IMG/VR virus record: IMGVR_UViG_3300029258_003221
Location: 124,001 to 188,000 of that record
Length of the DNA: 64,000 nt
Strand: one strand, 5' to 3'
Shown here: positions 1 through 64,000 of the stretch, piece by piece
How positions within the stretch are numbered: position 1 is the first letter of the stretch
Layout of the letters: the number at the start of each line of letters is the position of its first letter
The notes under the pieces: model-generated
What the model was told of the DNA's origin: nothing
Database searches by the model: none
Seen by the model: only the letters and a program-made list of their open reading frames with translations
Made by a program: the position numbers and the translations under genes

Positions 1-184
1 CAAATGCAAAATTTGATCCCGTTGTAGCTTTGCATTGCTCTATTTTGAATGAGGCTGAATTGGATCGAGCCTTTAAGGAAGGATTGAAAGCATCGGAGAT
101 CATTTCATCTGAAGTGAACCTTGCCCAGAGATATGTGTCTGATCAAACACTGGCTTTAATTCAACATACAGGAGATTAGAAAAA

Positions 185-823
185 ATGAAACGACGTGATG
201 CACTCAAAACATTGGGATTTTTTCCTCTGGCTGGAAGCCCTCTAGCGGCCCTCGGCCAAACCTCGTCTATTAACGAAGACCCCAAGCCAAAGTCGATTTG
301 GGATTATCAGGTCAAACACTTCCTGATCGATGCCCACCATGAATTCCTCTTCATCAAACACAATGACAGCAAAGCCGTTGCCTTCCTTGAAGAAGATACC
401 GGTGACCTGATTGTGGCTCGAAATCGAGACAAACTCTCTGAATGCAGACCTGAACGATTCTCTCCAAAAGAAGCCAGAATCGTCAAAGAAAATGAGACAA
501 TGCTCCTGCACCTTGAACAAGGGTCTTATTCTGTCTCAATTGGCCGATCTGAACTCGCCCTCCCAAGAGTTGAATACCGCAAGATCAATGACCAATACTT
601 CTGGCGGTTGACAATAAACAGAGCAGGAGTGGAATTCGAACCTTGTGAAATCCCAGAGTTTGCACATATCTCCTACAAAGGGCCTTCCTACGGAACCCGT
701 GAATACAATGAGTGGGGGTTTAATTTCACAAACCACAAAACAACCAGAAATCTTCCCTTCGAACTTCAGGTTTGTCAGGGGCATTTACCACGTGATAAAT
801 TTTTTCATAATCTACCCATTTAA
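185..823 (+). CDS. hypothetical protein with twin-arginine (Tat)-like signal peptide
   Basis: 212 aa ORF with AGGAG RBS; N-terminus MKRRDALKTLG...ALG resembles a Tat signal. Confidence 0.75.
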   Translation: MKRRDALKTLGFFPLAGSPLAALGQTSSINEDPKPKSIWDYQVKHFLIDAHHEFLFIKHNDSKAVAFLEEDTGDLIVARNRDKLSECRPERFSPKEARIVKENETMLLHLEQGSYSVSIGRSELALPRVEYRKINDQYFWRLTINRAGVEFEPCEIPEFAHISYKGPSYGTREYNEWGFNFTNHKTTRNLPFELQVCQGHLPRDKFFHNLPI

Positions 824-835
824 AGGATTGGAATA

Positions 836-2476
836 ATGAATTTAATTGAACTACTTTCGGTTGGAGGTGTACTTTACTTTACCAATCAGGCAATGAATTC
901 TTACTTTGCTTCTCGTGGCAAAAATATATCTAAACGTCCTGAATTTTCTGAAAGCCAAAAGAACGAATACCTACAAGCCATTGGCAGAAATCGACGACCG
1001 CTGACCGAAAAGGAAAAGAAGTCCCTCGACAATCTGAAAAGCATGTGGGAAAAAGAGATGAAGGATCATCTTGCTGCTCCCCAATACCCAACAACACAAT
1101 CATTCCAATTCCAACTCAGCTCAGAACATTTAACAGAGAAAATTAACGCCTTCAGAAATCGTTACAAGACCACTGAAAACTATACCCATGGCGTTCTTCC
1201 CGGCACTGTCGAAGAGAAGTGTTCTCCTTTTTCTCTAACCAGAGAAGAGAGAGACTCCGGGATCGTTGAAATCTGGAGGAACAAGGAAGGACAATACCAC
1301 CGAGAAGATGGTCCTGCGGTCATCTATGCCAGTGGAGCAGAAGAATGGTATTGGGAAGACAAATTCACACCCGGTCCTACAGAAAGACATGACAACAAAC
1401 TCGTCTGGAGAGACGACAAAGGCGATTGTCATCGAGAATATGGTCCCGCCATTCTCTACAAGAATGGGAAGAGAACTTGGTGCCAGAACGGTGAATTTCA
1501 TCGGGTAGATGGTCCTGCTATCATTCACAGAGATAGATCGGAAGAATGGTGGTGGGAAGGCACACGAACTCCTGCTCCAGAAACTAAAGATTCCGCTCTA
1601 GTTTGGAAAGACGCCAATGGTGATTATCACCGAAACCATGGACCTGCTATCATTTCCAAAGATGGAAATCTTAGATGGTATAAACACGGAAAACGCCATC
1701 GTGTGAATGGACCTGCTGTTGTTTACTCCAGTGGAATTGAATTTTGGTATTGGGAAGGCAATAAAACGCCTGCTCCCATTCGTGAAAATAATCGCTACAT
1801 TTGGGAAAATGAAAACGGTCAATTCCATCGTGAACATGGGCCTGCTATTGTTTACAACAATGGCAAATTAGTTTGGTATAAAAACAACAAACGTCATCGG
1901 GTAGATGGACCTGCTGTTATTTATGCCGATGGCGAAGAAAAATGGTATTGGGAAGGTAATCAAACCCCTACTCCTGTTCGTGAAGGTAATCGTTACGTCT
2001 GGAGAAGGGAAGATGGGCAATTACACCGTGAACATGGACCTGCAATTGTTTATGATAATGGTAGAGGAGTTTTTGATGATGGTAGAGGAGTTTGGTATAA
2101 ACACAATAAACGTCATCGGGTAGATGGCCCTGCTGTTGTTTGTGTCGATGGCACAGAACAATGGTACTGGGAAGGTAATCAAACCCCTGCTCCTGTTCGT
2201 GAAGATATTCGCTACGTCTGGAGAAATGAAATTGGTGAAGCCCATCGTGAACATGGCCCTGCCATTGTTTATGATGATGGCCGTATGTGCTGGTACAAAA
2301 ACAACAAACGTCATCGTGAAGATGGACCTGCCATTATATGTTCTGACGAAGAACCCAAATGGTATTTGAATGGAAAAGAGTATAGCGATCCCACCACAAC
2401 AGATGATGGCTTTATGTTGTGGAGAGACAAATCATTTGTTCCTATGTTTGTATCAAAACGAAGTGAGTTTGTTTAA
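836..2476 (+). CDS. HRxDGPA-repeat protein with N-terminal membrane anchor
   Basis: 546 aa; about 10 repeats of H-R-x-(D/H)-G-P-A-(V/I)...W-Y/W; hydrophobic N-terminus; repeat type common in large phages. Confidence 0.85.
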   Translation: MNLIELLSVGGVLYFTNQAMNSYFASRGKNISKRPEFSESQKNEYLQAIGRNRRPLTEKEKKSLDNLKSMWEKEMKDHLAAPQYPTTQSFQFQLSSEHLTEKINAFRNRYKTTENYTHGVLPGTVEEKCSPFSLTREERDSGIVEIWRNKEGQYHREDGPAVIYASGAEEWYWEDKFTPGPTERHDNKLVWRDDKGDCHREYGPAILYKNGKRTWCQNGEFHRVDGPAIIHRDRSEEWWWEGTRTPAPETKDSALVWKDANGDYHRNHGPAIISKDGNLRWYKHGKRHRVNGPAVVYSSGIEFWYWEGNKTPAPIRENNRYIWENENGQFHREHGPAIVYNNGKLVWYKNNKRHRVDGPAVIYADGEEKWYWEGNQTPTPVREGNRYVWRREDGQLHREHGPAIVYDNGRGVFDDGRGVWYKHNKRHRVDGPAVVCVDGTEQWYWEGNQTPAPVREDIRYVWRNEIGEAHREHGPAIVYDDGRMCWYKNNKRHREDGPAIICSDEEPKWYLNGKEYSDPTTTDDGFMLWRDKSFVPMFVSKRSEFV

Positions 2477-2526
2477 TTCACTTCCGGGCTCCGAACCAAA
2501 ATCACTTATTAAAGAATTGACACATA

Positions 2527-4302
2527 ATGTCCATTACTATCATTCAGGCAATCTCTGTTGCCGCCTTCATCTACTTTGCCCATCGTCTGATTAATCCAAA
2601 AACATCAGACGCAGAGCAAAGTGCAGCTCAAATAACTCAAGACAAAGAATCCGCAAAACAAAAATTACTCAATAGGTTTTATGCCAGTACCGGTTTGCCT
2701 ACTGTAGACGAAGAGCTACGACTACGAAAAAAGACATACAAAGATTATGATACGTTGATTTCAAATCAACAAAAAGAAATACTTGACAAAATCAATACAG
2801 CAACCAAAGAAGCTGCCGACCAAATTAAAGCCGATTCTATACTCAAATCAGGTATGAATGCTGAGGCAAATTCCACTAAATCAGAGAAAACAGATTGGAA
2901 CTGTGAAATCAAATCAGTCGCTGATGTGGATGATGTGTATGGATTTGTTAAAGCTGTCAATAGAAACATCTGCTCTACTTACGCTTCTACTTCGAATAAA
3001 GAAGGCAGCCATATTGTTTGGAGAAACAGTAAAGGACAAATCCATCGACTCGATGGCCCTGCATTTATCTATCGCAATGGTAGAGAAGAATGGTATTGGG
3101 AAGGAAGAAGAACTCCTGCCCCAGCATCAATCACAAGTGATACACTGATGTGGAAACACAATGGTGTTCCCCATCGAGATCATGGTCCCGCTATTGTTGA
3201 TTTTAAAAATGATAGCTTGACATGGTATTTTGATAGTAAGCCACACAGAGACACAGGCCCCGCCAGAACAGCCATCAGCAATTCTTTAAAGAATAATGAA
3301 TGGTATTGGAACGGTCATAAAACTCCTGAACCTCAGTTGGTTAAAGAAGCCAATCCTCAAAAACCCTATAGACGAATTTTGTTTTGGGTCAATGATGATT
3401 CTATTGTGCATCGAGAGCATGGCCCGGCAATCATTACAACACTGAATGATGGTCATCCCAAATATGAGTTCTTTAAAGACGGTCTTGAATATAAAAATGA
3501 TGCTGCTGAAGTAATCCCCAGTGCAGGCATAAGACAATTTCGTCCACCTTATGAACCTCCATTGAGAATGTCTCAGACAGGTAGTCGATACTGGAAAGAT
3601 GGATTCAAAGGATATCACAGACTATGTGGCCCAGCGATCATCTTCTTTGATGGGGAAGAACGATGGTACTGGGAAGGTGAACGAACCACTAATCCTGTTC
3701 GTGAAGACAATCGTCTTGTCTGGAAAGATGATGACGATCAAATTCATCGGAAATATGGACCTGCTGTGGTCTATCCCAATGGAGCACGTGAATATTGGCA
3801 GCACGGCCAAAAACAAACATCATACGGACTTTATGAAAGCCCTCTTGATCCCATTAAACACGATGAACAGATTGAAATTTCTCTAAATTGTTATCATTAT
3901 TACAAAAAGGGAAATCGTCATCGGTTGAATGGACCGGCTGTTATTGATAGTTACACAAAATGGTATTGGAAGGGTAAGCAATGTTGCGACCCAACTGATT
4001 GTGCTCCAGCCGAAGCTAAGGATGGGGCAATTTGGAACTATTTTTGGAAAACCTCAAGTGGAGATTTTCATCGATCTGATGGAGGTCCAGCCTTAGTTTG
4101 TCATTATGAAGATGGTCTTTATCTTGCTTGGTGGGTTTACGGGCAAAAACATCGATCTGATGGCCCAGCGATCATCAATCAAGATAATTCCATTGCCTTT
4201 TACTATCATGGCAAAGAAAAGACTTTGGATGAAATGATTGAACTTTTCCCTGATCAAAAAGAGGAATTACTGAAGTATCAGGGTTTGTCTATTTCTGTTT
4301 AA
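2527..4302 (+). CDS. HRxDGPA-repeat protein with N-terminal membrane anchor (paralog of upstream gene)
   Basis: 591 aa; about 9 more degenerate HRxxGPA repeats; N-terminal TM segment. Confidence 0.85.
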   Translation: MSITIIQAISVAAFIYFAHRLINPKTSDAEQSAAQITQDKESAKQKLLNRFYASTGLPTVDEELRLRKKTYKDYDTLISNQQKEILDKINTATKEAADQIKADSILKSGMNAEANSTKSEKTDWNCEIKSVADVDDVYGFVKAVNRNICSTYASTSNKEGSHIVWRNSKGQIHRLDGPAFIYRNGREEWYWEGRRTPAPASITSDTLMWKHNGVPHRDHGPAIVDFKNDSLTWYFDSKPHRDTGPARTAISNSLKNNEWYWNGHKTPEPQLVKEANPQKPYRRILFWVNDDSIVHREHGPAIITTLNDGHPKYEFFKDGLEYKNDAAEVIPSAGIRQFRPPYEPPLRMSQTGSRYWKDGFKGYHRLCGPAIIFFDGEERWYWEGERTTNPVREDNRLVWKDDDDQIHRKYGPAVVYPNGAREYWQHGQKQTSYGLYESPLDPIKHDEQIEISLNCYHYYKKGNRHRLNGPAVIDSYTKWYWKGKQCCDPTDCAPAEAKDGAIWNYFWKTSSGDFHRSDGGPALVCHYEDGLYLAWWVYGQKHRSDGPAIINQDNSIAFYYHGKEKTLDEMIELFPDQKEELLKYQGLSISV

Positions 4303-4592
4303 TTGAAGAAGACAGAAACTTCTTTCATGTAACGTAGCCACCAGCTCGCCACCGTGTCTGACATAAACATCAGCCATGGTTGTGCGAGTACGGCGAAAAT
4401 CACTCCCAGCCCAAAAGATAAAAATCTCCTTGCCATATCTTCTCCTATCATTGTGATTATTGCCATCAAACTGCTTCCTACGGCAAGCATCATGAATGTC
4501 ATGAAATAATTATCGACTTCAAAGTAGAGCCAAGCTAGTCCTACCGAAATACCCGCTAATAACCAAATTAAAATGACCAATAGATATTTCAT
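4299..4592 (-). CDS. small membrane protein (about 3 TM)
   Basis: 97 aa hydrophobic ORF, convergent with and overlapping the stop of the repeat gene. Confidence 0.65.
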   Translation of the reverse strand: MKYLLVILIWLLAGISVGLAWLYFEVDNYFMTFMMLAVGSSLMAIITMIGEDMARRFLSFGLGVIFAVLAQPWLMFMSDTVASWWLRYMKEVSVFFN

Positions 4593-4741
4593 GAATTTTT
4601 TCCCGCTGTATATTTGAGCAAGTCGAAATATGAGGCATTCTAAGATAGTCCCAGAATATCAAAAAATTAGATGTTTAAATTTTTGTAACATGAATTGTTT
4701 AAACCCTCTGGTGTGGTAAAATTTCGACTTCTATAACAAAT

Positions 4742-4798
4742 AGGGGGGTGTGGTGTCAGCGGGGAGCCGAGGGTGGGGTCTCCCCCACCACCTTTTTG
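4742..4798. other. G/C-run junction with hairpin (candidate genome end, packaging or entry site)
   Basis: GGGGGGTG run and GGTGGGG-TCTC-CCCCACC inverted repeat at an abrupt switch in base composition and motif content. Confidence 0.35.
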
Positions 4799-4847
4799 GC
4801 TCGGAATTGTTGAATTAAAAGTTTTGCAACACCAATGTTCTGGGTGT

Positions 4848-5075
4848 CTAAGACCAATGTCTTGGCTTCATTACATCTTCCATCCAGCGGATGAATTCCT
4901 CCCGTGTCAGATCTGGAGGAGCCTCCACCGTCTGTATGTCCTCAGCATCACGCTGATCCAGTGATTCAATGAGTGGTGGCTGCTGTTCGGCCCATGCTCG
5001 TCGTGCCTCGTACTCGCTGCTGTCCTGTTCGTCGATGGCTGGACAGTCACCGAGGTCATCCGTATGCCCCTGCAT
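4848..5075 (-). CDS. hypothetical protein
   Basis: ORF, start moved to ATG with GGGAG RBS; stop overlaps GACACCC. Confidence 0.6.
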   Translation of the reverse strand: MQGHTDDLGDCPAIDEQDSSEYEARRAWAEQQPPLIESLDQRDAEDIQTVEAPPDLTREEFIRWMEDVMKPRHWS

Positions 5076-5149
5076 TGTCGTGCTCCCGTGGGTGGTGTTA
5101 GTGGGTGAGCCCCAGTGACTCACCCTCTCAACACTACTTAACCGGGTGT

Positions 5150-5596
5150 CTAGTAGTATGCTTTCCTCATCTCCTTTTCAAACATTGCGATGTCATCACG
5201 GCACCGTTGAGCCATGTCCTCCAGCACATGAACAGTTCCGATGACGTGGCTGGCTGGTTGTTCTTTGAGGGTAGCGATTGCCTTCTCAAGGGTTCGCAGT
5301 TCAGTGTGTGCCTTGTCAGCGGCTTCAGAGTTCTGTCGAAAGATCTCATCAGCGTTGGCGTTGAGAGTGTCCTCCCATTCCTGTTCAACTTTGAGGCACT
5401 CTTCCCAGAGTTCCTGTTCCTCGTCTTCAGCTTCCTGCTGGAGCAGGTCTTCGTGTTCCTGAATCAGTGCCTTGCTGAGGGCTCGCTGTGTCTTGCGTCG
5501 TCCCCGTTTGTCGTAAGTGTCAGACCCGTGAGTCAACCAGCAGTCTCCGTTGACCTTGCGTGCTCGTCGTGTGGCGTTGGCGATGGCTGAAACCAT
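5150..5596 (-). CDS. hypothetical protein, Arg-rich N-terminus and acidic coiled coil
   Basis: 148 aa, AGGAG RBS. Confidence 0.75.
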   Translation of the reverse strand: MVSAIANATRRARKVNGDCWLTHGSDTYDKRGRRKTQRALSKALIQEHEDLLQQEAEDEEQELWEECLKVEQEWEDTLNANADEIFRQNSEAADKAHTELRTLEKAIATLKEQPASHVIGTVHVLEDMAQRCRDDIAMFEKEMRKAYY

Positions 5597-5665
5597 TGTT
5601 GTGCTCCTGTGTTTCCCTTATGAGTGGGCAGTGTTGTTGTCACTGCCCACTCTCAGGGTGTCAGC

Positions 5666-5863
5666 TTAGGCAGCCCATGCGTGCTGTCGTGTATCGTTGA
5701 GAGCGGCAGAGAGGGCAGCGTTTGTTGCTTTGGTGGCTGCTGCGTCGTAGCCTCTCAGAAAAGTTTCGCCTTCGTGGCTTTCGGGATCAAGACCATGACT
5801 CATTGGCCATCGATCTTCACCGTGTTTGTAGGCATCCCATCCCATTTGGTAATACTTGTTCAT
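5666..5863 (-). CDS. hypothetical protein (C-terminal WAA)
   Basis: 65 aa, GGGGAG RBS. Confidence 0.7.
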   Translation of the reverse strand: MNKYYQMGWDAYKHGEDRWPMSHGLDPESHEGETFLRGYDAAATKATNAALSAALNDTRQHAWAA

Positions 5864-5909
5864 CGTTCTCCCCTGTTGGTGTTGTGTTGACAGTGTTTGA
5901 GTGGGTGTC

Positions 5910-6113
5910 TCATCCGAGTGGCACTGCTGGCATAATCCGCTTCATCACTGACCTGATCTCGTCGGTGACTTCACCGCCGTTAGCGACATGTCCCGCCAGA
6001 TCAATACATGCAGTGATTGCACTGGTTCTGAGGTATTTGTCATTGCGTGGTGAGTCACCTTTGAAGGCATCAACGTCTTCGGCAGTTCTCTTGTTGTAGT
6101 TCATGTCGAACAT
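5910..6113 (-). CDS. hypothetical protein
   Basis: 67 aa, flanked by motifs. Confidence 0.65.
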   Translation of the reverse strand: MFDMNYNKRTAEDVDAFKGDSPRNDKYLRTSAITACIDLAGHVANGGEVTDEIRSVMKRIMPAVPLG

Positions 6114-6237
6114 TGTTTTCCTGTGGGTGTCTTAGAGCAACTGAAAACGAACTGACGGGTTTGCCTTGACCACATTCAGTCCGTTATCAGTTGTTCTACA
6201 TGGCTCAGTCTCAGGAGGAGGAATTGAAGTGTTGCCG

Positions 6238-6435
6238 TTAGGCAGCACGTCGTCGGCTTGATCCCTTCTTAGTTCGTTTCAGGGTCAGCGGTTGTTTCTG
6301 ACGGTCAATCAGACGAACACCGTCAGTGGCGTTGTTTAACATCGCATAGTCGCACCTCGCTTCCTGTTCTTGATCAGAATTATATTCGGTTACACCCATT
6401 CCGGGAGCGATGACAACAAATCGGTTCTTGAACAT
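6238..6435 (-). CDS. hypothetical protein (C-terminal RRRAA)
   Basis: start moved to ATG with AGGAG RBS. Confidence 0.7.
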   Translation of the reverse strand: MFKNRFVVIAPGMGVTEYNSDQEQEARCDYAMLNNATDGVRLIDRQKQPLTLKRTKKGSSRRRAA

Positions 6436-6479
6436 TTGGCTCTCCTTTGTTGTTGATGATGTTCTGTTACTGGGTGTCG

Positions 6480-6656
6480 TCAATCACCAACATACCGAGC
6501 GAGTTCCATCTCACGTCTGAGTTTTTTCATCTCTTCCGGTTTGGCGTTGTCCATTCTTTTGCGAACGTCCTGTTGCCAGCATCGGTGATAGTGGTAGTGA
6601 TCTCCGGCGTTTCCTTCGTTAGGTCGGCCACAGAATTTGCACTTACCTTTTTTCAT
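6480..6656 (-). CDS. small Cys/His (putative Zn-binding) protein
   Basis: CKFC...HRC motif, GGAG RBS. Confidence 0.65.
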   Translation of the reverse strand: MKKGKCKFCGRPNEGNAGDHYHYHRCWQQDVRKRMDNAKPEEMKKLRREMELARYVGD

Positions 6657-6699
6657 GGTTTCGCTCCGTTGTGGTGTTGTTGATGTATGTTTATTAGGT

Positions 6700-6735
6700 G
6701 TCCACCGGGACAGGGAGCCAACTGTCCCGGTGGAC
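6700..6735 (-). terminator. strong intergenic hairpin
   Basis: 14-bp perfect stem GTCCACCGGGACAG/CTGTCCCGGTGGAC whose 3' arm runs into GACACCT; no U-tract. Confidence 0.45.
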
Positions 6736-6752
6736 TCACCACCAACCCACAC

Positions 6753-7043
6753 TCACATATTAAACCATTTGCCGCTGATGGCATCAGCGTATCGTTCCCC
6801 AGTGTAGTGAGGATCATCGCTGTTTATTTTGCTCCAACCGTAGGTTGTCACGTGCATTCGGTACTGCCCTGACGTGGCTTTGTCCCCTCGTTTGCGTCGT
6901 CGTCGTTCAACAGCGTATCGTTGAATCATCTTGTCAAAGCTGTCGAAGGCGAGTTCAATTTCCCGTGGCTTATCAGGGTCACGTTCCATGTGATTGAATT
7001 GTACCCGCATTGAAAAGCTGACAGTTTGCGGGTGTGTAGTCAT
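6753..7043 (-). CDS. hypothetical protein
   Basis: 96 aa, RBS, preceded by the intergenic module. Confidence 0.7.
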   Translation of the reverse strand: MTTHPQTVSFSMRVQFNHMERDPDKPREIELAFDSFDKMIQRYAVERRRRKRGDKATSGQYRMHVTTYGWSKINSDDPHYTGERYADAISGKWFNM

Positions 7044-7084
7044 TTGTCGTCCTTCCGTTGTTGTTGATGTTGTGTTAGTGGGTG

Positions 7085-7237
7085 TCAGCTTTTGACTTCC
7101 ACCTGTTCTCTTGGGTTGACGAAGAACGTGTTTCCTTTGCTGTCCATAGCTTCATTGTCGCCAGTTTTGATACATTCTCCATTCCAGCAGTGAAACGGGC
7201 GATTCTTGGGCAGTGTGTGAAACTCAACCATTTTCAT
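7085..7237 (-). CDS. hypothetical protein
   Basis: start moved; TGA stop overlaps motif. Confidence 0.6.
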   Translation of the reverse strand: MKMVEFHTLPKNRPFHCWNGECIKTGDNEAMDSKGNTFFVNPREQVEVKS

Positions 7238-7281
7238 GTCGTCCCTCTTAAGGAGTGTTGGTGATGTTGTGTTAGTGGGTG

Positions 7282-7485
7282 TCAGACAAAGCAGGACAGT
7301 GTTTGACTTGGGTGATGAGGTTGAACGGCTTCCCAGCAATTCAGAGCAGGCACCCAGATGCCGCCTGTTGTGTAGTTGGGATTGTCAACGATGAGGAACT
7401 CGGTTGTTCCGTTGTTCTGTCGATCATCGATGACCCAGCCGTGTTTCTCTTCACCGTTGATTGTGTAGAAGGTTTCGTTGTTCAT
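7282..7485 (-). CDS. hypothetical protein
   Basis: 67 aa; TGA stop overlaps motif. Confidence 0.65.
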   Translation of the reverse strand: MNNETFYTINGEEKHGWVIDDRQNNGTTEFLIVDNPNYTTGGIWVPALNCWEAVQPHHPSQTLSCFV

Positions 7486-7504
7486 GGCTCTTTACAGGGT
7501 GTCG

Positions 7505-7630
7505 TCAAGCAGCCCGACGTTCGTATTTCTTTTCCCGTCGTTTAGCTCTTTCCCTGTCCTTTTTTCTTCCTTGTTCACGTTTCTGGCGACGGCGATCTCT
7601 GTCGTGTCCCGTCTCTTCTCTGATGTACAT
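7505..7630 (-). CDS. 41-aa highly basic peptide ending RRAA (not in ORF track)
   Basis: manual translation MYIREETGHDRDRRRQKREQGRKKDRERAKRREKKYERRAA*; ATG directly follows GACACCC. Confidence 0.6.
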   Translation of the reverse strand: MYIREETGHDRDRRRQKREQGRKKDRERAKRREKKYERRAA

Positions 7631-7692
7631 GGGTGTCTCTTTGAGGGTTTGAAGAATGCCACCGGGATTTGTTCCCGGTGGCGTTAGGTTGT

Positions 7693-8094
7693 TTACGCTG
7701 CTCGCTGTGCGGCGAGTTCGGCGTCGGCCTGTTCCATTCCCAGCAGTACCAGAGCCGGGATATTAGTTTGTCCACCTTCCATGTGTTTGAAGGACTCGCA
7801 GAATTCATCCCATTCCCTTGCCGACCGGATAGGCACATCATTGCCGTATCGTGGTTTTTCGTACCATTCGGCGATATTAGGCCCACGTCTCTTGTGGCTG
7901 AACTTCACCGTATCCCCTCGTTTGGTGACACAAACAAAGGTGTTGTCAGTGAAAGTGATTCGATAGCCACCGGGAACCATTGTTTCCTTGAGTTCCCCTT
8001 TCTTGTTGGTTGTCATGATCGGAATCCAGTTTCGCTTTGCTTCTTTGATTCCGATTGGCTTACACGGTTTCAGTGTTTTGATGGCCTGCACCAT
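7693..8094 (-). CDS. hypothetical protein (C-terminal QRAA)
   Basis: 133 aa, GGGAG RBS. Confidence 0.75.
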   Translation of the reverse strand: MVQAIKTLKPCKPIGIKEAKRNWIPIMTTNKKGELKETMVPGGYRITFTDNTFVCVTKRGDTVKFSHKRRGPNIAEWYEKPRYGNDVPIRSAREWDEFCESFKHMEGGQTNIPALVLLGMEQADAELAAQRAA

Positions 8095-8144
8095 GATCGT
8101 CTCCCTGTTAGGAAAGTGTTGTTGATGTTTTGTTATTGGGTGTC

Positions 8145-8303
8145 TTAGGGGACTTCAACCCAATCGGTATAACCTTTGACTCGCCATGCTTCGTTGTAGA
8201 TATCGTCACCATCGTAATTGACAGTCACAACATCGAACTGTTCGAGGATCAGAGTTCGGAAGTAGAGTTTTCCGTTCTCTCGTTTGAATTCCACCGATTC
8301 CAT
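8145..8303 (-). CDS. hypothetical protein
   Basis: start moved to ATG with GGGAG RBS; TAA-GACACCC. Confidence 0.65.
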   Translation of the reverse strand: MESVEFKRENGKLYFRTLILEQFDVVTVNYDGDDIYNEAWRVKGYTDWVEVP

Positions 8304-8341
8304 TGTTTCGTCTCCCGTTGTTGGTAGTCTGTCAGTGGGTG

Positions 8342-8611
8342 TCAGACTCCACAAACTTTGTAGACGAGTTTGGTCCAGAACTTGTAGTCTTTTTCGACGA
8401 GCTGGTCGAAAACTTCCTGACTGGCTTGCATGGCGATGGATTCAAACTGTCCACCAACAACCATTTGTTCTTGCCATTTGCTGTCGGGGAAGGACTCTCG
8501 TTTTTCTTCGGCGATCTTTTTACGACGTTCGTATTCTTTGTCGCCGAGGTTGTTTCTGTGGCGTTGTTCGACTTCATTTTCTGGTGTGATTTCCCATTGA
8601 ACAGCGGACAT
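8342..8611 (-). CDS. hypothetical protein
   Basis: start moved to ATG with GGAGG RBS. Confidence 0.65.
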   Translation of the reverse strand: MSAVQWEITPENEVEQRHRNNLGDKEYERRKKIAEEKRESFPDSKWQEQMVVGGQFESIAMQASQEVFDQLVEKDYKFWTKLVYKVCGV

Positions 8612-8656
8612 GTTCGTCCTCCAGTTGAGTGTTAGTTGTTGATGGTTTGTTAGTGG

Positions 8657-8686
8657 GTGTCCCCCGGCGTTGTTGCCGGGGGACAC
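8657..8686 (-). terminator. hairpin downstream of ParB-like gene
   Basis: 12-bp stem GTGTCCCCCGGC/GCCGGGGGACAC whose 3' arm overlaps GACACCC. Confidence 0.45.
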
Positions 8687-8696
8687 GGTTCGTTGG

Positions 8697-9542
8697 TTAT
8701 GCAGCCCGTCGTCGGTTTCCGATGTTGTAGACCTGTTCCATTGCTGCAAAGCAGGCACTTCGGTTTGGTCGGTCGGTATCGTCTCGACAGGAGTTCTGTG
8801 CAATTCGGAATATCTCCGCAGCGGATCGTCGTCCCAGTCGATCTTTGATATCTTCAATTGAGGCGTCACCATAGGCTCTGATGAAATCAACCAGTCCTCT
8901 CAAGAACCCATTGCCACCAGCTTGGTATTCAAGCCCTCGCTTGCTCCTCCACAAACTGAGAATTTCAAACAGTTCGTTGAGAATGTCATGTGAATACGCT
9001 TCGGTAAGGGGTGTCAGAGACCGGATATCTGCCGTTCTGGTGTTGAATCCGGGAGTGTTGGGGATTGAAAATCCCCATTGTGTCAAGCCGTCTTCGATAT
9101 CGACAGCAAAAGGATATTCAGCTTCCAATGCTGCTGAAAATGCGTCCCAGACATTCATTCGACGACTGTTCTGAGTCAGTTCGTGGAAGATTGCAGCACA
9201 AGTTGCTTTGTTGACTCCGAAGTGGATTTCGCAAGTGATGTACTTTTGATGTTCCATCATTTCCATCATCCACAATGTGTGTCGTCCATCAATGGGTAGC
9301 AACTTTCCTTTGACATAGACTAAGATTGGATTTCTCACAGCCCGTCGATTGAAACTGTCTTTGAGTTCCAAGCTGTGCGACTTCACGTGGTCACGGAAGT
9401 TGTAGTTGTTGTTCTTTCCCAACTCGATTTTTTCTCTGTCTACCAGACAGAGATAAGCCAAGCTGGTAAGCTTGCAAAAACATTTTTCAATTCCTGCTTT
9501 GTGGTGTGTTTTTGCCAGTTTCTTAGGCTTAAAATTGTCCAC
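8697..9542 (-). CDS. ParB/Srx-like N-terminal domain protein (DUF6551-like)
   Basis: 281 aa; NPILV...PIDGRHTL motif followed by a helical domain; ends RRRAA. Confidence 0.65.
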   Translation of the reverse strand: MDNFKPKKLAKTHHKAGIEKCFCKLTSLAYLCLVDREKIELGKNNNYNFRDHVKSHSLELKDSFNRRAVRNPILVYVKGKLLPIDGRHTLWMMEMMEHQKYITCEIHFGVNKATCAAIFHELTQNSRRMNVWDAFSAALEAEYPFAVDIEDGLTQWGFSIPNTPGFNTRTADIRSLTPLTEAYSHDILNELFEILSLWRSKRGLEYQAGGNGFLRGLVDFIRAYGDASIEDIKDRLGRRSAAEIFRIAQNSCRDDTDRPNRSACFAAMEQVYNIGNRRRAA

Positions 9543-9610
9543 GTTTACTCTCCCCGAGTGTTAGAAAATGTTTTGAGCGTTGTTTGCTCACTGCCCTATC
9601 GCCGGGTGTC

Positions 9611-9649
9611 AAAAACATCACCCCCGACAACCCGGTATTGTCGGGGGTG
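9611..9649 (-). terminator. intrinsic terminator
   Basis: 12-bp stem CACCCCCGACAA/TTGTCGGGGGTG, then ATGTTTTT, then GACACCC. Confidence 0.6.
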
Positions 9650-9680
9650 TAAAAATATTTTCTTGTAAAAAGCGACTCAT

Positions 9681-9899
9681 TCAACAGAACCCTGCTGTAT
9701 AGAATCGTAGACGCTTGTCTTTTGGGCCGATTGGCAGTATCATTTCGACTACCACATCAGCCAGTTTGTTCGGCGGCGGTTTACCGCTGTACCGGGCAAA
9801 GTAGAATATCAGAAATGCAAACATCATTGCTCCAGTTTCAGGAAGAACCCAGACCTCCCTGTTTAGCACAGGGCACCCCGATTTCGTGCTCCTAGTCAC
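9681..9899 (-). CDS. hypothetical protein
   Basis: 72 aa ORF filling a gap; weak RBS. Confidence 0.35.
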   Translation of the reverse strand: MTRSTKSGCPVLNREVWVLPETGAMMFAFLIFYFARYSGKPPPNKLADVVVEMILPIGPKDKRLRFYTAGFC

Positions 9900-9957
9900 T
9901 CACAACGAACTGGACTAGCTGGGCGGGCGTTGTTTCGATGAGTTGTTAGTGGGTGTC

Positions 9958-10365
9958 TTACTCAACCCGGTCGTGGACTGAGATTGGTGCAGTGTAGTTA
10001 ATGTCATCATGCACCATTGCATTAGTGGTGCTGATGTAGCTGCCACCAGCCATGACGTGTTTGCCATTGCGAATTGCTCCGACCCACTTGGCGGCATAGG
10101 GGTTATCGAGACTTGGCGGTCCTGATCGTGGCAGGCAGAGGATCAGACTGTCATTGGTCAGGAAGTGACAACCTTTGACAATCTCTCTCACCTGACCATA
10201 TCTGGGCAGATTTCCATCGACATAGACACGCCAGACATTGATTGAGTCTCTTCGGCGGGTGATGCCATCATTGGTGCAGTCGTGGTGATTGATCAGCACC
10301 GTCATTCGGTGAACATGGGCACTGCATCGTTGTGCAATTGTTGGATTGGTCGTGGCGATTGTCAT
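9958..10365 (-). CDS. hypothetical protein
   Basis: 135 aa, GGGGAGAG RBS; TAA-GACACCC. Confidence 0.75.
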   Translation of the reverse strand: MTIATTNPTIAQRCSAHVHRMTVLINHHDCTNDGITRRRDSINVWRVYVDGNLPRYGQVREIVKGCHFLTNDSLILCLPRSGPPSLDNPYAAKWVGAIRNGKHVMAGGSYISTTNAMVHDDINYTAPISVHDRVE

Positions 10366-10420
10366 TGTCTCTCCCCAGAGAAATGTTTTGTTGTTGATGG
10401 TTGGTTACTGGGTGTCAGAT

Positions 10421-10560
10421 TGGAGATGGAGGGACTCGAACCCTCGTCCAAACTTATCACGTTATCCCAAACACGAGCGAAACATGGGCCTTTTCTCGTT
10501 GTCGCCTACCCTATAGCGGCGACTGTTCAGCGTGATAGCCTGTCAATACCATTCATCCCC
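10421..10560 (-). ncRNA. miniature tmRNA-like RNA (tRNA-like domain only, 140 nt)
   Basis: 5' GGGGAUG-AAUGGUAUUGAC and 3' GGAC-GAGGG-UUCGAGU-CCCUC-CAUCUCC-A; acceptor stem with G3.U70 and A73; no D-stem; helix 2 present; no room for an MLD or pseudoknots. Confidence 0.8.
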
Positions 10561-10576
10561 GAAAGAGTTAACTGTG

Positions 10577-10652
10577 ACACGGCCACCACCACGTTGGCGC
10601 TCCTCGTGACCGTGCCCCCGGTTACTTAACGCCCTACCCTGCCACAACCGGG
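10577..10652 (-). ncRNA. candidate structured RNA (two hairpins with complementary loops)
   Basis: stems CCCGGUU/AACCGGG and GCACGGUCAC/GUGGCCGUGU; loops GGCGUU and AGCGCC can pair. Confidence 0.35.
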
Positions 10653-10713
10653 TGCATCAGGGATTCAGGCCTAGTTGACTTGCCTTTGCCAGAGGCTTAT
10701 TGGAGCGGCTTTG

Positions 10714-11178
10714 TTACGCTGTTACTGGGTGTCGGACAACACACTCAACACCGGCTTTGTCGCAGATGCCTTTGAGTAGTTCGAGCCAGTTTGGTTGTTT
10801 GTTGAAGATATCCCCGTCGATTCCGAAGATTACTTCTTTCCCATCGTTGTACTCTTCCGAACTTGATCGGATTGCGTAATTACGATCCACAATCCACATG
10901 TGTGGTGTTCGGCTTGACTTCGTTGCCAGTTTACCGGGTGTCCTCAGATAGCACATATGATCGTCACCGAACAAATGTGCATCACTAGAAACCTTGACAC
11001 GAGCCAGATTGAGCCCAATGCCCATTAGTCGTTGACGAATCAGATGCAGCAGGTGAATTTCAGCTCCCCAACCATGAACATGGCGGGTGTATCCACTTGC
11101 CGTAGCTTTTTGGTCGGTGTCCTCTTTCTGGACAACGAGTGTTCCTGAGTCTTTGAACAGATTGAACTTGATTTTCAT
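10714..11178 (-). CDS. hypothetical protein
   Basis: start moved to ATG with GGGGAGA RBS. Confidence 0.75.
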   Translation of the reverse strand: MKIKFNLFKDSGTLVVQKEDTDQKATASGYTRHVHGWGAEIHLLHLIRQRLMGIGLNLARVKVSSDAHLFGDDHMCYLRTPGKLATKSSRTPHMWIVDRNYAIRSSSEEYNDGKEVIFGIDGDIFNKQPNWLELLKGICDKAGVECVVRHPVTA

Positions 11179-11220
11179 TGTTTCTCCCCATGAGCGTTGT
11201 TGATGAATTGTCAACGGGTG

Positions 11221-11403
11221 TCATCGAGGGATGAGCCAGACCACTACCCCGCATTGTGAGGACACAAGATAATCAGTCAGGTGCCACAATTTGAGACGAT
11301 CTTCGTGCTGTTGATCCACCACAACCGAAACTGCATTAGTTTCGGTTGTGGGAGTAGTGGCTTTGATGCCGGTCTTTTCAGACCATTGTTTGAGTTTCAT
11401 CAC
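11221..11403 (-). CDS. hypothetical protein
   Basis: 60 aa, coupled to upstream stop. Confidence 0.6.
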   Translation of the reverse strand: MMKLKQWSEKTGIKATTPTTETNAVSVVVDQQHEDRLKLWHLTDYLVSSQCGVVVWLIPR

Positions 11404-11795
11404 TTTCCCCGAAGTTTGTCGGCTTGTCGAACTAAACCCATGACGGGTGTCATCGGCCAGTTAACTCCCTGTTCCATCAGCCAGAATCGGGCTTCAGGTT
11501 CATCATTGAGGAATCGTTCAAATGCCCAGATTGGCATACGATCATCGGTCGGCGTTGACCGCATGACAGCATAAATCAGAACTTTGAAGTTGTCTTTTGC
11601 TACCTGTTCATCGGGTGTCTCGGCTGACTCACCGACAACTGGCCAATAACAACCGTAACCTGCAAGAAAGCCACGTGCGTTATCATCATCATTGAGCCAG
11701 TTGGTGAAGTTGACAATCGGCAGGACTGGAGGATCAAATCCACAATCCATGACCAAGTGATTTCCCAACTCCATCAAGATCTTTTTCAGGTTCAT
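11400..11795 (-). CDS. hypothetical protein
   Basis: 131 aa, GGGGAGAG RBS. Confidence 0.75.
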   Translation of the reverse strand: MNLKKILMELGNHLVMDCGFDPPVLPIVNFTNWLNDDDNARGFLAGYGCYWPVVGESAETPDEQVAKDNFKVLIYAVMRSTPTDDRMPIWAFERFLNDEPEARFWLMEQGVNWPMTPVMGLVRQADKLRGK

Positions 11796-11964
11796 TTTTC
11801 TCTCCCCAAATCAGTGCATTGTTCGTTGTGACCTGTCTGACACTTGTTTCTTGGGTGTCAACAGGTTTGACGTGGGCATAGCCCGGTGGGCTGTGCAGCA
11901 CTTGCCCAATGAGTTTGGGATAGTTCACCCGGTTAAACTCATTGTTGACTACCAGAAATGTCAT
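11734..11964 (-). CDS. hypothetical protein
   Basis: 76 aa, AGGAG RBS; overlaps next gene. Confidence 0.5.
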   Translation of the reverse strand: MTFLVVNNEFNRVNYPKLIGQVLHSPPGYAHVKPVDTQETSVRQVTTNNALIWGEKNEPEKDLDGVGKSLGHGLWI

Positions 11965-12287
11965 GATGACTCCTTGGGTGTCAGCAATGGGAGGAGTGCA
12001 GCGTATTCTTCGCTATTCTCATAGAAATACTCGGTTGTCTTGAGAGTTCCTTCCCAGACAACCACCTGATTGTACTCAGTCAGACCGACAGCGTAGATTC
12101 TGCCGTCATCACCGTCCACCAGAATCATATTCTGATGGTAGGTAGTAAACTTTGGTTTGCCGGTTGTAGTGCGACCGACACGAGAGCCACGTTTGTTGGT
12201 TTCGACGAAGAATTTCGCCGTAACACGTTTGCGACCATGAGGCCAATCTTCGATTGTTGCCTCAGTACGTGGATTACTGAACTTCAT
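11961..12287 (-). CDS. hypothetical protein
   Basis: start moved to ATG with GGGGAGAG RBS. Confidence 0.75.
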   Translation of the reverse strand: MKFSNPRTEATIEDWPHGRKRVTAKFFVETNKRGSRVGRTTTGKPKFTTYHQNMILVDGDDGRIYAVGLTEYNQVVVWEGTLKTTEYFYENSEEYAALLPLLTPKESS

Positions 12288-12333
12288 TGTTCTCTCCCCA
12301 GAGAAGTTGTTTTGATGTTTTGTTAGTGGGTGT

Positions 12334-12516
12334 CTAAGGTTTGGCGATACCACGTTCCCGTAGGACAGTATCAGCATCAACACCACGTTTGGCGAGTTCT
12401 TCCCGTGCCTCATAGTACAGGCTCAGGTCTTTCCCGTTAGCACCGAGATCAGCAGTAGCCTCTTTTTCGAGGACGTTCTCAACCTGCCATGTTTTCAGCG
12501 ATGAACAGTAACTCAT
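12334..12516 (-). CDS. hypothetical protein
   Basis: start moved; GGGGAG RBS. Confidence 0.65.
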   Translation of the reverse strand: MSYCSSLKTWQVENVLEKEATADLGANGKDLSLYYEAREELAKRGVDADTVLRERGIAKP

Positions 12517-12776
12517 TGTTTTCTCCCCAGAGTTTTTTCCCATTTGATGGGTGTCATAACCAGCCGAAACATTCGGCCATTTTCTTTTTCGACAAACAGG
12601 ACAAAGTTTCCTTTGTCGTCTGTTTCTGATCCTTTTATGATCCCGATATTATCCAGCCACGTTGACATGGATTCTTCAGGAATAATCGAATCAATTTCAG
12701 CCTGAATCAGGTCGGAAAATGCTTTTGTGACTTTCCGACGCTGATTGGCTTCTTTCCGGGTGTCAGACTTCGACAT
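12513..12776 (-). CDS. hypothetical protein
   Basis: 87 aa, coupled to neighbours. Confidence 0.65.
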   Translation of the reverse strand: MSKSDTRKEANQRRKVTKAFSDLIQAEIDSIIPEESMSTWLDNIGIIKGSETDDKGNFVLFVEKENGRMFRLVMTPIKWEKTLGRKQ

Positions 12777-13107
12777 GATAAAACGCTCTGTCGATTTCTT
12801 TCACGGTGTAGGCGTTGTGCAATTCATTTGCCAACTGTTCCACCAAATCTCGGGCATTACGGTGCAGAACTCCACTGGAGTTTGCCCAACTAGACCCATT
12901 GTCGTTTGACCATTTGCGACCGAGCAGTCGGGCGACGTGTCCGCTGATGTTGGTCAGGGTGTTTCCATCCATGACCATGACAGCGAAATATTTCTTTTCC
13001 GGGTGTCGTCGTCCGTAGTCAATTCGCATTGTGTAGATCGTGGTTCCCAGATCACACAGTCGTTCCAGACGTTTCCGAGCGTTTGCGATTCGTTCAGCGT
13101 TATCCAT
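12763..13107 (-). CDS. hypothetical phage protein
   Basis: coupled ORF in operon. Confidence 0.7.
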   Translation of the reverse strand: MDNAERIANARKRLERLCDLGTTIYTMRIDYGRRHPEKKYFAVMVMDGNTLTNISGHVARLLGRKWSNDNGSSWANSSGVLHRNARDLVEQLANELHNAYTVKEIDRAFYHVEV

Positions 13108-13414
13108 CGTTCTCAATGTCCCTCACTTTGTTGGTAGTGACTTCCCCGCCAGTCATTCCATTCAGGGTGTCAACAAACAGGTCGAGCCATTTGTAACTAA
13201 CGGCTTCTTCGCCAGTCAGTTCAAAGTTGTAGCAGACAATACAACCATTGCTGTTTGGAGGAGGAGCAGGAACAGAATCGGCGAATCCTTTCCACTCAAT
13301 TTTTAGTCCACTCATTGGCCCTGCCATGAACGCAAGCATTGGCTGGAGTGTTTCATTTTCGTGCAGGTTGTAGGGTGCTTTGCCTTTGATTTCGACACGT
13401 TTGACGTTTGACAT
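13100..13414 (-). CDS. hypothetical protein
   Basis: start moved; GGGAGAG RBS. Confidence 0.7.
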   Translation of the reverse strand: MSNVKRVEIKGKAPYNLHENETLQPMLAFMAGPMSGLKIEWKGFADSVPAPPPNSNGCIVCYNFELTGEEAVSYKWLDLFVDTLNGMTGGEVTTNKVRDIENDG

Positions 13415-13433
13415 TGATCTCTCCCAAGGTGTC

Positions 13434-13497
13434 AAAAATGAGACGGCGACAGCCTACCCCGTGGGCACCGTTACTGGCTACTGGACTGCCCCGTCTC
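13434..13497 (-). terminator. long hairpin plus U-tract (terminator or small RNA)
   Basis: GAGACGG-GGCAGTC/GGCTGTC-G-CCGTCTC, then ATTTTT, then GACACCT. Confidence 0.5.
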
Positions 13498-13598
13498 GTG
13501 CAGTACGTTACAGGGTGTCCAATAACACCAACCCGGATAAAGGCCAAATAAGCCTTCGCTCAACTATAGTGCCATCCTTTAACCGGGTCGGCTAAATG

Positions 13599-14171
13599 TC
13601 ACGCAGTAGCGAGGGAGTAGATTTCCCCGCCGTACCTGATTTCCAGAACATTACTCAACAGATAGTCACGACAATAAATTGCCTTTTCTGTTTTCTGTCG
13701 AGACGATTCTTTTTTCTTGGCGACGAACGGCAGAACTTCTGCCTTATCGACTGGTTCCCCGTCGATTTCGTATCGCCACTCCAATGACCGTTCTACCTTG
13801 AGTTCAAGATAGATCAGTTTGTCACCACCTTTGTTGGTATGACGTACAAAGGGTGTCCCCTTTACACGATGCCCCCACGCTCGTGGGAGTGGCTCGAAGT
13901 GCTCAATGTGACCGTCTGGCGTCAACGGCTGTTCTTCCCTCATTCGCTGGTTGTTGACGCTGTTGGCGTAAATCCAGTTGAGGAAACCATTGACTTCCGA
14001 CCGTTTCTTGAGCCGACCGTCTTTGTGTGCCTGCCAGAACGGATTAGGAACGCCGTCCATTTTTGCACGCAGGTTATGCTCTTTTGTCAGAGCAACGATT
14101 GTTGCCGGGAAGGCAGAAGAATTTCGTGCCAGCAAATCCCGGACAAGTTCAAAACGAGTAATCGTTTTCAT
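13599..14171 (-). CDS. phage-type hypothetical protein
   Basis: 190 aa, GGGGAGAG RBS. Confidence 0.8.
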   Translation of the reverse strand: MKTITRFELVRDLLARNSSAFPATIVALTKEHNLRAKMDGVPNPFWQAHKDGRLKKRSEVNGFLNWIYANSVNNQRMREEQPLTPDGHIEHFEPLPRAWGHRVKGTPFVRHTNKGGDKLIYLELKVERSLEWRYEIDGEPVDKAEVLPFVAKKKESSRQKTEKAIYCRDYLLSNVLEIRYGGEIYSLATA

Positions 14172-14222
14172 TGTTCTCTCCCCAGAGAAGTTTTGTTGAT
14201 GTTACACCCCGTTACTGGGTGT

Positions 14223-14414
14223 CTACTTTTCAGGCCACTTGCCTGTCTCGAATGCCTCAGCACATTTCCGCACAAATTCTCGTTCATGCATGTACGTTGC
14301 TTCACGCACTGGTGTGCAATCAATTGTGCGAGATTCCATCGTCTTGAGATTGATGATTTTTCTCGTGCCCAGTCGCCAATTGCGACCGGAATCAGTAATG
14401 TTTACGTGGTCCAT
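14223..14414 (-). CDS. hypothetical protein
   Basis: start moved; GGGGAGA RBS. Confidence 0.65.
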   Translation of the reverse strand: MDHVNITDSGRNWRLGTRKIINLKTMESRTIDCTPVREATYMHEREFVRKCAEAFETGKWPEK

Positions 14415-14499
14415 TGTTTCTCCCCGTTGTTTGAAAGCTCTCAACCGTCCTGCCCTGTTAGACGGGTGTCCAACAGGGCAGGCGGCGGGGAGAGTTTCG

Positions 14500-15525
14500 T
14501 TATGCCACCATTTCCAGAGCGAGCTGGAATGCTCGTTCCTTAAAGGCAGCCCCGTCATTCTCGATAACCGACTTGTATCGGTTCTCGTTCGTTGCTCGTT
14601 TGTCACCACGAACAGTCCGACGTTTGCCATGGTCAATAGCCTCAGTCACACTGTTAAACAGTGCCCACCAAGTGCCCTTGACTCCCTTCATCTGCTGTCC
14701 GGGCTGTTTGAACATATAGCGAAGTTCGCCAACCTTTCGGTCGTGAGCATTCTTTGCTCGGTTGTATCCTCGTTCCGTTGAGTACGTTTCCTCAACAGGT
14801 GTCGGATACAGTTCTTCCATGTAATCCGCTGCACGTTCTTTGTCGTATCCCACCAACAGTTTCTGTGCGTTTTCACGAAACAGGGTGAACTGTCGATCAA
14901 ACTGACTGATGGCGTCTTTCGCCGCATCCAGCTTGAGTTTCATGTCACCAGAGTGCCGAATGGCAATCTGATTCGTGTTGCCTTCCAGTGCTGCACGAAC
15001 CGTGTTAGCACAAACGGCACGAACGCTTGTAGGTGTCAGAATTGTTGATCCGCCACCATGCTGAAGTTTCGCCATGACATAGCGAAAACTCACATCGCCG
15101 GGAACAACTTCGTCATAGGACGGCATACGAGCGAGCAGAACAACGCTCTTTCCGCCATTCAGGACGAAGACTGATTCGTATCGAATCACGCCGTCCATGT
15201 GCAGGGAATCGAGAAACTCGAATCCTTCACGGTTCTGGAGTGGTTCGTACTTGTCACCCACTACGTGGAGGAGTTTGCCGGTGTCTGTTCTGACCAGACG
15301 ATACCAACCGTCATCGGCGTTGCCGTCAGTGTCACAGACAGGACGTTTTTCCACCTTGAAGAAAATTGAAGGAAGAATTTCCTCAATTTCCTGTGAACAG
15401 GGTGCCAGACCTTCACCCGGTCGCCAGACTTCACCAAGGCCATGCCATGCGGGTGAATTCGCATAGAGTGCTTCGTGAGCCAATCGACCATCGGACAGTC
15501 TTACTGCTTCAATCTCATGTGACAT
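14500..15525 (-). CDS. DUF932 / TIGR03299-like phage-plasmid protein
   Basis: PAWHGLG, YEPLQN.E.F.F, TPTSVRAVCANT, IRHSG and GTWWALFNSVTEAIDH motifs typical of the family. Confidence 0.85.
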   Translation of the reverse strand: MSHEIEAVRLSDGRLAHEALYANSPAWHGLGEVWRPGEGLAPCSQEIEEILPSIFFKVEKRPVCDTDGNADDGWYRLVRTDTGKLLHVVGDKYEPLQNREGFEFLDSLHMDGVIRYESVFVLNGGKSVVLLARMPSYDEVVPGDVSFRYVMAKLQHGGGSTILTPTSVRAVCANTVRAALEGNTNQIAIRHSGDMKLKLDAAKDAISQFDRQFTLFRENAQKLLVGYDKERAADYMEELYPTPVEETYSTERGYNRAKNAHDRKVGELRYMFKQPGQQMKGVKGTWWALFNSVTEAIDHGKRRTVRGDKRATNENRYKSVIENDGAAFKERAFQLALEMVA

Positions 15526-15610
15526 AGTCACTCTCCCAAAAAGAAAACTTTTGTTTTGGCGATTGTTCGCCACTGTCCCATCATAGGGTGTCCACTTTTA
15601 CTCCCAGCGA

Positions 15611-15946
15611 TCAGGAAGTAAGAGTCCAAGGCCGATGGGTAGCCTCGATTCCTTGATTGTCACGAATTTCACGATGATCCTCATCCAGCATATTCGTGAT
15701 AGTATTGCAGTCTCCTCGTGTCAGGTGACCATCCAGCGTCCCTTGAACAATGAATGTCGCTGTGACTGCCGGATGTCGGCGGGACAGATTCTGAATCACA
15801 GCAACATAGTTTTTGTTGTGCCAATCAGCGATCAAATTACTCACTGATCGGTCGATGACTTCGTTGTACTCAGGTGTCACACTTACTCTCCTGATATTTG
15901 GCCCACAGCAGCGGGCATTCGGTTGCCAGCCATTCCAACACGTCAC
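15611..15946 (-). CDS. hypothetical protein (true start probably nearer 15877)
   Basis: ORF in operon. Confidence 0.55.
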   Translation of the reverse strand: MTCWNGWQPNARCCGPNIRRVSVTPEYNEVIDRSVSNLIADWHNKNYVAVIQNLSRRHPAVTATFIVQGTLDGHLTRGDCNTITNMLDEDHREIRDNQGIEATHRPWTLTS

Positions 15947-16658
15947 TCAGTGTTCCCGTCTGAGAACTAGCGTGAGTTGCAACAGCGTTGTATTCGTCTT
16001 GCCATTGTTCGGGTGTCGCACCCCATCCAATGCAAAGACCATCTTCCCGCATTCCGTACTGTCGATCCTCAGCATCCTGACGAATGTTCTCAATGTCTGA
16101 TTCCACAGCGGCAATGAACTCCAGACTGTCAACAGTTACACCGTGTCGAGCAGCCACTTCTTTGGCAATGCCTTCCAGCTTCTGTCGTTTCTCAGCCTGT
16201 TGCCTTGCTTCGTGGGTTTCCGGGGTGTCCACTCGTTGAACGATGGCAACACCACAGTTGTACTCAAACAGAGTTTGAAACAGCTCCAAACCATTTTCAT
16301 TTGGAATGCGGGTATCGATCAGAAGATACTTCAGGCAATCCTCATCAAGATTGAAGACAAATTCCTTTGCCATGGCGGCAACGTCACAAGTCTTGTAATA
16401 CCGACGATCACCGTACAAATCAGGATCGTCGTTAATCATGGTGACCACGATAGTGGGAATGCCCACACGCTCAATAATCGTGGAAACATATTTTTCCATT
16501 CGCTGCTTGCGAAAGGCACAAAGTGCGGCCTGTCCATAACCTTCGCCGATGAATTCAAGCATGTCGTTCATTTTGTCTCTCCCGAAACAACTTTTGTATT
16601 TGTCACTGTCTGCTTGATGGGTGTCAGCTAACTCCCTGACCGTTGGGAGTGTTGTCAC
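15870..16658 (-). CDS. hypothetical protein
   Basis: 262 aa, GTG start just downstream of a promoter. Confidence 0.75.
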   Translation of the reverse strand: MTTLPTVRELADTHQADSDKYKSCFGRDKMNDMLEFIGEGYGQAALCAFRKQRMEKYVSTIIERVGIPTIVVTMINDDPDLYGDRRYYKTCDVAAMAKEFVFNLDEDCLKYLLIDTRIPNENGLELFQTLFEYNCGVAIVQRVDTPETHEARQQAEKRQKLEGIAKEVAARHGVTVDSLEFIAAVESDIENIRQDAEDRQYGMREDGLCIGWGATPEQWQDEYNAVATHASSQTGTLSDVLEWLATECPLLWAKYQESKCDT

Positions 16659-16664
16659 ATCCTT

Positions 16665-16693
16665 ATCCTACGGAGTAAGGAGTTAGCTGTAAA
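16665..16693 (-). promoter_or_regulatory. sigma70-type promoter, probably leaderless transcript
   Basis: TTTACA-N17-TAGGAT, 6 nt upstream of the GTG start; AT-rich tract upstream. Confidence 0.55.
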
Positions 16694-16725
16694 GCAGGTT
16701 CAGGAAAAATTCAGCAAAATTTCTG

Positions 16726-17091
16726 TCAGGTTTCTGCGATTTTGCTCTTGAACTCATCAATTCCATAGCAAAGCATTGATCTGTTATCACGATCTACCTT
16801 GCGGTATTTCTCCAGAGCATCTTCGGAGATTTCTTCCCATCCATTGGCCATGCACAGGTAGTATTTGCCCTCAACATGAGCAACGTCACCCATACTGACA
16901 GAGCAAAACGGCTTTGACTGAAACATGTTCTGCCCGTAGTGGAAAATGCGTTCCAGCAGGGCAAACACGTCTTTCTTGCCGTCCGTAGTACAGGCGTAGA
17001 CTTCACTTTCCGGGATATCAACCGGACGAATCTTTTCCACATCCTCAAAAGCCAGCATGTGGACCTTGAATGTAAGGTTAGCCATCTTCAC
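16726..17091 (-). CDS. YodL-like domain protein
   Basis: LERIFHYGQN...SVSMGDVAHVEGKYYLC..NGW resembles the YodL pattern. Confidence 0.6.
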   Translation of the reverse strand: MKMANLTFKVHMLAFEDVEKIRPVDIPESEVYACTTDGKKDVFALLERIFHYGQNMFQSKPFCSVSMGDVAHVEGKYYLCMANGWEEISEDALEKYRKVDRDNRSMLCYGIDEFKSKIAET

Positions 17092-17309
17092 TCTCCCAAG
17101 TGTTCTTTGGTGATTGTTGTTGTCACTCTCTTGCCTATTGTCAGGGTGTCGCCAACCTTGAATACTGATGTGGCGTCCTCTAACAACTGATCGGCAGACA
17201 ATGGAGTTCCATTCACTTTGACAGCTTTATGAGAAACTGCTCGACGACTTTCGGCCATCGAGCAGAACTCAAATTGCATCAAAAATTGGTTAACTTTCAT
17301 CAGACTCAT
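17088..17309 (-). CDS. stand-alone S4-like RNA-binding protein
   Basis: SMAESRRAVSHKAVKVNG...GDTLTIGKR fits the S4 consensus (TyrRS C-terminal type). Confidence 0.65.
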   Translation of the reverse strand: MSLMKVNQFLMQFEFCSMAESRRAVSHKAVKVNGTPLSADQLLEDATSVFKVGDTLTIGKRVTTTITKEHLGE

Positions 17310-17853
17310 TCTGACATAATTCAGAACAGTAACACTCTCGATGCCAGTCTTCGTCGGTGTCCTCAAATGCCTCATGACAATTCAGACAGATTTCAACTGA
17401 TGGTGTGAAGTGATGTTGTTCGGCACAATACTCTGAGCAACAATCATACTCGCCGGTATCAGCGTTGCCGTATTTGTTCTTGCCGAGAAAATCTCCACAC
17501 TGAGCACACTTGGGTAAGTTCTCGTCGAACTCCTTAGCCCCAGCGATAAGAGTGTTGTAGGTGTCCTCATTGGCTGGTTCACAGTCCAATGGCATACTTG
17601 TGCCATGTGTAAACCCACAACCAATGTGGATTTCCTCGTCAGAATCAGCCTGCCATGCCTTGGCAATGGAAATTGCTGTTTCAACTGCTTCGGTCATGTT
17701 GGTGAATGTCTCAAATTCACCAACATATTTTTTGACCAGAGCATCAGGGCCGGTGTAATCAATGCCACCCTGAGTGATTTCGACAGTCGGGTGTTCTTCA
17801 CCCCAGCGTTTCTGTCGTGTAACGGTAAACTCATTGACTGCGATAGTCATCAT
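17290..17853 (-). CDS. hypothetical protein with C-terminal Cys-rich (Zn finger-like) repeats
   Basis: CAQC...CCSEYC and CLNC...YCSELC. Confidence 0.75.
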   Translation of the reverse strand: MMTIAVNEFTVTRQKRWGEEHPTVEITQGGIDYTGPDALVKKYVGEFETFTNMTEAVETAISIAKAWQADSDEEIHIGCGFTHGTSMPLDCEPANEDTYNTLIAGAKEFDENLPKCAQCGDFLGKNKYGNADTGEYDCCSEYCAEQHHFTPSVEICLNCHEAFEDTDEDWHRECYCSELCQNESDES

Positions 17854-17891
17854 AACACTCTCCCAAGTGAACAGGTTGTTTGAACAACTCG

Positions 17892-18089
17892 TTACCGGGT
17901 GTCGTGTTCCTTACGAACCTTCCGGTAGCATTCAATAAATTCAGCGTCAAATGAAGAACGCCATCCACAGCGGCAACGAAACTGATTCCCATCCCACTCT
18001 GTTCGTGGATGACCTTTACGACAACCATCACTCCCACAGTAAGGGGAGTATCCCGGTCGTGTCAGAAGATTCTTACGAACAATGCTCAT
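17892..18089 (-). CDS. small Cys-rich protein
   Basis: PYCG..C..PR....QF.C.CGW. Confidence 0.7.
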   Translation of the reverse strand: MSIVRKNLLTRPGYSPYCGSDGCRKGHPRTEWDGNQFRCRCGWRSSFDAEFIECYRKVRKEHDTR

Positions 18090-18442
18090 ATCAGTTCATC
18101 AATCTTCTTAACTTCGATTCGGGTGTCATCTTCAGCCCAGCACAATCCACTGTGAAGGACAGCACACAAATCGCCGTCATCATTCCGGCGACATTCATGC
18201 ACACGCCCAGACACTGGGAACTTCACGATGTAACGCTGTTCATCGCCAAACTTGTTGATTTCGTTTTTCTGGCAGAAGTCAACCAGAGTCTGGCCTTCCT
18301 CCAACATGCCGAGATAATTTGCCCTTACACCTTCAGTGTTCTTGATGGCAGTCGGCACGGCCTGTTCAGGTGCGTCACAATCGACTTTCGCAACCCAGCG
18401 ATTCGCTGAATTGACGTATATTGCTACGACGTAGGTGTTCAT
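18086..18442 (-). CDS. hypothetical protein
   Basis: 118 aa, coupled, RBS. Confidence 0.7.
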   Translation of the reverse strand: MNTYVVAIYVNSANRWVAKVDCDAPEQAVPTAIKNTEGVRANYLGMLEEGQTLVDFCQKNEINKFGDEQRYIVKFPVSGRVHECRRNDDGDLCAVLHSGLCWAEDDTRIEVKKIDELI

Positions 18443-18726
18443 CTCTCTCCCAAACCTTTCATGGTGTCATCTTCACCAAGATAGCGAACATCACCAATAT
18501 CAGCGGTGTCAGCTTCGTAGTCTCTGACTAATTCAAAAGCAGCAGTAACTACACGATGTTGGTCGTAAGCTTCTGAGAAGTTAGATGGCATACAGGATGA
18601 CATTCCAACAGTCCACCCGTCACCATAATTGGCCAAAAGAACAACATCATAAGGAGTGTTTTTATTGTCTGTGTAACCACGAACTTCAACACCAGTTGTG
18701 CCTGCTTTTTTCAGTTCGACTTTCAT
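18439..18726 (-). CDS. hypothetical protein
   Basis: 95 aa, ATGA coupling. Confidence 0.7.
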   Translation of the reverse strand: MKVELKKAGTTGVEVRGYTDNKNTPYDVVLLANYGDGWTVGMSSCMPSNFSEAYDQHRVVTAAFELVRDYEADTADIGDVRYLGEDDTMKGLGER

Positions 18727-18899
18727 CGTCGGTTCTTCTTCCTGTTTTGTCGTGCCCGTTTCTTGGCTGCACGATTTTTTCGTTTGATTGATCGTTCTTC
18801 AGGTGAAGTGAAGTAACCTCTTCGTGATGGTTGATCAGGTGTCATCGACCCCAAAGCAATCATCCCCATTGTCAACATCGCCATGTCCCGTTGATTCAT
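18723..18899 (-). CDS. small protein with basic C-terminus
   Basis: start moved; KRKNRAAKKRARQNRKKNRR tail. Confidence 0.6.
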   Translation of the reverse strand: MNQRDMAMLTMGMIALGSMTPDQPSRRGYFTSPEERSIKRKNRAAKKRARQNRKKNRR

Positions 18900-19176
18900 C
18901 TGTTTTCCTTTCTCCAATTTCACAACCAACCAGCAATGCCGACAGCATATTGCCCGAAGATTCTTGAACACGTTTGAGTTCATCTCGGACAGCAGCACCA
19001 CAAGCATCACTTACTATCTTTGCTGACTGAACGATTATTTCTGCATGCTTTTCACAGCGAGCAGCCAGTCGATCCAGTCCCAAATGTCTGGCTGATTCAG
19101 CGGTGTCACGAAGTGAATAAGCAATGTCATTGAATTGCTCGTGCATTTCGTAAACGACGTTAATCATTTCTTTCAT
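18835..19176 (-). CDS. hypothetical protein
   Basis: 113 aa. Confidence 0.65.
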   Translation of the reverse strand: MKEMINVVYEMHEQFNDIAYSLRDTAESARHLGLDRLAARCEKHAEIIVQSAKIVSDACGAAVRDELKRVQESSGNMLSALLVGCEIGERKTDESTGHGDVDNGDDCFGVDDT

Positions 19177-19242
19177 CAGACATTTCCTGTTTTAAGCCAA
19201 CCACCCATGCAGAATTGCAGAGGGGTGGCGGCGGGGAGAGTT

Positions 19243-19557
19243 TCAAACCGTGCCAGCAATTGCTGACACGGTGGGGAGAGTACCATCGTGTACCACGAAT
19301 TCCTCAATGTTCTTGTCTTCAATTCGGTGATAGGTGTCACTCACTGGGATAGTGACATAAACTCTGCCACCAGCTTCAACTGTGATATTATCCTCAGTGA
19401 TCTGCACCACCTTTGCCTTGAGTCTGTCGGCTCTTTTCTTCGCCACTCCCAGACGGCGATAAGTTTTTACGCAGGTGTTTGTACTTCCCCAATTAGCGAA
19501 ACTTCGCCAACGGTTATCACGACACATACGCATGCCGTCTTTGATTAGAAAAATCAT
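19243..19557 (-). CDS. hypothetical protein
   Basis: 104 aa, coupled. Confidence 0.7.
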   Translation of the reverse strand: MIFLIKDGMRMCRDNRWRSFANWGSTNTCVKTYRRLGVAKKRADRLKAKVVQITEDNITVEAGGRVYVTIPVSDTYHRIEDKNIEEFVVHDGTLPTVSAIAGTV

Positions 19558-19883
19558 TTCCAGCTCCCTGCATCAAGTTTCAATTCTTTCCGAATTAGCT
19601 TCAACGCAGTCTCAATGTGGGTGTCATGCAACGTCACTCCATTGTCGTCGTATGACTGGAAATTTTCGTCGTGAGGAACCAAACGAACCCACGTTCCATT
19701 CGCAAAACATGGATGATTGTCGTTGTACTGCAACTGATTTGTCAGTTTGTGGTACAATGCCCACATGAGTTGACAGCCATTTCGATCCTCAGCGAAGTCA
19801 CGACAATTCTGCGGCCCCAGATGATCCGCAATAGTACGAATCCCGTTTTTCAACTGTTCGTACCGGACTTGTGACATTTTCAT
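19554..19883 (-). CDS. hypothetical protein
   Basis: 109 aa, GGGGAGAG RBS. Confidence 0.7.
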   Translation of the reverse strand: MKMSQVRYEQLKNGIRTIADHLGPQNCRDFAEDRNGCQLMWALYHKLTNQLQYNDNHPCFANGTWVRLVPHDENFQSYDDNGVTLHDTHIETALKLIRKELKLDAGSWK

Positions 19884-20281
19884 TACTCTCTCCCCAAGTT
19901 TCTGTGATCACCACCACACAGGTAACAACCGTCAAGTCTGTCACACTCTTCAGGTGTCCACGGTGAGTCACACTGAATCACCTCAGTCTCTACTGCCTTG
20001 ATCGCCACAATCTGTGCGGCCTCATAAGCATCAGACAAAGGATTCGGACCCATGTTATCTCGATGGCAATAATACCAGATATCGAGATAGTCAGCCTTCG
20101 GCATGACAACACGGACAATACACGACGGAGCCGGATCAGGATATTCTCCTGTGTCGGAGTAATCATTGGGACAGGTGTCACCCCAATCCGGCTCCGTGTC
20201 CACACGACAGTCTACGGCATTTCTTGCACAATCCAAAACCGCACCGTCGCCGTAGTAGCTGATATATCGTTCGACGTTCAT
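19883..20281 (-). CDS. hypothetical protein
   Basis: start moved; GGGAGAG RBS. Confidence 0.7.
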   Translation of the reverse strand: MNVERYISYYGDGAVLDCARNAVDCRVDTEPDWGDTCPNDYSDTGEYPDPAPSCIVRVVMPKADYLDIWYYCHRDNMGPNPLSDAYEAAQIVAIKAVETEVIQCDSPWTPEECDRLDGCYLCGGDHRNLGRE

Positions 20282-20324
20282 CACTCTCTCCCCTAAAGTT
20301 GTGTTGATGAACAAATATCAGGTG

Positions 20325-20717
20325 TCAAACAGCAGCCATCTTCATGTAAAGAACAACCTGCTGAGCACTCATTTTGTAAACCTTGCCGTTCGACACGCTC
20401 TTCACCAGAATCGGATACTTTTTGGCACGAGTATTCGCACCAATGATCTCGAACGTGTCATTGCCGTTGCTGATCTCTTTTCCAAGATCATCAGGGGACA
20501 GACCCCACAGAACAGCATTTCGCTTGAAAGTTTCGCCGTCCTTCGTGTTCACTGAACCATCAGAGTTTTCAGTTCCAACTTCCAGCTTGAACGTGGCTGT
20601 TGTGTGATTGAATGAAGCACGACCAACATCAATTTTCACACCATCAAAGTCCAGATGTTCATCCAGAGCTGACTGGATGGCGTCACGAAGTTCACGTACT
20701 TTTGCCCTGTCAAACAT
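20325..20717 (-). CDS. phage-type hypothetical protein
   Basis: start moved; GGGAG RBS; TGA overlaps motif variant. Confidence 0.75.
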   Translation of the reverse strand: MFDRAKVRELRDAIQSALDEHLDFDGVKIDVGRASFNHTTATFKLEVGTENSDGSVNTKDGETFKRNAVLWGLSPDDLGKEISNGNDTFEIIGANTRAKKYPILVKSVSNGKVYKMSAQQVVLYMKMAAV

Positions 20718-20766
20718 TTGATTCTCCCTGTTGAAAAGAATTGTCTTACACCCAACTGTCAGGGTG

Positions 20767-21015
20767 TCAAACTTGAACAAGCAACCAGTAATGTGGCGTT
20801 GAATGATTGCAGTTAACAGTAGTCTTTTTAGGACGGTATGTCAGCCAACCGCCCACAGACCAGCCCAGATAAAAACCCATCAGACATTTGCTGCGACCTT
20901 CAGCCAATAGCTTTCGGTCGTAGATTTCAGTGTCTTCAGGCAATTGTTCGCCTGCGGTTATCTCTCGATAACCATCAGGGCAAGGCCACTGTTTCCGAAC
21001 TTGACTCTTCGCCAT
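20767..21015 (-). CDS. hypothetical protein
   Basis: 82 aa, GGGAGAG RBS. Confidence 0.65.
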   Translation of the reverse strand: MAKSQVRKQWPCPDGYREITAGEQLPEDTEIYDRKLLAEGRSKCLMGFYLGWSVGGWLTYRPKKTTVNCNHSTPHYWLLVQV

Positions 21016-21029
21016 TTGACTCTCCCAAA

Positions 21030-21242
21030 TCAGGTGTCAACAAAAAACACTTTGGCGGTCAAAGTGAGATCCTCCAACAGTTCAGTACAAACACCATTCC
21101 TGCCGATGTTTTTGTCGTCCCACTGAACCCACACAAATCCATCAAGATCCTTTGCCCCATCTTCTGGTGGGTCAATAACACGACCACCACAGGGACGAGA
21201 TTTGCTTTGATTTAGAACTACTGTGCCGGGTCCAATTTTCAT
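21030..21242 (-). CDS. hypothetical protein
   Basis: 70 aa, coupled. Confidence 0.65.
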   Translation of the reverse strand: MKIGPGTVVLNQSKSRPCGGRVIDPPEDGAKDLDGFVWVQWDDKNIGRNGVCTELLEDLTLTAKVFFVDT

Positions 21243-21706
21243 CAGTCTAACCCCAATGCTTCACGTCCAACAAACTTGCCTTCGGTGAAACCAAGTGAAT
21301 ACAGAATGTCCGATGCCAGAGTGTTGCCGACTTCATAGTCACACTCTTCATCACCTTCGATCCATTCGGTGTCCTCACACAACCGTCTGAGGAATACTGG
21401 AAAACTCTCCGGGCTGATATCACAGTCAAGAGTGGTCGCCAGCACCAGCTTGTCGCCAGTCTTCCAGTATTTGGTGTCAGATGTCGCAGTGATAGACCGC
21501 TCACCGTTGCTGAATGAATCCCCACGGGCAGGAACATAGCAAGCCTGCAATCGACTATCGATGCCGATGTTCACCATCTTAGTGGCTACTCGGGCTTCAT
21601 CCTCACAGGTGATGCTCATGGTGAAATTCTCACCAGCACATGCCCTGATGATATCATCGTACTGGTACGTGTAACCGTTGCAGAAAAGCTGTCGTGTGTC
21701 GTCCAT
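21242..21706 (-). CDS. hypothetical protein
   Basis: start moved; GGGAGAG RBS. Confidence 0.7.
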   Translation of the reverse strand: MDDTRQLFCNGYTYQYDDIIRACAGENFTMSITCEDEARVATKMVNIGIDSRLQACYVPARGDSFSNGERSITATSDTKYWKTGDKLVLATTLDCDISPESFPVFLRRLCEDTEWIEGDEECDYEVGNTLASDILYSLGFTEGKFVGREALGLD

Positions 21707-21752
21707 CGTTTCTCTCCCAGATAAGGTTGTTGATGACAATTTACTGGGTGTC

Positions 21753-21796
21753 AAATAAAAAAGGCACCCGGTGACTAACATCATCACCGGGTGCCT
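21753..21796 (-). terminator. intrinsic terminator after ParB-like gene
   Basis: 13-bp stem AGGCACCCGGTGA/TCACCGGGTGCCT plus TTTTTATTT, then GACACCC. Confidence 0.75.
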
Positions 21797-21816
21797 CAAC
21801 AGGGGACGACAGGGCG

Positions 21817-22806
21817 TCAAGCTGCCTTTCGCTTACTAGGCTTCTTCTGTTCCAGTCGGCGGAAAGCATTGTCCATCTGTTTGTCAGACTTGTTACCTGC
21901 CTGCCACTCAAGCAGGACATTCATCACATCATGAAAGTCCTCGAACTTTTCGTCTTCCAGACGTGAGTTCAGGTAAGTCTTCAGTTCCCGAATCGAGCGG
22001 GTAATGCTCTTAGCAGGCTTCTGGTCCGAAGGTGCCGGAGCTTCACCGAAAATCGCATCAGCTTCCGAATCATCATCGTCCACGTCGGCGAGATGATGAT
22101 CTCGCAACTGTGATCGAACATCCGAACCACTCACCTTGCCGTTGTCCTTCTGACACTTGGCGATGATTGCTGCTCGTTCCTCGGTGTCCACATCCAGCAG
22201 ATCAACAGCAACCTGCGTCGGAAGCTGACCAAGGTGAACCATTCGCTGCTCCTCATCACTCAGAGACAGCAGCTTGCGGAGCTTGCCAACCTGAGTCACA
22301 GAACAACCATAAAACTTGGCGATGTCCGTGTCACTGTCACCGTGCTCACGCATCCGGTTCTGGTTGTGAGCATCGTCGATGTCCGAACAAGCATTTCGCT
22401 CGTTGTTCTCGGCGATATTGCGGTACAAAGCTTCCTTATCGTTGCAATCGGCAACGATCACCTTGAGCGTGAACTCGGGATCATGGTACTGAACCCCTTC
22501 GTGCTCAAATCCACTGCGGATCAGACGGGCAGCAGCAGTTCGGGTGAATCCCAGAACCAACTGAAGTTTTTTGTCCTGAACTCGGCGAGCCATGACCGGC
22601 TGCAACTGAGTCTTTTCCAACATGGAAATTGCACGACTGATGATATCAGCCTCTGTCGGTGCAAATTTCCGACCTCGAAGATCGTCCTTGACGATGATTT
22701 CGTTGGGATCAACGAAAAAGTAATCCCGACGCTTCACGTCACCTGCGTTCAATGCCGTAGCCATTCTGTAGTCCTCTGCAAAACTAGGAAAAAAGTTGTC
22801 ATTCAC
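21817..22806 (-). CDS. ParB/RepB/Spo0J-like protein
   Basis: QLQPVMARR...LVLGFTRTAA, NIAENNER, HTH-like DIAKFYGCSVTQV; ends KRKAA. Confidence 0.8.
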   Translation of the reverse strand: MNDNFFPSFAEDYRMATALNAGDVKRRDYFFVDPNEIIVKDDLRGRKFAPTEADIISRAISMLEKTQLQPVMARRVQDKKLQLVLGFTRTAAARLIRSGFEHEGVQYHDPEFTLKVIVADCNDKEALYRNIAENNERNACSDIDDAHNQNRMREHGDSDTDIAKFYGCSVTQVGKLRKLLSLSDEEQRMVHLGQLPTQVAVDLLDVDTEERAAIIAKCQKDNGKVSGSDVRSQLRDHHLADVDDDDSEADAIFGEAPAPSDQKPAKSITRSIRELKTYLNSRLEDEKFEDFHDVMNVLLEWQAGNKSDKQMDNAFRRLEQKKPSKRKAA

Positions 22807-22955
22807 ACTGTCTTGTCGGGTGTCACTGATCGCTCATTGTGCCACTCAACATCCACTACACCCTGTGCATCACTACGAGTTAAACCCTTTTCTTCATAGG
22901 CTCGAACTCGCTTCTCGTATTCTGCCCATTCCTCTGGGGTCTTAGGATGAATCAT
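22803..22955 (-). CDS. hypothetical protein
   Basis: start moved; coupled to ParB-like gene. Confidence 0.55.
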   Translation of the reverse strand: MIHPKTPEEWAEYEKRVRAYEEKGLTRSDAQGVVDVEWHNERSVTPDKTV

Positions 22956-23154
22956 CAATAAAACCCTTGTTCGGTGATGCAGGAGAGACTTGAACTCCCA
23001 TTTCAGCAAACCTTCAACATACTTTTCCCGTGTCTCTCGGGCCTTTCTGCCAAAGGAGACATATTTGCTGAACTCTACCTGACTGCACCATGTGTTTCAA
23101 AATGAGGGACAAGCAACACACTCATCCCCCGTGGGACTTCCTCTCTGTCTTTTC

Positions 23155-23610
23155 TTACTGGGTGTCCACTTTGGGAACCAATGGCAATCTGTCGCCTTCA
23201 CCAAACATATATTCCTCTGGATCATCCTTGAAACGAACTACGCACTCGTAATATGACTTCGAGTGGTCCTCAAAGACAGATTCAACTGTCTTCTCATGAC
23301 AAATCGTGTCAGTTTCATATATCACGGTGTCACCTTTATTCAAATCACAAGGCTCAACCGTAAATGTCTCTGGAATATCCGTTTCCCGACTAACAGCTCC
23401 CATGATGGCACCCATCACAGTCAATGGTTCTTCTGCCCATTCAGAAGCTTCCCACATAACCATCTCAAAACCGTTTGAGTCCACCAACCGAACATATTCA
23501 CATTCAGCCGGATAAGCAGGACAAACCAGTCGGAGACCATTAGGAAGCAAAACACTGCATTCCTTCTCTCGATCAATCGGTCCATACTGCGGGTTAAATG
23601 GCCCCATCAA
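23155..23610 (-). CDS. hypothetical protein
   Basis: 151 aa, AGGAG RBS. Confidence 0.7.
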   Translation of the reverse strand: MMGPFNPQYGPIDREKECSVLLPNGLRLVCPAYPAECEYVRLVDSNGFEMVMWEASEWAEEPLTVMGAIMGAVSRETDIPETFTVEPCDLNKGDTVIYETDTICHEKTVESVFEDHSKSYYECVVRFKDDPEEYMFGEGDRLPLVPKVDTQ

Positions 23611-23663
23611 TCTCGCTCCTTTTCAAAAAAACAGGATCACTCAGCTTCCGATTCACCGATGAA

Positions 23664-24155
23664 TCAATCTCGCTCCCCAAAAGGAAATAATGCAGATCGT
23701 GCCTCATTAAATGCCTTCTCTGCCTCTTTGAACTTCTTACGGGCTTTTATCACGGTGTCCACACTGTGATTCGTTCGGTACTCCGGTGGAGAGTAAATCC
23801 GACTCACAAACCCACTCTGAATATCAGCAACATAAACGGTTTTCTCTGAGTAAATAGCCTCGCCACACTCCCTGCCTTCTTCAGTGTATGTCTCACAACA
23901 CTTGACCAGATAAGAAACACTGTATTCCAACCCATTCCGCACAATCATTTGCAGAATAGGATCTGAAGGAAACTGTGATTCAATTTCCTTCAATTTGTCC
24001 TCAATCTTCTTGAACAAACCACCAGACTGTTTCCTGATGCTCTCACCAACATACTCACTGAAAAATTCAGCCAGTACAGGAAAAATCTCATTCGCTATCC
24101 GACTGGCTGTATTCTCGCCACGTACTCGAATTTCGAGCTTAGTTTGATTTCCCAT
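23664..24155 (-). CDS. hypothetical protein
   Basis: 163 aa, GGGGAGAG RBS. Confidence 0.75.
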   Translation of the reverse strand: MGNQTKLEIRVRGENTASRIANEIFPVLAEFFSEYVGESIRKQSGGLFKKIEDKLKEIESQFPSDPILQMIVRNGLEYSVSYLVKCCETYTEEGRECGEAIYSEKTVYVADIQSGFVSRIYSPPEYRTNHSVDTVIKARKKFKEAEKAFNEARSALFPFGERD

Positions 24156-24270
24156 GTCTCTCCCCTAGTAGTTGAATGGAATGTCGCCTTTGGGCCAAAA
24201 GGCTGCAATGACAAATGGTATTGTCAATGCAGCAACCAAAAGCAGTGTTGTCAGAGTGTTCATGGGTGTC

Positions 24271-24492
24271 CTAATCTACAATCGGGGCATTCAACCCACC
24301 TTGGGTCAAATAACGACGAACATCAGTCAGGTAATAAATTGGCTCGTTGTTTGAAGTGAGACCAATAGTCTGACCATCCATCCACTGAGAAAAATTCCCC
24401 CAATCACAGTTCAGACGTTGAAACTCCTGACGGAGCAATGTCTCCGTATAGCCCAAATCATGATCGGGATCAGCAAGTTGTTGGAAAAGCAT
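24271..24492 (-). CDS. hypothetical protein whose start region is tandemly duplicated
   Basis: ATG of the second repeat copy is in frame; TAG-GACACCC. Confidence 0.6.
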   Translation of the reverse strand: MLFQQLADPDHDLGYTETLLRQEFQRLNCDWGNFSQWMDGQTIGLTSNNEPIYYLTDVRRYLTQGGLNAPIVD

Positions 24493-24525
24493 GATCGGGA
24501 TCAGCAAGTTGTTGGAAAAGCATGA
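24459..24525. repeat. perfect 31-bp tandem duplication
   Basis: CATGATCGGGATCAGCAAGTTGTTGGAAAAG x2 plus CATGA. Confidence 0.95.
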
Positions 24526-24531
24526 GGTGTC

Positions 24532-24750
24532 CTACAGGTAATAATGCCAAGGCTTGCCGTCCATCTCCAGCACATCGTCTTCATCACCCAATAACTCAGC
24601 TATCTGAGTCAGTGATTTACGAGCACTGCCGTACAGCTTATCTGCCTCTGTGTCATCCAAAGATGATTCTCTGGATCGCTGAATGTCCGAAACATAAGAC
24701 CAAAACAACTCTCTGAGCCGTGTTTCGGACATTTGTGTTAAATCAAGCAT
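24532..24750 (-). CDS. hypothetical protein
   Basis: start moved. Confidence 0.6.
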   Translation of the reverse strand: MLDLTQMSETRLRELFWSYVSDIQRSRESSLDDTEADKLYGSARKSLTQIAELLGDEDDVLEMDGKPWHYYL

Positions 24751-24929
24751 GATGGCCCTGCTGGCAAGTCCTGCTTCCAATAAGCCTGACCAACACCGAT
24801 GTAATGATAAGTCGTGTAAACGTGTGATCCGTTGTGCCGTTGCACTTTAGTCAGATCAGAATTCCGACAACCTCCGAGCTGACAATAAGCTCGGTAAGAT
24901 ATCTGATTGTCATGTGTTGCTGGTATCAT
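24738..24929 (-). CDS. hypothetical protein
   Basis: ATG directly follows AGGACACCC. Confidence 0.55.
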   Translation of the reverse strand: MIPATHDNQISYRAYCQLGGCRNSDLTKVQRHNGSHVYTTYHYIGVGQAYWKQDLPAGPSCLI

Positions 24930-25182
24930 GGGTGTCCTTTGCGAAATTCTTGCCTTGCCCAAGAGGACCGGCCTTTAATTCCACATCCTCATCCCCAACA
25001 TGATCCTGCAACAATTTCATCTCACGTTTCAGCAAAATGTGATCGTCGCCAGAACCACAAGCCATCACCCCTGTACGCAACACTGTTGCAATGTTGCCTA
25101 CAGCTTCAGTGCGACCATAGTAAGATGCACCACTGGTAATTGACTTAAATACGTTGGGCATTAGCCTTTTCCTTGTAGCCAT
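24910..25182 (-). CDS. hypothetical protein
   Basis: 90 aa. Confidence 0.55.
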   Translation of the reverse strand: MATRKRLMPNVFKSITSGASYYGRTEAVGNIATVLRTGVMACGSGDDHILLKREMKLLQDHVGDEDVELKAGPLGQGKNFAKDTHDTSNT

Positions 25183-25323
25183 GAGGGATAGTGCTGTTGC
25201 GTCATTTGTGCCTTGTGCTTTTGAGAGGTTGGAGTGATGCCGCTAAGCATTTCGCATACTTCAAAGAAGCTTACGCTTTGAGTTGGCTGTTAGTTATCCC
25301 TCATTATTTCATTGGGTGTCCTC

Positions 25324-25581
25324 AAAAACAGAGATTATACTGAATCCGTTCTCCATCATCAGCCTCTTTTCCACCAAGCGGAGTTCGCTCATGACCCTAG
25401 TCTTGACCTCTACGGTCTGAAGGCATGTGACGGCTATTCGCTTCATTGGTGGGAATCAGCAAGGTCGCAAAACGTAAACACGACTTGGCTTCGTCGGGGA
25501 TACTTAGCCCCAATTATGTCGCCACCACGTTGCCACGTGACTTTGACGAGACTTATATTGCCCTACTTGCTTCCCTCTGTT
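25324..25581 (-). ncRNA. candidate structured RNA of about 255 nt
   Basis: no sense-strand ORF of 60 aa or more; closed by AACAGAG/CTCTGTT plus U-tract; several internal hairpins; followed by GACACCC. Confidence 0.4.
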
Positions 25582-25645
25582 GTTTCAAGAAAAGGATGAT
25601 CTTGTCTTGTGAACTTCGTTTCCCGACAAGACCACCCTTTTCGTG

Positions 25646-25912
25646 TTATCCTTCAGTGGTGTCCACAAAGATTGTATGGTCGTAATCCCCCGCAGGATCT
25701 CCGCTTTGTACAATCTCCTGATCCAGATCATCCACGACTACAGTGGGATCGCCCTCTGTTGTTGACAACGTAATCCACAATCGATCATCTACAGTCTTAG
25801 TGGTTCGGTCATAGACCGTTGTTGATTCACAGCGGGGTTCCCCACCTTTCCTCGTCACAATCCTGATCCTGTCGAGATCAGCGGCGAGAACTTCTCGTGC
25901 TGTTGCTGCCAT
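25646..25912 (-). CDS. hypothetical protein
   Basis: 88 aa. Confidence 0.65.
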   Translation of the reverse strand: MAATAREVLAADLDRIRIVTRKGGEPRCESTTVYDRTTKTVDDRLWITLSTTEGDPTVVVDDLDQEIVQSGDPAGDYDHTIFVDTTEG

Positions 25913-25921
25913 TAGGCGTCC

Positions 25922-26326
25922 TCAGTATTGATAGAGGCGTGGGTCCAACCACAGGAAAATCAACAGAGCCACCTGAAAAAACGCCACACACGATGTTATC
26001 AACATCGCACGCTTATATTTTCGTTTCATCACCAACAAAGAGTACATCACCACAAGTGTGCCGAACAACTTTGTTGATACGAATAAGTCAGGTGTCCCAT
26101 GTCCCGCTTCAAGCAGGACCAAACCTACTGGATTCCATTCATTGTCCATGATGCTTTCCTGATATTCAATTACCAGATAAGCGTCATAGAATGAGATCGA
26201 TACAATGGTCAGAAGTAACAGGGCAAATGCGTTCTGGTGTGCTATCCGTGCCACGGGTCTTTCCTTCGTTAATTGACCTTTCTTGTATTCGCCTGTTAGT
26301 GAAATGCTGATCGAACTCATGACCAA
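25922..26326 (-). CDS. membrane protein, DUF5658-like
   Basis: 3 TM; D....E.NPVG...K..GT pattern. Confidence 0.55.
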   Translation of the reverse strand: MVMSSISISLTGEYKKGQLTKERPVARIAHQNAFALLLLTIVSISFYDAYLVIEYQESIMDNEWNPVGLVLLEAGHGTPDLFVSTKLFGTLVVMYSLLVMKRKYKRAMLITSCVAFFQVALLIFLWLDPRLYQY

Positions 26327-26594
26327 TCCCTTGACATTAGATTTTCCTATGATGTGGGTTTTTTGCCCTATGAGACCATTTTCTTAGGGTTCGCAAGGGG
26401 TTTTCTGCCCAATGAGAACGAACATGAACACTGACTAGGCCAAACTTTTTCAGATTTCCAGCAGAGTTCCTGTGAAAATGGGTAAGGTTTTGCCCTTATT
26501 CACTCTTGCTTATGTCCTCATATTGGGTGTCCTTTTGTGACTTTGGCCCTGATTCGCTGTCTAAGGCTTCTATTTTCGATTGTAAGAGCCTCAA

Positions 26595-26954
26595 TTAGCA
26601 GAGAGGGGGTGTTGTTCTCAGATTCGCAGCGATGGCTTGTGTGAGATTTACGGAATTACAACCAAAAGTGCCTTCTGGGAGAGGTTTTGTCTGCGGGTTA
26701 TTTCCCTGCCAAAATGCCTCAAAGTTGATGTTTCCTGCTGCCTTAGTAACGGGTGTCGGATTGGAGACTTCGCAGATAAACATGATGGAGGGGTATTGTT
26801 CCATGAAGTGTTCTGCGTTGTCATAATCATCGAAGACGAACAGTTGTGATCGTTCGATAACAGGGTGTGTCCATTTGCCCGCTTTGTAGGTCACCATAAA
26901 GTCTGGCACGCCATGCAGCGAGGTTAATGCTGGGCTGACAACTTTGAAATACAT
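26595..26954 (-). CDS. hypothetical phage protein
   Basis: ATG directly follows GGGACACCC. Confidence 0.7.
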   Translation of the reverse strand: MYFKVVSPALTSLHGVPDFMVTYKAGKWTHPVIERSQLFVFDDYDNAEHFMEQYPSIMFICEVSNPTPVTKAAGNINFEAFWQGNNPQTKPLPEGTFGCNSVNLTQAIAANLRTTPPLC

Positions 26955-26965
26955 GGGTGTCCCTA

Positions 26966-27208
26966 TTAGGCGTTTGCCTGTGCCTGAATCATCTGTTGTT
27001 CGTATGTGTCGATTTGTTCCAGACTCAACCATTCCGGCTTCTCTTTGAGCCTGTTCCAAAGTTCTTTCATCTTGGCGATTTGATCTTTGATGTTTCCTGC
27101 CCAAAGATGTTTGATGTAAGGGCAGGTGTTCACAAAGTATTCACAATCCATCTGCAACCGAGACAGGAGCATGTAATCAAATTTGATTGCTTCGGCTTCT
27201 GCTGACAT
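26966..27208 (-). CDS. LPD11-like (large polyvalent protein-associated domain) protein
   Basis: YMLLSRLQMDCEYF...LWAG....QIAKMKELW..LKEKPEWLS.EQI..YE..M fits LPD11. Confidence 0.8.
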   Translation of the reverse strand: MSAEAEAIKFDYMLLSRLQMDCEYFVNTCPYIKHLWAGNIKDQIAKMKELWNRLKEKPEWLSLEQIDTYEQQMIQAQANA

Positions 27209-27237
27209 GGTATTTGGGTGTCTCCTATTAGTCGCTA

Positions 27238-27504
27238 TTAGTCTGATTTATTGTCCAGACTATTATTGAGCGTTCCCGGTTGATAGGCTTGTGTGCCTGT
27301 GGGCACGTGCTTATGAATGATGGATTGAGCCAGTTCAGGCTGACAATCGATATCCACCACATCATAATTTGAGTGTCCGAGTTGTTTTGTGAGTGTATCC
27401 CATCCATGTGGGAAGGGATGTTCGATTCCTTTGTAGACAGTTGGGTCGAGTGCTCCGACGATATCACCATCATGGATGGCGACCATGACTGCTGAGTATT
27501 TCAT
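27238..27504 (-). CDS. hypothetical protein
   Basis: 88 aa. Confidence 0.6.
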   Translation of the reverse strand: MKYSAVMVAIHDGDIVGALDPTVYKGIEHPFPHGWDTLTKQLGHSNYDVVDIDCQPELAQSIIHKHVPTGTQAYQPGTLNNSLDNKSD

Positions 27505-27511
27505 GGTTGTC

Positions 27512-27952
27512 TCAGAACCTTTCGTTGATGATTTCGACCAGTTCTGCCCCGTACTTTTGTTTGAGGGCTTTTTTGATGTTGAGGTTGTATGGTCTTGCGA
27601 CGGTGAGGCATTCGCCTTCGGGGGTTGATTTGAGGCGAAAAACGGTTTTTGTTTTGCACCATTTTTTGTACTGTTTTTCGGTTTCCTGTTTTTCTATCAG
27701 GGTGTCAATGAACAAGTCAATATCCATTGGCAGTCCTTCAGGGAAATGTTCTGAAGGAAGTGGCGGCTGAGATTCAGCGTGTTCAGTGATAGCTTTCTCA
27801 GCTTTATCATCTTTCCAATGATAATTGTTGCATCCACCAGTTCCGCTGTTTTCGACTGTTCCGACACGTTTACCATCGAGATAGATGGAAGCGGTGAAGG
27901 CGACTCCTCTTGATGTTTCGAGGAATTTGATGTTTTTGAGAACAATGTTCAT
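27512..27952 (-). CDS. conserved-type hypothetical protein
   Basis: 146 aa; F.ASIYLDGK.VG.VEN.G.GG pattern. Confidence 0.75.
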   Translation of the reverse strand: MNIVLKNIKFLETSRGVAFTASIYLDGKRVGTVENSGTGGCNNYHWKDDKAEKAITEHAESQPPLPSEHFPEGLPMDIDLFIDTLIEKQETEKQYKKWCKTKTVFRLKSTPEGECLTVARPYNLNIKKALKQKYGAELVEIINERF

Positions 27953-28206
27953 GGGAGACCTTTTTCGAGTAGTTCATCCAGTGGAATACTCAGATCGCTG
28001 TGATGAGTGTATTCGATGACTGGAAATGTTGGAATAGTGTTCCCTTCAGGTGTCCCATTCCACGCATAATCTTTGAACATGGCGAATGGTCTACCATCCT
28101 CAATCCACATGAGGTAGGCAAAGGGCAGGTCACAGAACGGGTTATTATAATCCACATTGACTTTGGGTTCACCAAAGAAATCGGATGCTTTCAGGTTTTC
28201 GCTCAT
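27949..28206 (-). CDS. hypothetical protein
   Basis: 85 aa, coupled. Confidence 0.65.
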   Translation of the reverse strand: MSENLKASDFFGEPKVNVDYNNPFCDLPFAYLMWIEDGRPFAMFKDYAWNGTPEGNTIPTFPVIEYTHHSDLSIPLDELLEKGLP

Positions 28207-28214
28207 TGATTATC

Positions 28215-28712
28215 CTAACTGCTGTAATCGACAAACTTTCCTGTTCGTTCGACGTGAGAATCTGATGCTTCGGTTTTACCCTGCACGTAGAGTTTACCTT
28301 TACATTTTTGTCCATCATCGGAAGCGGACAAACTGAGGTTAAACCGTGCGATTTTTCCATCGGGTCGTCTGACTTCGACGCAGACAACCTGTTGGAAGTG
28401 CGTATTTAGTTCATGGGTGTCCAGAGTGAGGAAGATTCTGGGGTGCCATGTGGTATCGGGTTTGACTGTTCTTTGTGTATCGATTTGGAGACGGTGAGCT
28501 TCAGCACAGAATTTGGCAACTTCCTCTGCCATTTTGTCTCTGTTTTCGTTCCTTTCGTTGCCATTGAAGTAGGGGGCTTCGGAACAAGTGAGGATACGAT
28601 CACCATCCCGATTGATACCATGACCGTCATAGTGGTATCGACCTTTGGGGAATGCTTTTGCGTTCTTTTGTTCTGTGGTGGTAGGGTACAGATCAAATGC
28701 AGTGTCAGACAT
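28215..28712 (-). CDS. hypothetical protein
   Basis: 165 aa, GGAGAG RBS. Confidence 0.7.
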   Translation of the reverse strand: MSDTAFDLYPTTTEQKNAKAFPKGRYHYDGHGINRDGDRILTCSEAPYFNGNERNENRDKMAEEVAKFCAEAHRLQIDTQRTVKPDTTWHPRIFLTLDTHELNTHFQQVVCVEVRRPDGKIARFNLSLSASDDGQKCKGKLYVQGKTEASDSHVERTGKFVDYSS

Positions 28713-28734
28713 GGTTCTCTCCGTTGGTTGAATA

Positions 28735-28823
28735 AGTCCGAAATCCCCCGTGGCAATCGACCGGGCACAGGGTATGAACCGGGCACAGGTTGATTGTCAT
28801 ACCCACGAGTTATGTTTCGGACT
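28735..28823 (-). ncRNA. candidate long-hairpin RNA
   Basis: nested stems AGTCCGAAA/TTTCGGACT, CGTGG/CCACG and GGCAATCGACC/GGTTGATTGTC; internal 12-bp direct repeat. Confidence 0.4.
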
Positions 28824-28843
28824 ATGTTTTGATGTTTCGTTGT

Positions 28844-29113
28844 TTACAGGGTGTCAACAGTGGCGATGGAGACAGACCAGCACTTTTCGTTGTAATAATC
28901 ACCCGGATTAGGTGAAAATTCGTTGTGAGTTTCAAATTCTTTTTTGATGGTTTCTTTTTCTTTGTCGCTGACTTCTTCTCCTCGAAAGTCGTTCAATTTA
29001 TTCACAGTCATTTTCACACCTTTTTCGATAGCTTCATCGTGGGTGTCTGCTTGTGCAACAGCCCCGATTTCAGGTCCGAAAGTGGAATTTTGTGAATAAA
29101 TGATCAGGAGCAT
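28844..29113 (-). CDS. hypothetical protein
   Basis: 89 aa. Confidence 0.65.
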   Translation of the reverse strand: MLLIIYSQNSTFGPEIGAVAQADTHDEAIEKGVKMTVNKLNDFRGEEVSDKEKETIKKEFETHNEFSPNPGDYYNEKCWSVSIATVDTL

Positions 29114-29643
29114 ACGTCAATTCCTTCGGGGACAAATTTTGCTTTGAGAGCATCGGAGACATTTCGACCGTAATACTGGGACTGAAAACCACGTCCGACA
29201 GCTTTTGAGGGTTCGAGATCTTCTCCGGTGATTTGTTTGTAAACGTCGGTGCAGAACTTAGCCCAATTAAAGTCAGTGTATTGTTTGGGCATGGTCAGGC
29301 CGACAGATTCCAGATCTTCAACTTCGATGAACATCTTTCCGTAGCTTGCCCATTCAAACTTCTTTGCGAGTCTGATGGCATTACGTGTCCGGGTGTCCAT
29401 TGTGACCAGCGGGTGGTCTTCTCCCAGCAGGGAGGATGGGTCAGAGTGAACTTTTTTCAGTTCATCGTACATTTCGAGTGGTGACAGGTGTTCGGTGTTG
29501 GTGATTTTCCAACTTCCAGCGTATTCCCCAATGTTTGTGCAATCTCCGTCGTTAATATCCTGAGCAATCTGAGCGATTGTTTCAGGGGTGTATGCTCCGT
29601 CAGAGAACACGGTGATTTCGATGGTTGTTTTCTGGAGTGTCAT
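29104..29643 (-). CDS. hypothetical protein
   Basis: about 180 aa. Confidence 0.7.
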   Translation of the reverse strand: MTLQKTTIEITVFSDGAYTPETIAQIAQDINDGDCTNIGEYAGSWKITNTEHLSPLEMYDELKKVHSDPSSLLGEDHPLVTMDTRTRNAIRLAKKFEWASYGKMFIEVEDLESVGLTMPKQYTDFNWAKFCTDVYKQITGEDLEPSKAVGRGFQSQYYGRNVSDALKAKFVPEGIDVCS

Positions 29644-29663
29644 ATTGTCACCAATTGTTTGCA

Positions 29664-29867
29664 TTATGCCCCGCCTGAACTGGGATATTCTTTGATTCTT
29701 TGGTCAATTGACCGTTGGAGATTTTCTTTTGTTGAAGCGTGTTGTGTCACGCCGAATCGTGTTCCTTCCCATCGACCTGTTTTGGGTCTGTAATCATTGT
29801 AGGTGAGTTTCCATCCTCTGTACTCACCCTGATCGAACAGAATTTCGATTGTTTCTTGATTGTTCAT
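29664..29867 (-). CDS. hypothetical protein
   Basis: ATG follows GGACACCCT. Confidence 0.6.
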   Translation of the reverse strand: MNNQETIEILFDQGEYRGWKLTYNDYRPKTGRWEGTRFGVTQHASTKENLQRSIDQRIKEYPSSGGA

Positions 29868-30017
29868 AGGGTGTCCAGTTCCTTTGGGATATTTGTGAAC
29901 ACATTTACGAGTTGAGCAACAACTGTGCTTCATAGTCTGATTGGAATTCTACAATCGGACGAGGGCGAACAATTGTCTTCTTTCTGATTTCGGTTCGCTC
30001 ATGTGTTGTTCTTTTGT

Positions 30018-30386
30018 TTAGGCAGGTGTCATCATGTTTTTGAGTTTGACGTTGAAGTATTCACTGAGCATTTCGAGATCAGCAATTGCGTCAACGATAT
30101 CACGTTGTTCAAGGTGTTTGAGAGCATCCTTTGCCCAGAACGAGATACCATCGGCATTGAGGATGGTTTCCCTTGAGATTGGTTTGCTAACGATATCGTT
30201 GTCAGATTCGGAGGACGGGTAGAGTCGTCCATTGACATCCCACGTGTCAGGGATTCCGTTTGGGTATTCTCCGCAGGCGACATGCTCAACAACTTTGTTG
30301 ACAGTGACGAGTTCACCGCAGCGGGTACGATAGATTCCGGGTTCATCAATGATGGTTGGTTTTCCGATGTGGTTGACGTGTCTCAT
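30018..30386 (-). CDS. hypothetical protein
   Basis: 122 aa, coupled. Confidence 0.7.
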   Translation of the reverse strand: MRHVNHIGKPTIIDEPGIYRTRCGELVTVNKVVEHVACGEYPNGIPDTWDVNGRLYPSSESDNDIVSKPISRETILNADGISFWAKDALKHLEQRDIVDAIADLEMLSEYFNVKLKNMMTPA

Positions 30387-30796
30387 GTTTTGCTAAAGTC
30401 CTTTTCACCAAAGTGAATTTTTGAGAGTTTGTTTCTGTTTTCTGGTTTGAACGACCAGTTTTTCAGTAGTGGGTGTTCGGGATCGTATTCAGCGATATCG
30501 TCAGCCAGCACAAGAGACTGAGCCTGTTCGATAGCGTGACAAAATCGACTGGTAGCGAAACAATCCAATCGTCGGAACGTGGTAATAGCGTAATCACCGA
30601 CTCCCCTGATTCTGTCTGTTTCATTTACCGGCAGGTGTCTCACATAGATTTTGAGTCCGGTTGTGATAGATCGGAGGACATTTGCCACTTTTTCAGCAGC
30701 TTTTGGAGAAGCAAACCGCCAATGAGTCTGTTCATCAAGATAATACTCATTTACAGTTGATTTATGCTTCTCATTTTCAAATACAGTTTGGTGCAT
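30383..30796 (-). CDS. hypothetical protein
   Basis: 137 aa. Confidence 0.65.
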   Translation of the reverse strand: MHQTVFENEKHKSTVNEYYLDEQTHWRFASPKAAEKVANVLRSITTGLKIYVRHLPVNETDRIRGVGDYAITTFRRLDCFATSRFCHAIEQAQSLVLADDIAEYDPEHPLLKNWSFKPENRNKLSKIHFGEKDFSKT

Positions 30797-30849
30797 GAGG
30801 ATTATCCCATATTAGAGTAACGATTCGTTACAGAGCCTCTGAGGGTGTC

Positions 30850-31284
30850 TCAGAAGTCGATGCCATCGTCATAGTATCCATTGTTTTCATAGATGGGATC
30901 TGTTTCGTCCATATCGAGATCATCAATGTTGAGGGTGTATTCACCATTTTTGCTTTCGATCCAGTCGAGAATCTTTTCATGAATGGCGAGGATTTGTTTT
31001 TCGTAGGCTTCACCCCGTCGTTGATCGCTTGCGTTGATTTCTTTGTTTAGACAAAGATCGGTGCGATTTTTGATTCTTTTGAGGAAAGCGGCAGCGGGAC
31101 CGGCAGTTTCGCAGCCATAGCCTTCCCACCAATAATCTCCATCGTTGTAGTAACGATAAACGAGACGATTGATCGCTCTTAGCACTTCCCCTTCGATAGT
31201 TTCACAGTTGCCCATGCAGGACACGAGAGTATCGAACAGTTTTTCATTTCGTGCTTCGTTTTTGTCGGAGACAAAGATGGTCAT
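30850..31284 (-). CDS. phage-type hypothetical protein
   Basis: 144 aa; GEVLRAINRLVYRYYNDGD; TGA-GACACCC. Confidence 0.75.
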   Translation of the reverse strand: MTIFVSDKNEARNEKLFDTLVSCMGNCETIEGEVLRAINRLVYRYYNDGDYWWEGYGCETAGPAAAFLKRIKNRTDLCLNKEINASDQRRGEAYEKQILAIHEKILDWIESKNGEYTLNIDDLDMDETDPIYENNGYYDDGIDF

Positions 31285-31293
31285 ATTCTTTCC

Positions 31294-31548
31294 TTAGAGT
31301 TCATCAATGGTAAGAGTGACGGTTGGACGATTGATACGTCCATAGAGGCTATCATTTCTGGCACATTTAACTTCGGCGGTTTCGGGGTCAACGTAGAAGG
31401 TAAATTCTTTGACGTATGTTCCCGCTTCGAGTCTGGTCATATCGTGGGTGTCAGGAATTGCTTTGAGGACGTTGGTGAGCAGTTTTCGTCCTTTTTCAAA
31501 GTCATCACCGATGATATCTGTGTCGATATTCAGGCTGATTGCGGACAT
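31294..31548 (-). CDS. hypothetical protein
   Basis: 84 aa. Confidence 0.65.
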   Translation of the reverse strand: MSAISLNIDTDIIGDDFEKGRKLLTNVLKAIPDTHDMTRLEAGTYVKEFTFYVDPETAEVKCARNDSLYGRINRPTVTLTIDEL

Positions 31549-31558
31549 GGTTTGTTCC

Positions 31559-31999
31559 TTATGTGTATTTTGCGGGTGTTCCCTTGCATCCTGTATCGTG
31601 GTAAGTCACACAACCGTAGAAGTCACCTTTTTTACGGTGAGCGAGGAGGGCACCACATTTACATTGAGTGACCTTTGCTTTTTCTTCTCTCAGAGCGTTT
31701 GTGAGATTATTTTTCCATCCTTTAACTCTGAGGCATCGACGTGTTTTGTTGAGTTTCTGTGGGTGTCCATTTTGTTTCACGAACAACTGGATGCGGATAG
31801 CATCTTTGCCAACTTCCCGACTATTGCCATCGGGGTTAATGCCTGAGTAGATGCGGCAGGAGACAGTATGTCCGTGAATTGTGGTAGTTTTGCCATAGAC
31901 AAGTTCAGTTGTTCCATCGATTGACATTGGGTGGAATCCCCATTGTTTAACGACGGTGTTTTCAAATTCAACTTTGGTGATATTGTGGTAACAACTCAT
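31559..31999 (-). CDS. protein with C-terminal topoisomerase-type C4 zinc ribbon
   Basis: CKCG...FYGC..Y...CKGT. Confidence 0.7.
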   Translation of the reverse strand: MSCYHNITKVEFENTVVKQWGFHPMSIDGTTELVYGKTTTIHGHTVSCRIYSGINPDGNSREVGKDAIRIQLFVKQNGHPQKLNKTRRCLRVKGWKNNLTNALREEKAKVTQCKCGALLAHRKKGDFYGCVTYHDTGCKGTPAKYT

Positions 32000-32218
32000 T
32001 TTGTTCTCCCGGTGAGTGATTGGATGTTTTGTTACCGGGTGTCAGCTTTTGCGAGTGACCGCTGGCAAGCTGCGAGAGCGTTTTCAAGTTGTTCGGCAGT
32101 TTTGGGAGCGAGCAAAACTGTTTCTCGTAATTTTGGGAGATCAGGATGATAACCCAATTCAGTTTCTTGGAATCTCGCCCCGCAATTTGGTTTGATTCTG
32201 ATTTCGTTGAGTAATTGT

Positions 32219-32458
32219 TTACCTCAGATGAAGTTTCTGTCCACCTTTGATGATCCAGTGACTTGCTACGTTGGAGTAGCAGGTAGCGTAGACACGATAA
32301 AGTCGGTTATCGAGTCGGACCATTGTATCGGTAGTGATTTTGCTTCCGTAACCATCTTCTGATTGTCCGGGAGCGAGATTCAGGATTCCGCCACGTCGTT
32401 TGACAGGTCGATTGATTCGTTCGGCACTGTCTGGGATATATTCAATCTTCGATTTCAT
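32219..32458 (-). CDS. hypothetical phage protein
   Basis: 79 aa. Confidence 0.7.
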   Translation of the reverse strand: MKSKIEYIPDSAERINRPVKRRGGILNLAPGQSEDGYGSKITTDTMVRLDNRLYRVYATCYSNVASHWIIKGGQKLHLR

Positions 32459-32810
32459 CGCAAAATTCCCTGAATTGATCGGTTAGTGTCCCGTCATCAT
32501 TGAAGACTTCGATTTCGTCATCGACAGTTTTCAGGAGCAGCGGGTAAGGCTCATTGCAGTTCATTGGGTGTCCAAAGCATAGAAATGAACCGTTATTGTA
32601 GAACCGCATGTTTGGAGATTCGATGCTGCCATCGGACGGATCTTGGATGATGTTAAATTGGTTGCCTACGTGCTCATATTTGAGATTAGCAGGAGTGGCT
32701 GTTCCATCTTTGTCACATCCATTGTGAATGAGTAGAACGAGTTGTCCAAGGCATTTGAGCAACTTTGATTCGTTGAACAGGTCTCTTGGCACAACACGTT
32801 GGTAGCTCAT
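32442..32810 (-). CDS. phage-type hypothetical protein
   Basis: 122 aa; MSYQRVVPRDLFNESKLLKCLGQL N-terminus; GGAGG RBS fused to motif. Confidence 0.8.
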   Translation of the reverse strand: MSYQRVVPRDLFNESKLLKCLGQLVLLIHNGCDKDGTATPANLKYEHVGNQFNIIQDPSDGSIESPNMRFYNNGSFLCFGHPMNCNEPYPLLLKTVDDEIEVFNDDGTLTDQFREFCDEIED

Positions 32811-33049
32811 TGGGTGTCCTCTTTTGTCGGCGGTGGTTGCCCGGTCCCGAACTTAACAAGTCTTAGTGTCCCGTCTTCATCAGGTTCATAGATGGTGGGT
32901 TTGCACCTAAAGTGATCTCTGGTGAACAGTTCAACTTTGGTTGGGTAGTCTTCATTGCCGTGCAGTACGGCAACTTTGTAACCATTGGTTGAGACGTTGT
33001 GAGTTTCCTGTAACCAATTCAGGTCTTCAGGTTCTGTTAGAATTGGCAT
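32807..33049 (-). CDS. hypothetical protein
   Basis: GAGGACACCC-ATG. Confidence 0.65.
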   Translation of the reverse strand: MPILTEPEDLNWLQETHNVSTNGYKVAVLHGNEDYPTKVELFTRDHFRCKPTIYEPDEDGTLRLVKFGTGQPPPTKEDTQ

Positions 33050-33224
33050 GGGTGTCCTCAATTACAGGGCAGTCAACATCATCAACATTTCACAAAGAAG
33101 AAAATCCACATTGAGTTGTGCGGCAACTTCTCCGGGTTCAACAGTCTTTTCTGACTTGAAAAGATGAAGATCGGTTTTGTCGTCGTATTTGTGGATTAAA
33201 CAAAAAAGAGTCACAGAAATCTCC

Positions 33225-33494
33225 TCAATCGTCGTAGTCCGGGTTCATATCACAACCAGCCTTTTCCAGACAGGCATTGATGGTTGCTTTACTGGGGTAT
33301 CTGCCTTTGTAGAGAATTCCCCAATAAAAAGTCTGTCCGTGTGGATTTTCTTTTTCAGGAGCAGACTTTACTTCGTTGGTCTTGAGTGAGGTGTCTCCTG
33401 TCATTCCTTTGAGCATATCCAGCACAACGGGAATTTCGTGGTAGTCTTCAACTTGAAACGCAGCGGGCAGATCAATTGTCACTTTGTTTTTCAT
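33225..33494 (-). CDS. hypothetical protein
   Basis: 89 aa. Confidence 0.65.
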   Translation of the reverse strand: MKNKVTIDLPAAFQVEDYHEIPVVLDMLKGMTGDTSLKTNEVKSAPEKENPHGQTFYWGILYKGRYPSKATINACLEKAGCDMNPDYDD

Positions 33495-33774
33495 TGTAGA
33501 GTTCCTTGCATTCCCTGATTACACGAAGTCTACCGGGATCATATTCCCGGCAATACTGCATGAAGTCTGTACAATAGAGTCTGAGGATCTTAGCACATTC
33601 TTCGTTGTTTTCAGCTTTCCTGTACGCTTCCATGAGTGACAGCGTACTTGTAAACGAATAGTCGCTTACAAATTCAATTGCCACATCAGCATGGGTGTAA
33701 CATTTTTCTTCCATGCCGTGACCAATACGATCCGCCATTTTCTTGGCGAGAATTTCTCGTGCTGTTGGTTTCAT
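33472..33774 (-). CDS. hypothetical protein
   Basis: start moved. Confidence 0.65.
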   Translation of the reverse strand: MKPTAREILAKKMADRIGHGMEEKCYTHADVAIEFVSDYSFTSTLSLMEAYRKAENNEECAKILRLYCTDFMQYCREYDPGRLRVIRECKELYNEKQSDN

Positions 33775-33924
33775 GTTGGGTGTCCTCAAACGATTGGTCG
33801 TTCTTCGGTGTATCCGATCATTTCTGTGTGAGTGATTTCCCCGTTATGTCCTTCGGGAGAAGGGAAATCATATTCACAATCGTCGATGATTTCATCGGGG
33901 GTGGTATCTTTGCCGTGTTCAATT

Positions 33925-34314
33925 TCAACTTCGATGACGACGAAAAGGGTTGTCTTGGGCATTGTATTCTTCTCCTAACAAAGTTTCGACTTGTTCTCTG
34001 TCGAAGCGAGATTCCATCAGTCGATTCCATGCCTCATGAGTGGCATCGATGTTTCGACCGAACCGCTTGTGAACAGATTGAATCATATCTCGGTGGTGAT
34101 CAACAGTGAATCGTTCACCGTTGGTAGTAGTCACGTAGTCAGGGCAACTGACTGCTGCATCAAGACGGTCGAGGATATTACCCTGATCGTCTACGATGAT
34201 ATACTCACAGTCAAACAGGAGAGCGGCGATTTGTCGTTCAGTTGTTGACAAATCGTCTTTATGGTGTCCAGAAAGACGTGCAGCAACTTTGGTGAGTGTT
34301 TCGTGAGCGGTCAT
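33925..34314 (-). CDS. hypothetical protein
   Basis: 129 aa. Confidence 0.65.
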   Translation of the reverse strand: MTAHETLTKVAARLSGHHKDDLSTTERQIAALLFDCEYIIVDDQGNILDRLDAAVSCPDYVTTTNGERFTVDHHRDMIQSVHKRFGRNIDATHEAWNRLMESRFDREQVETLLGEEYNAQDNPFRRHRS

Positions 34315-34322
34315 GGTTTCCC

Positions 34323-34814
34323 CTACTTATGCTTAACTGCTGCCATCCACGCCATTGCTTCATCTGCATTGACGTTTTGGTAGTGAATGTAGTTTTCCCA
34401 TTCCTCTTTGTCGGAATGGTAGAAGTACCGATAACAGTCGTAACTGGAATGAGATGTTTCTTTGAAAGTCAGAACAACATAAACATTGTTGTCATCACGC
34501 ATTTCAGCGATGACTTCAAAAGCATCTTCAATTGGTTTTCTGAATTCTTTGAGCTTGTCATCTTTTCGTTTTTTCGGCTGTTGTCTCAGAAACTCTGAAA
34601 CTGCTTCCTGTTCACCGGGTGTCAAAGACAGGCTGAGTGACCTTACCATTTCGAGTCTGTCCAGATTCAGTTCTTTCAGTCCATGCTGAATCCAGAGGTC
34701 TTCCCGACTATCGTAGATAGTGGCGTTTTCATAGCCCGGAGCCATAACAACATTGTTGTTTTTTGTGTCTTCAATGATTCGGAAGGGTCCGAGGTTTGTT
34801 TCGTTGAATGCCAT
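34323..34814 (-). CDS. hypothetical protein
   Basis: 163 aa. Confidence 0.7.
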   Translation of the reverse strand: MAFNETNLGPFRIIEDTKNNNVVMAPGYENATIYDSREDLWIQHGLKELNLDRLEMVRSLSLSLTPGEQEAVSEFLRQQPKKRKDDKLKEFRKPIEDAFEVIAEMRDDNNVYVVLTFKETSHSSYDCYRYFYHSDKEEWENYIHYQNVNADEAMAWMAAVKHK

Positions 34815-34823
34815 GAAGGTGTC

Positions 34824-35138
34824 CTAAAACAATGGAAGGTCAAACGACCTTTTAGCTTCACAACCGTTGCGTCCTCCGCTTGGATGTGAATACATGAAGT
34901 GGTATTCGACGGAGAGTTTTCTTTCCTCAAAGAGATACACTCTCACCCCAACAACAAGAGTTTCCATCATAAGCGCAATGACGCCGATGGTTGAAGTGCT
35001 GATGGGTTGTTCTGGCAGAATTGCTTCGTGATAGTTCCCTAGTTCTGACTTTCTGAGTTTCACCTTTATGGTGATATTCAGGTCATTGAAGATTGTCTGT
35101 TCTGCCTTTTCCTGTGCTTTGGCGAGCATGTCTTTCAT
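34824..35138 (-). CDS. hypothetical protein
   Basis: 104 aa. Confidence 0.7.
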   Translation of the reverse strand: MKDMLAKAQEKAEQTIFNDLNITIKVKLRKSELGNYHEAILPEQPISTSTIGVIALMMETLVVGVRVYLFEERKLSVEYHFMYSHPSGGRNGCEAKRSFDLPLF

Positions 35139-35146
35139 GGTTATTC

Positions 35147-35680
35147 CTAAGCAACGTATTGTGGTAGTCGGGTCTCGAATGCCAGTTTTTCAACTGGAGT
35201 CATGTGGTATCTTTGATTTTTGATGACTCTGGCAATCACTGCATCGTGAAATGCCATGACGTTTTCCGGGGTGTCGTGTACTACAATCTCCTTGGATTCA
35301 AAGGCAGGATAGTACCCATCCATCACCTGAACATCACCTGATGGGACGTGAAAATCCCCTTGAGCATAAACTTCGTACATTGTTACTGGGAGAACGATCA
35401 GCCGACTTGTTGAAAAATCCCAGTGTCTATTTTGTCCATAGCCTGTCGTCCATGATCGTTTGCCTTGGATTGCCAGTGAAACGGCACGATCAAAATCTTT
35501 GAATGCGAAGAATCCTGTTTCTTCATCATCGACACGGATTCGTTCGTTTGATGGGTAGTGCAGTCCTTTTTTAAGACACATAAAGAAGGCAGATACCAAA
35601 TTGCCATCTTTATCTTTGGCAAAGATTTTGAACGCTTCCTGCTGTTTGATTTCAGCATTGTTTTTGATCGTGAGTCCCAT
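35147..35680 (-). CDS. hypothetical protein
   Basis: 177 aa. Confidence 0.7.
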   Translation of the reverse strand: MGLTIKNNAEIKQQEAFKIFAKDKDGNLVSAFFMCLKKGLHYPSNERIRVDDEETGFFAFKDFDRAVSLAIQGKRSWTTGYGQNRHWDFSTSRLIVLPVTMYEVYAQGDFHVPSGDVQVMDGYYPAFESKEIVVHDTPENVMAFHDAVIARVIKNQRYHMTPVEKLAFETRLPQYVA

Positions 35681-35682
35681 TA

Positions 35683-35916
35683 TCAGGTGTCCTCTTCTTT
35701 GAAGATTGGCATAGTTTTCCAGTCGTCTACGCCATAAGGATGTTCTGAATCGTAAAACCGTTCATTGATACGAGCGACACAGTGTCCTGAAAATCGTCCG
35801 CATTTTTCACAGTCATTCGTTTCACAGTGCTTCTGCTTCTGCGATTTCATCAGGTGTCGGAATTTTGACGAAACTTCCGTAATGACTTCCATCACCAGCA
35901 AAGGTGATATGAGCAT
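35683..35916 (-). CDS. hypothetical Cys-containing protein (start uncertain)
   Basis: ORF filling gap. Confidence 0.5.
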   Translation of the reverse strand: MLISPLLVMEVITEVSSKFRHLMKSQKQKHCETNDCEKCGRFSGHCVARINERFYDSEHPYGVDDWKTMPIFKEEDT

Positions 35917-36484
35917 CAGGATAATCGCTAATCACTCCAAACAAGTCCTGTCGGATAGCGTCTTCGATGTCGTCTCCGACGTGACCTTGCCTTGAGTAGT
36001 CTGTTTCGATTGTTTCTTTGATTTCTTGTCCACAATGTTCACAGTCTGTAATTTTGTGGATTTCAAAGTAATGACAAGTGCCATTGCACCAGTCAGTGTA
36101 TCGTTCGAGGAAGCGTTTTGCGTCCTTTTCTCGTTCATCGGGTGTCTTGGCACCCATGTCCTCAGCTTTGTGGTTCCAGAGCAAAATGCCAGCACAACTG
36201 GTATTATCCCATGTGCTACTAGGACCAGTTCCATGAATTGACCACATTCCCAAACCGTGTTCGTAATAGTCGAGCAGGAAAGCGAATCCCTGCTCAAACT
36301 TTTCCTTCAGTTCTTCGGTGGCAGGAACGATCTTGCCGTTTTCAAACTTGAGGTAGTTTTCGGGATCTTCATAGTTGATGAACTTTGAAGAAAAGCTAAT
36401 TGGTTTCCATTCACAGTCATAACTCGCAGGGTTCAGATGTTCTGCATCGAGATCAGGACTGATTGTGATTCGGATGTTCGTCAT
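35822..36484 (-). CDS. hypothetical protein
   Basis: about 220 aa; CEHC motif. Confidence 0.75.
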   Translation of the reverse strand: MTNIRITISPDLDAEHLNPASYDCEWKPISFSSKFINYEDPENYLKFENGKIVPATEELKEKFEQGFAFLLDYYEHGLGMWSIHGTGPSSTWDNTSCAGILLWNHKAEDMGAKTPDEREKDAKRFLERYTDWCNGTCHYFEIHKITDCEHCGQEIKETIETDYSRQGHVGDDIEDAIRQDLFGVISDYPDAHITFAGDGSHYGSFVKIPTPDEIAEAEAL

Positions 36485-36510
36485 TATTTTCCCCTTTGTT
36501 GAAAGAATTG

Positions 36511-36590
36511 CCCCTGATTGTTCTGGCACTCCTCCACGTGCATACGGCGTTTACCAGCACTATGGTTGGCTACCTGCATCCAATCAGGGG
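36511..36590 (-). ncRNA. candidate structured RNA
   Basis: perfect 10-bp closing stem CCCCTGATTG/CAATCAGGGG around 60 nt. Confidence 0.35.
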
Positions 36591-36600
36591 ACTTGTTTCT

Positions 36601-36804
36601 TTATGACTGGGTGTCGTCAAAAGACGATTCCAGCAGTACAGGGTGATCTTCATCCAGTGATGGATGATCTTCACCAGCGATTCTCAACTCAGCGGCAAAA
36701 CATTCATTGTCGCCGTGATCACAGAGCATCTCAATGGTCACATCGGAATCCAGTTGCTCATCGGTCCAGTTAGCCATTTCAGCCTGAAGTTCTCTGTATG
36801 TCAT
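36601..36804 (-). CDS. small acidic protein
   Basis: start moved to MTYRELQ. Confidence 0.65.
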   Translation of the reverse strand: MTYRELQAEMANWTDEQLDSDVTIEMLCDHGDNECFAAELRIAGEDHPSLDEDHPVLLESSFDDTQS

Positions 36805-36973
36805 TGATTTCAGCTTTCCAGATTGTAGCGACGTGCGGAACAGAAATTGATTGGGCAGATTTCCAGTGGTCCCCACTTGTATTATCTGCCGTTGTAGGTA
36901 ATTGAGGGTTCGCAATTTTTGTTGAAGTGTGCGAAACTCATTCCAACGATGATATGATCGTCGGCTTCACTGA

Positions 36974-37255
36974 TTACGGTGTATCCTTTGGACATAACAA
37001 CCTCATTTGTTCTGTTCGGAAGGGTTGTGTAACTTCATCCCGAATACGTTGAAAAGCATGAGACATAGCCACATCAACGGTTGCCACATCAGCAGGATCA
37101 ATATCCAGATCGTCCATCAATGTGACTATTGCTTCGTCCAGAATCTGTCTGACCAGATCGCAGGTCATTGGGATTCTTTTGTATGCTTCCTGTTGAACGT
37201 GCTTTGGCATAGCACGTTGTTCGGGAGTCATATTTTGTTCAGATGAAGTTGTCAT
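36974..37255 (-). CDS. hypothetical protein
   Basis: 93 aa. Confidence 0.65.
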   Translation of the reverse strand: MTTSSEQNMTPEQRAMPKHVQQEAYKRIPMTCDLVRQILDEAIVTLMDDLDIDPADVATVDVAMSHAFQRIRDEVTQPFRTEQMRLLCPKDTP

Positions 37256-37260
37256 GGCTT

Positions 37261-38025
37261 TTATACAGGTGTCCCCGATAGTGTGGTGAACAGCCTGAGA
37301 TATTCTTTGGGGTTCTTTTTCATCAGAGTTTCGATGGCATCGAGAATCTTCTGAGGATTGTTTTCCTTTCCTCTTGCCCGCTGCCCTTCTTCAATTGCCC
37401 GACTGACCGCTGCTACCTTCTGCCATTTAGCAGCGATAGACTTCTGTTCATCGGTCATCGGAGGAACTGACAGATCGATAGGTTCAAGGTCTGTCGGGTC
37501 GATATCCCCCACCCTTGGCTTTGCCTCATAAATGTTTGAGTAGTTCGGAGTGAATGAGGTTTTGACGTTATCGCTGCCAAACTTTTCACCGAGTACCATT
37601 GCCGGGTAGTAGTTATAAGAGATTGAACCATCGACGTTTCGTCGTGGGAGATCGTACTCTCTCCACTGACCGACAAGAGCAATCGGCTTCAACTTTGTTT
37701 CACCATCTTCAATGAAGGCTTCACAACGCACATAGTTGTTGAATCCGTTGTTGTAGTGAACAATCTGTCCCGGCTTCAGAGAAGCATAGAAACTTTCGTG
37801 GTCATCAGCTCTGCCTGACCAGAATTCTTCTGAAGACAAAGCAAGATGAATTTCTTCTCTGGTGAAGGCACGGGTCACACCGGAATAATCCGGGCAATCA
37901 ACAATCTGGCAAATCCAGACTCCCTGTCCACGGGAATGTTTGACTTCCCAACATGGGTTCGCATCAGCATGATGCCAATGAAACTTCAGACCTTTGGTGA
38001 TTCGTTTGCGAGTTGCTGTCGGCAT
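37261..38025 (-). CDS. hypothetical phage protein
   Basis: 254 aa, RBS. Confidence 0.8.
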   Translation of the reverse strand: MPTATRKRITKGLKFHWHHADANPCWEVKHSRGQGVWICQIVDCPDYSGVTRAFTREEIHLALSSEEFWSGRADDHESFYASLKPGQIVHYNNGFNNYVRCEAFIEDGETKLKPIALVGQWREYDLPRRNVDGSISYNYYPAMVLGEKFGSDNVKTSFTPNYSNIYEAKPRVGDIDPTDLEPIDLSVPPMTDEQKSIAAKWQKVAAVSRAIEEGQRARGKENNPQKILDAIETLMKKNPKEYLRLFTTLSGTPV

Positions 38026-38049
38026 TGTTGTCCCCTGTTGAAGTATTGG

Positions 38050-38403
38050 TTATGTACTGTTGATGGGTGTCAACGAAGTACAGGAATTGACTTTTAGATA
38101 CGCTCTTGTTGAACCATAGGATTCGCCATAGATCGGTTCGTAAGTGAAATTAGCTTTACGAGACAGAAGTTGTCTGACTATCGGATCGAGTCGAACAGCA
38201 TCTGCGAGAGTATCATAGGTGACAACAACGCACGACATACGGTCGCCATCCCATCCACGGGTATCATCTTTGGCTGAATGTAAACCACGATCTTCCTTCA
38301 GTTCTTTGTTTACATCATCAGCAAGAGCAGTTGCTCTTTCGTATCCGCACATCAGATCGTATGCCACTCTGACGTAACGTTCTTCTTTTCTGATATGTGG
38401 CAT
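38050..38403 (-). CDS. hypothetical protein
   Basis: 117 aa. Confidence 0.65.
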   Translation of the reverse strand: MPHIRKEERYVRVAYDLMCGYERATALADDVNKELKEDRGLHSAKDDTRGWDGDRMSCVVVTYDTLADAVRLDPIVRQLLSRKANFTYEPIYGESYGSTRAYLKVNSCTSLTPINST

Positions 38404-38485
38404 GAGTTGCCTTTGTAAGTCGGGACGGGGTGCATAACCCGTGCGTTTTATTGCACAATCATTTTACTTTTACAGATTGTGTTGG

Positions 38486-38986
38486 TTATTCCCCCGTCCC
38501 CGTGTTTCTTTGTTTGAGAATTGTTTCTCGTGCTTCGATATGGGGTGTCAACTCTGATGAGGTTTTCACCCCTTTGAGTTGTTTCTTACGTCGTTCTCGG
38601 TTGGAATGGGTTTCGTGCCAGTCCTTAATTGCCTCTGCCATCACTTCTTCTGGGTTCAGCCCATTGTCTTCCGCATAGACTTCAACAAAGTCTACGATAT
38701 CCCGTCCAAGCTGAACGGTGGCATTGACTGTTCGTGCTTCAATCAGATGATCAGCAATAACATCCTGTGAGACAAAGTTTGCACGTTGATAGACAAGAAA
38801 TAATCTGGCAGCAATTCGCTTTTGGGCGAAGTGTGCTTTGTCTCGCACGTCCAGTTCATCATCGGCGTTGAGTCGGTTTTCCAGCACACAATAGAACGAA
38901 TACAGGGGACTCTGCATGTCCTTTGTTTCTTCGATGGTGCTGTTTATCAGATGAGTGAACTGTTCAACGGATTTTTTGTCAATCAT
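38486..38986 (-). CDS. hypothetical protein
   Basis: 166 aa, AGGAG RBS. Confidence 0.7.
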   Translation of the reverse strand: MIDKKSVEQFTHLINSTIEETKDMQSPLYSFYCVLENRLNADDELDVRDKAHFAQKRIAARLFLVYQRANFVSQDVIADHLIEARTVNATVQLGRDIVDFVEVYAEDNGLNPEEVMAEAIKDWHETHSNRERRKKQLKGVKTSSELTPHIEARETILKQRNTGTGE

Positions 38987-38994
38987 GGTTGCTC

Positions 38995-39522
38995 CTATGC
39001 AACTTCGTGAAGTTTGTCGATGTACTCTTTGGCTTTATCGTAACCCCAAGCATGGATCATTTGACCGTCTTTGGTTACGTCTTCTTCAGGAAAGAGGGTG
39101 TCAGCTTTTTTATCAACGATGGTTTGTGACCAGTCGATGACGATGACACGTTTTCGCCATCCTGTTTTGATGTGACCGATTTCAGTAGTCACAATGTGCC
39201 AGACAGGATAAAAGGGTCTGTTGAGGTATTCGTTAGGAATGTCCTGAACGAAAATAGAACGATCACCAAAACAAGCGAGAAGTTGTTCTTTTTCGTTCTG
39301 GTTTCTTTGTTGAATCTCCGGGTCGTGAATAGATTCCAGATCTTCCAGTGCATAGAAAACCTTTTCGGTACACTGTCTGAAGACACGTGTTTCTTCGTAT
39401 GTTAAATCCTGAAGATCCAGCTTGGTTTTTACCAGTAGAACTGCACCATACGAAGCGCTGTCGATGCTGTGAGCAAATTCGTAACCAGCAGCTTTGAGGT
39501 TGTCTATATCTCTGAGGTTCAT
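38995..39522 (-). CDS. phage-type hypothetical protein
   Basis: 175 aa; GWRKRVIVIDW...IHAWGY.KA motif. Confidence 0.8.
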   Translation of the reverse strand: MNLRDIDNLKAAGYEFAHSIDSASYGAVLLVKTKLDLQDLTYEETRVFRQCTEKVFYALEDLESIHDPEIQQRNQNEKEQLLACFGDRSIFVQDIPNEYLNRPFYPVWHIVTTEIGHIKTGWRKRVIVIDWSQTIVDKKADTLFPEEDVTKDGQMIHAWGYDKAKEYIDKLHEVA

Positions 39523-39527
39523 ATTGT

Positions 39528-39881
39528 TTATCCTTTGATTGCCTGCATGGCAGCTTCCTCTGTTTCTCCGAGGAAATCTCCATAAACTCTGTGAGTGGGG
39601 TCATCCCCTTGAAACCAATATCCTGTTCGGGTGTCCCCGAATCGGTCTTCTGCTTTCACGTAAGTACAACCAAGTGCTATCAGTTGCTCATGGGCTGAAG
39701 CAGTGGCTTTGCAGATTGAGACCGTGATTTGATCGACGACATAGCAAAGTGTGCCAGTTTCAATATCACAGGCATTCCAATTTCCATTGCCACTGTTCTT
39801 TTGGAGTTTCACATGCTCCAAGTCATCGATGTAGAATTTTGCACCGGGAGCAAGGTCGCCGAATTTGATTTGGGTCAACAT
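39528..39881 (-). CDS. hypothetical protein sharing N-terminal domain with neighbour
   Basis: F.DL.PG..F...HVKL...NAC.I.TG.LC.V. Confidence 0.7.
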   Translation of the reverse strand: MLTQIKFGDLAPGAKFYIDDLEHVKLQKNSGNGNWNACDIETGTLCYVVDQITVSICKATASAHEQLIALGCTYVKAEDRFGDTRTGYWFQGDDPTHRVYGDFLGETEEAAMQAIKG

Positions 39882-39892
39882 GCTGTGTTCCT

Positions 39893-40492
39893 TTAGCCTA
39901 TCAAATTATCATTGCCGCACCAGTCAGATTCAGCAACGTGGTAGCACTCCAAGGACAGACTCACGAAACCTTGCCTTTGTATGTGGCATTCCAGTGTTTC
40001 AGGGTCGGTATAAACCTGTGAAGAGGTGTCAGCAAATTCATTTTCAATTTCAGTATGGATATCAAACAGACCTACAGCATCATTGCTTGGATCGTGTTTG
40101 TTCCAGTTTTTGATTGCCTCTCCGAGTCGTCGTTTGATTTCATTTTCACTCACATCAAACAACGCACACCCCTCTACCGCAACAATGATTGGATGCTCTG
40201 AATGGCTCAGATAGAAACGAAACGGCTGAACTGCCCCTTGGATCTCAGCTCTAACCTCACAATTCTTGTGTTCGGGAACTTCACACAGACAGCCTGTGCT
40301 GATCTCACAGGCGTTGAAATTGTTTGTTGGTTCATCAAGTTTGACATGACATTTGATGTCACCCCAGTTCTCAGCCCAGAATCTTTGTCCGGGCAGAACT
40401 TCGCTGAATGGTTTTTGAATGGTGCGATTTGGCTTCATTGTGAGGGCGATATCAGAGGACATATCGAAAGATGCGGAATTTGATTGAGTCAC
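39893..40492 (-). CDS. hypothetical protein sharing N-terminal domain with neighbour
   Basis: F.EV.PG..F...HVKL...NAC.I.TG.LC.V. Confidence 0.7.
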   Translation of the reverse strand: MTQSNSASFDMSSDIALTMKPNRTIQKPFSEVLPGQRFWAENWGDIKCHVKLDEPTNNFNACEISTGCLCEVPEHKNCEVRAEIQGAVQPFRFYLSHSEHPIIVAVEGCALFDVSENEIKRRLGEAIKNWNKHDPSNDAVGLFDIHTEIENEFADTSSQVYTDPETLECHIQRQGFVSLSLECYHVAESDWCGNDNLIG

Positions 40493-40553
40493 AGTTCGCC
40501 TTAGTAGTTGAATTTAGTAATCGGCTTGAGTGATGCTACCCTATAAGGGTGTC

Positions 40554-40745
40554 TCAATCTTTGTAGATCAATTGTTTATCATAATCCGGTGCAAGATCGG
40601 ATTCAAAACACTTGACCTTCGACCCATCCTCTAATTCGATTGTAACGGGTCTGTTGCGTAACAAACTGATTTGATGAATTGCAGACACAGTACAAAGATT
40701 CCCTTTATACCGTGCTTTCCTGCCAACGTAGATGACGATTGCCAT
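40554..40745 (-). CDS. hypothetical protein
   Basis: start moved; TGA-GACACCC. Confidence 0.6.
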   Translation of the reverse strand: MAIVIYVGRKARYKGNLCTVSAIHQISLLRNRPVTIELEDGSKVKCFESDLAPDYDKQLIYKD

Positions 40746-40752
40746 AATGTTC

Positions 40753-40989
40753 CTAAGCGTAGGTATGCGGAAGTTTCTTTGGTGACCCATCAACGAGTCG
40801 ATAAGCCCCGATGAAAGCACCTGTGAATTTGTTTTGAACGTCCAGCACTTCACCTTCGTTGAACACCTTGGAATGAAGCGCTCTGTCGAGAGCAATATCA
40901 AAAGTTTCTGCTTCAAAGTAATGTCCCTGTCGTTTCGAGAAGTCTCCATCTTCGTACATTTCGGGACGTGTGACACGAATTTCAATCAT
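40753..40989 (-). CDS. hypothetical protein
   Basis: start moved. Confidence 0.65.
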   Translation of the reverse strand: MIEIRVTRPEMYEDGDFSKRQGHYFEAETFDIALDRALHSKVFNEGEVLDVQNKFTGAFIGAYRLVDGSPKKLPHTYA

Positions 40990-41000
40990 TGTTCTTCCTT

Positions 41001-41240
41001 TCAGGATGGGATGGTACAGCGGAAACATCCGTTGCCATCATCCACGAGTTTTTCAGCCTCAATCATGGCATCGAGAAACTGGTTGGCTTCCTGTTCATTG
41101 AGGCTTGTCAGTTTAACCAGTTCGTTTATCAGGTGTCCACGTGAGTTGTTGCCCTTTTCACATTCTGTCCCGACAACGGAGACATAGAAGTGAACATCAA
41201 GTGTAAGAATTGGATTTACCATTGTGGAAACTCCAACCAA
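41001..41240 (-). CDS. hypothetical protein
   Basis: ORF in operon. Confidence 0.55.
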   Translation of the reverse strand: MVGVSTMVNPILTLDVHFYVSVVGTECEKGNNSRGHLINELVKLTSLNEQEANQFLDAMIEAEKLVDDGNGCFRCTIPS

Positions 41241-41482
41241 AATTGGCCAATGATTTCTTTTTTGTCAACGGAGACGATAGTTCGTGTATGATGTGTCTTG
41301 CCGTTAATTTCGTATGTGGTGTCAACCATTTGTGCATCGGGATGGTTTTGTTCGTTTTCAAACAACCAAACAGAAACAGTGTGGTTCAGAAACCCAATTG
41401 CGGTGTAAACGGAAACCTCTTCATATCCGGCAACCTGCCTTTGTTCACCATTAAATTCAGACAGGATCTGTACTGTTGCCAT
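41216..41482 (-). CDS. hypothetical protein
   Basis: GGAG RBS. Confidence 0.65.
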   Translation of the reverse strand: MATVQILSEFNGEQRQVAGYEEVSVYTAIGFLNHTVSVWLFENEQNHPDAQMVDTTYEINGKTHHTRTIVSVDKKEIIGQFWLEFPQW

Positions 41483-41648
41483 TTTCTCCGCTTTCAATCA
41501 AATGAAGAGCAGTAAAGAACCAAACGCACCCCACGAAGCTATAAATGAAAACTTCCAGTGCAGCCTTTATCCCACCAACTGATGCAATGAAGACAAAGAA
41601 TGTCACAAACATTGCAACGATCATCGCAATTCCGATGTATTTTTTCAT
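41457..41648 (-). CDS. small 2-TM membrane protein
   Basis: two hydrophobic segments. Confidence 0.6.
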   Translation of the reverse strand: MKKYIGIAMIVAMFVTFFVFIASVGGIKAALEVFIYSFVGCVWFFTALHLIESGENGNSTDPV

Positions 41649-41923
41649 CAGGTGTCCTTTCTGTTCGATTCTCTTGCCTTTTCCAAATCAATGATTTGGG
41701 GTTCCTGTTCGTTGATGTCTTTGTAAACAATCAGTCGCAGAGAACCATTGTAGTATTCGATACCAAGAGGAGAACCGTGACCATCTTCACTGGTCGCATC
41801 ACCATATCCTTCAGGCAGTACCCAAAGGATATCACTGGTCCCGTCGAATTCGATATTCAGCTTCGGTCGCTGAGCGTTCGGGTTGTCTCCGCAATCGATA
41901 AGTTGATGTTTTGCGATTGCCAT
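41648..41923 (-). CDS. hypothetical protein
   Basis: start moved. Confidence 0.7.
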   Translation of the reverse strand: MAIAKHQLIDCGDNPNAQRPKLNIEFDGTSDILWVLPEGYGDATSEDGHGSPLGIEYYNGSLRLIVYKDINEQEPQIIDLEKARESNRKDT

Positions 41924-42155
41924 TGTTGTTTCCTTCGAGTTGATTGATTCTTTGTTCAAGGTGTTCGATTTGTTTTAGGTGGGTGTTCAGTATCTCCCAC
42001 TGTTCCTGTGTCCAGTTGGATGGCTTCCCTGACAAAGTGTACTTGGCATTTTCTTTTTCAGAATTCAAGCAGACAATAAGAACAATGCCCAACAGAATAG
42101 AAGAAGCAACAATGAACAGCATCATGCAAAATGAAAGCAGTTTGTGAAAACTCAT
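41832..42155 (-). CDS. membrane-anchored hypothetical protein
   Basis: N-terminal TM, coiled coil. Confidence 0.55.
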   Translation of the reverse strand: MSFHKLLSFCMMLFIVASSILLGIVLIVCLNSEKENAKYTLSGKPSNWTQEQWEILNTHLKQIEHLEQRINQLEGNNNGNRKTSTYRLRRQPERSATEAEYRIRRDQ

Positions 42156-42355
42156 TGTTGCTTCCTCAAGTGTGGAAATTCATCTGAGACCTTCACTACC
42201 TCAACATCCAAAATGAGATGTGGGTTAAAGTAAACAGTGATTTCTTCTGGGTCAGATGCTATGGCATCTGTTACGTGACTGATTTCTTTGATCGGAACAA
42301 AGTCTTCAGCGTCCAAGTCCACAGCGAGCGTAACGTAGACACGTCTTCCTGCCAT
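42152..42355 (-). CDS. hypothetical protein
   Basis: 67 aa. Confidence 0.6.
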   Translation of the reverse strand: MAGRRVYVTLAVDLDAEDFVPIKEISHVTDAIASDPEEITVYFNPHLILDVEVVKVSDEFPHLRKQQ

Positions 42356-42876
42356 TCCAGTTCTTCTCCATAGTCAGGGGGATCGATTCGTGTTCCACTG
42401 TCGTGGTAGGTGTCCAGTTTTACCTTACGACACTTCCAGTCACGACACAGAACCACAGCGACAATAGAATCACTGGATTCACGTGTGTTTTGGTGACATT
42501 CAACAGACTCAATGTAAAGCACACGTCGGATGCGTGGTGGTTCAGGATCATCAAAGGTCGCTTCGTACTCAACACTGATCAGTTCGTTAGCATCATTGCG
42601 ACCAAACTTGCGATGCATGACCGGGGTATTGTCAGCATACCACTGCTTTGTTTCTGCCCAATCTTTGTGTGTTTCCTCAGTGATTCGTACCAGTTCAGGT
42701 CCGGTTTCAGAAACCTCACTGAGTGACTGTTCCATACGTCGGTTGTCTTCGTCGATCTCATTCCAGAGATCAACCATATAATCTTCTGGCTGTTGTCCGG
42801 TTCGCTGTGCTTCTTCGGCAATAAACTCAAAGTGAGTCATTACAGTGCAACCAGTTACAGGGTCGGTCTTCGGCAT
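42271..42876 (-). CDS. hypothetical protein
   Basis: 201 aa. Confidence 0.7.
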   Translation of the reverse strand: MPKTDPVTGCTVMTHFEFIAEEAQRTGQQPEDYMVDLWNEIDEDNRRMEQSLSEVSETGPELVRITEETHKDWAETKQWYADNTPVMHRKFGRNDANELISVEYEATFDDPEPPRIRRVLYIESVECHQNTRESSDSIVAVVLCRDWKCRKVKLDTYHDSGTRIDPPDYGEELEWQEDVSTLRSLWTWTLKTLFRSKKSVT

Positions 42877-42925
42877 TGTTTGTTTCCTTAATGGGAGTTG
42901 TTGAATGCCGGTTTACCGGGTGTCT

Positions 42926-43207
42926 TTAAGCAGGCACTCGACGCCAAACGATCATCCTCATGATTTCTGCAATCCGTTCGAGTCTTGGTTCCATTGTAGG
43001 ATCAAGATCATTGATCGCATAGAAATCTGGATTCTTGCCCATTACGTCAATGTCTACTTTTCGGGTTTCTTCGCCATGTGGTGGAGAATAGAACGAGTTT
43101 TCTTCTCCCGTTTCGTATTCAACGATAGCATCGACGAGTTTCGCCAGACGTTCGTATTCACCCAAAGTGTAAGGGGCGATTGCCAGATTCTTGTTAATCA
43201 TTGTCAC
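42926..43207 (-). CDS. hypothetical protein
   Basis: 93 aa, GAGGAG RBS. Confidence 0.65.
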   Translation of the reverse strand: MTMINKNLAIAPYTLGEYERLAKLVDAIVEYETGEENSFYSPPHGEETRKVDIDVMGKNPDFYAINDLDPTMEPRLERIAEIMRMIVWRRVPA

Positions 43208-43554
43208 TCCTCTGGTGGATCATCCAGCAACAGAACTGCCATTGTTGTTGGAGATTTGTCTTCATGAGTCGATCTGAAGTTTGTTGGACCGCAACCAAGT
43301 GCCATCACTCGTTGTGTGGGAACTTTGGCTGAACCATTTTCAACATGGTGTCCAGTTTTGTGTGCCATAATATCAACGCACTTCGGAACACCTACTTCAG
43401 AGTAAGAGCAAAAAGCAAAGGTCACATGCTGACCATTTGACAGAACGCAACTTAGTGTTGAGTGACCATCGGGAACATCGATGGTAATATGAGGACCATT
43501 GTTGTAAACGGGATACCCGTCTGCTTCTGCCTGTTCACGTGTCCTAGTTTCCAT
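43204..43554 (-). CDS. hypothetical protein
   Basis: 116 aa. Confidence 0.7.
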   Translation of the reverse strand: METRTREQAEADGYPVYNNGPHITIDVPDGHSTLSCVLSNGQHVTFAFCSYSEVGVPKCVDIMAHKTGHHVENGSAKVPTQRVMALGCGPTNFRSTHEDKSPTTMAVLLLDDPPEE

Positions 43555-43745
43555 TAGTATCTTCCTTCCACTTTGTGTACCATTGATTCAGTAGATTTGG
43601 AATTTGCTGTATTTCGGATTGCGTCTAAAGTCTGGACAACCTGTTCATCAATCCACGAATCAATGTTTGGGATATGTGAATTGTTCTGAAGAAATCGAAG
43701 TCTCAGACTCTTGACTGCAAACTCCCATGCGTCATTCTGTTTCAT
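43554..43745 (-). CDS. hypothetical protein
   Basis: 63 aa, AGGAG RBS. Confidence 0.6.
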   Translation of the reverse strand: MKQNDAWEFAVKSLRLRFLQNNSHIPNIDSWIDEQVVQTLDAIRNTANSKSTESMVHKVEGRY

Positions 43746-43754
43746 GGATGTCTC

Positions 43755-44024
43755 CTATGGAAGATAATCACCAATGTGATGATCTGGTTTTCTGATACCA
43801 TCCTTGGTAACAAGGTTTACCGTTTTCCCATTAGTAACACGCAGTTCCACACCAGAGGGCACATGATAATCTATGATTTCTCCAGTAATGTTGGTAACAA
43901 TGGTTACTCGTTTCTTCCTGAAGGCATCTTTGAACATAGCTCCAGCAAATCCGCCGATAAGACCAGCAACCATGCCAAGTGTAATCAAAGATGAATTATC
44001 GATACTGTCAAACAGTTCAAGCAT
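43755..44024 (-). CDS. membrane-anchored hypothetical protein
   Basis: N-terminal TM. Confidence 0.65.
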   Translation of the reverse strand: MLELFDSIDNSSLITLGMVAGLIGGFAGAMFKDAFRKKRVTIVTNITGEIIDYHVPSGVELRVTNGKTVNLVTKDGIRKPDHHIGDYLP

Positions 44025-44032
44025 GATGTTCC

Positions 44033-44401
44033 TTAGACGTTAGGTAGAGATCGATCTTCCACTCGAACATTCTGGACAAAGATTTGTGCCAGTTTCATGC
44101 TTGCTTCATTGCGAAGATCGCACGTACTGGCACTGACTCCCTTTTCGGCAAGATGTTCCAGCCAGCCAACACAGAATCGAGTGATGCCCTGTTGCAGTGT
44201 TCGGTGATCTCGGGACATTTTGTCAATGGCATAAGCACATGCTTCGTCGCCACTCATCTTGTTGACGAATTGGGAGAACGTCTCAGCGAATTCTTCACCA
44301 CGTTTCTGATCCTTATAGTCAATTTCAGACTGTGGACCTTCTTCAATGCGGTCGAATGCTGAGGAGTATGAAGTTCGGTAGAATTTGGTTTCAGTGGTCA
44401 T
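44033..44401 (-). CDS. hypothetical phage protein
   Basis: 122 aa, AGGAG RBS. Confidence 0.75.
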   Translation of the reverse strand: MTTETKFYRTSYSSAFDRIEEGPQSEIDYKDQKRGEEFAETFSQFVNKMSGDEACAYAIDKMSRDHRTLQQGITRFCVGWLEHLAEKGVSASTCDLRNEASMKLAQIFVQNVRVEDRSLPNV

Positions 44402-44447
44402 TCATCGACTCCTGCAATGTTAGAGGTAACAATCAACAGGTTAATTA

Positions 44448-44753
44448 TCAGGTGTCTTTGATGAACAAGACAGCTTGATTTGCTGAACCTGAAAACAGCA
44501 CTTCGTCTTCAACGTCATCATCTGGATACGGATACACAGTAGCCACTATCCCGTTTCCTTTGCCTTTATCACAGAAATTAACGTAATAGTCTGATTCCCT
44601 AGAAAGGTTAAAATCCTCACCGCCAAAACCTACGCCATGACCTGAAAACTCAAACCCAATCTCGCCCAATTCCCTCATTGCTTTGGCAATCGGCCAACGT
44701 GGCTCATACCACTCAATTTCCTGTTCGATATCTTTTTGGGCTTGTGTGGTCAT
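44448..44753 (-). CDS. hypothetical protein
   Basis: 101 aa. Confidence 0.7.
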   Translation of the reverse strand: MTTQAQKDIEQEIEWYEPRWPIAKAMRELGEIGFEFSGHGVGFGGEDFNLSRESDYYVNFCDKGKGNGIVATVYPYPDDDVEDEVLFSGSANQAVLFIKDT

Positions 44754-44771
44754 GATTTCCCTTTGGGTGTC

Positions 44772-45056
44772 TTAGAAAGGAATGTCTCGGGTTTCATTGT
44801 ACCCAATGACATTGTTGCGAACTTTGCGTCGTGCTTTGTTTGCTGCCTTAGCAGCGTCTTCGTGTCCCTGATCTCCGCAACCGTAACCGTGTCGTTCTTG
44901 CACATAAGCGTGAGCGAAAGTAGCTTGAATGGCAATTCCCTCAATTTCATCTGCTAACTTCTGACGGTCAACATTACTCAGATCATTGATAAATGACTGA
45001 AAGTCAACAGGTGCCAGTTCAAACAACATTTTGGTTGCGTTTTCAGACAGTGACAT
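44772..45056 (-). CDS. hypothetical protein
   Basis: 94 aa; TAA-GACACCC. Confidence 0.7.
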   Translation of the reverse strand: MSLSENATKMLFELAPVDFQSFINDLSNVDRQKLADEIEGIAIQATFAHAYVQERHGYGCGDQGHEDAAKAANKARRKVRNNVIGYNETRDIPF

Positions 45057-45057
45057 A

Positions 45058-45357
45058 TTAGGTGTCCTTCATTAGTGGGTAGCACTTTTCGTAGTCGAGA
45101 ATGCACACTTCGTGTCCGAATGCTTCGATTTCTGTACCGTCTTCAAAACGAATCAAGTACATATCTTCTTTGCCTTCTTCGTGGTCAGTGGCGTTTTTGA
45201 ATTCCTGTGTCTTTTTGATCACAGTAAAAGCCTTGCCAACATGCTCTGCATATTGATCAAATGGTGACGTGAAAAACTGTCGGAACTGATCATTCTCATA
45301 GTGCAGAGTCGTGATCACTCGATCACGTTTGGCAATTTCCGGGCTATCTGTGAACAT
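45058..45357 (-). CDS. hypothetical protein
   Basis: start moved. Confidence 0.65.
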   Translation of the reverse strand: MFTDSPEIAKRDRVITTLHYENDQFRQFFTSPFDQYAEHVGKAFTVIKKTQEFKNATDHEEGKEDMYLIRFEDGTEIEAFGHEVCILDYEKCYPLMKDT

Positions 45358-45370
45358 ATTCAGGTGTCCT

Positions 45371-45775
45371 TTATTTGGCAACAACTTCGATGCAGCCATC
45401 ATTTTCGATGACTTTATCGAACTGATAACAACGATCTGCTTTCCATGTTCGGATGTGAAGTTTGTCATCTTCATCAACCCAAAGCATTACAGAGTTGTCA
45501 GGACCACGCTGGTCTCTGTCCCCTGTAACTTTGATTTCGACTGGCTTGCCCGGTCGAACCCTGCAACGCTGAATCTTTGCGGCATCATGGTCGAACGGTT
45601 GAAACTCGTCATCGTTCCTACTGGGTGTCTGCAATTGGATTTTGTAATCCTTGCAGAGATCTTCCAGACTTCTTATTTTTTCAACTGCGTCGTTGTATTC
45701 CCTCTGAAGTTGTTCAAGGGTTTTAATGTCGTGAAGCAGGTCGAAGCTATAAGGCAATTCTGTCTGTGTTGTCAT
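45371..45775 (-). CDS. hypothetical protein
   Basis: 134 aa. Confidence 0.7.
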   Translation of the reverse strand: MTTQTELPYSFDLLHDIKTLEQLQREYNDAVEKIRSLEDLCKDYKIQLQTPSRNDDEFQPFDHDAAKIQRCRVRPGKPVEIKVTGDRDQRGPDNSVMLWVDEDDKLHIRTWKADRCYQFDKVIENDGCIEVVAK

Positions 45776-46161
45776 TTCATAACTCCATCTTCACTAAGCG
45801 CTGCCAAGATTGCGGCCCAGTGTGCAAGGTTATTTTTCTTCAGTTCATCAACACGTTCTGTGAACTTTGGATCATGTCCATCAACTTTGAGGATTGCATG
45901 AGCAAACCAACGCAGTGCTTTAGGATAATCCGGGTGTGAATCTCCATCTTTCACACATTGATCCTGTGTTTTTGCTTCATTGAAGATAGCAGCAGCAATC
46001 AAAGTGGGTTCACCACCCATGTCTGACTGGGATGGAATTCCCCATCCTTCAAACATCCACTCACGAGCATTGTCTACAATGCCTTCGAGAGAGAATCCAT
46101 CAACGTCCAATTTTCCGTCGTTGACAAGATCCAAAAGTTGGTCTGTGGGAGTTGTAATCAT
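45772..46161 (-). CDS. hypothetical protein
   Basis: coupled. Confidence 0.7.
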   Translation of the reverse strand: MITTPTDQLLDLVNDGKLDVDGFSLEGIVDNAREWMFEGWGIPSQSDMGGEPTLIAAAIFNEAKTQDQCVKDGDSHPDYPKALRWFAHAILKVDGHDPKFTERVDELKKNNLAHWAAILAALSEDGVMK

Positions 46162-46361
46162 TATCTTCCTTCCCATTGATCTCGATCAGCGAACTGTGAT
46201 TTAGTGGGTGTCTGAATTGTAGCTTTCATGTGCTTCATACGAAGACCCTCCGTGATCTTCGCCAAATTCTCACGGACGGTACACAGCATTCCTCTTTCGA
46301 GCTGAGCCTGTGTTTCAAGTGCCAGAATGTAAAGTTCTCTATCATCCATTGGTTTTGGCAT
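46161..46361 (-). CDS. hypothetical protein
   Basis: 66 aa. Confidence 0.6.
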   Translation of the reverse strand: MPKPMDDRELYILALETQAQLERGMLCTVRENLAKITEGLRMKHMKATIQTPTKSQFADRDQWEGR

Positions 46362-46614
46362 GGAAGTCTTCCTCTGAATATGGAATGTCTTTCAACCGCA
46401 CATAATATCCATGAACGGTCGAAATGATGTCCATGTCTTCCATGACTTCAAGATACTTATTCCATTCATCACCAATGGCATCAAAAAGAGCCTGATGTTC
46501 ACTGTGACCAGCATTAGTGGCACGATCTATGATTTCCTTAGATGATTCACAATACTTGCCGTATGCTTCATCTAAGGTCTCACGTTCTTCTGGCGTTAGA
46601 TCTCTGGTGTTCAT
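46342..46614 (-). CDS. hypothetical protein
   Basis: start moved, ATGA coupling. Confidence 0.65.
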   Translation of the reverse strand: MNTRDLTPEERETLDEAYGKYCESSKEIIDRATNAGHSEHQALFDAIGDEWNKYLEVMEDMDIISTVHGYYVRLKDIPYSEEDFHAKTNG

Positions 46615-46853
46615 GTTTCGGCATTTTCGGCTGGTTGAATTTCGGATGGCCAAAACTCTGGTTTATCGGGCCAAGTTGTCTTACAAATCTCTGACCAGAC
46701 TCTGAGTATTGCTTGATAAAGCGGTTCTCCGTCCTTCGGCTTGTGCCAGTTGTTGTAGTCAAGCACAAATCTGAATCGATCTTCTTCAAGAAGATAATAG
46801 ACCGATTCAGTTCGTCCGTCGTTGTATTTAATTCGGGTTGTGTGTTGAATCAT
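46611..46853 (-). CDS. hypothetical protein
   Basis: 80 aa, ATGA coupling. Confidence 0.65.
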   Translation of the reverse strand: MIQHTTRIKYNDGRTESVYYLLEEDRFRFVLDYNNWHKPKDGEPLYQAILRVWSEICKTTWPDKPEFWPSEIQPAENAET

Positions 46854-47128
46854 GCTTCACTCACAGGTGGGTTCCGTCTTGAGATAAGTCTCATTTCAGA
46901 TATGTGGGTGTCACAAGTGACATCACCCCACCAAACCACATAACAATCGGGATCACCTTCCCGTGGTCCGTCTCCGTCAACAAAGGTCACATCAGGATTG
47001 TAATAATCAACATCGCTTCGTCTTCGGACTTCGCCCAGTGTTCCCAACGGAACTTCCATGTCAGAATTAGGGTCTTCACTGACCAACCTTTGTGTGGCTT
47101 TGACGATATCGCCAATTTGGTATTGCAT
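46850..47128 (-). CDS. hypothetical protein
   Basis: 92 aa. Confidence 0.65.
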   Translation of the reverse strand: MQYQIGDIVKATQRLVSEDPNSDMEVPLGTLGEVRRRSDVDYYNPDVTFVDGDGPREGDPDCYVVWWGDVTCDTHISEMRLISRRNPPVSEA

Positions 47129-47130
47129 AT

Positions 47131-47367
47131 TTATCCCTCTGCTGGAAAACCCTGAGCCAACAAAACTTCAGCTACTTTTTTAGAGATCCTCAAGCCTTTG
47201 GATTCACCATCATGGTAAACGACATTAAGTCGGCAACCATTGAATCCGGGCGGGAGACCCACTGTCACATGCTGCATTTTTGGAAGAATGCGAACGCCAT
47301 CTGTGTGACAGGCATGTTCTGAGCTTGTTGAAGGGAGGTTTTCATTCGGTTCAAACATTTGAAACAT
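47131..47367 (-). CDS. hypothetical protein
   Basis: 78 aa, GGAG RBS. Confidence 0.6.
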   Translation of the reverse strand: MFQMFEPNENLPSTSSEHACHTDGVRILPKMQHVTVGLPPGFNGCRLNVVYHDGESKGLRISKKVAEVLLAQGFPAEG

Positions 47368-47402
47368 TTTTACTTCTCCAAAGGTAGAAGGGTGTCAAGA
47401 AA

Positions 47403-47942
47403 TTAAATTGCTACTTTGTCCCACCATTGAACATAAGTGCCATCAAGCATAGCGTTCCAGTCACGCCATGCAGCAGGATCAATTCTTTTGGACCATGCCA
47501 TGCTTTCAGGTCCAGTTTTGAGAAAAGCCCGGTACTTGGCGTAATTGTACTTCTCCTGTGCCAATTCCTCAACAGTTTTGTTGAGTGCTTTTTTGGCACC
47601 CTGTACTGAGATTGTGCAGGCCCGACTTTTCCAATTTGGATCAGCAAGATTGGTTTTAGATAATTCGATTTCTCGTTCAGCACGTTCAACAAAGTAATGC
47701 CAGACCTTTGCTTTATCGGCAGCTTGCTTATCTGCTTCGGCAATTGCTTCACGAACTGTTCGGAATGCACCGATTGTTGACATTCCTTCACGGAGGACAC
47801 AACGCTGATCTTCAGTCAGATGCCAGAGTTTACGTTTGTCAGATAGTTTCGGTGTAATGATCGTGAAGTTTTCACATTCACTACGTCGAATGACGATCTC
47901 ACAATTCTTTGTTTTCTCTTTCGCAGGCTGACTGAATTTCAT
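47403..47942 (-). CDS. hypothetical protein
   Basis: 179 aa, GGAG RBS. Confidence 0.7.
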   Translation of the reverse strand: MKFSQPAKEKTKNCEIVIRRSECENFTIITPKLSDKRKLWHLTEDQRCVLREGMSTIGAFRTVREAIAEADKQAADKAKVWHYFVERAEREIELSKTNLADPNWKSRACTISVQGAKKALNKTVEELAQEKYNYAKYRAFLKTGPESMAWSKRIDPAAWRDWNAMLDGTYVQWWDKVAI

Positions 47943-47976
47943 GTCAAAAGTTCTCCATTTGTTGCCAAGGGACCGG

Positions 47977-48054
47977 GTGCGAGCCGGACTGACTTCCCTA
48001 CTCCCCCCCTGTCTGGGGGAGAGTCATCCCTACCATAGTCAGCAATGGTCGCAC
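47977..48054 (-). ncRNA. candidate rod-like RNA with purine-rich internal loop
   Basis: nested stems GUGCGA/UCGCAC, GCUGACU/AGUCAGU and ACUCUCCCC/GGGGGGAGU. Confidence 0.4.
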
Positions 48055-48066
48055 TAAGGAAGCGGT

Positions 48067-48282
48067 CTATGCCTCATTCTCAGTGCTTAGGGTTTGTATC
48101 TTTTTCTGAATAGCTTCAACCACCTGATCCATTGTTGGTGGAAGTGAGTCTTTGTGTTTTGTTGTTATGAAGGTGTCCACAGATGCAACCCATGTCTTCA
48201 CAGTCCAACCTCCGGTTTGACCATCAGCTCGAAAGTGAACATCACCCACATTATCTCGTATCCAATCAGAGTGTTTCATCAC
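48067..48282 (-). CDS. hypothetical protein
   Basis: 71 aa. Confidence 0.6.
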   Translation of the reverse strand: MMKHSDWIRDNVGDVHFRADGQTGGWTVKTWVASVDTFITTKHKDSLPPTMDQVVEAIQKKIQTLSTENEA

Positions 48283-48626
48283 TTTGCCTCTGGTTTCAAA
48301 ATCACTTCAAAGTGCTTCAGAACATCTTTCACCTTTTCAGGTGTCAAACCTGTCTTCTCAGCGACTTTGTTGATTCTTTTGTCATGAATTTCATTTAGGC
48401 TATTCATGTAGCCTTCATCAATGATGGTTTCAACATCAATGTCTTCTCCACCATATTCAGTTGGATGGTGAACAGAAGATGAATTCATCCACTGTTGAAC
48501 TCCAGCATCACAAAGTGTTTTACCCATATTCAGACAACCCTCACGAGTGCAAGGGAATACCAGCTCAGGTTCACCACAATGGATTTTACCATCTTCAACG
48601 TCAAGGTAAGAAAACATATCACTCAT
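48279..48626 (-). CDS. hypothetical protein
   Basis: 115 aa. Confidence 0.7.
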   Translation of the reverse strand: MSDMFSYLDVEDGKIHCGEPELVFPCTREGCLNMGKTLCDAGVQQWMNSSSVHHPTEYGGEDIDVETIIDEGYMNSLNEIHDKRINKVAEKTGLTPEKVKDVLKHFEVILKPEAK

Positions 48627-48635
48627 ATCACTATC

Positions 48636-49193
48636 CTAATCCCGTGTTTGTTCTGAGACATATACGTGGGCACGTCGCCCAACGATGATGCGTTCGTTCT
48701 TTCCCGGAAATCTCAACGGAGGATGTGTTTCGTGAAAGATGAACTGCTTGTCATGATCTATCAGGTGTCCTTGAGGAAGTTCAGGGAACTTCGGTCCACG
48801 ACCTTTAACAAGGGCAATGTCCCCCTGTCGCTGAACGATGTTGTTTGCTCGACCATTCCAAATCCATTGAAGAGCCGAAAACACTTGTCTACAATCAGAG
48901 GGAACACAATGTGAAAAGTAAGTCCCTGCCTCGTTTCTCCCAACGAGAAATACAGACTGTGAATGGTGAGGGCCGAACTTATAACTTCTGGCATAAATCC
49001 TCTTGCGATGAACGGCAATGAGACCTAACCCTGCGCCGCCCATATCACAAAATGGTGCCGACTCCGCTTTCTTGGGGGCAACAAAGTCAAGAGCCTTGGT
49101 TGTGTGATAATCACCCTTTGCACTTCCATGTTCATCATAGAATTGTTCTGCAAGACGAGCCAGCTTTAGTGTCCGTTGAACAGCAGTTGCCAT
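48636..49193 (-). CDS. RQGD-motif hypothetical phage protein
   Basis: QRQGDIALV...GH...HETH. Confidence 0.75.
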   Translation of the reverse strand: MATAVQRTLKLARLAEQFYDEHGSAKGDYHTTKALDFVAPKKAESAPFCDMGGAGLGLIAVHRKRIYARSYKFGPHHSQSVFLVGRNEAGTYFSHCVPSDCRQVFSALQWIWNGRANNIVQRQGDIALVKGRGPKFPELPQGHLIDHDKQFIFHETHPPLRFPGKNERIIVGRRAHVYVSEQTRD

Positions 49194-49243
49194 GATATTT
49201 CCTTAGACAAAAATTTTGATTAGTCACTGAATGATGATTTCCA

Positions 49244-49480
49244 TCATTCTCTTGACAAAATGAGATCCGTTCCATCATCCACCAATACGGTGTCTTTGCC
49301 ATACTTAGCTTGGAGTCGTTCTTTAACTTCATCAAAGTCTAAGTGAACACACATCTCTGCGGTAAATCCACCAGTGTAGCCAGTAACGAACTGGTATTTC
49401 CCATTGTTTCTGTAGTCAGGAGTAATCCGGGTCAATTCGCCGCCGAATAGACGGTCCATCGTGAGTTGTCTTTCACTCAT
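49244..49480 (-). CDS. hypothetical protein
   Basis: start moved; GGAGAG RBS. Confidence 0.65.
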   Translation of the reverse strand: MSERQLTMDRLFGGELTRITPDYRNNGKYQFVTGYTGGFTAEMCVHLDFDEVKERLQAKYGKDTVLVDDGTDLILSRE

Positions 49481-49481
49481 A

Positions 49482-50069
49482 TCACTCTCCAAGAATGAGC
49501 ATTTTGTTGTCGATAGGAATAAATCCGGGAATACCAACATCTTCAGCAACCCACCTGTAAATGGGTTCTGCCAGATTTCCCAGATGGTGAAGAGGCTGAC
49601 TGGCAATCCAGCCAACACGTTGAGCACACAGGGTGTCATCATCTGTTTCAAACACAGACTGACAGTATGCTTTAACTGGCCCTTCAGGCAGCTTGTATTG
49701 ATTTTGTTCCGGTGCGTGTGGTGGTGGAGGGAGCATGAATACTTCTTTCAGCCTATTACTTCCAAAGTCGTAGTTGGTATTGTTGGCTGTGTCCACAAAG
49801 ATGTAGGGTTCAACATCCTCAAAGACCCATCGTGTAGGATCAACAAGGGTGTCCCCATCGATGATCCAACCATGATGATGAAACTCAAACCTGCCAAATC
49901 GGGAAGTTGGAGCAATCGGCCCACAATACTGACCATAGACTGCCTTGCCGGGAATCAACTTGTGTTTGACCAGTTGACAGGCAATGCCGTAGCAATTGCC
50001 TGCCCACTCATCTAATGGCCAGCCGATAAACTCAGCAGCTTTAGCTGGATTCAATGGGTGCTTTGACAT
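49482..50069 (-). CDS. putative transglutaminase/papain-like Cys-His-Asp fold protein
   Basis: GNCY...HHHGWI...LVDPT triad pattern. Confidence 0.55.
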   Translation of the reverse strand: MSKHPLNPAKAAEFIGWPLDEWAGNCYGIACQLVKHKLIPGKAVYGQYCGPIAPTSRFGRFEFHHHGWIIDGDTLVDPTRWVFEDVEPYIFVDTANNTNYDFGSNRLKEVFMLPPPPHAPEQNQYKLPEGPVKAYCQSVFETDDDTLCAQRVGWIASQPLHHLGNLAEPIYRWVAEDVGIPGFIPIDNKMLILGE

Positions 50070-50072
50070 AAC

Positions 50073-50255
50073 TCAGATTCCATCTTCTTTTAGAGTTTCG
50101 TAATCTTTTCGCAAATTTTCTGCGTCTGTTTCAAAACCGTTTTTCAACGATGGAACTTTGAACTTGCGTCTTTGTTTTGGAGGAAACAACGTAAATGTTG
50201 CCATGCCCTCCATAATCGAAGCCATGCCTTTGAGGATGAACCGAAACCAATTCAT
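50073..50255 (-). CDS. hypothetical protein
   Basis: 60 aa, ATGA coupling. Confidence 0.6.
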   Translation of the reverse strand: MNWFRFILKGMASIMEGMATFTLFPPKQRRKFKVPSLKNGFETDAENLRKDYETLKEDGI

Positions 50256-50839
50256 GCAATTGCCTTGCCGTCATGAAGTTGTTGAACATGAGCAGCAAAT
50301 CGGAACTGATAATCATCAACCTGAATCAGAACCAGATCAGCCGGGTTTTCAGCACTGTCGGCACAATACTTTTCACCCAAACAAAGTTCAGCATACTTTT
50401 CAGCAACTTGTTCGTCGTTCAACTTAGTGATATTGGGAATGAAAGAATCCAATTTTCCACAACGAACAACCTCAAGAGTGTTCTGTGGATCGTTGACAAG
50501 AACATCTCGCCAAAACTCAACCAACTCTGTTTTTGCCTGAGTAAGTGTGAGGATCTTGGTGTTTTTGAAGGATCGTCTTTCCTGAGCTTTCAGGAATTCA
50601 TCCCAATTGTCGTAGTCTTCCAGTTCGATCTGGAAGGGGCCATCCCAGTCACGTATCCACTGAGGGGTGCAACCTTCGTTACGAAGAGCATTACGCCGCT
50701 CATGTTCTTCGTGAAAATCGAAGTCGATAACATTGACTGGCACAGACCAGATCAGGCATCTGTCGCCACCGGGGGAGACAATAGCCTTGTTTTCGGTCTC
50801 CCATGCTTGGGGAATGAATCGAAGTCGGATGGTGTTCAT
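50252..50839 (-). CDS. hypothetical protein
   Basis: 195 aa. Confidence 0.7.
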   Translation of the reverse strand: MNTIRLRFIPQAWETENKAIVSPGGDRCLIWSVPVNVIDFDFHEEHERRNALRNEGCTPQWIRDWDGPFQIELEDYDNWDEFLKAQERRSFKNTKILTLTQAKTELVEFWRDVLVNDPQNTLEVVRCGKLDSFIPNITKLNDEQVAEKYAELCLGEKYCADSAENPADLVLIQVDDYQFRFAAHVQQLHDGKAIA

Positions 50840-50891
50840 GTTAATTTATCCTTTTGATAAAAGTGATTCGATGTTTGTTAGATGGGTGTCA

Positions 50892-51164
50892 TCAATAGTC
50901 GCTGGGCATCAAAATCGTAGTCACGCTTCGATCCCATTCTGTGATGATCCATAGAGTGCCACCACTGGTATCAAAAGATGACATGACACGTGACCCATTT
51001 TCAAGAGCAGCATCGTTTAGCTTGATATCGCCTGTACTTTGATTGCCCCAATCACCAGCAAAATGACGATTGAGAAGTTCCCTTCCATCAATGCTGTGTT
51101 CTTCCATGAAGTCAACAGCATTGGATGTTGCCACAGTTTGTTCGGATGTGAATTTTGGAATCAT
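50892..51164 (-). CDS. conserved plasmid/phage small protein (RH..GDWG family)
   Basis: LLNRHFAGDWG...ND.AL..GSR.MS.F...LWIITEWDRSVTTILMP.DY. Confidence 0.8.
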   Translation of the reverse strand: MIPKFTSEQTVATSNAVDFMEEHSIDGRELLNRHFAGDWGNQSTGDIKLNDAALENGSRVMSSFDTSGGTLWIITEWDRSVTTILMPSDY

Positions 51165-51221
51165 GCTGCTTTTTCCGCTGCTTTAGTTCTTTCAAGTCGG
51201 TGAAAAACTTTGATGTGCATT

Positions 51222-51479
51222 TTAGTTCACCAAAATAGCGTTACAGAAATTGAGAGCAACTCGTTGTTGGGTGTCCGTTTCCGGTGCATGGTAGTCAACA
51301 ACAAGAAATTCATCCTTGCCATCAAACTCTGGTCCTTTGACCTTGCAGACCTTTGGTGCAATGCTGGTGACTTTACCAACCATACCGGGCTGGAACACGA
51401 TTTTGGGAGTGATCCCATAACCGCTGTAATATCCTTCCACGGGCAGCTTGCATGTCACTTTGTCACCAACACCAATCAT
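51222..51479 (-). CDS. hypothetical protein
   Basis: 85 aa, coupled. Confidence 0.65.
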   Translation of the reverse strand: MIGVGDKVTCKLPVEGYYSGYGITPKIVFQPGMVGKVTSIAPKVCKVKGPEFDGKDEFLVVDYHAPETDTQQRVALNFCNAILVN

Positions 51480-51982
51480 TATTCTGCCTTTATCAAAGTT
51501 TTGATGTCATCGGGAACGTGCTGGATTTCTTCATCAATCCAAACAGACAATGACCATTCAGGCATTGTCGCTTTCACGTATTCTTCATAGGTGTCGTAAC
51601 TGTTCGTTTTAGGCTTTGTTTCACCAACACCATCATCGATGATTCTGGCATCAAAATGAACAGCCAGTGGTTCCCTTAGCTCACGTTCAACCCACCATAG
51701 AAAATTCCAGTTGTGACCATGCTGGAATTCAATACAGGGCATCTCTGTGTAATCCTCAGCTTCCTGATATTCTTCATCAGGATTGAATGTCTTGCCTGTC
51801 CAGAACTGGAGAGCGATATGCTGTTCCAGCTTGTGTCGGAGGGTCCAGATTGTATAGGTTGGTTTCTCGTGACGAACCAACATGAATTGAGGGAACTTCT
51901 TACGAACGATGCCCTCGATGAATGAGTGAATTTCATCATCAGAGGGCATCGTTTTTGGAATCACAGCAGCAAGATTTGCCAT
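51479..51982 (-). CDS. hypothetical protein
   Basis: 167 aa. Confidence 0.7.
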   Translation of the reverse strand: MANLAAVIPKTMPSDDEIHSFIEGIVRKKFPQFMLVRHEKPTYTIWTLRHKLEQHIALQFWTGKTFNPDEEYQEAEDYTEMPCIEFQHGHNWNFLWWVERELREPLAVHFDARIIDDGVGETKPKTNSYDTYEEYVKATMPEWSLSVWIDEEIQHVPDDIKTLIKAE

Positions 51983-52750
51983 TTAGATATTCAGATCGAA
52001 GCCTGAAAACTCCTCAGAGTAAACTTCGTTTCCGTCCTTTCCTTCTTTTTCCTGTTCGGCGAGATACTGATCTCGTGCCCAGATGACGAACCAACTCTGA
52101 GCAATATCGGTCAGTCTCATCTCAAAGTAGTTCTCACCGTCGATGACAAAACTCACCAGTCGCTTTTTGACCTTAGCAATTCGTTCATCATCAACGAACT
52201 CATTACCTTTCATCTGGGTGTCAACAACTTGTTCCAAGGTGTTCTTGACGGCTTCTCGGAACTCTTCGTTATCGCCGTAATCACGGTCGTGACAAGCATT
52301 GTGAACAACCTGACCTGCCAATGGCAAAGAATCCAACAGGTCACCATAACCATCGTCACCTTTGTCCTCGACCACATTAAACAGAGGCTTGTACAAAGCT
52401 CGTTTGTAATGCTCCCATGTCTTAGCGAAGCGAAGTGCTTCATCAAAGGTGTAGGGGCATTCTTCGTAGCGATAGCCGCCTCTGGAATCCCAGACCTGAA
52501 CCTTGCCAGCAGCACTCTGCACTCGGAAAAACTCTGAGATAGCATCCTTTGCTGCATCCTGTCGGGTGATTCGTTCGACAACGAGCGGTCGGAAATACTT
52601 CTCAAGGATTTCCCAAAACCGATCACCATCCAACACAGGCAGTTCTTCCATGTAGTGGCGAAAGGCTTTACCAAACTTGGCACCGACACGGTTGTATTCC
52701 AGTGCCAGTTCCTGTGCATCGATTGTTTCCATATCAAACAGTTTGGTCAT
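51983..52750 (-). CDS. hypothetical protein, weak DUF4240-like similarity
   Basis: 255 aa; DRFWEIL...GDDGYGDL pattern. Confidence 0.65.
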   Translation of the reverse strand: MTKLFDMETIDAQELALEYNRVGAKFGKAFRHYMEELPVLDGDRFWEILEKYFRPLVVERITRQDAAKDAISEFFRVQSAAGKVQVWDSRGGYRYEECPYTFDEALRFAKTWEHYKRALYKPLFNVVEDKGDDGYGDLLDSLPLAGQVVHNACHDRDYGDNEEFREAVKNTLEQVVDTQMKGNEFVDDERIAKVKKRLVSFVIDGENYFEMRLTDIAQSWFVIWARDQYLAEQEKEGKDGNEVYSEEFSGFDLNI

Positions 52751-53720
52751 TGTTTTCCTCTCTTAGTTTGAATCGTGAATAGATGAATTCGCTGCCACTA
52801 AGCTTTTCATAATCAGGAAAATCATAGTAGTGCTCGAAATCCCAAGTGCCATGAGGAACATTCAGCTTCACAGTGTCCTGTTTGCTCTTCACTTCCTTGT
52901 ACCGGGTGTCACCAATAGTATTGAGATCAGCGGCTTCCCATCGCCAGACATCAAGACAAAGTTCGCCAATCTTCTCATGCCCTTCAATCAGTCCGTATTC
53001 TTCCTTTTGATCTTCTGTAAGATCATTATATTCCTCTTGAGACATATTATCGAAGATTTGATCCTGTTTGTAACAACACCCCATAATAATTGATGTAGAG
53101 TCATTAGGGTGCGTATAGATACCAACACTCATGTTGCCCATTTGACCACAGGCTACATTTTGATCGGCTTTGTATTTTGTGACATTGATTCGGCCACGGA
53201 TTGCGTTAAGAGACCAATCCTCAGTGTATTTCTTGTCCTTCGGACAATCATCAACGATTCTGAAAATGTTAGCAAATATCAACGGACTCTGAACATTGAT
53301 GCTGCCAGTGAGTGGTCTTGGCTCATGCAATTCACAAAGGGTGTCTAAAGGCACCTTCAGATGCTCTCTCTTTTCTGGATCGAAGTAACCACGAAGAGTC
53401 AATCTATCGCCATCAAAAACCCATTTGAGATGACGCCCACAGTTAAAGCAAAAAACGCCATCTGAAGCCCAGTTTTCCTTAACTTCATCTCCCTCTTGCA
53501 CCTGCTTGTCTAAAAGAAGCTGATAGTGTGAACGCATCTGAGCATCAGATACATTTCTCCAATTGCCATCATTAGATCCATTTGCTAAAGCTACAGTGTC
53601 ATCACAGTCTTCAATGAACCGCAATGGATTGATGTTGTGACCTTGGGTGTCAAGAACAATAGAACCATCCTTGACTTTCTCAGCTATTTCCTGAAACCTC
53701 ATACAAGCCTCGCTTTTCAT
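52734..53720 (-). CDS. hypothetical phage protein
   Basis: about 328 aa; CFNCG motif. Confidence 0.8.
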   Translation of the reverse strand: MKSEACMRFQEIAEKVKDGSIVLDTQGHNINPLRFIEDCDDTVALANGSNDGNWRNVSDAQMRSHYQLLLDKQVQEGDEVKENWASDGVFCFNCGRHLKWVFDGDRLTLRGYFDPEKREHLKVPLDTLCELHEPRPLTGSINVQSPLIFANIFRIVDDCPKDKKYTEDWSLNAIRGRINVTKYKADQNVACGQMGNMSVGIYTHPNDSTSIIMGCCYKQDQIFDNMSQEEYNDLTEDQKEEYGLIEGHEKIGELCLDVWRWEAADLNTIGDTRYKEVKSKQDTVKLNVPHGTWDFEHYYDFPDYEKLSGSEFIYSRFKLREENNDQTV

Positions 53721-53728
53721 TTTCCATG

Positions 53729-54163
53729 TTACCAATCCTCGTGATAGTCGTAATCACATTCGAGTTCAATGTCGTGAATCTGATCAGTGTAGAAGTCAAA
53801 CAACTGCTCACCGACCTCCTTTGTCAGTTGAAGGGTGTCCCCATCGCATGTCGTGACATACGCATCGTCATACAATCTCTCATCATCCCCTTCTGGTGGA
53901 TAACCTAGATTATCTGGACCACCATACATACTTCCGGGATCGTTGAACCCGGAACTCAGAAAGTCGATGGTCAGTTCACCTTCAACAACAGGTGTGTGAC
54001 AACGAAGTAGAGAGTTGGCGAGTCGCCTAATCCAACTTTTGGATTGGAGGCAAGGTGACACAAAGTTGATTTCATTCCCATCAACATCGAACACCTTACC
54101 GTTGCCAATCATAGTGATTTCGATATTGAACTGTCCCGATACGTTACGCCATTGAGTTTTCAT
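53729..54163 (-). CDS. hypothetical acidic protein
   Basis: start moved. Confidence 0.65.
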   Translation of the reverse strand: MKTQWRNVSGQFNIEITMIGNGKVFDVDGNEINFVSPCLQSKSWIRRLANSLLRCHTPVVEGELTIDFLSSGFNDPGSMYGGPDNLGYPPEGDDERLYDDAYVTTCDGDTLQLTKEVGEQLFDFYTDQIHDIELECDYDYHEDW

Positions 54164-54242
54164 CTTCCTGTCCTTTCGTAGTAGGATAGGATTGTATTGG
54201 GTGTCTTGTTTTAGGAACAGTTCTATTGTTGATGGCATAAAC

Positions 54243-54869
54243 TCACCCATTAGGGTGATAGATGACTTGAAGAGCCTCCAGAATCTGTGTGCCTGTCAGT
54301 ACGTCACCATAGTTTGCTCCGGTGACTTCACGAAAAGACTTACAAGACCCTGATTCGTATCGTTCGCCCCATACTTTGAGTTCATATTGTGACTCTTTGC
54401 CCCAAATAGGACTTTCAGCAAGACTAAACTTACCATTTCCTTCAAGAGAAATCACTTCAAACATATACAAAAATATACCATCGCCTGAGACAGCAACATA
54501 ATTGTCGCCCAACTCATAACGAATAGCAGAAGCACATGGATAGGAGATTGACCAAATGCCAATCTTCTCAGAAGTAGAGATCGTCTCGTGCCACTGTTTC
54601 AGGATTGATGGATAATTGTTTACCCTTTCTTTGAACCACTTATCGTGGTCATCCATTCTTTGTTTGAAAGCAAGTTCTTTTTTGGCACTCAACCCAAAGT
54701 CTGGATCATCTTTGAGTTGTTCCAGAAGATCATAGCGATCTGCCAAACCAAGTTGATCTGTGATTTCTTCAACGAAATCTTGAGGCGTTCCAGCAAGGTC
54801 CATGACTTTCTGTAAAGTCAAAGATTCGTCGCTGTAAATCGCATCAATAAATTCTTGGTTCAACTCCAT
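54243..54869 (-). CDS. hypothetical protein
   Basis: 208 aa. Confidence 0.75.
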   Translation of the reverse strand: MELNQEFIDAIYSDESLTLQKVMDLAGTPQDFVEEITDQLGLADRYDLLEQLKDDPDFGLSAKKELAFKQRMDDHDKWFKERVNNYPSILKQWHETISTSEKIGIWSISYPCASAIRYELGDNYVAVSGDGIFLYMFEVISLEGNGKFSLAESPIWGKESQYELKVWGERYESGSCKSFREVTGANYGDVLTGTQILEALQVIYHPNG

Positions 54870-54894
54870 TTTTCAACTCCATTTTTCAACTCCA
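54859..54894. repeat. 13-bp tandem repeat (about 2.8 copies) spanning RBS and start codon
   Basis: TTCAACTCCATTT x2 plus TTCAACTCCA. Confidence 0.85.
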
Positions 54895-54898
54895 AAAA

Positions 54899-55080
54899 TG
54901 ACACTGGCAGGACTGGTTACCTGCAATGCTTCTGGTGGACGTAGCTATCGTCATGTATATACCCTCCAGCTCCGCCTGTCATTGACGTTCTGGATTGTGG
55001 GGCAGCGACCCCCTTTGCACCTCCACAAACCTCTTCTCTGGATTTCTCCTCCAAGTGCGTTAGGTTTCCGCCACAGTGTC
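54899..55080 (-). ncRNA. tRNA-like RNA with large insertion replacing the anticodon loop
   Basis: acceptor GACACUG/CAGUGUC-A; U8-G9; D-arm GCG-GAAACCUAA-CGC; T-arm GCAGG-UAACCAGU-CCUGC; about 110-nt insert. Confidence 0.55.
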
Positions 55081-55089
55081 ATGTACGCA

Positions 55090-55305
55090 TTATGTCGAAT
55101 GAACGATTGCGATGCAACCCTCTCCGATCTCCATCACCCCATCATCAAGGGCAATTTCCAATTCATCTTCAGTCACATCAGGATTAACTGAACGGCACCA
55201 CTGTCGAAACAGTGCTTGTGCCACCTGCACGTTTTCCGGGGTGTCCTCATAGGACACAAGTTCATCGATCAAAAAAATTCTCACTGTTCCTACAGTCAAT
55301 AACAT
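55090..55305 (-). CDS. hypothetical protein
   Basis: 71 aa. Confidence 0.55.
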   Translation of the reverse strand: MLLTVGTVRIFLIDELVSYEDTPENVQVAQALFRQWCRSVNPDVTEDELEIALDDGVMEIGEGCIAIVHST

Positions 55306-55386
55306 TGACTGTGCTGATTCGCTTGGCTGTCACTTGATTGTCTCCTGATTCACTTCTTGGATTGAGAGCAATATCCCACAAAACAT

Positions 55387-55794
55387 TCATGAAACGATCT
55401 CCTGAACTCGTCTACCTGAAACAAGGTAGTCTTTCTTGTAGTAACGGACATACTGTCGTCGGTTATGACGAACACGCTGGTCTGCAATTTTGATGAGTGA
55501 TTGCAGTTCGTTGATTCTATCTGAATCAATTTCAAACTCAATATGACAACCACCCATCATCAAACCAGAAGTTGCCTCAACTCGTATGCCATGTTCTTTA
55601 AGAACTTCATCCCGAAACATGGCTTCCAGCATGTTGTCAACTGATTCAGTAGTGGGTGTTCTTGTTTTGGCAATACGATCACCTTGGAATGATGAACCAA
55701 GCTCCGTATACACCACATCCACGTCGGATTCAGGCCAAATCACATGCAGCTTGAAACCGATGTTGCCGAGTGTTGTTTGAACTGGTTTAGTCAT
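55387..55794 (-). CDS. hypothetical protein
   Basis: start moved, ATGA coupling. Confidence 0.65.
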   Translation of the reverse strand: MTKPVQTTLGNIGFKLHVIWPESDVDVVYTELGSSFQGDRIAKTRTPTTESVDNMLEAMFRDEVLKEHGIRVEATSGLMMGGCHIEFEIDSDRINELQSLIKIADQRVRHNRRQYVRYYKKDYLVSGRRVQEIVS

Positions 55795-56381
55795 GCTGCG
55801 AAATCCAATGGGAAGTAGTATCGATGACAAGGATTGCCCCAGTCAAACCTCTGACGAGGGAGTTTGTATTTAGCTTTCAGCTTCCTGAACAACACTTTGT
55901 TGGGCGCTGTCCTCATGTTAGACAGATAAAACTTCATGCCTTTGTTGCGATAGTATTCCGCAGCATAAAGCAACATCTGTTCCGCCAGTCCCTGACGACG
56001 AAATGGCTCATCGACACTGATGAATTCTTCAAAAGGTTTGTCCACGAAAAAATTCTGGAATGAACGAAAGTCATCTTGATGATGTTTGTTCATGTAAGCT
56101 AATGCTTCTTCACGGGACAGTTCCTTCCTGTGGTTAATCCATCCCCAGTATTCCGGCTTTCCACTTTCAAACTTTTCGACAGCACCACACCAGCCATTGA
56201 CCTTATCCAAAAAGCTGACAATTCCAAGAGGATAAAACTTGGGAATGTTCTCGTGAGGAATGTATGAGCACTTCAGATAGGCAATTTCTTCACCTTCATG
56301 GTGAACACTAACCCGATCCACAACCCAACCTCGATTGGGACGTTCTGTATCAAGTTTTATTGAGAAGTCATACATCAACAT
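55791..56381 (-). CDS. GNAT-family acetyltransferase
   Basis: ISVDEPFRRQGLAEQML (motif A R/Q-x-x-G-x-A); ends DFAA. Confidence 0.7.
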   Translation of the reverse strand: MLMYDFSIKLDTERPNRGWVVDRVSVHHEGEEIAYLKCSYIPHENIPKFYPLGIVSFLDKVNGWCGAVEKFESGKPEYWGWINHRKELSREEALAYMNKHHQDDFRSFQNFFVDKPFEEFISVDEPFRRQGLAEQMLLYAAEYYRNKGMKFYLSNMRTAPNKVLFRKLKAKYKLPRQRFDWGNPCHRYYFPLDFAA

Positions 56382-56932
56382 TTCCTCAGTGGAAAAAGTG
56401 AATAATCAACATCAACCCAAGTGATTTCGATATGAGGCACAAAGAACTCAGTTTCATGAGGGAAGATTTTGATCAATTTTCTCCACAGTGCTTGTGCTTC
56501 TGTTGTGGCACTGTGATATGATGTTTTCAGTTTGCCGTACTTTTTCAGTATGGTGCTGTAAGCCTTTGTTCCAATCCCACGACCAATTAGTCGGGTGTCA
56601 TAAATGTCTGAGTGAATAAATCCACCACACACTTCAAACAGACCAACCACGGATCGAAATCCTTTCGGGCATTTACCATCCTGAAACTGAAGCTGGAAAG
56701 ACTCTTCATCTTCATGGTCAAGTTGAACCAACTCTAACCGTTCCATGAAATCGTCCACCAAAGGCTTATACCTCACCTTTGGTGGACGCAATGAAGTGAA
56801 GCGGATTTTTTGACTCTTCAACCATTGACGGCACTCTGCTTTTGTGAAGAAGTACCTTGGTTGATCTTCAGTGACAAACCAGTCTTTGCCTGATTTGTAT
56901 GACCAAAGATGTGATTCTCGAAAAGCCTTCAT
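56375..56932 (-). CDS. GNAT-like protein
   Basis: LIGRGIGTKAY...AQALWRKL. Confidence 0.6.
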   Translation of the reverse strand: MKAFRESHLWSYKSGKDWFVTEDQPRYFFTKAECRQWLKSQKIRFTSLRPPKVRYKPLVDDFMERLELVQLDHEDEESFQLQFQDGKCPKGFRSVVGLFEVCGGFIHSDIYDTRLIGRGIGTKAYSTILKKYGKLKTSYHSATTEAQALWRKLIKIFPHETEFFVPHIEITWVDVDYSLFPLRKC

Positions 56933-56941
56933 GATCCACCT

Positions 56942-57592
56942 TCAACAAAAGTCATTGATGTACTGGCAGATGGTCCATCCTTCAGCGCCTTTCAACGGGA
57001 AGTATTCATCGTAGGCATGAGTTTGCGTTCCGAATCCTTCTTCCCATGTGATGTTGCCGCCATCTTCAATAAACTTTTCAACAGCAGCAACAACCTCTTT
57101 AGGAGGCAGGTCTTCATCGGGCCATCTTATATCGCCCCACGTATTGTGAAATCCCCAAGATTCGCCCTCTGGACTTTTGAGACAAAACCAATCGGAATTG
57201 TCACGCTCCCAGAGATAAGCAGCCTCTTGGTTTACTGCTTCAACCAAATCCCAGAAGTCTTTGGTTGTCGCATTATCATGTAGGGTGTCACCGGGAACTT
57301 CGGCATCCGATCCCTCGACAATTGAGGAAACAGAAACACCCACTATTTCTTGTCCAGCGGCACGCATATCATCAAATGACCCAAGTTTCCCAAGATCATC
57401 GCAGTACAACCATATCGGATCATCTGCTTTCGGTCCATCACTGTAACACGGTCGTGCTGGGTGATCTCCCGGAAGGTTCTTGATCAGAAATCCGATACTT
57501 GGTCCACAGTCTGTGTATTTGTAGACCGTGCGGTAAATGTACCAAAGGTTGTCTGCACCAAATTCTTCAGCTAAATCCTGTACAAGTTTCAT
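56942..57592 (-). CDS. hypothetical protein
   Basis: 216 aa, GGAG RBS. Confidence 0.75.
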   Translation of the reverse strand: MKLVQDLAEEFGADNLWYIYRTVYKYTDCGPSIGFLIKNLPGDHPARPCYSDGPKADDPIWLYCDDLGKLGSFDDMRAAGQEIVGVSVSSIVEGSDAEVPGDTLHDNATTKDFWDLVEAVNQEAAYLWERDNSDWFCLKSPEGESWGFHNTWGDIRWPDEDLPPKEVVAAVEKFIEDGGNITWEEGFGTQTHAYDEYFPLKGAEGWTICQYINDFC

Positions 57593-57885
57593 GTCTTTTC
57601 TCCAATGTTAGGTGTTGAGCCTAACGGTGGAGAACCGCTATTAACATTAGCAGCGACCCACAAACTGTACCGTGGTCCGTCCTTGCAAGCAGAGGGACTG
57701 CAACCATTGATCGGCCTTTATTTGCTCACCGGACTTTGGACTCTTTCGTTCCGATTTCCAGTGAATCCCCACCGATTCGGCAGGGACGGGAAGACTAGCG
57801 AGTGCGAGTGATCATAGTCATGGCATGTCTCCTATGGGTTTGAGTTTGGAAGTTGATCAATATCTGGTTTGTTGTTGGGTGTCGC

Positions 57886-58074
57886 TTATTGCACTTTTCT
57901 GGCAATAGAAACAGCTACTTGTCGATTGGCCTCGGCAAGATTGTTCAATGATTCACTTATTTGCGAACCAGCCACAAGTAATGCTGCCGCTATGATCCTT
58001 GAATCTGATGACGCTATCGAAATTTTTTCAGAGACATGCTGATATGCCTCATCGAAATCATCTTTTTTAATCAC
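57886..58074 (-). CDS. hypothetical protein
   Basis: GTG start with GGAGG RBS. Confidence 0.55.
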   Translation of the reverse strand: MIKKDDFDEAYQHVSEKISIASSDSRIIAAALLVAGSQISESLNNLAEANRQVAVSIARKVQ

Positions 58075-58561
58075 TATCAACCTCCCCTTCGATCTCTGGA
58101 ACACCAACAAGCAACTCCCTGATTTGTTCCTGAGAGACTTTGATGTCAATTACCTTGAAAACCCCTTCCCCTTCCAGCTTTTCCTTTTCTTGTTTTTGCT
58201 TTTCAATGAACCACTCGGGACTTTCTTCATTAGTGTATTCATCAACGACAGCAAGTGCTTCAGGAGCATATTCGCCATCGTATGATTCATTGCGTTGGAA
58301 AAACAGAACGTGGAGTTTCATTGTTGGTTCCTCGTCTTCTTCGATAGGCGTTAGAAACGGGTCTTCTGTGTAAGCATGTTGCTCTCCCTCATCCAACAAT
58401 GCTATCATGCCAACCATAAGAGCATGAAGAGCATGATGCTCTGGCTCCCTTTGTTTCCTAGTGAGTTGATCAAAAACCTCTTTCATTTGCACCAAATGAT
58501 CATGGGCATCATGTTGGGTTTTGACGTACCCCATTGGAGTTTTAAGAAGTCTTGATTTCAC
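58067..58561 (-). CDS. hypothetical protein
   Basis: 164 aa. Confidence 0.7.
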   Translation of the reverse strand: MKSRLLKTPMGYVKTQHDAHDHLVQMKEVFDQLTRKQREPEHHALHALMVGMIALLDEGEQHAYTEDPFLTPIEEDEEPTMKLHVLFFQRNESYDGEYAPEALAVVDEYTNEESPEWFIEKQKQEKEKLEGEGVFKVIDIKVSQEQIRELLVGVPEIEGEVDSD

Positions 58562-58983
58562 ACCATGACTCCACTTGGGATGTATCTGTCACAAACATCA
58601 GAAAGCATTGATGCCCAGCGTGCAGCCTCCATCTCATCTGCACGTTCATTTGCGTTTTGACGTTGCAGGATTTTAAGCTGCACTTCCTCAAGTTCACGTC
58701 TGCGTTCTGAATCCGAAACAGCAAACTTTGATTGATCTCTTGAGATCTCAAGCTGTACACGTTCCTGATCTTCTCTGAGTTGCTGAAGGGTGTCTATTTG
58801 TTTAAGACGCCTTTGAACCAGCTCATTTAACTCAGATTGAATCTGTTGACAGGCATCATGCCAATGTCCTGCCTCACGAACAAGTCGAAGATTTGCTCGA
58901 ATGTATTTGACCTGTGGATAGAAGGTCAAATTTTCAAAAGCTATCCGATCCTGTTCGTCTTCCAGTTCTTCTTCTGTCATCAA
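58558..58983 (-). CDS. coiled-coil hypothetical protein
   Basis: 141 aa. Confidence 0.7.
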   Translation of the reverse strand: MMTEEELEDEQDRIAFENLTFYPQVKYIRANLRLVREAGHWHDACQQIQSELNELVQRRLKQIDTLQQLREDQERVQLEISRDQSKFAVSDSERRRELEEVQLKILQRQNANERADEMEAARWASMLSDVCDRYIPSGVMV

Positions 58984-60119
58984 TCAACTCCATCAACACT
59001 CACGCTACGAAGTGCAGTATTTTTGTGCAAAGCATACCAACCTTCAGGCTTCACGGTTGCATGATCATCGTGTTCCATCCTTGGATCGTGACAATAAATC
59101 GTGCCTTCATGAACCATGCCTTCGCCGAAAAGATAATGCCTGTTCGCATTTTCATCATCAATTGGCATAATGATGCTTTCTTCAAATAGAGCATCGCAAC
59201 CAACTTCAGATGGCAAATTCTTTCTGGAAACAGGAACAAAGAACCATTCACCTTGCCTCAGAACATTTCCTTTACGTGCTTCCGGTGGTTTCAAACACTC
59301 ATAGGCATCTTCAACAGATGTAACTCGCTCAGGCAGAACACAACCGAAGTAAGTCCCTTCGTCCTGACCAATCAAATAAGTTTCGTCATTTTTGTTATTG
59401 TAAAGAACGACTGTTGCTGAACAGTGCCAACAGTGACTAAGCAATGTAAAGCCCTGTTTAGGTGGCTTTAATTTGTATTCTGGCTTACCTGCTTTTAGAT
59501 GTTCCTTGTCAGATTTACGGAGGTCAATTCTCTGATCAGGGATGTATGCAAGAATTGTCAATTCCATTGACCGCAACATCTTAACAACATCTTCAACATG
59601 GGCACCTGTCAGTTCGGAAAGACAACGAAAACTAACAGTGGGCATAGCTTCCAATCCACTGTCTTCGGCAATGGGGTACTTACAGGAATTCTCTTCCATA
59701 GCCCCATCCCAACCTTCTTCTTCAGCGTCCCCATTGAGAACAACAACATGCTTGTGTTTCTTGTTGAATTTATTGACGGGGTATTCTTTGAGCAAAACAG
59801 CACTCGGGACTTGATCAAAAGACAATTCAAAGTCGCCATATTCAAATCCATAGAAAGCCCCATCGTACAATGCAACCAAATAATTGTCAGTAAGGTAAAC
59901 AGGATAAACTGGTCCTTTTTGTTCTCGGTAGGGCCTCATTGCTAAATTGGTTGAAATATCTTCCAGCAGAAATCGCCCAAGATTCGTTCTCTTGTAAAGT
60001 TCCCTTCTCATGTCATCTGTGATATTACGATAAACAAGCATCATCCCTTTATCACTGAGAACAAAAGGGTTTGATGTGAAAATGTCATGTTGTTTTTCGG
60101 CTTTTGTCAGACGTGGCAT
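58980..60119 (-). CDS. RQGE-motif hypothetical phage protein
   Basis: 379 aa; LRQGEWFFVP...RH...HDDH. Confidence 0.8.
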   Translation of the reverse strand: MPRLTKAEKQHDIFTSNPFVLSDKGMMLVYRNITDDMRRELYKRTNLGRFLLEDISTNLAMRPYREQKGPVYPVYLTDNYLVALYDGAFYGFEYGDFELSFDQVPSAVLLKEYPVNKFNKKHKHVVVLNGDAEEEGWDGAMEENSCKYPIAEDSGLEAMPTVSFRCLSELTGAHVEDVVKMLRSMELTILAYIPDQRIDLRKSDKEHLKAGKPEYKLKPPKQGFTLLSHCWHCSATVVLYNNKNDETYLIGQDEGTYFGCVLPERVTSVEDAYECLKPPEARKGNVLRQGEWFFVPVSRKNLPSEVGCDALFEESIIMPIDDENANRHYLFGEGMVHEGTIYCHDPRMEHDDHATVKPEGWYALHKNTALRSVSVDGVD

Positions 60120-60130
60120 GATGAATGTCC

Positions 60131-60856
60131 TTAAAGTTGAATGTTTTTTGAATTTCCAATGAGTTCAAACGGCATAACCACGTTATCCGTCCACCCTTTG
60201 AGTTCACGCTCGGTGTCCAATAACAATTGGTCAAAAGAATAAGCTTCAAACCTCAGAGTTTTTTCTCCTATGAAACTCTGTCCGCTGTTATTTTTTGTGC
60301 ATTTTATAGACGTGCCTCTTCCCCCGCTTCCGGGAAAGATAAGAAGACTGGACTCATAGAAGTCATATCGTTCACCGACCTTTGATTTCCAAAAGACAGT
60401 AACTCCTCTGTCAGTGACATAATCATCAATTCGTTGATCAGGCACAAATTGAACAAACGCATCCGAATAAAAAATGAACCATCCATGTTCAACAAAAATG
60501 TCGAATGAATTTCCTCTGACAATCAAGCTGTCAATGCCTCTGGACTCATCCCCATATTCACCAGTGAGATAATGAGTTTCAATTTTCCCATAGACATCTT
60601 TGTATGCACGACCACCGGCTTTTACATCATCTTCAAGAATGCGTAACGCTTCCTCAAAGTTAATGGATTCCCCATAGTATTTTTCTGATTCTCCCTCTTT
60701 CTCCAAAGAAAGGACACGAAGACCTCCACCAGAGCGGAATCCGTGCAACTTAAAGCCATCAAAGAGAGCGACTTGAATTGATTCACGCTTCGATTGCATC
60801 AAGTTCAAAATCCTCCAGAACGTGTTCATCCACAGCATCAGTGCGGATTTGTCCAT
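60131..60856 (-). CDS. hypothetical protein (start uncertain)
   Basis: 241 aa ORF. Confidence 0.7.
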   Translation of the reverse strand: MDKSALMLWMNTFWRILNLMQSKRESIQVALFDGFKLHGFRSGGGLRVLSLEKEGESEKYYGESINFEEALRILEDDVKAGGRAYKDVYGKIETHYLTGEYGDESRGIDSLIVRGNSFDIFVEHGWFIFYSDAFVQFVPDQRIDDYVTDRGVTVFWKSKVGERYDFYESSLLIFPGSGGRGTSIKCTKNNSGQSFIGEKTLRFEAYSFDQLLLDTERELKGWTDNVVMPFELIGNSKNIQL

Positions 60857-61211
60857 TTGGGAACACGTTCAAAATGTAGAAGGTGTCTTCTTTGTGCAAT
60901 TCTGATTGCATTAGATATGCCACCTGCTTGACTGCATCTTCGTAGGAAAGGTGAGGGTATTCAGTGTCACCATCAATGCCCCACTGCATCAACTCACCAG
61001 AGCCACAGGCAGCAGCAACCCAAAATCCAACCTGACCACAATCAGTCTGGTCAAGACAATCTTCTTCAAGATTGTGAGCAAAGACTTCTTCACAGTGGCC
61101 TTGATCTTCCCTGATCTCAATACAGGGAGCAACTGTACTAAACTGAATGCCTTCGTCAACATCAATGTATGCCAAAAGGTGACCTGTATTGGTGCAAATC
61201 TTGAGTTTCAT
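60783..61211 (-). CDS. hypothetical protein
   Basis: 142 aa, ATGA coupling. Confidence 0.7.
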   Translation of the reverse strand: MKLKICTNTGHLLAYIDVDEGIQFSTVAPCIEIREDQGHCEEVFAHNLEEDCLDQTDCGQVGFWVAAACGSGELMQWGIDGDTEYPHLSYEDAVKQVAYLMQSELHKEDTFYILNVFPNGQIRTDAVDEHVLEDFELDAIEA

Positions 61212-61483
61212 GCTACTGCCTTTTTGGTCAAAAGTTCAGCCACACCATAAGCGTATTTTGAAGTGTAATCAACGTGGCCTGATGAAGTGGTTTCAATGCG
61301 AAACAAATCTTCGACAGATGGGGGTTTCACCCCATTTTGTTCTGCCCATTTAATCGCAGCTTGATGAATGGCGTTTCTTTCATTTTCAATCCATTCATCG
61401 GACTCACATACTGAACGATACTCCTGTTCCGCAACAAGAGCATCGTACAAAGTCCGTGCTGGTTCAAAATGAGGACGGAACAT
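61208..61483 (-). CDS. hypothetical protein
   Basis: start moved. Confidence 0.65.
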   Translation of the reverse strand: MFRPHFEPARTLYDALVAEQEYRSVCESDEWIENERNAIHQAAIKWAEQNGVKPPSVEDLFRIETTSSGHVDYTSKYAYGVAELLTKKAVA

Positions 61484-61493
61484 AGTTTTTCTT

Positions 61494-61868
61494 TCAGGCA
61501 ACTTTGTCGTAAACGGCATCCAAAGCAGTTTCGATAGCCTCTTCGACAACCAGTTTGATATGACCTTCAACGGGTGTCCCCTTTTGTTCAAAAGCATTTA
61601 CTAAAGCAAGAGTGAAACTCTCAATGGTGTTGAGAGCCGTGTTGTATTCAGCACGGGCGATAATTTCATCTTCAGATTCACTTGCTGAAGGATTGTATGC
61701 GTCGTGGGTATATTCAGCTTTTGATCCATCACAACTGTAAAAACAATTTGATGTATCACAATGAGGGCAAACTTCACGATCCAAATCACTGACGATGGAA
61801 CCGCCACCTTCGCCATCAGTGTCAATTGTCAGAGTCATGCCATGGCAGGAAAGGTTAATGATCTTCAT
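61494..61868 (-). CDS. hypothetical protein with CxxC..C..C motif
   Basis: 124 aa, AGGAG RBS. Confidence 0.7.
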   Translation of the reverse strand: MKIINLSCHGMTLTIDTDGEGGGSIVSDLDREVCPHCDTSNCFYSCDGSKAEYTHDAYNPSASESEDEIIARAEYNTALNTIESFTLALVNAFEQKGTPVEGHIKLVVEEAIETALDAVYDKVA

Positions 61869-61919
61869 GTTGTACTCCTTGTGAGAATTAAGTCATCAAG
61901 ATCCATTAAATGGGTGTCT

Positions 61920-62360
61920 TCAAGCGTTGTTCACAATGTCGAGCAGCGGATTCTTCAACGGTTCAATTTCACGAACATCCTTCAGGTAATCCAACCACTC
62001 TGGTCGGTCATGGTTTCGGACATTCAGTTTGTTGTCTACCCATTTGGCAGCATCTTCCAATACCTGTTCTTTTGTGTCTACGAGATTCCATCCGGTGTCA
62101 TGAATGAGACAATTGCTTTTGAAACGCCAACCCCAACAGGTTTTGCGTTCTACGACCTGCGGGACAGAATCCCCAATGGATCGCTTGGGCAACTTAAAGT
62201 CAATTTGACAAACTTCGTCGCCAGCAGCGATGACAATAAATGCTGGTTCAATGTGAATCCCAACTTGACTCTTTCGCTCATCGCTCATGTCAGCATCGAC
62301 ATAACCCCAGCGAACCCATTCACCATGTTTGATCTGGATGTGCCAACCGTCTTCATTCAT
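61920..62360 (-). CDS. hypothetical protein
   Basis: 146 aa. Confidence 0.7.
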   Translation of the reverse strand: MNEDGWHIQIKHGEWVRWGYVDADMSDERKSQVGIHIEPAFIVIAAGDEVCQIDFKLPKRSIGDSVPQVVERKTCWGWRFKSNCLIHDTGWNLVDTKEQVLEDAAKWVDNKLNVRNHDRPEWLDYLKDVREIEPLKNPLLDIVNNA

Positions 62361-62579
62361 GGTTTTTCCACGTTTCCTCGTCGAAAGATTGCATCAACTT
62401 TTTCATCATCGACGAAAGTTTTGGTCACTGAAATGCCACGTTGTTTTCGGTATTCCTGAATGTCAAGAACAGCCTGTCGCCAACGTGGATAAAGTGGATC
62501 GGGGCGGCATAGCCTATCTTGAGCATCGTGCCAATAAACGCTGTTGCATTGGCACAGGCTGAAATGAATGTTCTTCGTT

Positions 62580-62861
62580 TCATGTCACGATTTCCTTAAC
62601 TTGTTCCCAGTTGTATGGGGAGTCGCCAATAAAAATTGTCAATTCATCTTCCTGAATTTGACACAAAAGATTGTCAAGAACGATGTTATTACGACGATCT
62701 TCCATGATCAACCGAAGAACATCAAGATCATCATCTGGAATTGAATCCCAGAGATTTCCATAGGCTGATCCGTAGTCATCGTAAATCCGATAACCAAAGG
62801 AAACATGCCCTGTTCTCACGTCTTCAAATTTAGTTGGCTCAATGCAAAGTCGGTTACTCAT
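62580..62861 (-). CDS. hypothetical protein
   Basis: 93 aa, AGGAG RBS. Confidence 0.7.
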   Translation of the reverse strand: MSNRLCIEPTKFEDVRTGHVSFGYRIYDDYGSAYGNLWDSIPDDDLDVLRLIMEDRRNNIVLDNLLCQIQEDELTIFIGDSPYNWEQVKEIVT

Positions 62862-62877
62862 TCAGATAGCTCCTGAT

Positions 62878-63150
62878 TTAGATTTTAGGCGAACGAGTTG
62901 TTACAGGAACACCTTTGAATTTCTTCTCAGTGTTCTTTGGAAGAATACCTGAAGTGATCAACTGATCTTCAATGTCTTCAAGCATGGAATCTATTTGATC
63001 GTCCATGTCGTTGTAGAAGAGAACACCACTCTCAATAACATCATGATTCAGATTGCCATGAATCTCTTCAATTTGATCTTGCGAGAGATTTAAACCATGT
63101 GCATCAGTGACAATCTGAATATCATCGATTGTAGTTTCCCAAGCTGACAT
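62878..63150 (-). CDS. hypothetical acidic protein
   Basis: 90 aa, AGGAG RBS. Confidence 0.7.
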   Translation of the reverse strand: MSAWETTIDDIQIVTDAHGLNLSQDQIEEIHGNLNHDVIESGVLFYNDMDDQIDSMLEDIEDQLITSGILPKNTEKKFKGVPVTTRSPKI

Positions 63151-63333
63151 AAATTTCTCCTATTCTGATTATCTGATCCCATCAAGCTTTTCTTGAAGAA
63201 TGATTCTTTCTTTTTCGTATTCACCAATAGTCGCTTTATGTGATTGAGTTTTCACAAACAGCAACACAATGATTACAGCCAGCACAAGGATGAACAGGAC
63301 ATTTGATTTCAGCCAATTCCACATTGTTTTCTC

Positions 63334-63597
63334 CTATGCAACTGCGAGTTTTCTTACAAACTCTTCACGGGTGTCCCCAACTGTTTCCCAAAAAGACCGA
63401 CCTTCAAATGAATCAAGTCTTTCTTTGACACTGACGTTCTCAACATCAGACATCTTCAACCAACGACCGACAACATTTGCGTGTTCTTCAGATCGTGTCA
63501 CAACACAAACAAAACGATCATTTGTGATATTGACAGCAACAACTGGAACACAGTTATCCAGCAAACATTTAAGTTTCAGCTCTGCAACCTGTGGCAT
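63334..63597 (-). CDS. hypothetical protein
   Basis: 87 aa. Confidence 0.65.
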   Translation of the reverse strand: MPQVAELKLKCLLDNCVPVVAVNITNDRFVCVVTRSEEHANVVGRWLKMSDVENVSVKERLDSFEGRSFWETVGDTREEFVRKLAVA

Positions 63598-63632
63598 CTT
63601 GCCTTCTTTCAGTTAAAGTTTCCAAAACAAAA

Positions 63633-63747
63633 GGAATAGACAACCGATGGCTTTGTTCTACCCGCTACGGCAGTTTTAACTATCTGGACTAGCCCTTTAG
63701 CATCAGGCACTGCTTACTTCATCCAGTTTTGCACGGTTGCTGATTCC
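63633..63747 (-). ncRNA. candidate pseudoknotted RNA
   Basis: closing stems GGAAU/AUUCC and CAACCG/CGGUUG; inner CUGGAU/GUCCAG with GCAGU/ACUGC pseudoknot. Confidence 0.4.
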
Positions 63748-63748
63748 A

Positions 63749-64000
63749 TTACGATTCTTCATCAGGTGTCTCATTTGGACCTTCCAGCTTCCCCTGATCA
63801 TCGACATGAGGAAGCAGGAATTGCTCCAACTGATCTTTCAGGGCCTCAAGACCGAGTGCTTCAACCTTGCTGGTAAAGAACCCTTCAACCTCACCTTTTG
63901 CTTCAGTTACAGTTCGATCAATCGCCTCATTGAACTGACTCTGAATGAAAGGAACAGTTGATCGCAGCTTAGAGACAACAGCACCAACCATTCTGCGAAG
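63749..64000 (-). CDS. hypothetical phage protein (probably 5'-truncated by window edge)
   Basis: frame remains open to the end of the window. Confidence 0.6.
   Translation of the reverse strand, partial: LRRMVGAVVSKLRSTVPFIQSQFNEAIDRTVTEAKGEVEGFFTSKVEALGLEALKDQLEQFLLPHVDDQGKLEGPNETPDEES

What the first reader, a model, noticed from the sequence alone, without database searches (positions are those of the whole stretch)
4842..63770. Strand-polar, graded array of GACACCC sites across a 59-kb gene island
Seen: about 100 exact GGGTGTC copies on the + (template) strand by manual count, plus about 45 A/C/T-GGTGTC variants, against about 4 expected for a 7-mer. I noticed none in the opposite orientation and none in the first 4.7 kb. 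Density is graded: 33 exact copies in 4.8-14.5 kb (about 1 per 290 bp) versus 8 in 55-64 kb. Counting variants, spacing is mostly a few hundred bp. Copies occur both between genes and inside ORFs in different frames, so this is not an amino-acid bias. Known analogies: mycobacteriophage L5 stoperators (asymmetric, oriented with transcription, near gene boundaries), Chi and KOPS polar motifs, and the T7 gp4 primase site 5'-GTGTC-3' (primer pppACAC), which is contained in this motif. Inference: a cis-acting system marking the first-entering DNA. It could be loading sites for an element-encoded DNA-binding protein, priming or transcription-start sites read from the + strand, or recombination anchors for cassette shuffling.
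Basis: partly seen in the sequence, partly recalled or inferred. Interest (0 to 1): 0.92.

Follow-up and report, generated by a model that had tools for sequence, protein, structure and literature searches.

The report
One-way short-motif track in huge phage
A 78-kb block of small genes in a huge phage carries about 180 evenly spaced copies of GACACC, all pointing the same way; related phages have the same kind of track, one with a different motif, so it is a real and apparently undescribed signal, most likely places where RNA polymerase is loaded in one direction.

Summary
GGGTGTC occurs 99 times on the + strand and never on the - strand. The 6-mer core GGTGTC is 153:0 in the window.

The window lies in a 234.6-kb viral contig. 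There the array spans about 78 kb (179:0). It coincides with a block of roughly 190 small genes on one strand, so the gene-sense motif is GACACC(C).

- **Not a codon effect:** the enrichment does not come from amino-acid or codon usage.
- **Reverse orientation:** it is purged (0 against 10-17 expected).
- **Spacing:** it is far more even than chance and more even than gene spacing.
- **Density:** it rises from 1.4 to 3.5 sites per kb in the direction of transcription. It stops at a hairpin where transcription converges.
- **Head of the array:** it lies beside a conserved module of HNH, ParB-like, sigma-70-family and RuvB-like AAA+ genes.

Five related phages, found through the sigma gene, have the same polar arrays. 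Four use GACACC and one uses GGACC (55:0).

My best reading, at about 0.35, is minimal single-element promoters or RNA-polymerase loading sites for the phage sigma factor. The rivals are guide sites for the RuvB-like translocase, primase sites, stoperator-like roadblocks, strand-specific nick sites and evasion of orientation-dependent restriction. I found no prior description.

The parts
4751..63375 (+). Polar motif array inside the window. There are 153 GGTGTC cores on the + strand (99 of them GGGTGTC), which read GACACC(C) on the gene-sense (-) strand. No copy lies in the reverse orientation.
   Evidence: The array continues outside the window to about contig position 207 kb.
4848..64000 (-). 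Co-oriented block of about 150 small ORFs, mostly without known families. The array coincides with this block.
   Evidence: and the JGI gene calls. Pfam and PHROG searches are mostly empty.
4772..4789 (.). GC-rich hairpin (GGTGGGGTCTCCCCCACC) at the downstream end of the array. It lies between the last two motif copies (4751 and 4842), where - strand and + strand transcription converge.
185..4302 (+). Convergent + strand genes (two DUF6745-like proteins) with no motif in either orientation. This is the outer boundary of the array.
21746..21797 (-). Intrinsic-terminator-like hairpin plus T-run, followed at once by GACACCC. The arrangement is terminator then motif.
   Evidence: The same arrangement occurs at L129:11190, L131:3418, L137:965 and L137:3643.
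9604..9649 (-). Second terminator-like hairpin plus T-run that runs directly into GACACCC.
8095..8144 (-). Example of the 'type A' intergenic unit: stop codon, GACACCC-AATAAC, a CA-rich leader (AAACATCAACAACA), GGGAGA, then ATG. The motif lies 33-49 nt before the start codon in about 25 such units between 5 and 22 kb.
33044..33056 (-). Example of the 'type B' placement. The motif fills the spacer between the ribosome-binding site and the start codon (GAGGACACCCATG). This placement is common between 24 and 48 kb.
14500..15525 (-). DUF932 gene. It has three internal motif copies (14798, 15032, 15280) and one flanking copy (14465), spaced 234-333 bp apart. This shows the spacing is set per base pair, not per gene.
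21817..22764 (-). ParB-like protein with a ParB HTH domain. It is one of three ParB-superfamily proteins of the block and a candidate reader of the motif.
8697..9542 (-). DUF6551 (ParB-like) gene. In a strain that is about 98% identical, the segment 8663-9584 is replaced by 944 other bases. One boundary abuts the motif copy at 8655 and the other lies about 20 nt from the copy at 9604.

Best explanation
The motif GACACC(C), read on the non-template strand, is a short orientation-dependent loading signal for a machine that tracks along the DNA in the direction of transcription. The most likely machine is host RNA polymerase carrying the phage's own sigma-70-family factor. That factor is encoded at the head of the array.

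On this reading each copy is a minimal single-element promoter, comparable to the 8-bp T4 late promoter or to an extended -10 element. Polymerase is therefore loaded every 250-1000 bp across a 78-kb block of about 190 small early or accessory genes.

Where there is non-coding space, the copy sits right after the upstream stop codon or terminator. It is followed by an A/T-rich TAA-type element and lies 33-49 nt before the next start codon. Where genes abut, copies are written into coding sequence by synonymous codon choice, preferentially near the 3' ends of genes. Reverse copies are purged because they would fire antisense transcription into this dense one-way traffic.

**Shown:** the polarity, the enrichment at the nucleotide level, the even spacing, the gradient, the co-extension with the gene block, the link with the sigma/RuvB-like module, and conservation in relatives, one of which has a changed motif.

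**Inferred:** One possibility is compensation for polymerase loss or late entry of this DNA. Another is a T7-like role of transcription in pulling the genome into the cell.
For: 1. A sigma-70-family gene lies at the head of the array (Pfam Sigma70_r2 30.8 bits, above the cut-off of 24; TIGR02937 covering regions 2 and 4; phrog_351 sigma factor).
2. In all six phages that carry this sigma there is a motif copy in the intergenic space upstream of the sigma gene. In the four closest there are 2, 2, 2 and 4 tandem copies. Those four also have a copy at or just past the sigma stop codon, and three have one after the terminator of the next gene, although the flanking DNA is not alignable.
3. The motif directly follows six terminator-like hairpins, where transcription would have to restart.
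4. Sites are about twice as frequent as expected in the 75 nt upstream of start codons. 44% of genes have one within 100 nt, against 26% in position-shifted controls (maximum 38% in 1000).
5. Non-coding density is 7.4 per kb against 2.0 per kb in coding sequence.
6. Intragenic copies are skewed to the 3' part of genes (mean relative position 0.64, KS p = 1e-4; composition-matched 6-mers 0.47).
7. Intergenic copies share a downstream element at a fixed short distance: ACTAAC here, AATAG, GCATAG and ATAAT in relatives. The distance to the ATG is constrained to 33-49 nt.
8. The array starts and ends with the co-oriented gene block.
9. One of the two reverse-strand copies found outside the array, at contig 110,280, is intergenic and in sense with the local opposite-strand genes. 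I did not examine the context of the other.
10. A host-type promoter-like sequence (TTTACA-16-TAGAAT) precedes the ParB-like/sigma genes, which fits an early-to-middle cascade.
Against: 1. Spacing is even at the base-pair level, not the gene level. Local CV is 0.41 against 0.62 when sites are re-placed within their own gene units (0 of 2000 as low). Site number scales with gene length at 3-4 per kb.
2. 60% of copies lie more than 75 nt from the next start codon.
3. No -35 or -10 partner element exists at fixed or variable distance. The core holds only about 13 bits.
4. In the 622-kb relative the motif is a bare 5-mer, GGACC. It shows no intergenic preference and no 3'-of-gene bias, and it continues on the same DNA strand through two opposite-strand genes. 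That looks like a DNA-level signal, not a promoter.
5. The sigma region 4.2 helix does not covary with the motif. The GGACC phage resembles ours, while a GACACC phage differs.
6. About 180 promoters in 78 kb has no precedent.
7. There are no RNA data. None was listed in the run search.
Confidence: 0.35

Rival explanations
1. KOPS-like guide or loading sites for a phage-encoded double-strand DNA translocase. The candidate motor is the RuvB-like AAA+ ATPase encoded next to the sigma-like protein, which would then act as its DNA-recognition partner. The motor would load at the sites in one orientation and track toward the end of the array, for example to reel in, clear or process this DNA. Reverse sites would send it the wrong way.
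For: - The AAA+ protein matches only RuvB among solved structures, across the ATPase and most of the C-terminal region.
- Its gene lies just downstream of the sigma-like gene in all six phages, directly adjacent in four and separated by one small gene in two.
- The skew is absolute, the spacing is even at the base-pair level, and density rises toward a fixed end point with an abrupt stop. This mirrors what is established for KOPS and other architecture-imparting sequences near dif.
- The GGACC array of the 622-kb relative ignores gene orientation and gene boundaries.
- The motif is short and stands alone.
Against: - No mirror-image array exists on the other side of the end point.
- RuvB itself has no sequence specificity.
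- It does not explain the link to start codons, the 3'-of-gene bias, the fixed 33-49 nt leader, or the tandem copies upstream of the sigma gene.
- A density of one site per 270 bp is 10-40 times that of KOPS.
Confidence: 0.2
2. Recognition sites for a T7-type (zinc-finger DnaG-like) primase on the strand that always serves as lagging-strand or displaced-strand template. 5'-GGGTGTC-3' contains the T7 gp4 site 5'-GTGTC-3'. The relative's 5'-GGTCC-3' contains GGTC. Even spacing would set Okazaki fragment length.
For: - The motif contains the known T7 primase site (established knowledge; the sequence is).
- Both motif variants share GG-T(GT)-C.
- Even coverage at the base-pair level, independent of frame and, in L139, of gene orientation.
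- The core is short, at 5-7 nt.
Against: - It gives no reason to purge reverse copies (0 against 10-17 expected in two phages).
- The array is confined to 78 kb of a genome of at least 234 kb. The rest is at background, with no mirror array on the other strand beyond either boundary.
- With T7 polarity the fork would run head-on into all 190 genes.
- There is no selection for single-strand accessibility.
- Tandem copies 55-80 bp apart upstream of the sigma gene are conserved.
- No primase gene was seen in the 137 kb of the contig I examined.
Confidence: 0.1
3. Stoperator-like polar roadblocks or silencing sites. A phage DNA-binding protein, for example one of the three ParB-superfamily proteins, binds each copy and blocks or silences transcription of the whole early block in an orientation-dependent way. 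This is what mycobacteriophage L5 gp71 does at its asymmetric stoperators.
For: - Sites are asymmetric and uniformly oriented with transcription.
- Many overlap stop codons or sit in short intergenic spaces (27 of 47 non-coding copies lie within -2 to +3 nt of the upstream stop).
- Tandem copies upstream of the regulator-like gene resemble operators.
- ParB-like genes lie at the head of the array and inside it.
- Even coverage would silence spurious starts anywhere in the block.
Against: - L5 stoperators are 13 bp, number about 30 per genome and are intergenic. Here the core is 6-7 bp (5 bp in a relative), there are about 180 copies, and two thirds are inside genes.
- ParB-type proteins normally read palindromes.
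- Reverse copies would be harmless, so their purging is unexplained.
- No sign of lysogeny genes was seen.
Confidence: 0.1
4. Strand-specific nick sites, as in T5 or Pseudomonas phage tf, made by the syntenic HNH or a ParB-like nuclease. All nicks are kept on the non-template strand so that transcription is not blocked. They might serve as swivels or, as in T4 late transcription, as polar loading points for a tracking activator.
For: - Strand polarity is absolute, as for T5 and tf nicks (tf: PMC3517423).
- An HNH nuclease gene is conserved upstream of the module in the three long loci.
- Pairing of a sigma factor with an AAA+ ATPase recalls the T4 gp55/clamp-loader logic (established knowledge).
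- A reverse site would put a break in the template strand.
Against: - I have no data on nicks. Only assembled contigs could be laid on the window, and no pile-up of ends was reported.
- Known phages have 4-13 specific nicks, not 180.
- In L139 four forward sites lie in opposite-strand genes.
- The small proteins after the AAA+ gene gave no clamp-like prediction (pLDDT 49, uninformative).
Confidence: 0.07
5. Evasion of an orientation-dependent host restriction system (Type III, Type ISP or MANTIS-like) that cuts only between inverted site pairs. The phage has lost every copy in one orientation, as T7 has for EcoP15I. The remaining orientation is enriched for an unrelated reason.
For: - One-strand depletion of asymmetric 5-6 bp sites is a documented evasion route. 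T7 has 36 EcoP15I sites, all in direct repeat (bioRxiv 10.64898/2026.09.23.753747).
- Motif length and shape (GGACC, GACACC) resemble Type III sites such as AGACC (from memory).
- The motif differs between related phages, as restriction specificities do.
Against: - It explains only the missing orientation. It does not explain the 11-32-fold enrichment by synonymous codon choice, the even spacing, the gradient, or the conserved intergenic positions.
- At least two reverse copies exist elsewhere in the genome, and one forms a head-to-head pair with the whole array. Immunity would therefore be incomplete.
Confidence: 0.06
6. An RNA-level signal in the sense transcripts. Each GACACC would be a cleavage site for a sequence-specific endoribonuclease (as T4 RegB acts on early mRNAs), or a seed target for a small RNA or RNA-binding protein that times the decay of early messages.
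For: - The motif is always in the mRNA sense.
- Many copies lie right after stop codons or in the spacer before the start codon.
- One copy per roughly 300 nt would reach every message.
- The block encodes a CsrA homologue.
Against: - The motif is no more accessible in real flanks than in shuffled ones (0.485 against 0.523, not significant).
- Purging of the reverse complement from the same strand is only weakly explained.
- In L139 copies lie antisense to two genes.
- The motif lacks the GGA core of CsrA sites in this phage.
Confidence: 0.05

Closest known systems
Minimal single-element viral promoters (T4 late promoter TATAAATA read by gp55; Mimivirus early AAAATTGA)
   Same: A short stand-alone motif, read in one orientation and strongly over-represented, linked to a virus-encoded specificity factor. 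Here that factor is a sigma-70-family protein at the head of the array.
   Different: Copy number and density are far higher (about 180 in 78 kb). Two thirds of copies are inside genes. Spacing is even per base pair and density is graded. A relative uses a bare 5-mer. No transcription starts have been mapped.
T7 class II/III promoters and the one-orientation EcoP15I sites of T7
   Same: All copies point with transcription over the whole gene block. The reverse orientation is absent. T7 transcription also draws the genome into the cell, which is a possible reason for one-way loading sites.
   Different: T7 promoters are 23 bp, number 17, and are read by a single-subunit polymerase. The T7 CAGCAG skew is about 3.7-fold and is not known to be evenly spaced. 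Here enrichment is 11-32-fold and is written by synonymous codon choice.
KOPS / architecture-imparting sequences read by FtsK
   Same: A short polar motif with strong strand skew, denser toward a fixed end point and stopping there. The motif co-evolves with its reader (PMC3384302). A hexameric DNA pump (RuvB-like) is encoded beside the array.
   Different: KOPS are 8-mers about every 4-12 kb, mirrored on both replichores and read by a host FtsK gamma domain. This array is one-sided, 10-40 times denser, and coincides with a transcription block.
Mycobacteriophage L5 stoperators (gp71)
   Same: Asymmetric sites, uniformly oriented with transcription, often at gene boundaries, in tens of copies.
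   Different: Stoperators are 13 bp, about 30 per genome and intergenic, and belong to a temperate repressor system. Here the core is 6-7 bp, with about 180 copies, mostly inside genes and evenly spaced.
T7 gp4 primase recognition sites (5'-GTGTC-3', GGGTC, TGGTC)
   Same: The + strand motif GGGTGTC contains GTGTC. The relative's GGTCC contains GGTC.
   Different: Primase sites are not known to be purged from the other strand or confined to one gene block. The polarity here would make replication head-on to transcription.
PeSL promoter/stem-loop cassettes of T4-type hyperplastic regions
   Same: A repeated regulatory unit between many small orphan genes in a plastic region. One strain difference here replaces a segment bounded at or close to two copies.
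   Different: PeSLs are longer composite elements found only between genes. Here the conserved part is 7 nt, and most copies are inside genes at regular distances.

Membership tests
Sigma-70-family promoter | A cognate sigma factor is encoded or available | tested here: met
   A 291-aa protein at L129:9063-9938. Pfam Sigma70_r2 scores 30.8 bits (cut-off 24). TIGR02937 covers regions 2 and 4. It also matches phrog_351.
Sigma-70-family promoter | Two recognition blocks (-35 and -10) 15-19 bp apart, or an extended -10 element | tested here: not met
   There is no second block at fixed or variable distance. The only extra signal is a weak TAA-type element 2-4 nt downstream in non-coding copies.
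Sigma-70-family promoter | Location upstream of genes, in sense orientation | tested here: inconclusive
   All copies are in sense. They are twofold enriched within 75 nt upstream of start codons and skewed to the 3' part of genes. However, 60% lie further away and spacing is set per base pair.
Sigma-70-family promoter | Transcripts start a few bases downstream of the element | not testable with these tools
   No RNA run was listed for this sequence.
KOPS / FtsK-orienting polar sequences | Strong strand skew that increases toward, and ends at, a defined point | tested here: met
   179:0. Density rises from 1.37 to 3.47 per kb toward contig position 128.7 kb and stops there.
KOPS / FtsK-orienting polar sequences | A mirror-image array on the other side of that point (two replichores) | tested here: not met
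   In the 32 kb to the left there are 1 reverse and 3 forward copies.
KOPS / FtsK-orienting polar sequences | Read by an FtsK/SpoIIIE-type translocase | tested here: not met
   No FtsK-family gene was seen in the 137 kb of the contig examined. The adjacent motor is RuvB-like AAA+.
T7-type primase recognition site | 5'-GTC-3' core with a cryptic 3' C on the lagging-strand template | tested here: met
   GGGTGTC ends in GTGTC. This shows sequence resemblance only.
T7-type primase recognition site | Present wherever a lagging strand must be primed, on opposite strands either side of an origin | tested here: not met
   The array is confined to 78 kb. Elsewhere density is at background, and there is no strand switch.
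T7-type primase recognition site | The element encodes a zinc-finger/TOPRIM primase | not tested
   Only contig positions 96.6-233.9 kb were read. No primase was seen there, and positions 1-96 kb were not fetched.
Chi (RecBCD/AddAB) | Over-represented and skewed in the host chromosome | not testable with these tools
   The host is unknown. The genome scan with the sigma profile returned only distant sigma factors.
Chi (RecBCD/AddAB) | Reverse copies are neutral, so they are not purged | tested here: not met
   Reverse copies number 0 against 10-17 expected in two phages.
L5-type stoperators | Asymmetric sites in one orientation relative to transcription | tested here: met
L5-type stoperators | Sites of about 13 bp confined to short intergenic spaces, tens per genome, with a cognate repressor | tested here: not met
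   The core is 6-7 bp, 106 of 153 copies are inside genes, and there are about 180 copies. No repressor was identified.
Orientation-dependent restriction evasion (T7/EcoP15I pattern) | An asymmetric 5-6 bp site lost from one strand only | tested here: met
   153:0 in the window, 55:0 for GGACC in L139. Literature.
Orientation-dependent restriction evasion (T7/EcoP15I pattern) | No inverted pair anywhere in the genome | tested here: not met
   Reverse copies lie at contig 110,280 and about 233,040.
Orientation-dependent restriction evasion (T7/EcoP15I pattern) | The retained orientation is near the count expected from composition | tested here: not met
   It is 11-fold (6-mer) to 32-fold (7-mer) enriched and evenly spaced.
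T5/tf-type strand-specific nick sites | Physical single-strand breaks at the motif in virion DNA | not testable with these tools
   Only assembled contigs were available for laying on the window.
Integron attC / gene-cassette recombination sites | An imperfect inverted-repeat site at each cassette boundary, and an integrase | tested here: not met
   There is no conserved inverted repeat around the copies. Copies lie inside long genes. No integrase was seen.
Leading region of a conjugative element (ssDNA promoters, first-entering DNA) | oriT/relaxase context with single-strand hairpin promoters | tested here: not met
   The contig is a 234.6-kb viral contig with baseplate and other phage genes. 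There was no near-identity DNA match to plasmids; a protein search with the DUF932 gene found only distant plasmid homologues at 31% identity or less. DUF932 and ParB-like genes also occur in phages.

The most novel reading that the evidence does not exclude
The array is not a set of promoters. It is a new kind of phage 'track': a KOPS-like, evenly spaced, one-way guide code. It would be read by a phage-encoded pair consisting of a sigma-like DNA reader and a RuvB-like DNA pump, or by a strand-specific nickase that feeds a tracking activator. Its specificity co-evolves within a clade of huge phages (GACACC in five, GGACC in one). Its role would be to move, import or activate a 78-kb block of accessory genes in one direction.
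Probability: 0.25. Interest if true: 0.92.

Novelty: new variant of a known kind. Interest (0 to 1): 0.8.

Why it matters
Huge phages carry long one-way blocks of small unknown genes that probably decide the first minutes of infection. How these blocks are expressed or handled is unknown.

This work gives a simple sequence rule (a 5-7 nt motif, one direction, every few hundred bases, none reversed) that marks such a block in at least six related phages. The motif changes between them, so a specific reader must exist. Obvious candidates (a sigma factor, a RuvB-like motor and ParB-like proteins) are encoded at the head of the track.

If the copies are promoters, this would be the densest promoter array I know of. 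It would also be a direct handle on the timing of huge-phage gene expression. If they are guide sites for a translocase, or nick sites, it would be a new class of architecture-imparting sequence outside cellular chromosomes.

Either way the rule can be used to find and orient such blocks in metagenomic contigs, and the hypotheses can be separated with standard assays.

Tried and rejected
1. **Conjugative leading region.** This was my first idea, from DUF932 and the ParB-like genes. I rejected it because the contig is a viral 234.6-kb contig with phage structural genes. There was also no near-identity DNA match in the plasmid collection; a protein search with the DUF932 gene found only distant plasmid homologues.
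2. **Relatives by exact pattern scan.** Scanning viral contigs for GACACCCACTAACA gave six loci with apparent polar GACACC runs (L039, L100, L069, L047, L008, L020). All were false. Most are Thr/Pro-rich repeat proteins, and the others are scattered copies in unrelated genes.
3. **T7/T3/SP6-type promoter.** The resemblance to CACTAA is only partial, and no such polymerase was seen.
4. **Accessibility of the motif.** Folding real against shuffled flanks gave no signal on either strand (the first attempt, timed out).
5. **Periodicity of gaps.** There is no helical-repeat or codon periodicity.
6. **Partner elements.** A search for -35 or -10 partners found none.
7. **Covariation with the sigma DNA-reading helix.** Six sequences showed no covariation with the motif.
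8. **Sliding clamp.** The structure prediction of the 213-aa protein after the AAA+ gene was of low confidence and uninformative.
9. **Variant laying from four metagenome runs.** Divergence was about 2% and the list was truncated. This is too little to test conservation of the copies, but it revealed one cassette replacement.
10. **RNA runs.** None was listed.
11. **More relatives.** The metagenome, viral and genome collections returned only the same phage, short contigs or distant sigma factors. Relatives reached through a small membrane protein (L149-L165) lack the sigma module in the stretch fetched and show no array. They serve as negative controls.
12. **Chi.** Rejected as the main reading because reverse copies are purged and the array is 78 kb deep.

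Full report
**1.

GGGTGTC occurs 99 times in the window, always on the + strand. Dinucleotide shuffles give 7.7 on both strands together, with a maximum of 15. The core is the 6-mer GGTGTC: 153 copies on +, none on -. The base before it is G in 99 cases, A in 35, C in 12 and T in 7.

The first copy is at 4751 and the first exact copy at 4842. There is nothing in 1-4750.

From 4.8 kb to the end of the window about 150 small ORFs all lie on the - strand. In gene sense the motif therefore reads GACACC(C).

**2. It is selected at the nucleotide level, in one orientation only**

- Markov models of order 0-3 expect 13-42 sense copies of the 6-mer, against 152 observed.
- The same models expect 10-14 reverse copies, against none observed.
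- Inside ORFs, Asp-Thr is written GAC-ACC in 62 of 99 cases. Codon usage predicts 9-12.
- Shuffling synonymous codons within genes gives 27 +/- 4 copies against 101 observed. It gives 7.3 +/- 2.4 reverse copies against 0 observed.
- Copies occur in all three frames (64/12/30) and in non-coding DNA.

**3. The spacing is even, and it is set per base pair, not per gene**

- Within every 10-kb block the coefficient of variation of the gaps is 0.34-0.49. A Poisson process gives 1.
- Against random placement with the same local density, local CV is 0.41 versus 0.91 (minimum 0.69 in 2000 simulations).
- Gaps under 150 bp number 9 versus 49 expected.
- Re-placing each copy at random within its own gene unit still gives CV 0.62 (minimum 0.50) and 30 short gaps.
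- Site spacing is more regular than gene-start spacing (CV 0.53).
- Copy number scales with gene length at 3-4 per kb. The 1-kb DUF932 gene holds three internal copies 234-248 bp apart.
- The gaps show no helical-repeat or codon periodicity.

**4. There is nevertheless a link with gene boundaries**

- Non-coding DNA (about 11% of the block) holds 47 of 153 copies: 7.4 per kb against 2.0 per kb in coding sequence.
- 27 of those 47 lie within -2 to +3 nt of the upstream stop codon.
- Copies are about twice as frequent as expected in the 75 nt before a start codon.
- Intragenic copies are skewed to the 3' part of genes. Their mean relative position is 0.64 (KS p = 1e-4). Composition-matched 6-mers give 0.47.

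Two non-coding arrangements recur. Between 5 and 22 kb the unit is: stop codon, GACACCC-A(C/G)TAAC, a CA-rich leader, GGGAGA, then ATG, with 33-49 nt from motif to ATG. Between 24 and 48 kb the motif often fills the spacer between the ribosome-binding site and the ATG (GAGGACACCCATG).

Two strong terminator-like hairpins in the window run straight into a copy, at 21797-21746 and 9649-9604.

**5. What the element is**

The window is positions 124,001-188,000 of a 234,631-bp IMG/VR viral contig from sediment and seawater metagenomes. I walked the contig from 96.6 to 233.9 kb.

The array runs from 128.75 kb to about 207 kb: 179 GGTGTC against 0 reverse in 78.3 kb. Density is 1.37 per kb in the upstream third, 2.27 in the middle third and 3.47 in the downstream third. 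It therefore rises in the direction of transcription. It stops at a GC-rich hairpin where transcription converges with + strand genes.

The largest gap, 2,428 bp, is an inserted IS605-type TnpB gene.

Outside the array, counts over about 59 kb are near or below background: about 10 forward and 2 reverse copies. None occurs in 10 kb of baseplate and tail genes. One of the two reverse copies is intergenic and in sense with the local opposite-strand genes.

At the head of the array lie:
- a host-type promoter-like sequence;
- a ParB-like gene;
- a sigma-70-family gene (Sigma70_r2 30.8 bits; TIGR02937 over regions 2 and 4; phrog_351);
- an AAA+ gene that matches only RuvB among solved structures;
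- an HNH gene a few kb upstream.

**6. Relatives**

An exhaustive profile search with the sigma protein found a family of proteins of about 290 aa. Five further contexts could be read. In all of them the RuvB-like gene lies just downstream of the sigma gene, and the three long loci also share the HNH and ParB-like genes. All have a polar array on the sense strand:

| Locus | Sigma protein | Motif | Forward:reverse | Notes |
|---|---|---|---|---|
| L131 | P0002 (48% identical to ours) | GACACC | 4:0 | All four intergenic |
| L137 | P0003 | GACACCC | 5:0 | Four intergenic, one at a gene's 3' end |
| L138 | P0004 | GACACCA | 9:0 | Four tandem copies upstream of sigma |
| L140 | P0011 | GGACACC | 26:1 | Starts at the head of the co-oriented block; CV 0.56 |
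| L139 | P0008 (622-kb contig) | GGACC | 55:0 | 17-20 and 15-17 expected; CV 0.57 |

.

In the four closest phages the copies occupy the same places although the flanks are not alignable. There are two to four upstream of sigma and one at or just past the sigma stop codon. In three of the four there is also one after the terminator of the RuvB-like gene.

Our contig shows no GGACC polarity (51:57). Eighteen other phage loci fetched in passing show nothing comparable.

In L139 the copies show no intergenic or 3'-of-gene bias. They continue on the same DNA strand through two opposite-strand genes.

**7. Interpretation**

Several facts together call for a specific reader that tracks the DNA in one direction:
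- strict polarity;
- purging of the reverse orientation;
- even coverage;
- a graded density;
- a motif that changes within the clade.

The facts that tie the copies to gene starts, terminators and the sigma gene make RNA polymerase with the phage sigma factor my first choice (0.35). On this reading each copy is a minimal one-element promoter. Reverse copies are removed because they would fire antisense transcription.

Against this stand the base-pair-level spacing, the absence of any partner element, the bare 5-mer of L139, and the lack of covariation with the sigma 4.2 helix. The main rival is a KOPS-like guide for the adjacent RuvB-like motor (0.2).

- **Primase sites.** The motif contains the T7 site GTGTC. 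But this does not explain the purging, the confinement to one block, or the conserved tandem copies.
- **Orientation-dependent restriction.** This is a documented cause of one-strand depletion. It cannot explain the enrichment, the spacing or the gradient, and reverse copies exist elsewhere in the genome.
- **Other readings.** Stoperator-like roadblocks, T5-like nick sites and an RNA-level signal remain possible at low weight. The motif is not preferentially unpaired in either strand.

**8. Novelty**

No paper in the library mentions the motif in this sense. Searches for polar or evenly spaced phage motifs returned only the known analogies.

I file it as a new variant of a known kind (polar cis-acting arrays). 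There is a real chance (about 0.25) that it is a new kind of guide code.

**9. Limits**

- There are no RNA data, no raw reads, no host and no cultured phage.
- Positions 1-96 kb of the contig were not read.
- Only six members of the clade were examined, three of them on contigs under 6 kb.
- My gene calls in the window come from a simple heuristic. They were checked against JGI calls where the two overlap.

Noticed in passing
window 10420-10560 (-): A short tmRNA-like gene. Rfam RF00023 scores 53.7 bits (gathering score 47). ARAGORN predicts the tag peptide DNEKRPMFRSCLG*. Its tRNA-like 3' end is followed within 4 nt by a motif copy. Positions 10421-10453 attract very high depth from many unrelated contigs in metagenome runs.
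   Followed up: partly
window 8663-9584: In a strain that is about 98% identical (a 33-kb contig of run X6), this segment (the DUF6551/ParB-like gene) is replaced by 944 unrelated bases. One boundary abuts the motif copy at 8655 and the other lies about 20 nt from the copy at 9604.
   Followed up: partly
L126:160-1338 (contig 195,813-196,991; outside the window): An IS605-family TnpB gene (OrfB_IS605, Cas12f-like) is inserted in the array in the opposite orientation. It carries no motif copy and accounts for the largest gap in the array (2,428 bp).
   Followed up: yes
L126:4595-4771 (about window 68.4 kb; outside the window): A CsrA homologue (PF02599) is encoded inside the array.
   Followed up: no
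L130:8279-9979, L130:3598-5250 and L130:6480-7028 (contig 214-220 kb): Upstream of the array the phage encodes three notable proteins: a proteasome-ATPase-like AAA protein (TIGR03689, 277 bits), a WGR-PARP protein and a NUDIX hydrolase.
   Followed up: no
L139 (622,399-bp contig Ga0502760_0000013, 127.4-148.4 kb): A very large related phage contig carries a polar 5-mer, GGACC (55:0 in 21 kb). Both orientations belong to the degenerate palindrome GGWCC, so every such site has its A on the same strand.
   Followed up: partly
window 836-2476 and 2527-4302 (+): Two large paralogue-like proteins with weak DUF6745 matches lie just outside the array, on the convergent strand.
   Followed up: no
window 10669: Three of the four metagenome runs laid on the window carry a 25-nt insertion (CTGACTACTCCATTGGACTTCTCCA) relative to it.
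   Followed up: no
L134:10528-20528 (contig 96.6-106.6 kb): CCGCCACC occurs 8 times on one strand and never on the other, within 10 kb of tail and baseplate genes. It is probably a repeat within a 1376-aa protein.
   Followed up: no
L129:7590-7640 (leader of the ParB-like gene at the head of the array): A near-palindrome, GTGTGACACGGTGTGTC, followed by a T-run lies between a host-type promoter-like sequence and the ParB-like gene. It contains imperfect copies of the motif in both orientations.
   Followed up: no

Follow-up and report, generated by a model that had tools for sequence, protein, structure and literature searches.

Results

A cluster of genes with Ala-Ala tails

The DNA analysed here is a window of 64,000 nucleotides from the 234,631-bp contig of a huge marine or sediment phage, and all positions refer to this window unless stated otherwise. 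Between positions 5666 and 9542 there are 12 consecutive genes by our own gene calls, five of which, all on the minus strand, encode proteins that end in two alanines. The first (5666-5863) is a 65-aa ORFan ending in HAWAA, which has a good Shine-Dalgarno sequence upstream and a strong hairpin downstream; the 60 nucleotides after the gene fold at -31 kcal/mol. The second (6238-6435) is a 65-aa ORFan ending in SSRRRAA, with no match to a Pfam or PHROG family. The first in-frame start codon of this gene is a TTG at 6483, while our choice of start is the ATG at 6435. The third (7505-7630) is a very basic 41-aa protein ending in YERRAA, whose ATG lies inside a copy of the GACACCC motif described below. 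This short ORF was doubtful on its own, however a 42-aa orthologue in a diverged syntenic relative, L030 (49% identity, E 2e-11), also ends in RRKAA, so it is probably a real gene. The fourth (7693-8094) is a 133-aa ORFan ending in AAQRAA that has no homologue among 5.8 billion proteins other than itself, and it is followed by a hairpin of -22 kcal/mol.

The fifth gene (8697-9542) encodes a 281-aa protein with a predicted ParB-CTPase fold, ending in GNRRRAA. Its match to Pfam DUF6551 scores 22.8 bits, below the gathering cut-off of 26.8, yet 48 of 78 relatives match DUF6551 at E-values up to 0.001 (best 1.5e-30). It is therefore a divergent branch of this family. An AF2 model (pLDDT 94) shows a ParB/Srx-like N-terminal fold followed by a helical domain, with the last helix at residues 261-273 and an unstructured tail in which the pLDDT drops below 50. 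The top Foldseek hits are Noc, ParB and KorB (probability ~1, E about 1e-3, TM 0.3-0.5), a similarity that is weak but consistent.

Two further Ala-Ala proteins in the window lie outside the cluster, again on the minus strand. A 329-aa ParB-like protein (HTH_ParB; 21817-22806) ends in SKRKAA and is followed by a terminator hairpin; in the AF2 model residues 322-329 are unstructured and the pLDDT is below 50 for residues 326-329. A 194-aa GNAT acetyltransferase (55791-56375; Pfam Acetyltransf_1, 26.4 bits) ends in LDFAA.

Copies of a junction motif, (T)GACACCCAnTAAC, are found at nearly every gene boundary of the cluster on the minus strand (5897-10416), where the 13-nt matches start at 5897, 6466, 6690, 7074, 7271, 7491, 7625, 8132, 8331, 8649, 9945 and 10404. 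There are 48 matches in the window against 5 expected, 47 of them on the minus strand. The GACACCC motif has some resemblance to the T3, SP6 and Syn5 promoters and could be a promoter of the T7/T3/SP6 single-subunit RNA polymerase type. A search for the corresponding polymerase family (PF00940), run without a positive control, gave no match on the fragment.

A 141-nt tmRNA-like gene lies 0.9 kb from the cluster (10420-10560, minus strand). It scores 53.7 bits against Rfam RF00023 (gathering score 47) and has a complete tRNA-like domain with a G3:U70 pair and an acceptor stem of GGGGAUG/CAUCUCC. There are only 78 internal bases. ARAGORN predicts the tag DNEKRPMFRSCLG, and a second candidate frame after AGUC (GCC GCU AUA GGG UAG) would give AAIG; neither of these ends in AA.

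Enrichment of Ala-Ala termini

The original prediction had set statistical enrichment as a test of the pattern, and this we were able to carry out. Across the whole contig a hexamer-model caller gave 371 genes, 10 of which encode proteins ending in -AA, where about 1-2 are expected. The internal AA dipeptide rate is 0.44% (binomial P 8e-6), and from position-specific frequencies P is 1.7e-4. In contrast, ORFs that are not genes give 5 of 1459. The occurrence of five such proteins in 12 consecutive genes has a permutation p of 4.7e-4. The [RK]AA-COOH ending is seen six times against 0.18 expected (P 4e-8), and 40 proteins end in -A against 22 expected (P 3e-4).

All 10 of the -AA proteins and 33 of the 40 -A proteins lie in a block of 208 genes, almost all on the minus strand, that starts at about 4.8 kb in the window. 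The other 163 genes have 0 and 7, respectively. The bias is strongest in long, safe genes, as 5 of the 26 proteins of 250 aa or more in this block end in -AA. The endings in a single alanine that had also been listed (LATA, EMVA, QYVA, HEVA, KAIA, KAVA, DKVA and LAVA) are present as well. However, one of these is not conserved. The 343-aa DUF932 protein at 14500-15531 (minus strand), a synteny anchor with L030, ends in LEMVA, while its orthologue in L030 ends in LEMAC.

Conservation of the tails

The tails are selected at the protein level. In the DUF6551-like family, 66 of 150 diverged representatives (at most 50% identical to each other) end in -AA, with the consensus R-[KRL]-A-A, and the linker after the last helix varies in length. 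A 37%-identical orthologue keeps NRRRAA. In the family of the second ParB-like protein, 32 of 74 homologues end in -AA, including all 15 of the closest, and here positions -3 and -4 range from basic to acidic.

The syntenic relative L030 provides an independent replicate, in which the pattern is repeated on mostly unrelated small proteins. Eight of its 45 genes, which were called by others, encode proteins ending in -AA (P 8e-12), and six of these are proteins with no homologue in this phage. As a control, only 1 of 252 genes ends in -AA in other phage loci, not counting the proteins that were themselves the search queries. Against a link to ClpX, only the ParB-fold protein is AA-tailed in two further relatives, L009 and L010, and distant DUF6551 members in gut Heliusvirales phages lack the tail.

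A phage-encoded ClpX

Outside the window, the same contig encodes a full-length ClpX (contig positions 230664-231926). Against the curated NCBIfam equivalog models it scores 558.9 bits for NF003745 (cut-off 359) and 546.4 bits for TIGR00382 (cut-off 370.75), and matches E. coli ClpX chains with an E-value of 5e-135. In the alignment to E. coli ClpX the C4 zinc finger of the N-domain, the GYVG pore-1 loop, T199 and V202 of the pore-2 loop, the RKH loop and the ClpP-docking IGF loop are all conserved, although the Pfam zf-C4_ClpX score of 26.4 is just under the cut-off of 27. The six residues Y153, V154, T199, V202, R228 and H230, which contact Ala-Ala-COO- in E. coli ClpX (PMC7652416), are all present. 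The protein itself ends in KTKAA. A Peptidase_M50 gene, from a family that includes the site-2 proteases, lies directly upstream of clpX. Cleavage by the site-2 protease RseP exposes a -VAA end which ClpXP then reads.

The contig also encodes a second large AAA+ ATPase, a 566-aa proteasome-ATPase-like protein (TIGR03689-like, 277 bits, below the cut-off) that ends in FGAA. Searches for ClpP (PF00574) and SmpB found neither on this fragment, which is only 44% complete, and a host ClpP is expected.

Discussion

The unusual run of Ala-Ala termini that was originally predicted for this locus is real and is not due to chance. Our best reading is that these are genome-encoded C-terminal recognition tags of the ssrA type (ClpX C-motif 1), each a short, disordered tail whose last two alanines and free carboxylate would be read in the axial pore of ClpX. 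In this phage lineage the tag sits on a varied set of proteins, namely two ParB-CTPase-fold DNA-binding proteins, several small accessory ORFans, a GNAT, an AAA+ ATPase and the phage's own ClpX. In this view the reader is the phage-encoded ClpX, the host ClpX, or both. As the phage ClpX keeps the IGF loop it could dock on ClpP, most likely that of the host. Tagged proteins would then be unfolded and degraded, or ParB-type clamps would be stripped from DNA, and either way each protein would have a limited lifetime set by ClpX capacity. Our analyses establish the enrichment, the clustering, the conservation at the amino-acid level, the disorder of the two modelled tails and the presence of a complete ClpX with the recognition residues. 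That ClpX binds these tails, and that binding leads to degradation rather than to remodelling or competition, is inferred from the motif alone. We hold this reading with moderate confidence.

The interpretation first offered for the cluster is partly supported. The tails are a non-random signal at the protein level, and the link to ClpX has gained strong circumstantial support from the clpX gene, which lies beyond the window, and from the nearby tmRNA-like gene. However, the proposal that these are the earliest proteins is unsupported; the cluster lies at the 3′ end of a ~100-kb minus-strand block and nothing shows when it is expressed. The description of the tmRNA as lacking an mRNA-like domain is also not supported, as its 78 internal bases hold possible short reading frames and the gene is not clearly devoid of a coding part. 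The basic, MuA-type reading of the tails is not needed. In the second ParB-like family the residues before AA are often acidic, so AA-COOH itself is the conserved element.

The closest known systems are the ssrA tag and other C-motif-1 degrons of E. coli, such as the cleaved RseA and LexA fragments, which end in -VAA. In these systems the C-terminal tail is unstructured and its terminal Ala-Ala-COO- is the main determinant (PMC7652416, PMC12723719); other cellular proteins ending in Ala-Ala are also ClpXP substrates (PMC7652416). Here the invariant element is likewise AA at the very end, after a variable disordered linker, but it is encoded in the gene rather than added by tmRNA or exposed by cleavage, and there is no SspB-binding part. 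Furthermore, the antepenultimate residue is mostly R, K or E instead of the Leu of ssrA. It is W, R, R, R, R, K, F, V, G and K in the ten proteins of this phage, K, R or L in the DUF6551 family and often E in the HTH_ParB family. In E. coli, mutating this position raises KM only modestly.

There is a precedent in the integration-dependent immunity of mycobacteriophages, where Rep and Int carry C-terminal ssrA-like tags that set protein lifetime through ClpXP (PMC9635641). There, two regulators of a temperate switch are tagged and the tag is removed by integration. Here ten or more varied proteins of a huge phage carry the tail, there is no attP logic and the phage brings its own ClpX. The MuA transposase tail (RRKKAI, C-motif 2) is also a basic C-terminal tail on a DNA-bound phage protein, and a few DUF6551 relatives end in SKAI or KKVA. 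The conserved element here is AA and not a basic patch, yet the idea that ClpX strips a stable nucleoprotein complex, as it does in remodelling the transpososome, fits ParB-type clamps.

Huge phages that encode ClpX are known at the annotation level (PMC7824862), e.g. Bacillus phage G, which has ClpP, ClpX and a tmRNA (PMC12484599), Atu_ph07 and Lak. The ClpX described here is 45-54% identical to these. No client signal has been reported for them in the literature that we could search, whereas here a set of AA-tailed proteins accompanies the ClpX and no ClpP is on the fragment. Against our reading, the ClpX of phages G, Atu_ph07, Phosso and Lak is not AA-tailed. That of LR756511, the closest ClpX phage in GenBank, is, but a 41-kb sample of this phage shows no general enrichment (1 of 63, its ClpX). 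The 281-aa protein shares its fold and family neighbourhood with phage DUF6551 fusions that bind CTP or ATP in vitro (bioRxiv 10.1101/2025.10.10.680097); that work does not mention a C-terminal tail or ClpX.

A more far-reaching possibility, which we consider unlikely, is that a lineage of huge marine or sediment phages runs its own protein-lifetime system. A phage ClpX, self-limited by its own tail and paired with a site-2 protease, would read a genome-encoded Ala-Ala tag placed on a changing set of accessory proteins and on two families of ParB-type NTP-dependent DNA clamps. A miniature phage tmRNA whose tag does not end in AA could meanwhile take over ribosome rescue, so that rescued host and phage chains stop competing for ClpXP. 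The AA tail of phage ParB-fold proteins, seen in dozens of diverged relatives in each family, would then mark a general, undescribed ClpX-driven unloading or turnover step for phage ParB-like clamps.

Of the alternatives, the one that survives best, although it remains doubtful, is that AA-COOH is a docking peptide for a reader other than ClpX. This could be the 566-aa AAA+ protein, or a partner specific to ParB-fold proteins such as a ParA-like ATPase or another DNA-segregation or silencing factor, with the extra AA-tailed ORFans of this lineage as clients of the same reader. In favour of this, two different ParB-fold families carry the conserved tail, only the ParB-fold protein has it in L009 and L010, the AAA+ protein is itself AA-tailed, and the -3 residue differs from that of ssrA. 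The tail could therefore be primarily a ParB-family feature with a different partner. However, no reader of this kind is known, while ClpX is a documented reader of AA-COO- and is encoded here with the recognition residues intact. The tails also sit on proteins that are not ParB-like (the GNAT, ClpX and ORFans) in two related phages.

It is less likely that the small proteins are decoys, made in bulk to saturate host ClpXP by proteolytic queueing and so protect other phage proteins or disturb host regulation, rather than to time the small proteins themselves. Competition between LAA-tagged proteins for limited ClpXP is documented in E. coli (PMC12013620, 10.1101/136812), and several of the tagged proteins are tiny ORFans, each with its own junction motif and ribosome-binding site. 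Yet a phage that adds its own ClpX increases capacity rather than blocking it, and large enzymes and DNA-binding proteins with family-conserved tails are unlikely to be mere decoys.

It is very unlikely that the GCN GCN codons before the stop are a by-product of an overlapping DNA or RNA signal, such as the junction motif, a terminator stem or the stop-codon context. Such an effect does exist here for another tail, as 15 proteins end in -DT or -DTx because the motif GACACC(CNN)TRA is read in frame, and AA-tailed genes are more often followed by a strong hairpin (6 of 10 against 28 of 195, P 0.002). However, this explanation is largely refuted by codon variation, as all four Ala codons are used at the tails, both here and in L030. 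The hairpins and motifs start after the stop and do not include the Ala codons, and the tails are conserved across families from many unrelated genomes with different contexts. Finally, although the pattern was picked post hoc and several of the ORFs are very short and without homologues, chance, composition or a gene-calling artefact is refuted by P values of 1e-4 to 1e-8 under several nulls, by the low rate in spurious ORFs, by the stronger bias in long proteins and by the replication in L030.

Source contig and gene set

The window corresponds to bases 124001-188000 of a linear IMG/VR virus record of 234,631 bp that CheckV rates as 44% complete, so this is a phage of roughly half a megabase. 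The same sequence occurs in sediment and seawater metagenomes; only DNA runs, and no RNA run, were among those listed as holding it. Genes were called on the whole contig, under the standard code, with a self-trained in-frame hexamer model followed by weighted interval scheduling. This gave 371 genes with a score above 8, covering 88% of the sequence. The C-termini on which our analyses depend are determined by frame and stop codon only, and not by the choice of start.

Enrichment and clustering of Ala-Ala termini

The observation behind the original prediction, a cluster of proteins ending in -AA, is confirmed. The five ORFs are present with the stated ends, all in -AA. They are 5 of the 12 genes called between 5666 and 9542, all of which are on the minus strand. 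Over the whole contig 10 of 371 proteins end in -AA. The internal rate of the AA dipeptide is 0.44% (P 8e-6), and position-specific frequencies give P 1.7e-4, while unselected ORFs of 40 aa or more end in AA in 5 of 1459 cases. Given ten such proteins, finding five in any 12 consecutive genes has a permutation p of 4.7e-4. The ending [RK]AA-COOH occurs 6 times against 0.18 expected (P 4e-8), and proteins ending in any -A number 40 against 22 expected.

All ten AA-tailed proteins, and 33 of the 40 that end in -A, lie in a long and almost purely minus-strand block of 208 genes that begins at window ~4.8 kb. The other 163 genes have none and 7, respectively. The bias is strongest among long proteins, with 5 of the 26 proteins of 250 aa or more in the block ending in -AA, therefore short spurious ORFs do not create it. 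Paralogy among the five cluster proteins was considered and rejected, as apart from the basic tail their sequences show no evident similarity on inspection.

A junction motif and its effect on C-termini

The cluster has a striking junction motif, (T)GACACCCAnTAAC, which is followed by a CA-rich leader and a Shine-Dalgarno sequence and is found at nearly every gene boundary. The motif occurs at window 5097-61918 on the minus strand, is dense in 5.9-14.2 kb, and is found over contig 120-234 kb. Its core, GACACCC, occurs 118 times on the minus strand and never on the plus strand, and only from contig ~120 kb onward. In the 5.6-10.4 kb cluster it sits at or just after the stop codons and often supplies the stop codon itself. 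Relatives carry variants of the motif, TGACACCCGCTTG in L009, TGACACCCCCTTG in L006, GGACACCCAATAA in L029, GGACACCNNCTAR in L030 and TGACACTAYCRAAGGGGG in L010 (these are our labels for related loci). The motif resembles the promoters of the T3, SP6 and Syn5 single-subunit RNA polymerases, although no such polymerase was found on the fragment. It could be a promoter or an RNA processing site.

This motif does shape some C-termini. Fifteen proteins (window 15870-16658, 17892-18089, 23155-23607, 32032-32157, 35683-35850 and ten more) end in -DT or -DTx because GAC ACC (CNN) TRA is read in frame, and the same EDT/KDT ends are frequent in relatives L029 and L030. This is a C-terminal bias created by DNA. 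The AA tails are different. We considered whether they could be part of the junction motif or of terminator stems, and rejected this because the codons vary and both the motif and the hairpins begin after the stop. All four Ala codons are used in the tails (GCT 12, GCA 5, GCC 2 and GCG 1, against 39/34/19/8% genome-wide), and relatives use other codon pairs.

The motif may also mark sites of exchange. A strain of ~98% identity, found in other seawater runs, has about 220 extra bases between two copies of the motif region (window 8118-8145) and diverges completely upstream of 8663. The DUF6551-like gene is therefore not at that place in that strain, and gene cassettes seem to be exchanged at the motif copies. 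Among the differences that were compared, the strain variant shows no change in the tail codons, but the power of this comparison is too low for it to carry any weight.

Conservation of the tails in two ParB-like families

The 281-aa protein at 8697-9542 and its one 37% relative, which also ends in NRRRAA, were used to build a profile that was searched against 1.84 billion cluster representatives. This found 252 relatives. Of 150 of these, which are at most 50% identical to each other, 66 end in -AA and 81 in -A. The consensus of the tail is R(-4)-[K/R/L](-3)-A-A, and the linker after the last conserved helix varies in length. The protein is a divergent member of the DUF6551 / ParB-CTPase-fold group. 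A 2025 preprint reports that phage DUF6551 fusions bind CTP or ATP, and does not mention a tail.

Other searches with these sequences were less productive. Megablast of the region, and tblastn of the 281-aa protein and of a further query, P0025, found nothing among GenBank phages. A word-indexed protein search and pattern scans of viral and metagenome contigs with the 281-aa protein returned only identical copies plus the one 37% relative. The 133-aa protein of the cluster is an ORFan. Distant DUF6551 members in Heliusvirales gut phages end in acidic residues. Four viral contigs with distant ParB-like relatives have no AA tail, no ClpX and no AA enrichment, so the co-occurrence test that had been planned on them had no power.

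The second ParB-like protein (21817-22806, HTH_ParB) has 74 homologues, of which 32 end in -AA, including all 15 of the closest. The preceding residues range from RK to AE, KE, TD and ES, after a variable acidic linker, therefore the conserved element is AA-COOH itself. AF2 models of the two proteins are confident (pLDDT 94 and 89), and both leave the last eight residues unstructured, with pLDDT falling below 50.

Recurrence of the pattern in a syntenic relative

The contig around P0154 (L030, 21 kb) has a ParB-like protein that is 54% identical to this phage's. It is syntenic (a ParB-like protein, DUF932, then an array of small genes). Using the genes called in the source database, 8 of 45 end in -AA and 13 in -A (P 8e-12). 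Only two of these eight are orthologues of AA-tailed proteins here. One is the ParB-like protein. The other is a 42-aa basic protein that matches the 41-aa ORF at 7505-7630 on the minus strand (49% identity, E 2e-11), the tails being RRKAA and ERRAA. This match also rescues what had been a doubtful ORF. The 41-aa protein is extremely basic, with the conserved pattern M[YW]IRE..DRDRRR..RR(K)AA, and its start codon lies inside a motif copy, so it can only be translated from a transcript that starts further upstream. The other six are unrelated proteins, so the tail has been placed repeatedly on different accessory genes.

Other relatives show less of this pattern. L029 has 2 of 44, and in L009 and L010 only the ParB-fold protein carries the tail. 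Pooled control loci give 1 of 252, not counting the proteins that were themselves the search queries.

A phage-encoded ClpX

Three of the remaining AA-tailed proteins lie outside the window. One of them, at contig 230664-231926, is a complete ClpX. The NCBIfam equivalogs score 559 and 546 bits against cut-offs of 359 and 371, and the protein matches E. coli ClpX chains at E 5e-135. The alignment shows the C4 zinc finger, GYVG (Y153, V154), pore-2 T199 and V202, the RKH loop (R228, H230) and the IGF loop. Those six residues are the ones that cryo-EM and mutagenesis show contacting the Ala-Ala-COO- of the ssrA tag, and the same paper states that the terminal Ala-Ala is the main determinant and that other proteins ending in Ala-Ala are ClpXP substrates (PMC7652416).

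The phage ClpX itself ends in -KKTKAA. The closest GenBank phage ClpX (LR756511, 54% identity) ends in -ASEAA, but those of phage G, Phosso, Atu_ph07 and Lak do not end in AA. LR756511 has no DUF6551 relative and no AA enrichment around its ClpX, and a pattern scan of viral contigs with the phage ClpX found nothing. ClpX genes in jumbo phages are known from annotation (PMC7824862), and phage G has ClpP, ClpX and a tmRNA (PMC12484599). In the literature we searched there was no report of a client signal.

Directly upstream of clpX is a Peptidase_M50 gene (site-2 protease family, 250 aa), the pair occupying contig 230664-232761 (window coordinates 106664-108761, outside the window). Further upstream are a glycosyltransferase and an ion-channel protein. 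Also outside the window, at contig 214059-215759 and 218788-220440, are a 566-aa proteasome-ATPase-like AAA+ protein, which is another of the AA-tailed proteins (FGAA), and a 550-aa protein with WGR plus PARP catalytic domains. Radical-SAM/SPASM proteins lie at contig 226238-229151. No ClpP or SmpB was found on the fragment.

The tmRNA-like gene

At 10420-10560 on the minus strand there is a miniature tmRNA-like gene of 141 nt, for which the Rfam score of 53.7 bits uses only the tRNA-like domain. The acceptor stem has G3:U70, there is no encoded CCA, and 78 bases replace the ~308 of the model. The gene is flanked on both sides by the junction motif (10404-10416 and 10721-10733). ARAGORN proposes a 13-codon tag, DNEKRPMFRSCLG. 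A second frame, after an AGUC context like that of E. coli, would give AAIG. Neither of these candidate tags ends in AA. The original prediction described this RNA as lacking an MLD, which is therefore not established, and neither is a normal tag. In relative L006 a tRNA-Trp gene occupies the corresponding place upstream of the DUF6551-like gene.

Discussion

The tails are best read as genome-encoded ssrA-type ClpX tags. The enrichment, the clustering, the conservation of the tails and the presence of a complete ClpX are direct results of the sequence analysis, whereas binding of the tails by ClpX, and whatever follows from it, are inferred. The outcome of binding could be degradation with host ClpP, stripping of ParB-type clamps from DNA, or competition. 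The main rival is a different reader of AA-COOH. This could be tied to ParB-fold proteins, since in some relatives only they carry the tail, or it could be the second AAA+ ATPase. The interpretation offered in the original prediction is supported in part. Its proposal that these are the earliest proteins has no support. The cluster sits at the downstream end of the minus-strand block, and each gene has its own junction motif.

Hard-coded ssrA-like tags are already known for a few phage regulators, such as the Rep and Int proteins of mycobacteriophages, and the MuA C-motif 2 is a further case of a tag on a phage protein. What is new here is the scale, with ten or more varied proteins carrying the putative tag and the pattern repeated in a relative, the family-wide AA tail of two phage ParB-fold families, and the co-encoded ClpX that bears the same tail. 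If this reading is correct, the tags appear as a proteome-scale device together with a phage-encoded ClpX, which would give huge phages control over protein lifetime independent of host tagging. Separately, the conserved AA-COOH tail of two large families of phage ParB-CTPase-fold proteins of unknown role is a concrete and inexpensive handle on their biology. Are they ClpX clients, and is turnover or unloading part of their cycle? The tail also offers a first candidate client signal for the ClpX genes that have long been annotated in megaphages without a known substrate.

An unplanned observation, which we cannot explain, is that AA-tailed genes are followed by a strong hairpin within 60 nt far more often than other genes of the block (6 of 10 against 28 of 195, Fisher P 0.002). 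These hairpins lie downstream of 5666, 7693, 8697 and 21817 in the window, and of contig 212613 and 230664. The same is seen by eye in L030. This suggests that the AA-tailed genes may close transcription units.

AA ends can also come and go among orthologues. For example, a 130-aa protein at window 20325-20717 on the minus strand (Y4mA_C family in the relatives) ends in ...KMAAV here, in ...LKDAA in L030 and in ...LAIPT in L029.

What the first reader, a model, noticed from the sequence alone, without database searches (positions are those of the whole stretch)
6436..14223. Recurrent intergenic module stop-GACACCC-(A/G)NTAAC-CA-rich spacer-RBS makes single-gene cassettes
Seen: many spacers share a 40-55 nt design. 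Sense-strand examples: GACACCCAGTAACAGAACATCATCAACAACAAAGGAGAG (6478), GACACCCACTAACACAACATCAACAAC (7086), GACACCCAATAACAAAACATCAACAAC (8144), GACACCCACTAACAAAACATCAAAACAACTTCTCTGGGGAGAGAACAATG (12334). Similar spacers lie near 7283, 10416, 14223, 21752, 32043 and 42924. The heptamer often directly follows or overlaps the upstream stop (TAA-GACACCC, TGAcaccc, TAGacaccc). In other cases it is fused between the SD and the ATG (GAGGACACCCATG). Inference: unrelated genes are packaged as standard expression units. The shared spacers could permit recombinational shuffling without an integrase, and the G-poor tract could be an unstructured ribosome standby leader.
Basis: partly seen in the sequence, partly recalled or inferred. 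Interest (0 to 1): 0.7.

Follow-up and report, generated by a model that had tools for sequence, protein, structure and literature searches.

The report
Strand-exclusive promoter-like hexamer in huge phage
A huge marine phage carries an ~80-kb one-way block of about 180 small genes in which the short word GACACC occurs about once per gene on the coding strand and never on the other strand; it most likely marks phage-specific transcription start signals, and gene cassettes are swapped at these spacers between strains.

Summary
GACACCC occurs 99 times in the window, all on the minus strand (8 expected). The core is the hexamer GACACC. In an ~80-kb one-way gene block it occurs 179 times on the sense strand (25 expected) and 0 times on the antisense strand (19 expected). 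It is depleted in the rest of this 234-kb phage record.

About 48 sites sit 30-65 nt before a start codon. About 20 sit between the Shine-Dalgarno sequence and the ATG. About 111 lie inside genes, where Asp-Thr is written GAC-ACC 76 times against 13 expected.

Sites are spaced regularly, about one per gene. Weak flanks (TAA at +9..+11, a pyrimidine-purine step at +17/+18) fit an extended -10 bacterial promoter. A sigma-70-family gene lies at the head of the block, and relatives fetched through that sigma carry the same sense-only hexamer.

A more distant clade, including a 622-kb contig, carries sense-only GGACC instead. There it is mostly inside genes and keeps its orientation through opposite-strand genes.

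Strain comparison places insertions, a replacement and a deletion at the spacers, as with T4 PeSL cassettes.

Best reading: a phage-specific promoter core with a portable leader. No transcript data exist. A non-initiating polar DNA signal remains a serious rival.

The parts
4750..64000 (-). Window part of the one-way gene block ('region B', genome 128.8-207 kb). It holds about 140 of about 178 small minus-strand genes, at GC 44-49% against 38-42% elsewhere.
   Evidence: ORF and codon-model gene map; composition; motif confined to this block.
6436..6478 (-). Leader module: GACACCC-AGTAAC-CA-rich tract-GGAGAG-ATG (ATG at 6435).
7238..7283 (-). Leader module of the same family (ATG at 7237).
8095..8144 (-). 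Leader module of the same family. A variant strain has an insertion here, with the 28 nt at 8118-8145 present on both sides of the extra DNA.
8612..8661 (-). Leader module, preceded by a GC hairpin. Its 5' edge (8663) is one end of a 920-nt replacement in strains X6 and X11.
8664..9583 (-). Cassette holding a 281-aa DUF6551-like gene. Strain X6 has 944 unrelated letters in its place. The ends lie 2 nt 5' of the motif at 8661 and 20 nt 3' of the motif at 9604-9610.
   Evidence: joint 8663/9584
10366..10416 (-). Leader module directly after the tmRNA-like gene.
12288..12334 (-). Leader module: GACACCC-ACTAAC-AAAACATCAAAACAAC...TCTGGGGAGAGAACA-ATG.
14172..14223 (-). Leader module. Strains X6/X7 carry about 127 extra nt here, flanked by the 16 nt at 14208-14223. 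Strain X11 diverges exactly at 14223.
17097..17314 (-). 218-nt unit (a motif at 17150 plus a 56-aa ORF) absent from strains X6/X7. One end lies in the conserved TTGGGAGAG ribosome-binding segment.
21746..21797 (-). Composite of a strong stem-loop terminator (21761-21797), a T-run and GACACCC (21746-21752). This is the same layout as a T4 PeSL.
9604..9649 (-). Second terminator-then-motif composite.
33047..33060 (-). Example of the 'near' class: GAGGACACCC-ATG, with the motif filling the SD-to-ATG spacer. About 20 genes are of this kind.
52904..53651 (-). Example of deep intragenic sites: three GACACCC (53651, 53345, 52910), all in frame 0 (Asp-Thr-Pro), inside one 322-aa gene.
4772..4789 (.). 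GC hairpin with T-runs at the downstream end of the block, where it meets plus-strand genes.

Best explanation
GACACC(Y) is the core of a phage-specific promoter. It is read by host RNA polymerase carrying a phage-encoded sigma factor whose gene is the second gene of the block.

In this model the hexamer is an extended -10 (or '-15') element at -18..-13. TAA at +9..+11 from the G is the melting element at -9..-7. Transcription starts at the pyrimidine-purine step 7 nt further on, which gives 5' UTRs of about 25-30 nt with a strong Shine-Dalgarno sequence.

The block is therefore transcribed from about one start signal per gene. The signal sits wherever it is cheapest: in a spacer, in the SD-to-ATG gap, or written into Asp-Thr codons of the upstream gene. 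The reverse orientation is purged because it would fire antisense.

Because many units begin with the same 16-50 nt, homologous recombination between them swaps, adds and removes single-gene cassettes, as PeSLs do in T4-type phages.

Shown: the statistics, the site anatomy, conservation in relatives, the sigma gene, and the strain breakpoints.
For: 1. Strand and region exclusivity. Block sense strand 179 against 25 expected; antisense 0 against 19; rest of the record 21 against about 52. No other word in any region behaves like this.
2. Nucleotide-level selection. Asp-Thr is encoded GAC-ACC 76 of 126 times against 13.3 expected inside the block, with no such bias outside it.
3. About one site per gene. 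Of 177 start-to-start intervals, 111 hold exactly one site and 37 hold none (null 74). The position peak is 40-50 nt before the ATG.
4. Shared flanks in all three site classes, including deep intragenic sites tested against frame-matched controls: A at +11 (45% against 27%, p = 0.007) and a pyrimidine-purine step at +17/+18 (53% against 35%, p = 0.016; 75% in leaders). These are at the spacing of a -7 base and a +1 start.
5. Both strong sense-strand terminators are followed at once by a site. The same layout occurs in L015, L019 and L024.
6. Sigma-70-type promoter matches are at chance (17 against 18.8), so host-type promoters do not explain expression of the block.
7. A sigma gene lies at genome 204721-205596 (Sigma70_r2 2e-8; phrog_351). 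Its model, pLDDT 82, matches full-length sigma chains in holoenzyme structures. Two sites lie upstream of it, one 43 nt before its ATG.
8. Six contigs with sigma homologues (34-57% identity) carry GACACC on the sense strand only: 25 sites against 0. Most are intergenic, followed by AT-rich sequence, with tandem sites upstream of the sigma gene.
Against: - There are no transcript data: no RNA run could be listed.
- No -35 element was found, although the sigma model has a region 4.
- Only 12-14 bits are conserved at deep sites.
- 'Near' sites would start inside the adjacent gene, so they cannot serve it.
- In the sister clade (L025, L026) the polar word GGACC has no downstream TA or pyrimidine-purine feature. 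It is 89% intragenic, its count scales with gene length, and it keeps its orientation through two opposite-strand genes. That looks like a bare DNA-strand signal rather than a promoter.
- The relatives were fetched through the sigma, so sigma-motif co-occurrence is ascertained and not independent. Any lineage-specific reader would fit equally well.
- The gene map comes from my own heuristic caller.
Confidence: 0.45

Rival explanations
1. The hexamer (GGACC in the sister clade) is a polar DNA-level signal that does not itself start transcription. It could be a loading, nicking, pausing or re-loading site for a one-way machine acting on the whole domain. Examples: strand-specific nicks as in T5, possibly used to load a clamp or motor that licenses transcription as nicks do for T4 late genes; an ops-like site that keeps RNA polymerase termination-resistant; or an orienting signal for the RuvB-like motor encoded next to the sigma. 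The leader modules merely host it, because spacers are cheap places to put it.
For: - Regular spacing: CV 0.74 overall and 0.41 in the dense part, against a null of 0.99; only 5 gaps under 100 nt against 36 expected.
- In L025/L026 the pentamer is spaced by length (correlation with gene length r = 0.77, CV 0.57). It is selected at synonymous sites (45 against 15.2 +/- 3.2) and absent from the other strand (0 against 10.8 +/- 3.1). It keeps its DNA-strand orientation through two conserved opposite-strand genes, and has no promoter-like flanks.
- Total avoidance of the inverse orientation is what nicks (double-strand breaks) or colliding motors would impose.
- Synteny of HNH endonuclease, sigma and a RuvB-like AAA+ protein is conserved at the head of the domain.
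Against: - In this phage the sites carry TAA and pyrimidine-purine flanks at promoter spacing.
- The sites peak at a fixed 40-50 nt from start codons, track gene number rather than length (3.0 per kb in short genes, 1.1 per kb in long ones), and follow terminators.
- No nick or read-end evidence is obtainable, because only assembled contigs are held.
- No reader protein is identified.
Confidence: 0.3
2. The strand bias is an anti-restriction adaptation. A host Type III or Type ISP enzyme cleaves only between inversely oriented sites, so the phage keeps all copies of the site in one orientation, as T7 does with its 36 EcoP15 sites.
For: It is an asymmetric 5-6 bp word with every copy in one orientation within the block. 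The T7/EcoP15 precedent is described in PMC3874151.
Against: - It does not explain the 7-fold enrichment, the synonymous-codon selection for the word, the fixed distance to start codons, or the conserved flanks.
- Regions A and C carry the word in both orientations (5 and 16 copies), so the genome would still be cleavable.
- The same word is kept in six divergent phages from different samples, whereas restriction specificities change quickly between hosts.
Confidence: 0.05
3. The complement, 5'-GGTGTC-3' on the plus strand, is a recognition site for the phage primase. T7 gp4 primes at GTGTC, TGGTC and GGGTC. Complementary-strand or lagging-strand synthesis would start at regular intervals on that strand.
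For: - Both clade motifs contain GTC on the template strand (GGTGTC here; TGGTCC in L025). The T7 gp4 recognition sites are cited from my own knowledge.
- Spacing is regular.
- A Toprim primase-like gene is present at genome 64277-65437.
Against: - The sites are confined to one third of the record. Region A, 124 kb, has 13 sites, too few for a replicative primase.
- There is no reason for absolute avoidance on the other strand or for depletion elsewhere.
- Primers would point opposite to a fork that moves co-directionally with transcription.
- Positional coupling to start codons is left unexplained.
Confidence: 0.05
4. The motif acts in the RNA, as a processing site that cuts the polycistronic transcript into single-gene mRNAs or as a translation enhancer or standby site.
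For: The motif sits just after stop codons and at a fixed distance before the Shine-Dalgarno sequence in about 48 units. The following tract is A-rich.
Against: - 111 sites lie inside coding sequence, where cleavage would destroy the message.
- GGTGTC is totally absent from the sense strand, while GGGTGT, which would pair just as well, occurs 10 times. The exact word is therefore avoided in the inverse orientation on DNA, not as an RNA pairing partner.
- In L025 the word keeps its DNA-strand orientation inside opposite-strand genes.
- Leaders are no less structured than other gene starts.
Confidence: 0.05

Closest known systems
PeSLs (promoter-early stem-loop cassettes) of T4-type phages (PMC2839356, PMC4122927)
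   Same: - Short conserved regulatory sequences recur between small, mostly unknown genes in variable regions of a T4-related myovirus (T4-like portal and terminase).
- Indels and replacements between close strains end in them.
- Some copies are terminator-plus-start-signal composites.
   Different: - The conserved core is not a sigma-70 early promoter; the sigma-70 scan is at chance.
- Most copies have no stem-loop.
- The core also occurs about 110 times inside genes, is strictly one-stranded across ~80 kb, and is purged elsewhere. None of this is described for PeSLs in the abstracts and text I read.
Short single-element promoters of phage-directed transcription: T4 late TATAAATA with gp55, and the short promoter consensus sequences of jumbo phage AR9 (PMC5312081, PMC5449584)
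   Same: An 8-12 nt element without a -35 box is read by phage-specified transcription machinery, occurs many times per genome, and is often placed inside upstream genes.
   Different: - The core here is GC-rich.
- The density is about one per gene.
- The inverse orientation is absolutely excluded.
AR9 uses its own multisubunit polymerases, and none was found here.
T7-group single-subunit RNA polymerase promoters (T7 TAATACGACTCACTATAG; Syn5 ATTGGGCACCCGTAAG, PMC3950665)
   Same: With the G of GACACC placed at -11, the site reads G-11 A-10 C-9. C-7. Y-5.. T-2 A-1 R+1, with A/T at -16/-15. This matches the T7 layout, and CACCC-(R)NTAA resembles the Syn5 promoter.
   Different: - No T7-like polymerase gene is in the 234 kb held (the record is 44% complete).
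- Only 7 or so positions are conserved, rather than 15-20.
Strand bias of EcoP15 sites in phage T7 (PMC3874151)
   Same: All copies of an asymmetric hexamer lie in one orientation.
   Different: Here the word is positively selected, positioned relative to genes, limited to one domain, and conserved across divergent phages.
Integron gene-cassette arrays (attC sites)
   Same: A long one-way array of about 180 single-gene units, each with one copy of a repeated element; cassettes are gained and lost at the element.
   Different: - The element has no attC-like imperfect inverted repeat.
- It often lies inside coding sequence.
- Breakpoints look like homologous exchange within 16-28 nt of shared sequence.
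- No integrase was sought or seen.

Membership tests
T4-type PeSL regulatory cassettes | Conserved short intergenic sequence recurring between small ORFs of a variable region | tested here: met
   48 leader-type sites; 15 leaders form one homologous family.
T4-type PeSL regulatory cassettes | Indel or replacement breakpoints between close relatives fall in the element | tested here: met
   Breakpoints at 8118-8145, 8663/9584, 14208-14223 and 17096/17315 in strains X6, X7 and X11.
T4-type PeSL regulatory cassettes | The element contains a sigma-70-type early promoter | tested here: not met
   The sigma-70 consensus scan gives 17 matches against 18.8 in shuffles. The conserved core GACACC is unlike TTGACA or TATAAT.
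T4-type PeSL regulatory cassettes | Stem-loop (terminator) joined to the promoter | tested here: inconclusive
   Present at 21752, 9610 and 8661 and in relatives L015, L019 and L024, but absent from most modules.
Sigma-dependent (extended -10) bacterial promoter | A cognate sigma factor is encoded or available | tested here: met
   Sigma-70-family gene in the block, with a full-length sigma fold. That it reads this motif is not shown.
Sigma-dependent (extended -10) bacterial promoter | An A/T-containing melting element, and a pyrimidine-purine start about 7 nt after it | tested here: met
   TAA at +9..+11. Pyrimidine-purine at +17/+18 in 75% of leader, 60% of near and 50% of deep sites, against a 24% background.
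Sigma-dependent (extended -10) bacterial promoter | Primary transcripts start there | not testable with these tools
   No RNA run could be listed.
T7-like single-subunit RNA polymerase promoter | The phage encodes a T7-like RNA polymerase | tested here: inconclusive
   PF00940 is not found in the 234 kb, but the record is about 44% complete and the control genomes could not ring.
T7-like single-subunit RNA polymerase promoter | 15-23 bp conserved promoter | tested here: not met
   Only the hexamer/heptamer and 3-5 weak flanking positions are conserved.
Type III restriction strand bias (T7/EcoP15 type) | All copies in the genome are in one orientation, with no selection for presence | tested here: not met
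   Both orientations occur outside the block. There is strong positive selection for the word inside it.
Integron cassette array | attC with paired inverted core sites that forms a folded structure | tested here: not met
   No inverted-repeat structure: leaders fold no better than their shuffles, and only a bare hexamer is conserved at most sites.
T5-like site-specific single-strand nicks | Physical interruption of one strand at the site in virion DNA | not testable with these tools
   Only assembled contigs of DNA runs are held. No read-end pile-ups can be seen.

The most novel reading that the evidence does not exclude
A clade of huge phages marks a 20-80+ kb early domain with a very short, strictly one-stranded DNA word: GACACC in one subclade and GGACC in another. 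The word is selected even at synonymous sites and kept through opposite-strand genes. It would be read by a conserved phage module (sigma factor plus RuvB-like AAA+ motor, with an HNH nuclease nearby) as a directional licensing signal, for example nick or loader sites that allow transcription or DNA handling in one direction only. That would be a domain-wide polarity code rather than a set of ordinary promoters.
Probability: 0.2. Interest if true: 0.85.

Novelty: new variant of a known kind. Interest (0 to 1): 0.65.

Why it matters
If the sites are promoters, this is a clean natural example of about one start signal per gene across ~180 genes. It would define the specificity of an uncharacterised family of huge-phage sigma factors (145 homologues at E < 1e-10). 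It would also allow early or accessory domains of huge phages to be recognised from sequence alone.

The strain comparisons show that the same elements are the seams at which accessory genes are exchanged. This extends the PeSL idea beyond classical T4-like phages. It also gives a concrete mechanism for the turnover of the large unknown-gene cargo of huge phages.

If the sites are instead a bare polar DNA signal, this would be a new kind of strand-orientation code in viral genomes.

Tried and rejected
- No near DNA match to the window in GenBank phages.
- Searching papers for the motif text returned only primer noise.
- No RNA sequencing run could be listed. DNA runs are assembled contigs only, so read ends and nicks are not visible.
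- A terminase query found only the same phage. The metagenome scan with the sigma found only the two contigs already known.
- The whole 622-kb relative could not be scanned.
- The alignment of 20 sigmas was too diverse for a locus search. A 4-sequence alignment brought only unrelated sigma-bearing viral contigs without this motif.
- The sigma-DNA complex prediction was not folded and gives no evidence.
- An alternative genetic code was considered and rejected: read-through of any one stop codon lengthens ORFs in all frames alike.
- The integron, RNA-processing, primase and pure anti-restriction readings were considered and ranked low, for the reasons given under the rival explanations.
- SNP depletion inside the hexamers between strains was estimated by hand from the partial lists printed (0 observed against about 2 expected). 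This was too weak to use.

Full report
WHAT THE WINDOW IS. The window is bases 124,001-188,000 of a 234,631-bp IMG/VR virus record, estimated 44% complete. The phage occurs in marine sediment and seawater metagenomes.

The first 124 kb ('region A') encode a T4-like portal with an intein, a T4-type large terminase, baseplate and tail proteins, and an intein-bearing actin-like protein. This is a huge T4-related myovirus.

From window 4.8 kb to beyond the window end (genome 128.8-207 kb, 'region B') lies a block of about 178 mostly small genes, all on the minus strand. Its GC is 44-49% against 38-42% elsewhere. Few of its genes have family matches:
- ParB-like, 21817-22764
- DUF932, 14500-15525
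- DUF6551-like, 8697-9542
- GNAT, 55791-56375
- further upstream, a GHKL ATPase, DUF3228, a RuvB-like AAA+ protein and a sigma factor

THE OBSERVATION. All quoted spacers exist at the stated coordinates.
- GACACCC occurs 99 times in the window, always on the minus strand, against 8.0 +/- 2.6 in shuffles.
- In the whole record it occurs 118 times reverse and 0 times forward.
- GACACCCRNTAAC occurs 12 times against 0 expected.

The real core is the hexamer GACACC:
- Region B sense strand: 179 copies against 25 expected.
- Region B antisense strand: 0 against 19 expected.
- Region A: 4 and 9 copies, against about 20 expected per strand.
- The next base is C in 113 sites and T in 41.
- No single-mismatch variant is enriched.
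- ACACCC on the antisense strand is at expectation (10 against 17.6), so the exact hexamer is what is excluded.

No other word in any part of the record shows a comparable strand asymmetry.

WHERE THE SITES ARE. These figures use my own gene map, built with a codon-model heuristic. There are three classes:
- 48 sites lie 30-65 nt before a start codon, with a peak at 40-50 nt.
- 20 lie 0-15 nt before it, typically AGGACACCY-ATG, filling the gap between the Shine-Dalgarno sequence and the ATG.
- 111 lie deeper inside coding sequence, mostly in frame 0.

Within region B, Asp-Thr is written GAC-ACC in 76 of 126 cases against 13.3 expected from codon usage. Outside region B there is no such bias, 8 against 6.5.

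Spacing is more even than random. The CV is 0.74, and 0.41 in the dense part, against a null of 0.99. Only 5 gaps are under 100 nt, where 36 would be expected.

Counted per gene, 111 of 177 start-to-start intervals hold exactly one site and 37 hold none, against a null of 74. Density falls from 3.0 per kb in short genes to 1.1 per kb in long ones. The rule is roughly one site per gene.

SITE ANATOMY. Counting from the G as position 0, all classes share:
- Y at +6
- A/T at +10
- A at +11
- A/T at -5 and -4
- a pyrimidine-purine step at +17/+18

The pyrimidine-purine step is present in 75% of leader sites, 60% of near sites and 50% of deep sites, against a 24% background. Against frame-matched GAC-codon controls, deep sites keep A at +11 (45% against 27%, p = 0.007). 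They also keep the +17/+18 step (53% against 35%, p = 0.016).

This is the geometry of an extended -10 bacterial promoter: core at -18..-13, TAA at -9..-7, start at +1.

It also resembles T7-group promoters if the G is placed at -11 (T7 GACTCAC-TATA-G; Syn5 GGGCACCC-GTAA-G, PMC3950665). However, no T7-like polymerase and no beta or beta' homologue is present in the 234 kb held.

Sigma-70 consensus promoters are at chance level in the block. The two strong sense-strand terminators, at 21761-21797 and 9619-9649, are each followed immediately by a site.

Fifteen leaders form one homologous family, GACACCC-RNTAAC-A.AACATCAACAAC.

Leaders are A-rich with somewhat low G, 17% against 24%. They are no less folded than other gene starts, p = 0.25.

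A CANDIDATE READER, AND RELATIVES. The second gene of the block (genome 204721-205596, minus strand) encodes a 291-aa sigma-70-family protein.
- It matches Sigma70_r2 at 2e-8 and phrog_351, and has weak PDB sequence matches to FliA/WhiG-type sigmas.
- Its AlphaFold model (pLDDT 82) aligns over about 300 columns with sigma chains in holoenzyme structures.
- Two sites lie upstream of it, one 43 nt before its ATG.
- It is followed by a RuvB-like AAA+ gene.
- An HNH gene lies just upstream of the block.

The sigma belongs to a family of at least 145 homologues at E < 1e-10.

Contigs carrying homologues of 34-57% identity (L015, L019, L020, L021, L023, L024) hold 25 GACACC on the sense strand and none on the antisense strand. 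Most are intergenic, followed by AT-rich sequence such as CAATAG, GCATAG or ATAATG. Terminators lie just upstream, and two to four tandem sites lie before the sigma gene.

Contigs with more distant homologues (27-29% identity) do not enrich GACACC. These are L025, from a 622-kb contig, and L026/L027. They carry GGACC instead: 55 against 0 in L025 and 26 against 0 in L026.
- Synonymous-codon shuffles of L025 give 15.2 +/- 3.2 for GGACC (45 observed) and 10.8 +/- 3.1 for GGTCC (0 observed).
- 89% of the L025 sites are intragenic.
- Site count scales with gene length, r = 0.77.
- Spacing is regular, CV 0.57.
- Orientation is kept through two conserved opposite-strand genes.
- No downstream TA or pyrimidine-purine feature is seen.

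One caveat applies to all of this. The relatives were found through the sigma, so the sigma-motif link is not independent evidence.

CASSETTE EXCHANGE. Contigs of a ~98%-identical strain (runs X6, X7) and of lower-coverage strains (X9-X11) were laid on 12 kb of the window. Every structural difference touches a spacer element:
- Extra DNA at 8118-8145, with those 28 nt on both sides.
- A 920-nt cassette, 8664-9583, replaced by 944 other letters. Its ends lie 2 nt before the motif at 8661 and 20 nt after the motif at 9604-9610.
- About 127 extra nt at 14208-14223, with 16 nt shared on both sides.
- A 218-nt unit, 17097-17314, missing. It holds a motif and a 56-aa ORF, and one end lies in the conserved TTGGGAGAG segment.
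- Strain X11 diverges at 8663 and at 14223.

Among distant relatives, L019 has an extra 145-aa gene between two sites upstream of the sigma. L020 and L021 have a 54-aa or 65-aa gene after it.

This is the behaviour described for PeSLs in T4-type phages (PMC2839356, PMC4122927). The exchange looks homologous, because similarity starts exactly at the 5' edge of GACACCC and the overlaps are 16-28 nt. There is no attC-like structure.

INTERPRETATION. The inverse orientation is excluded and the word is depleted elsewhere. Together with selection at synonymous sites, this shows a signal read on DNA in one orientation.

In this phage four features favour a promoter core read by phage-directed transcription, with the sigma as the obvious candidate (confidence 0.45):
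- the one-per-gene rule
- the fixed distance to start codons
- the placement after terminators
- the promoter-like flanks

The bare, gene-independent GGACC of the sister clade keeps alive a non-initiating polar signal such as a nick, loader or re-loading site (0.3). Pure anti-restriction strand bias (PMC3874151), primase sites and RNA-level roles each explain only part of the data (about 0.05 each).

The 'unstructured standby leader' idea is not.

LIMITS.
- There are no transcript data.
- The host is unknown.
- The record is incomplete.
- The gene calls are heuristic.
- The strain sequences were seen only as laid contig pieces.

Noticed in passing
window 10420-10560 (-): A 140-nt tmRNA-like gene. 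Rfam RF00023 scores 53.7 bits against a gathering score of 47. ARAGORN also calls a tmRNA, with an atypical tag, DNEKRPMFRSCLG. Its 3' 33 nt (10421-10454) match many high-depth contigs of other organisms in the same metagenomes. A GACACCC leader module follows it directly. Strains differ by a 25-nt insertion at 10669, upstream of it.
   Followed up: partly
genome 204721-205596 (-) = L008:16721-17596; the next gene is L008:15504-16712: A conserved gene pair, a sigma-70-family factor plus a RuvB-like AAA+ ATPase, preceded by a 397-457-aa protein of unknown function and an HNH endonuclease. The synteny is kept in contigs from several environments, including a 622-kb contig.
   Followed up: partly
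window 4800-64000 compared with 1-4800, and genome regions A and C: The one-way block has 5-8% higher GC than the rest of the phage record and a strong A-over-T excess on the sense strand. The cause is unknown. It could be different mutational exposure, heavy transcription, or a separate origin.
   Followed up: no
L003:6804-9329 (-), L004:8676-10802 (-), L002:12858-14849 (-): Inteins with LAGLIDADG domains interrupt the T4-like portal and an actin-like (Volactin/MreB-like) protein. A third LAGLIDADG-containing ORF lies nearby.
   Followed up: no
L009:10788-12440 (-), L010:2664-3926 (-): The phage encodes a PARP-like protein with a WGR domain, and a ClpX-like ATPase. The PARP gene has a leader-type GACACC 35 nt before its ATG, one of the few sites outside the block.
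   Followed up: no
window 14500-15525 (-), 21817-22764 (-), 8697-9542 (-): DUF932, ParB-like and DUF6551-like genes lie in a one-way array of small unknown genes. From my own knowledge, this gene set recalls the leading regions of conjugative plasmids, which are rich in anti-defence genes. The block may be an anti-defence or host-takeover arsenal.
   Followed up: no
L028 (IMGVR_UViG_3300037067_011000, 1-19573): An unrelated viral contig, fetched through a weak sigma match, has its own strand-biased repeated words: TGCTTCAC about 38 times and ACGGG 40 against 0. This suggests that strand-exclusive short words may be more widespread in phages.
   Followed up: no
window 14204-14223 and 20745-20768 (-): In a few modules the motif is followed by its near-complement (ACACCC-N6-8-GGGTGT), forming a hairpin. 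The complement always stops short of the final C, consistent with strict avoidance of GGTGTC on the sense strand.
   Followed up: partly
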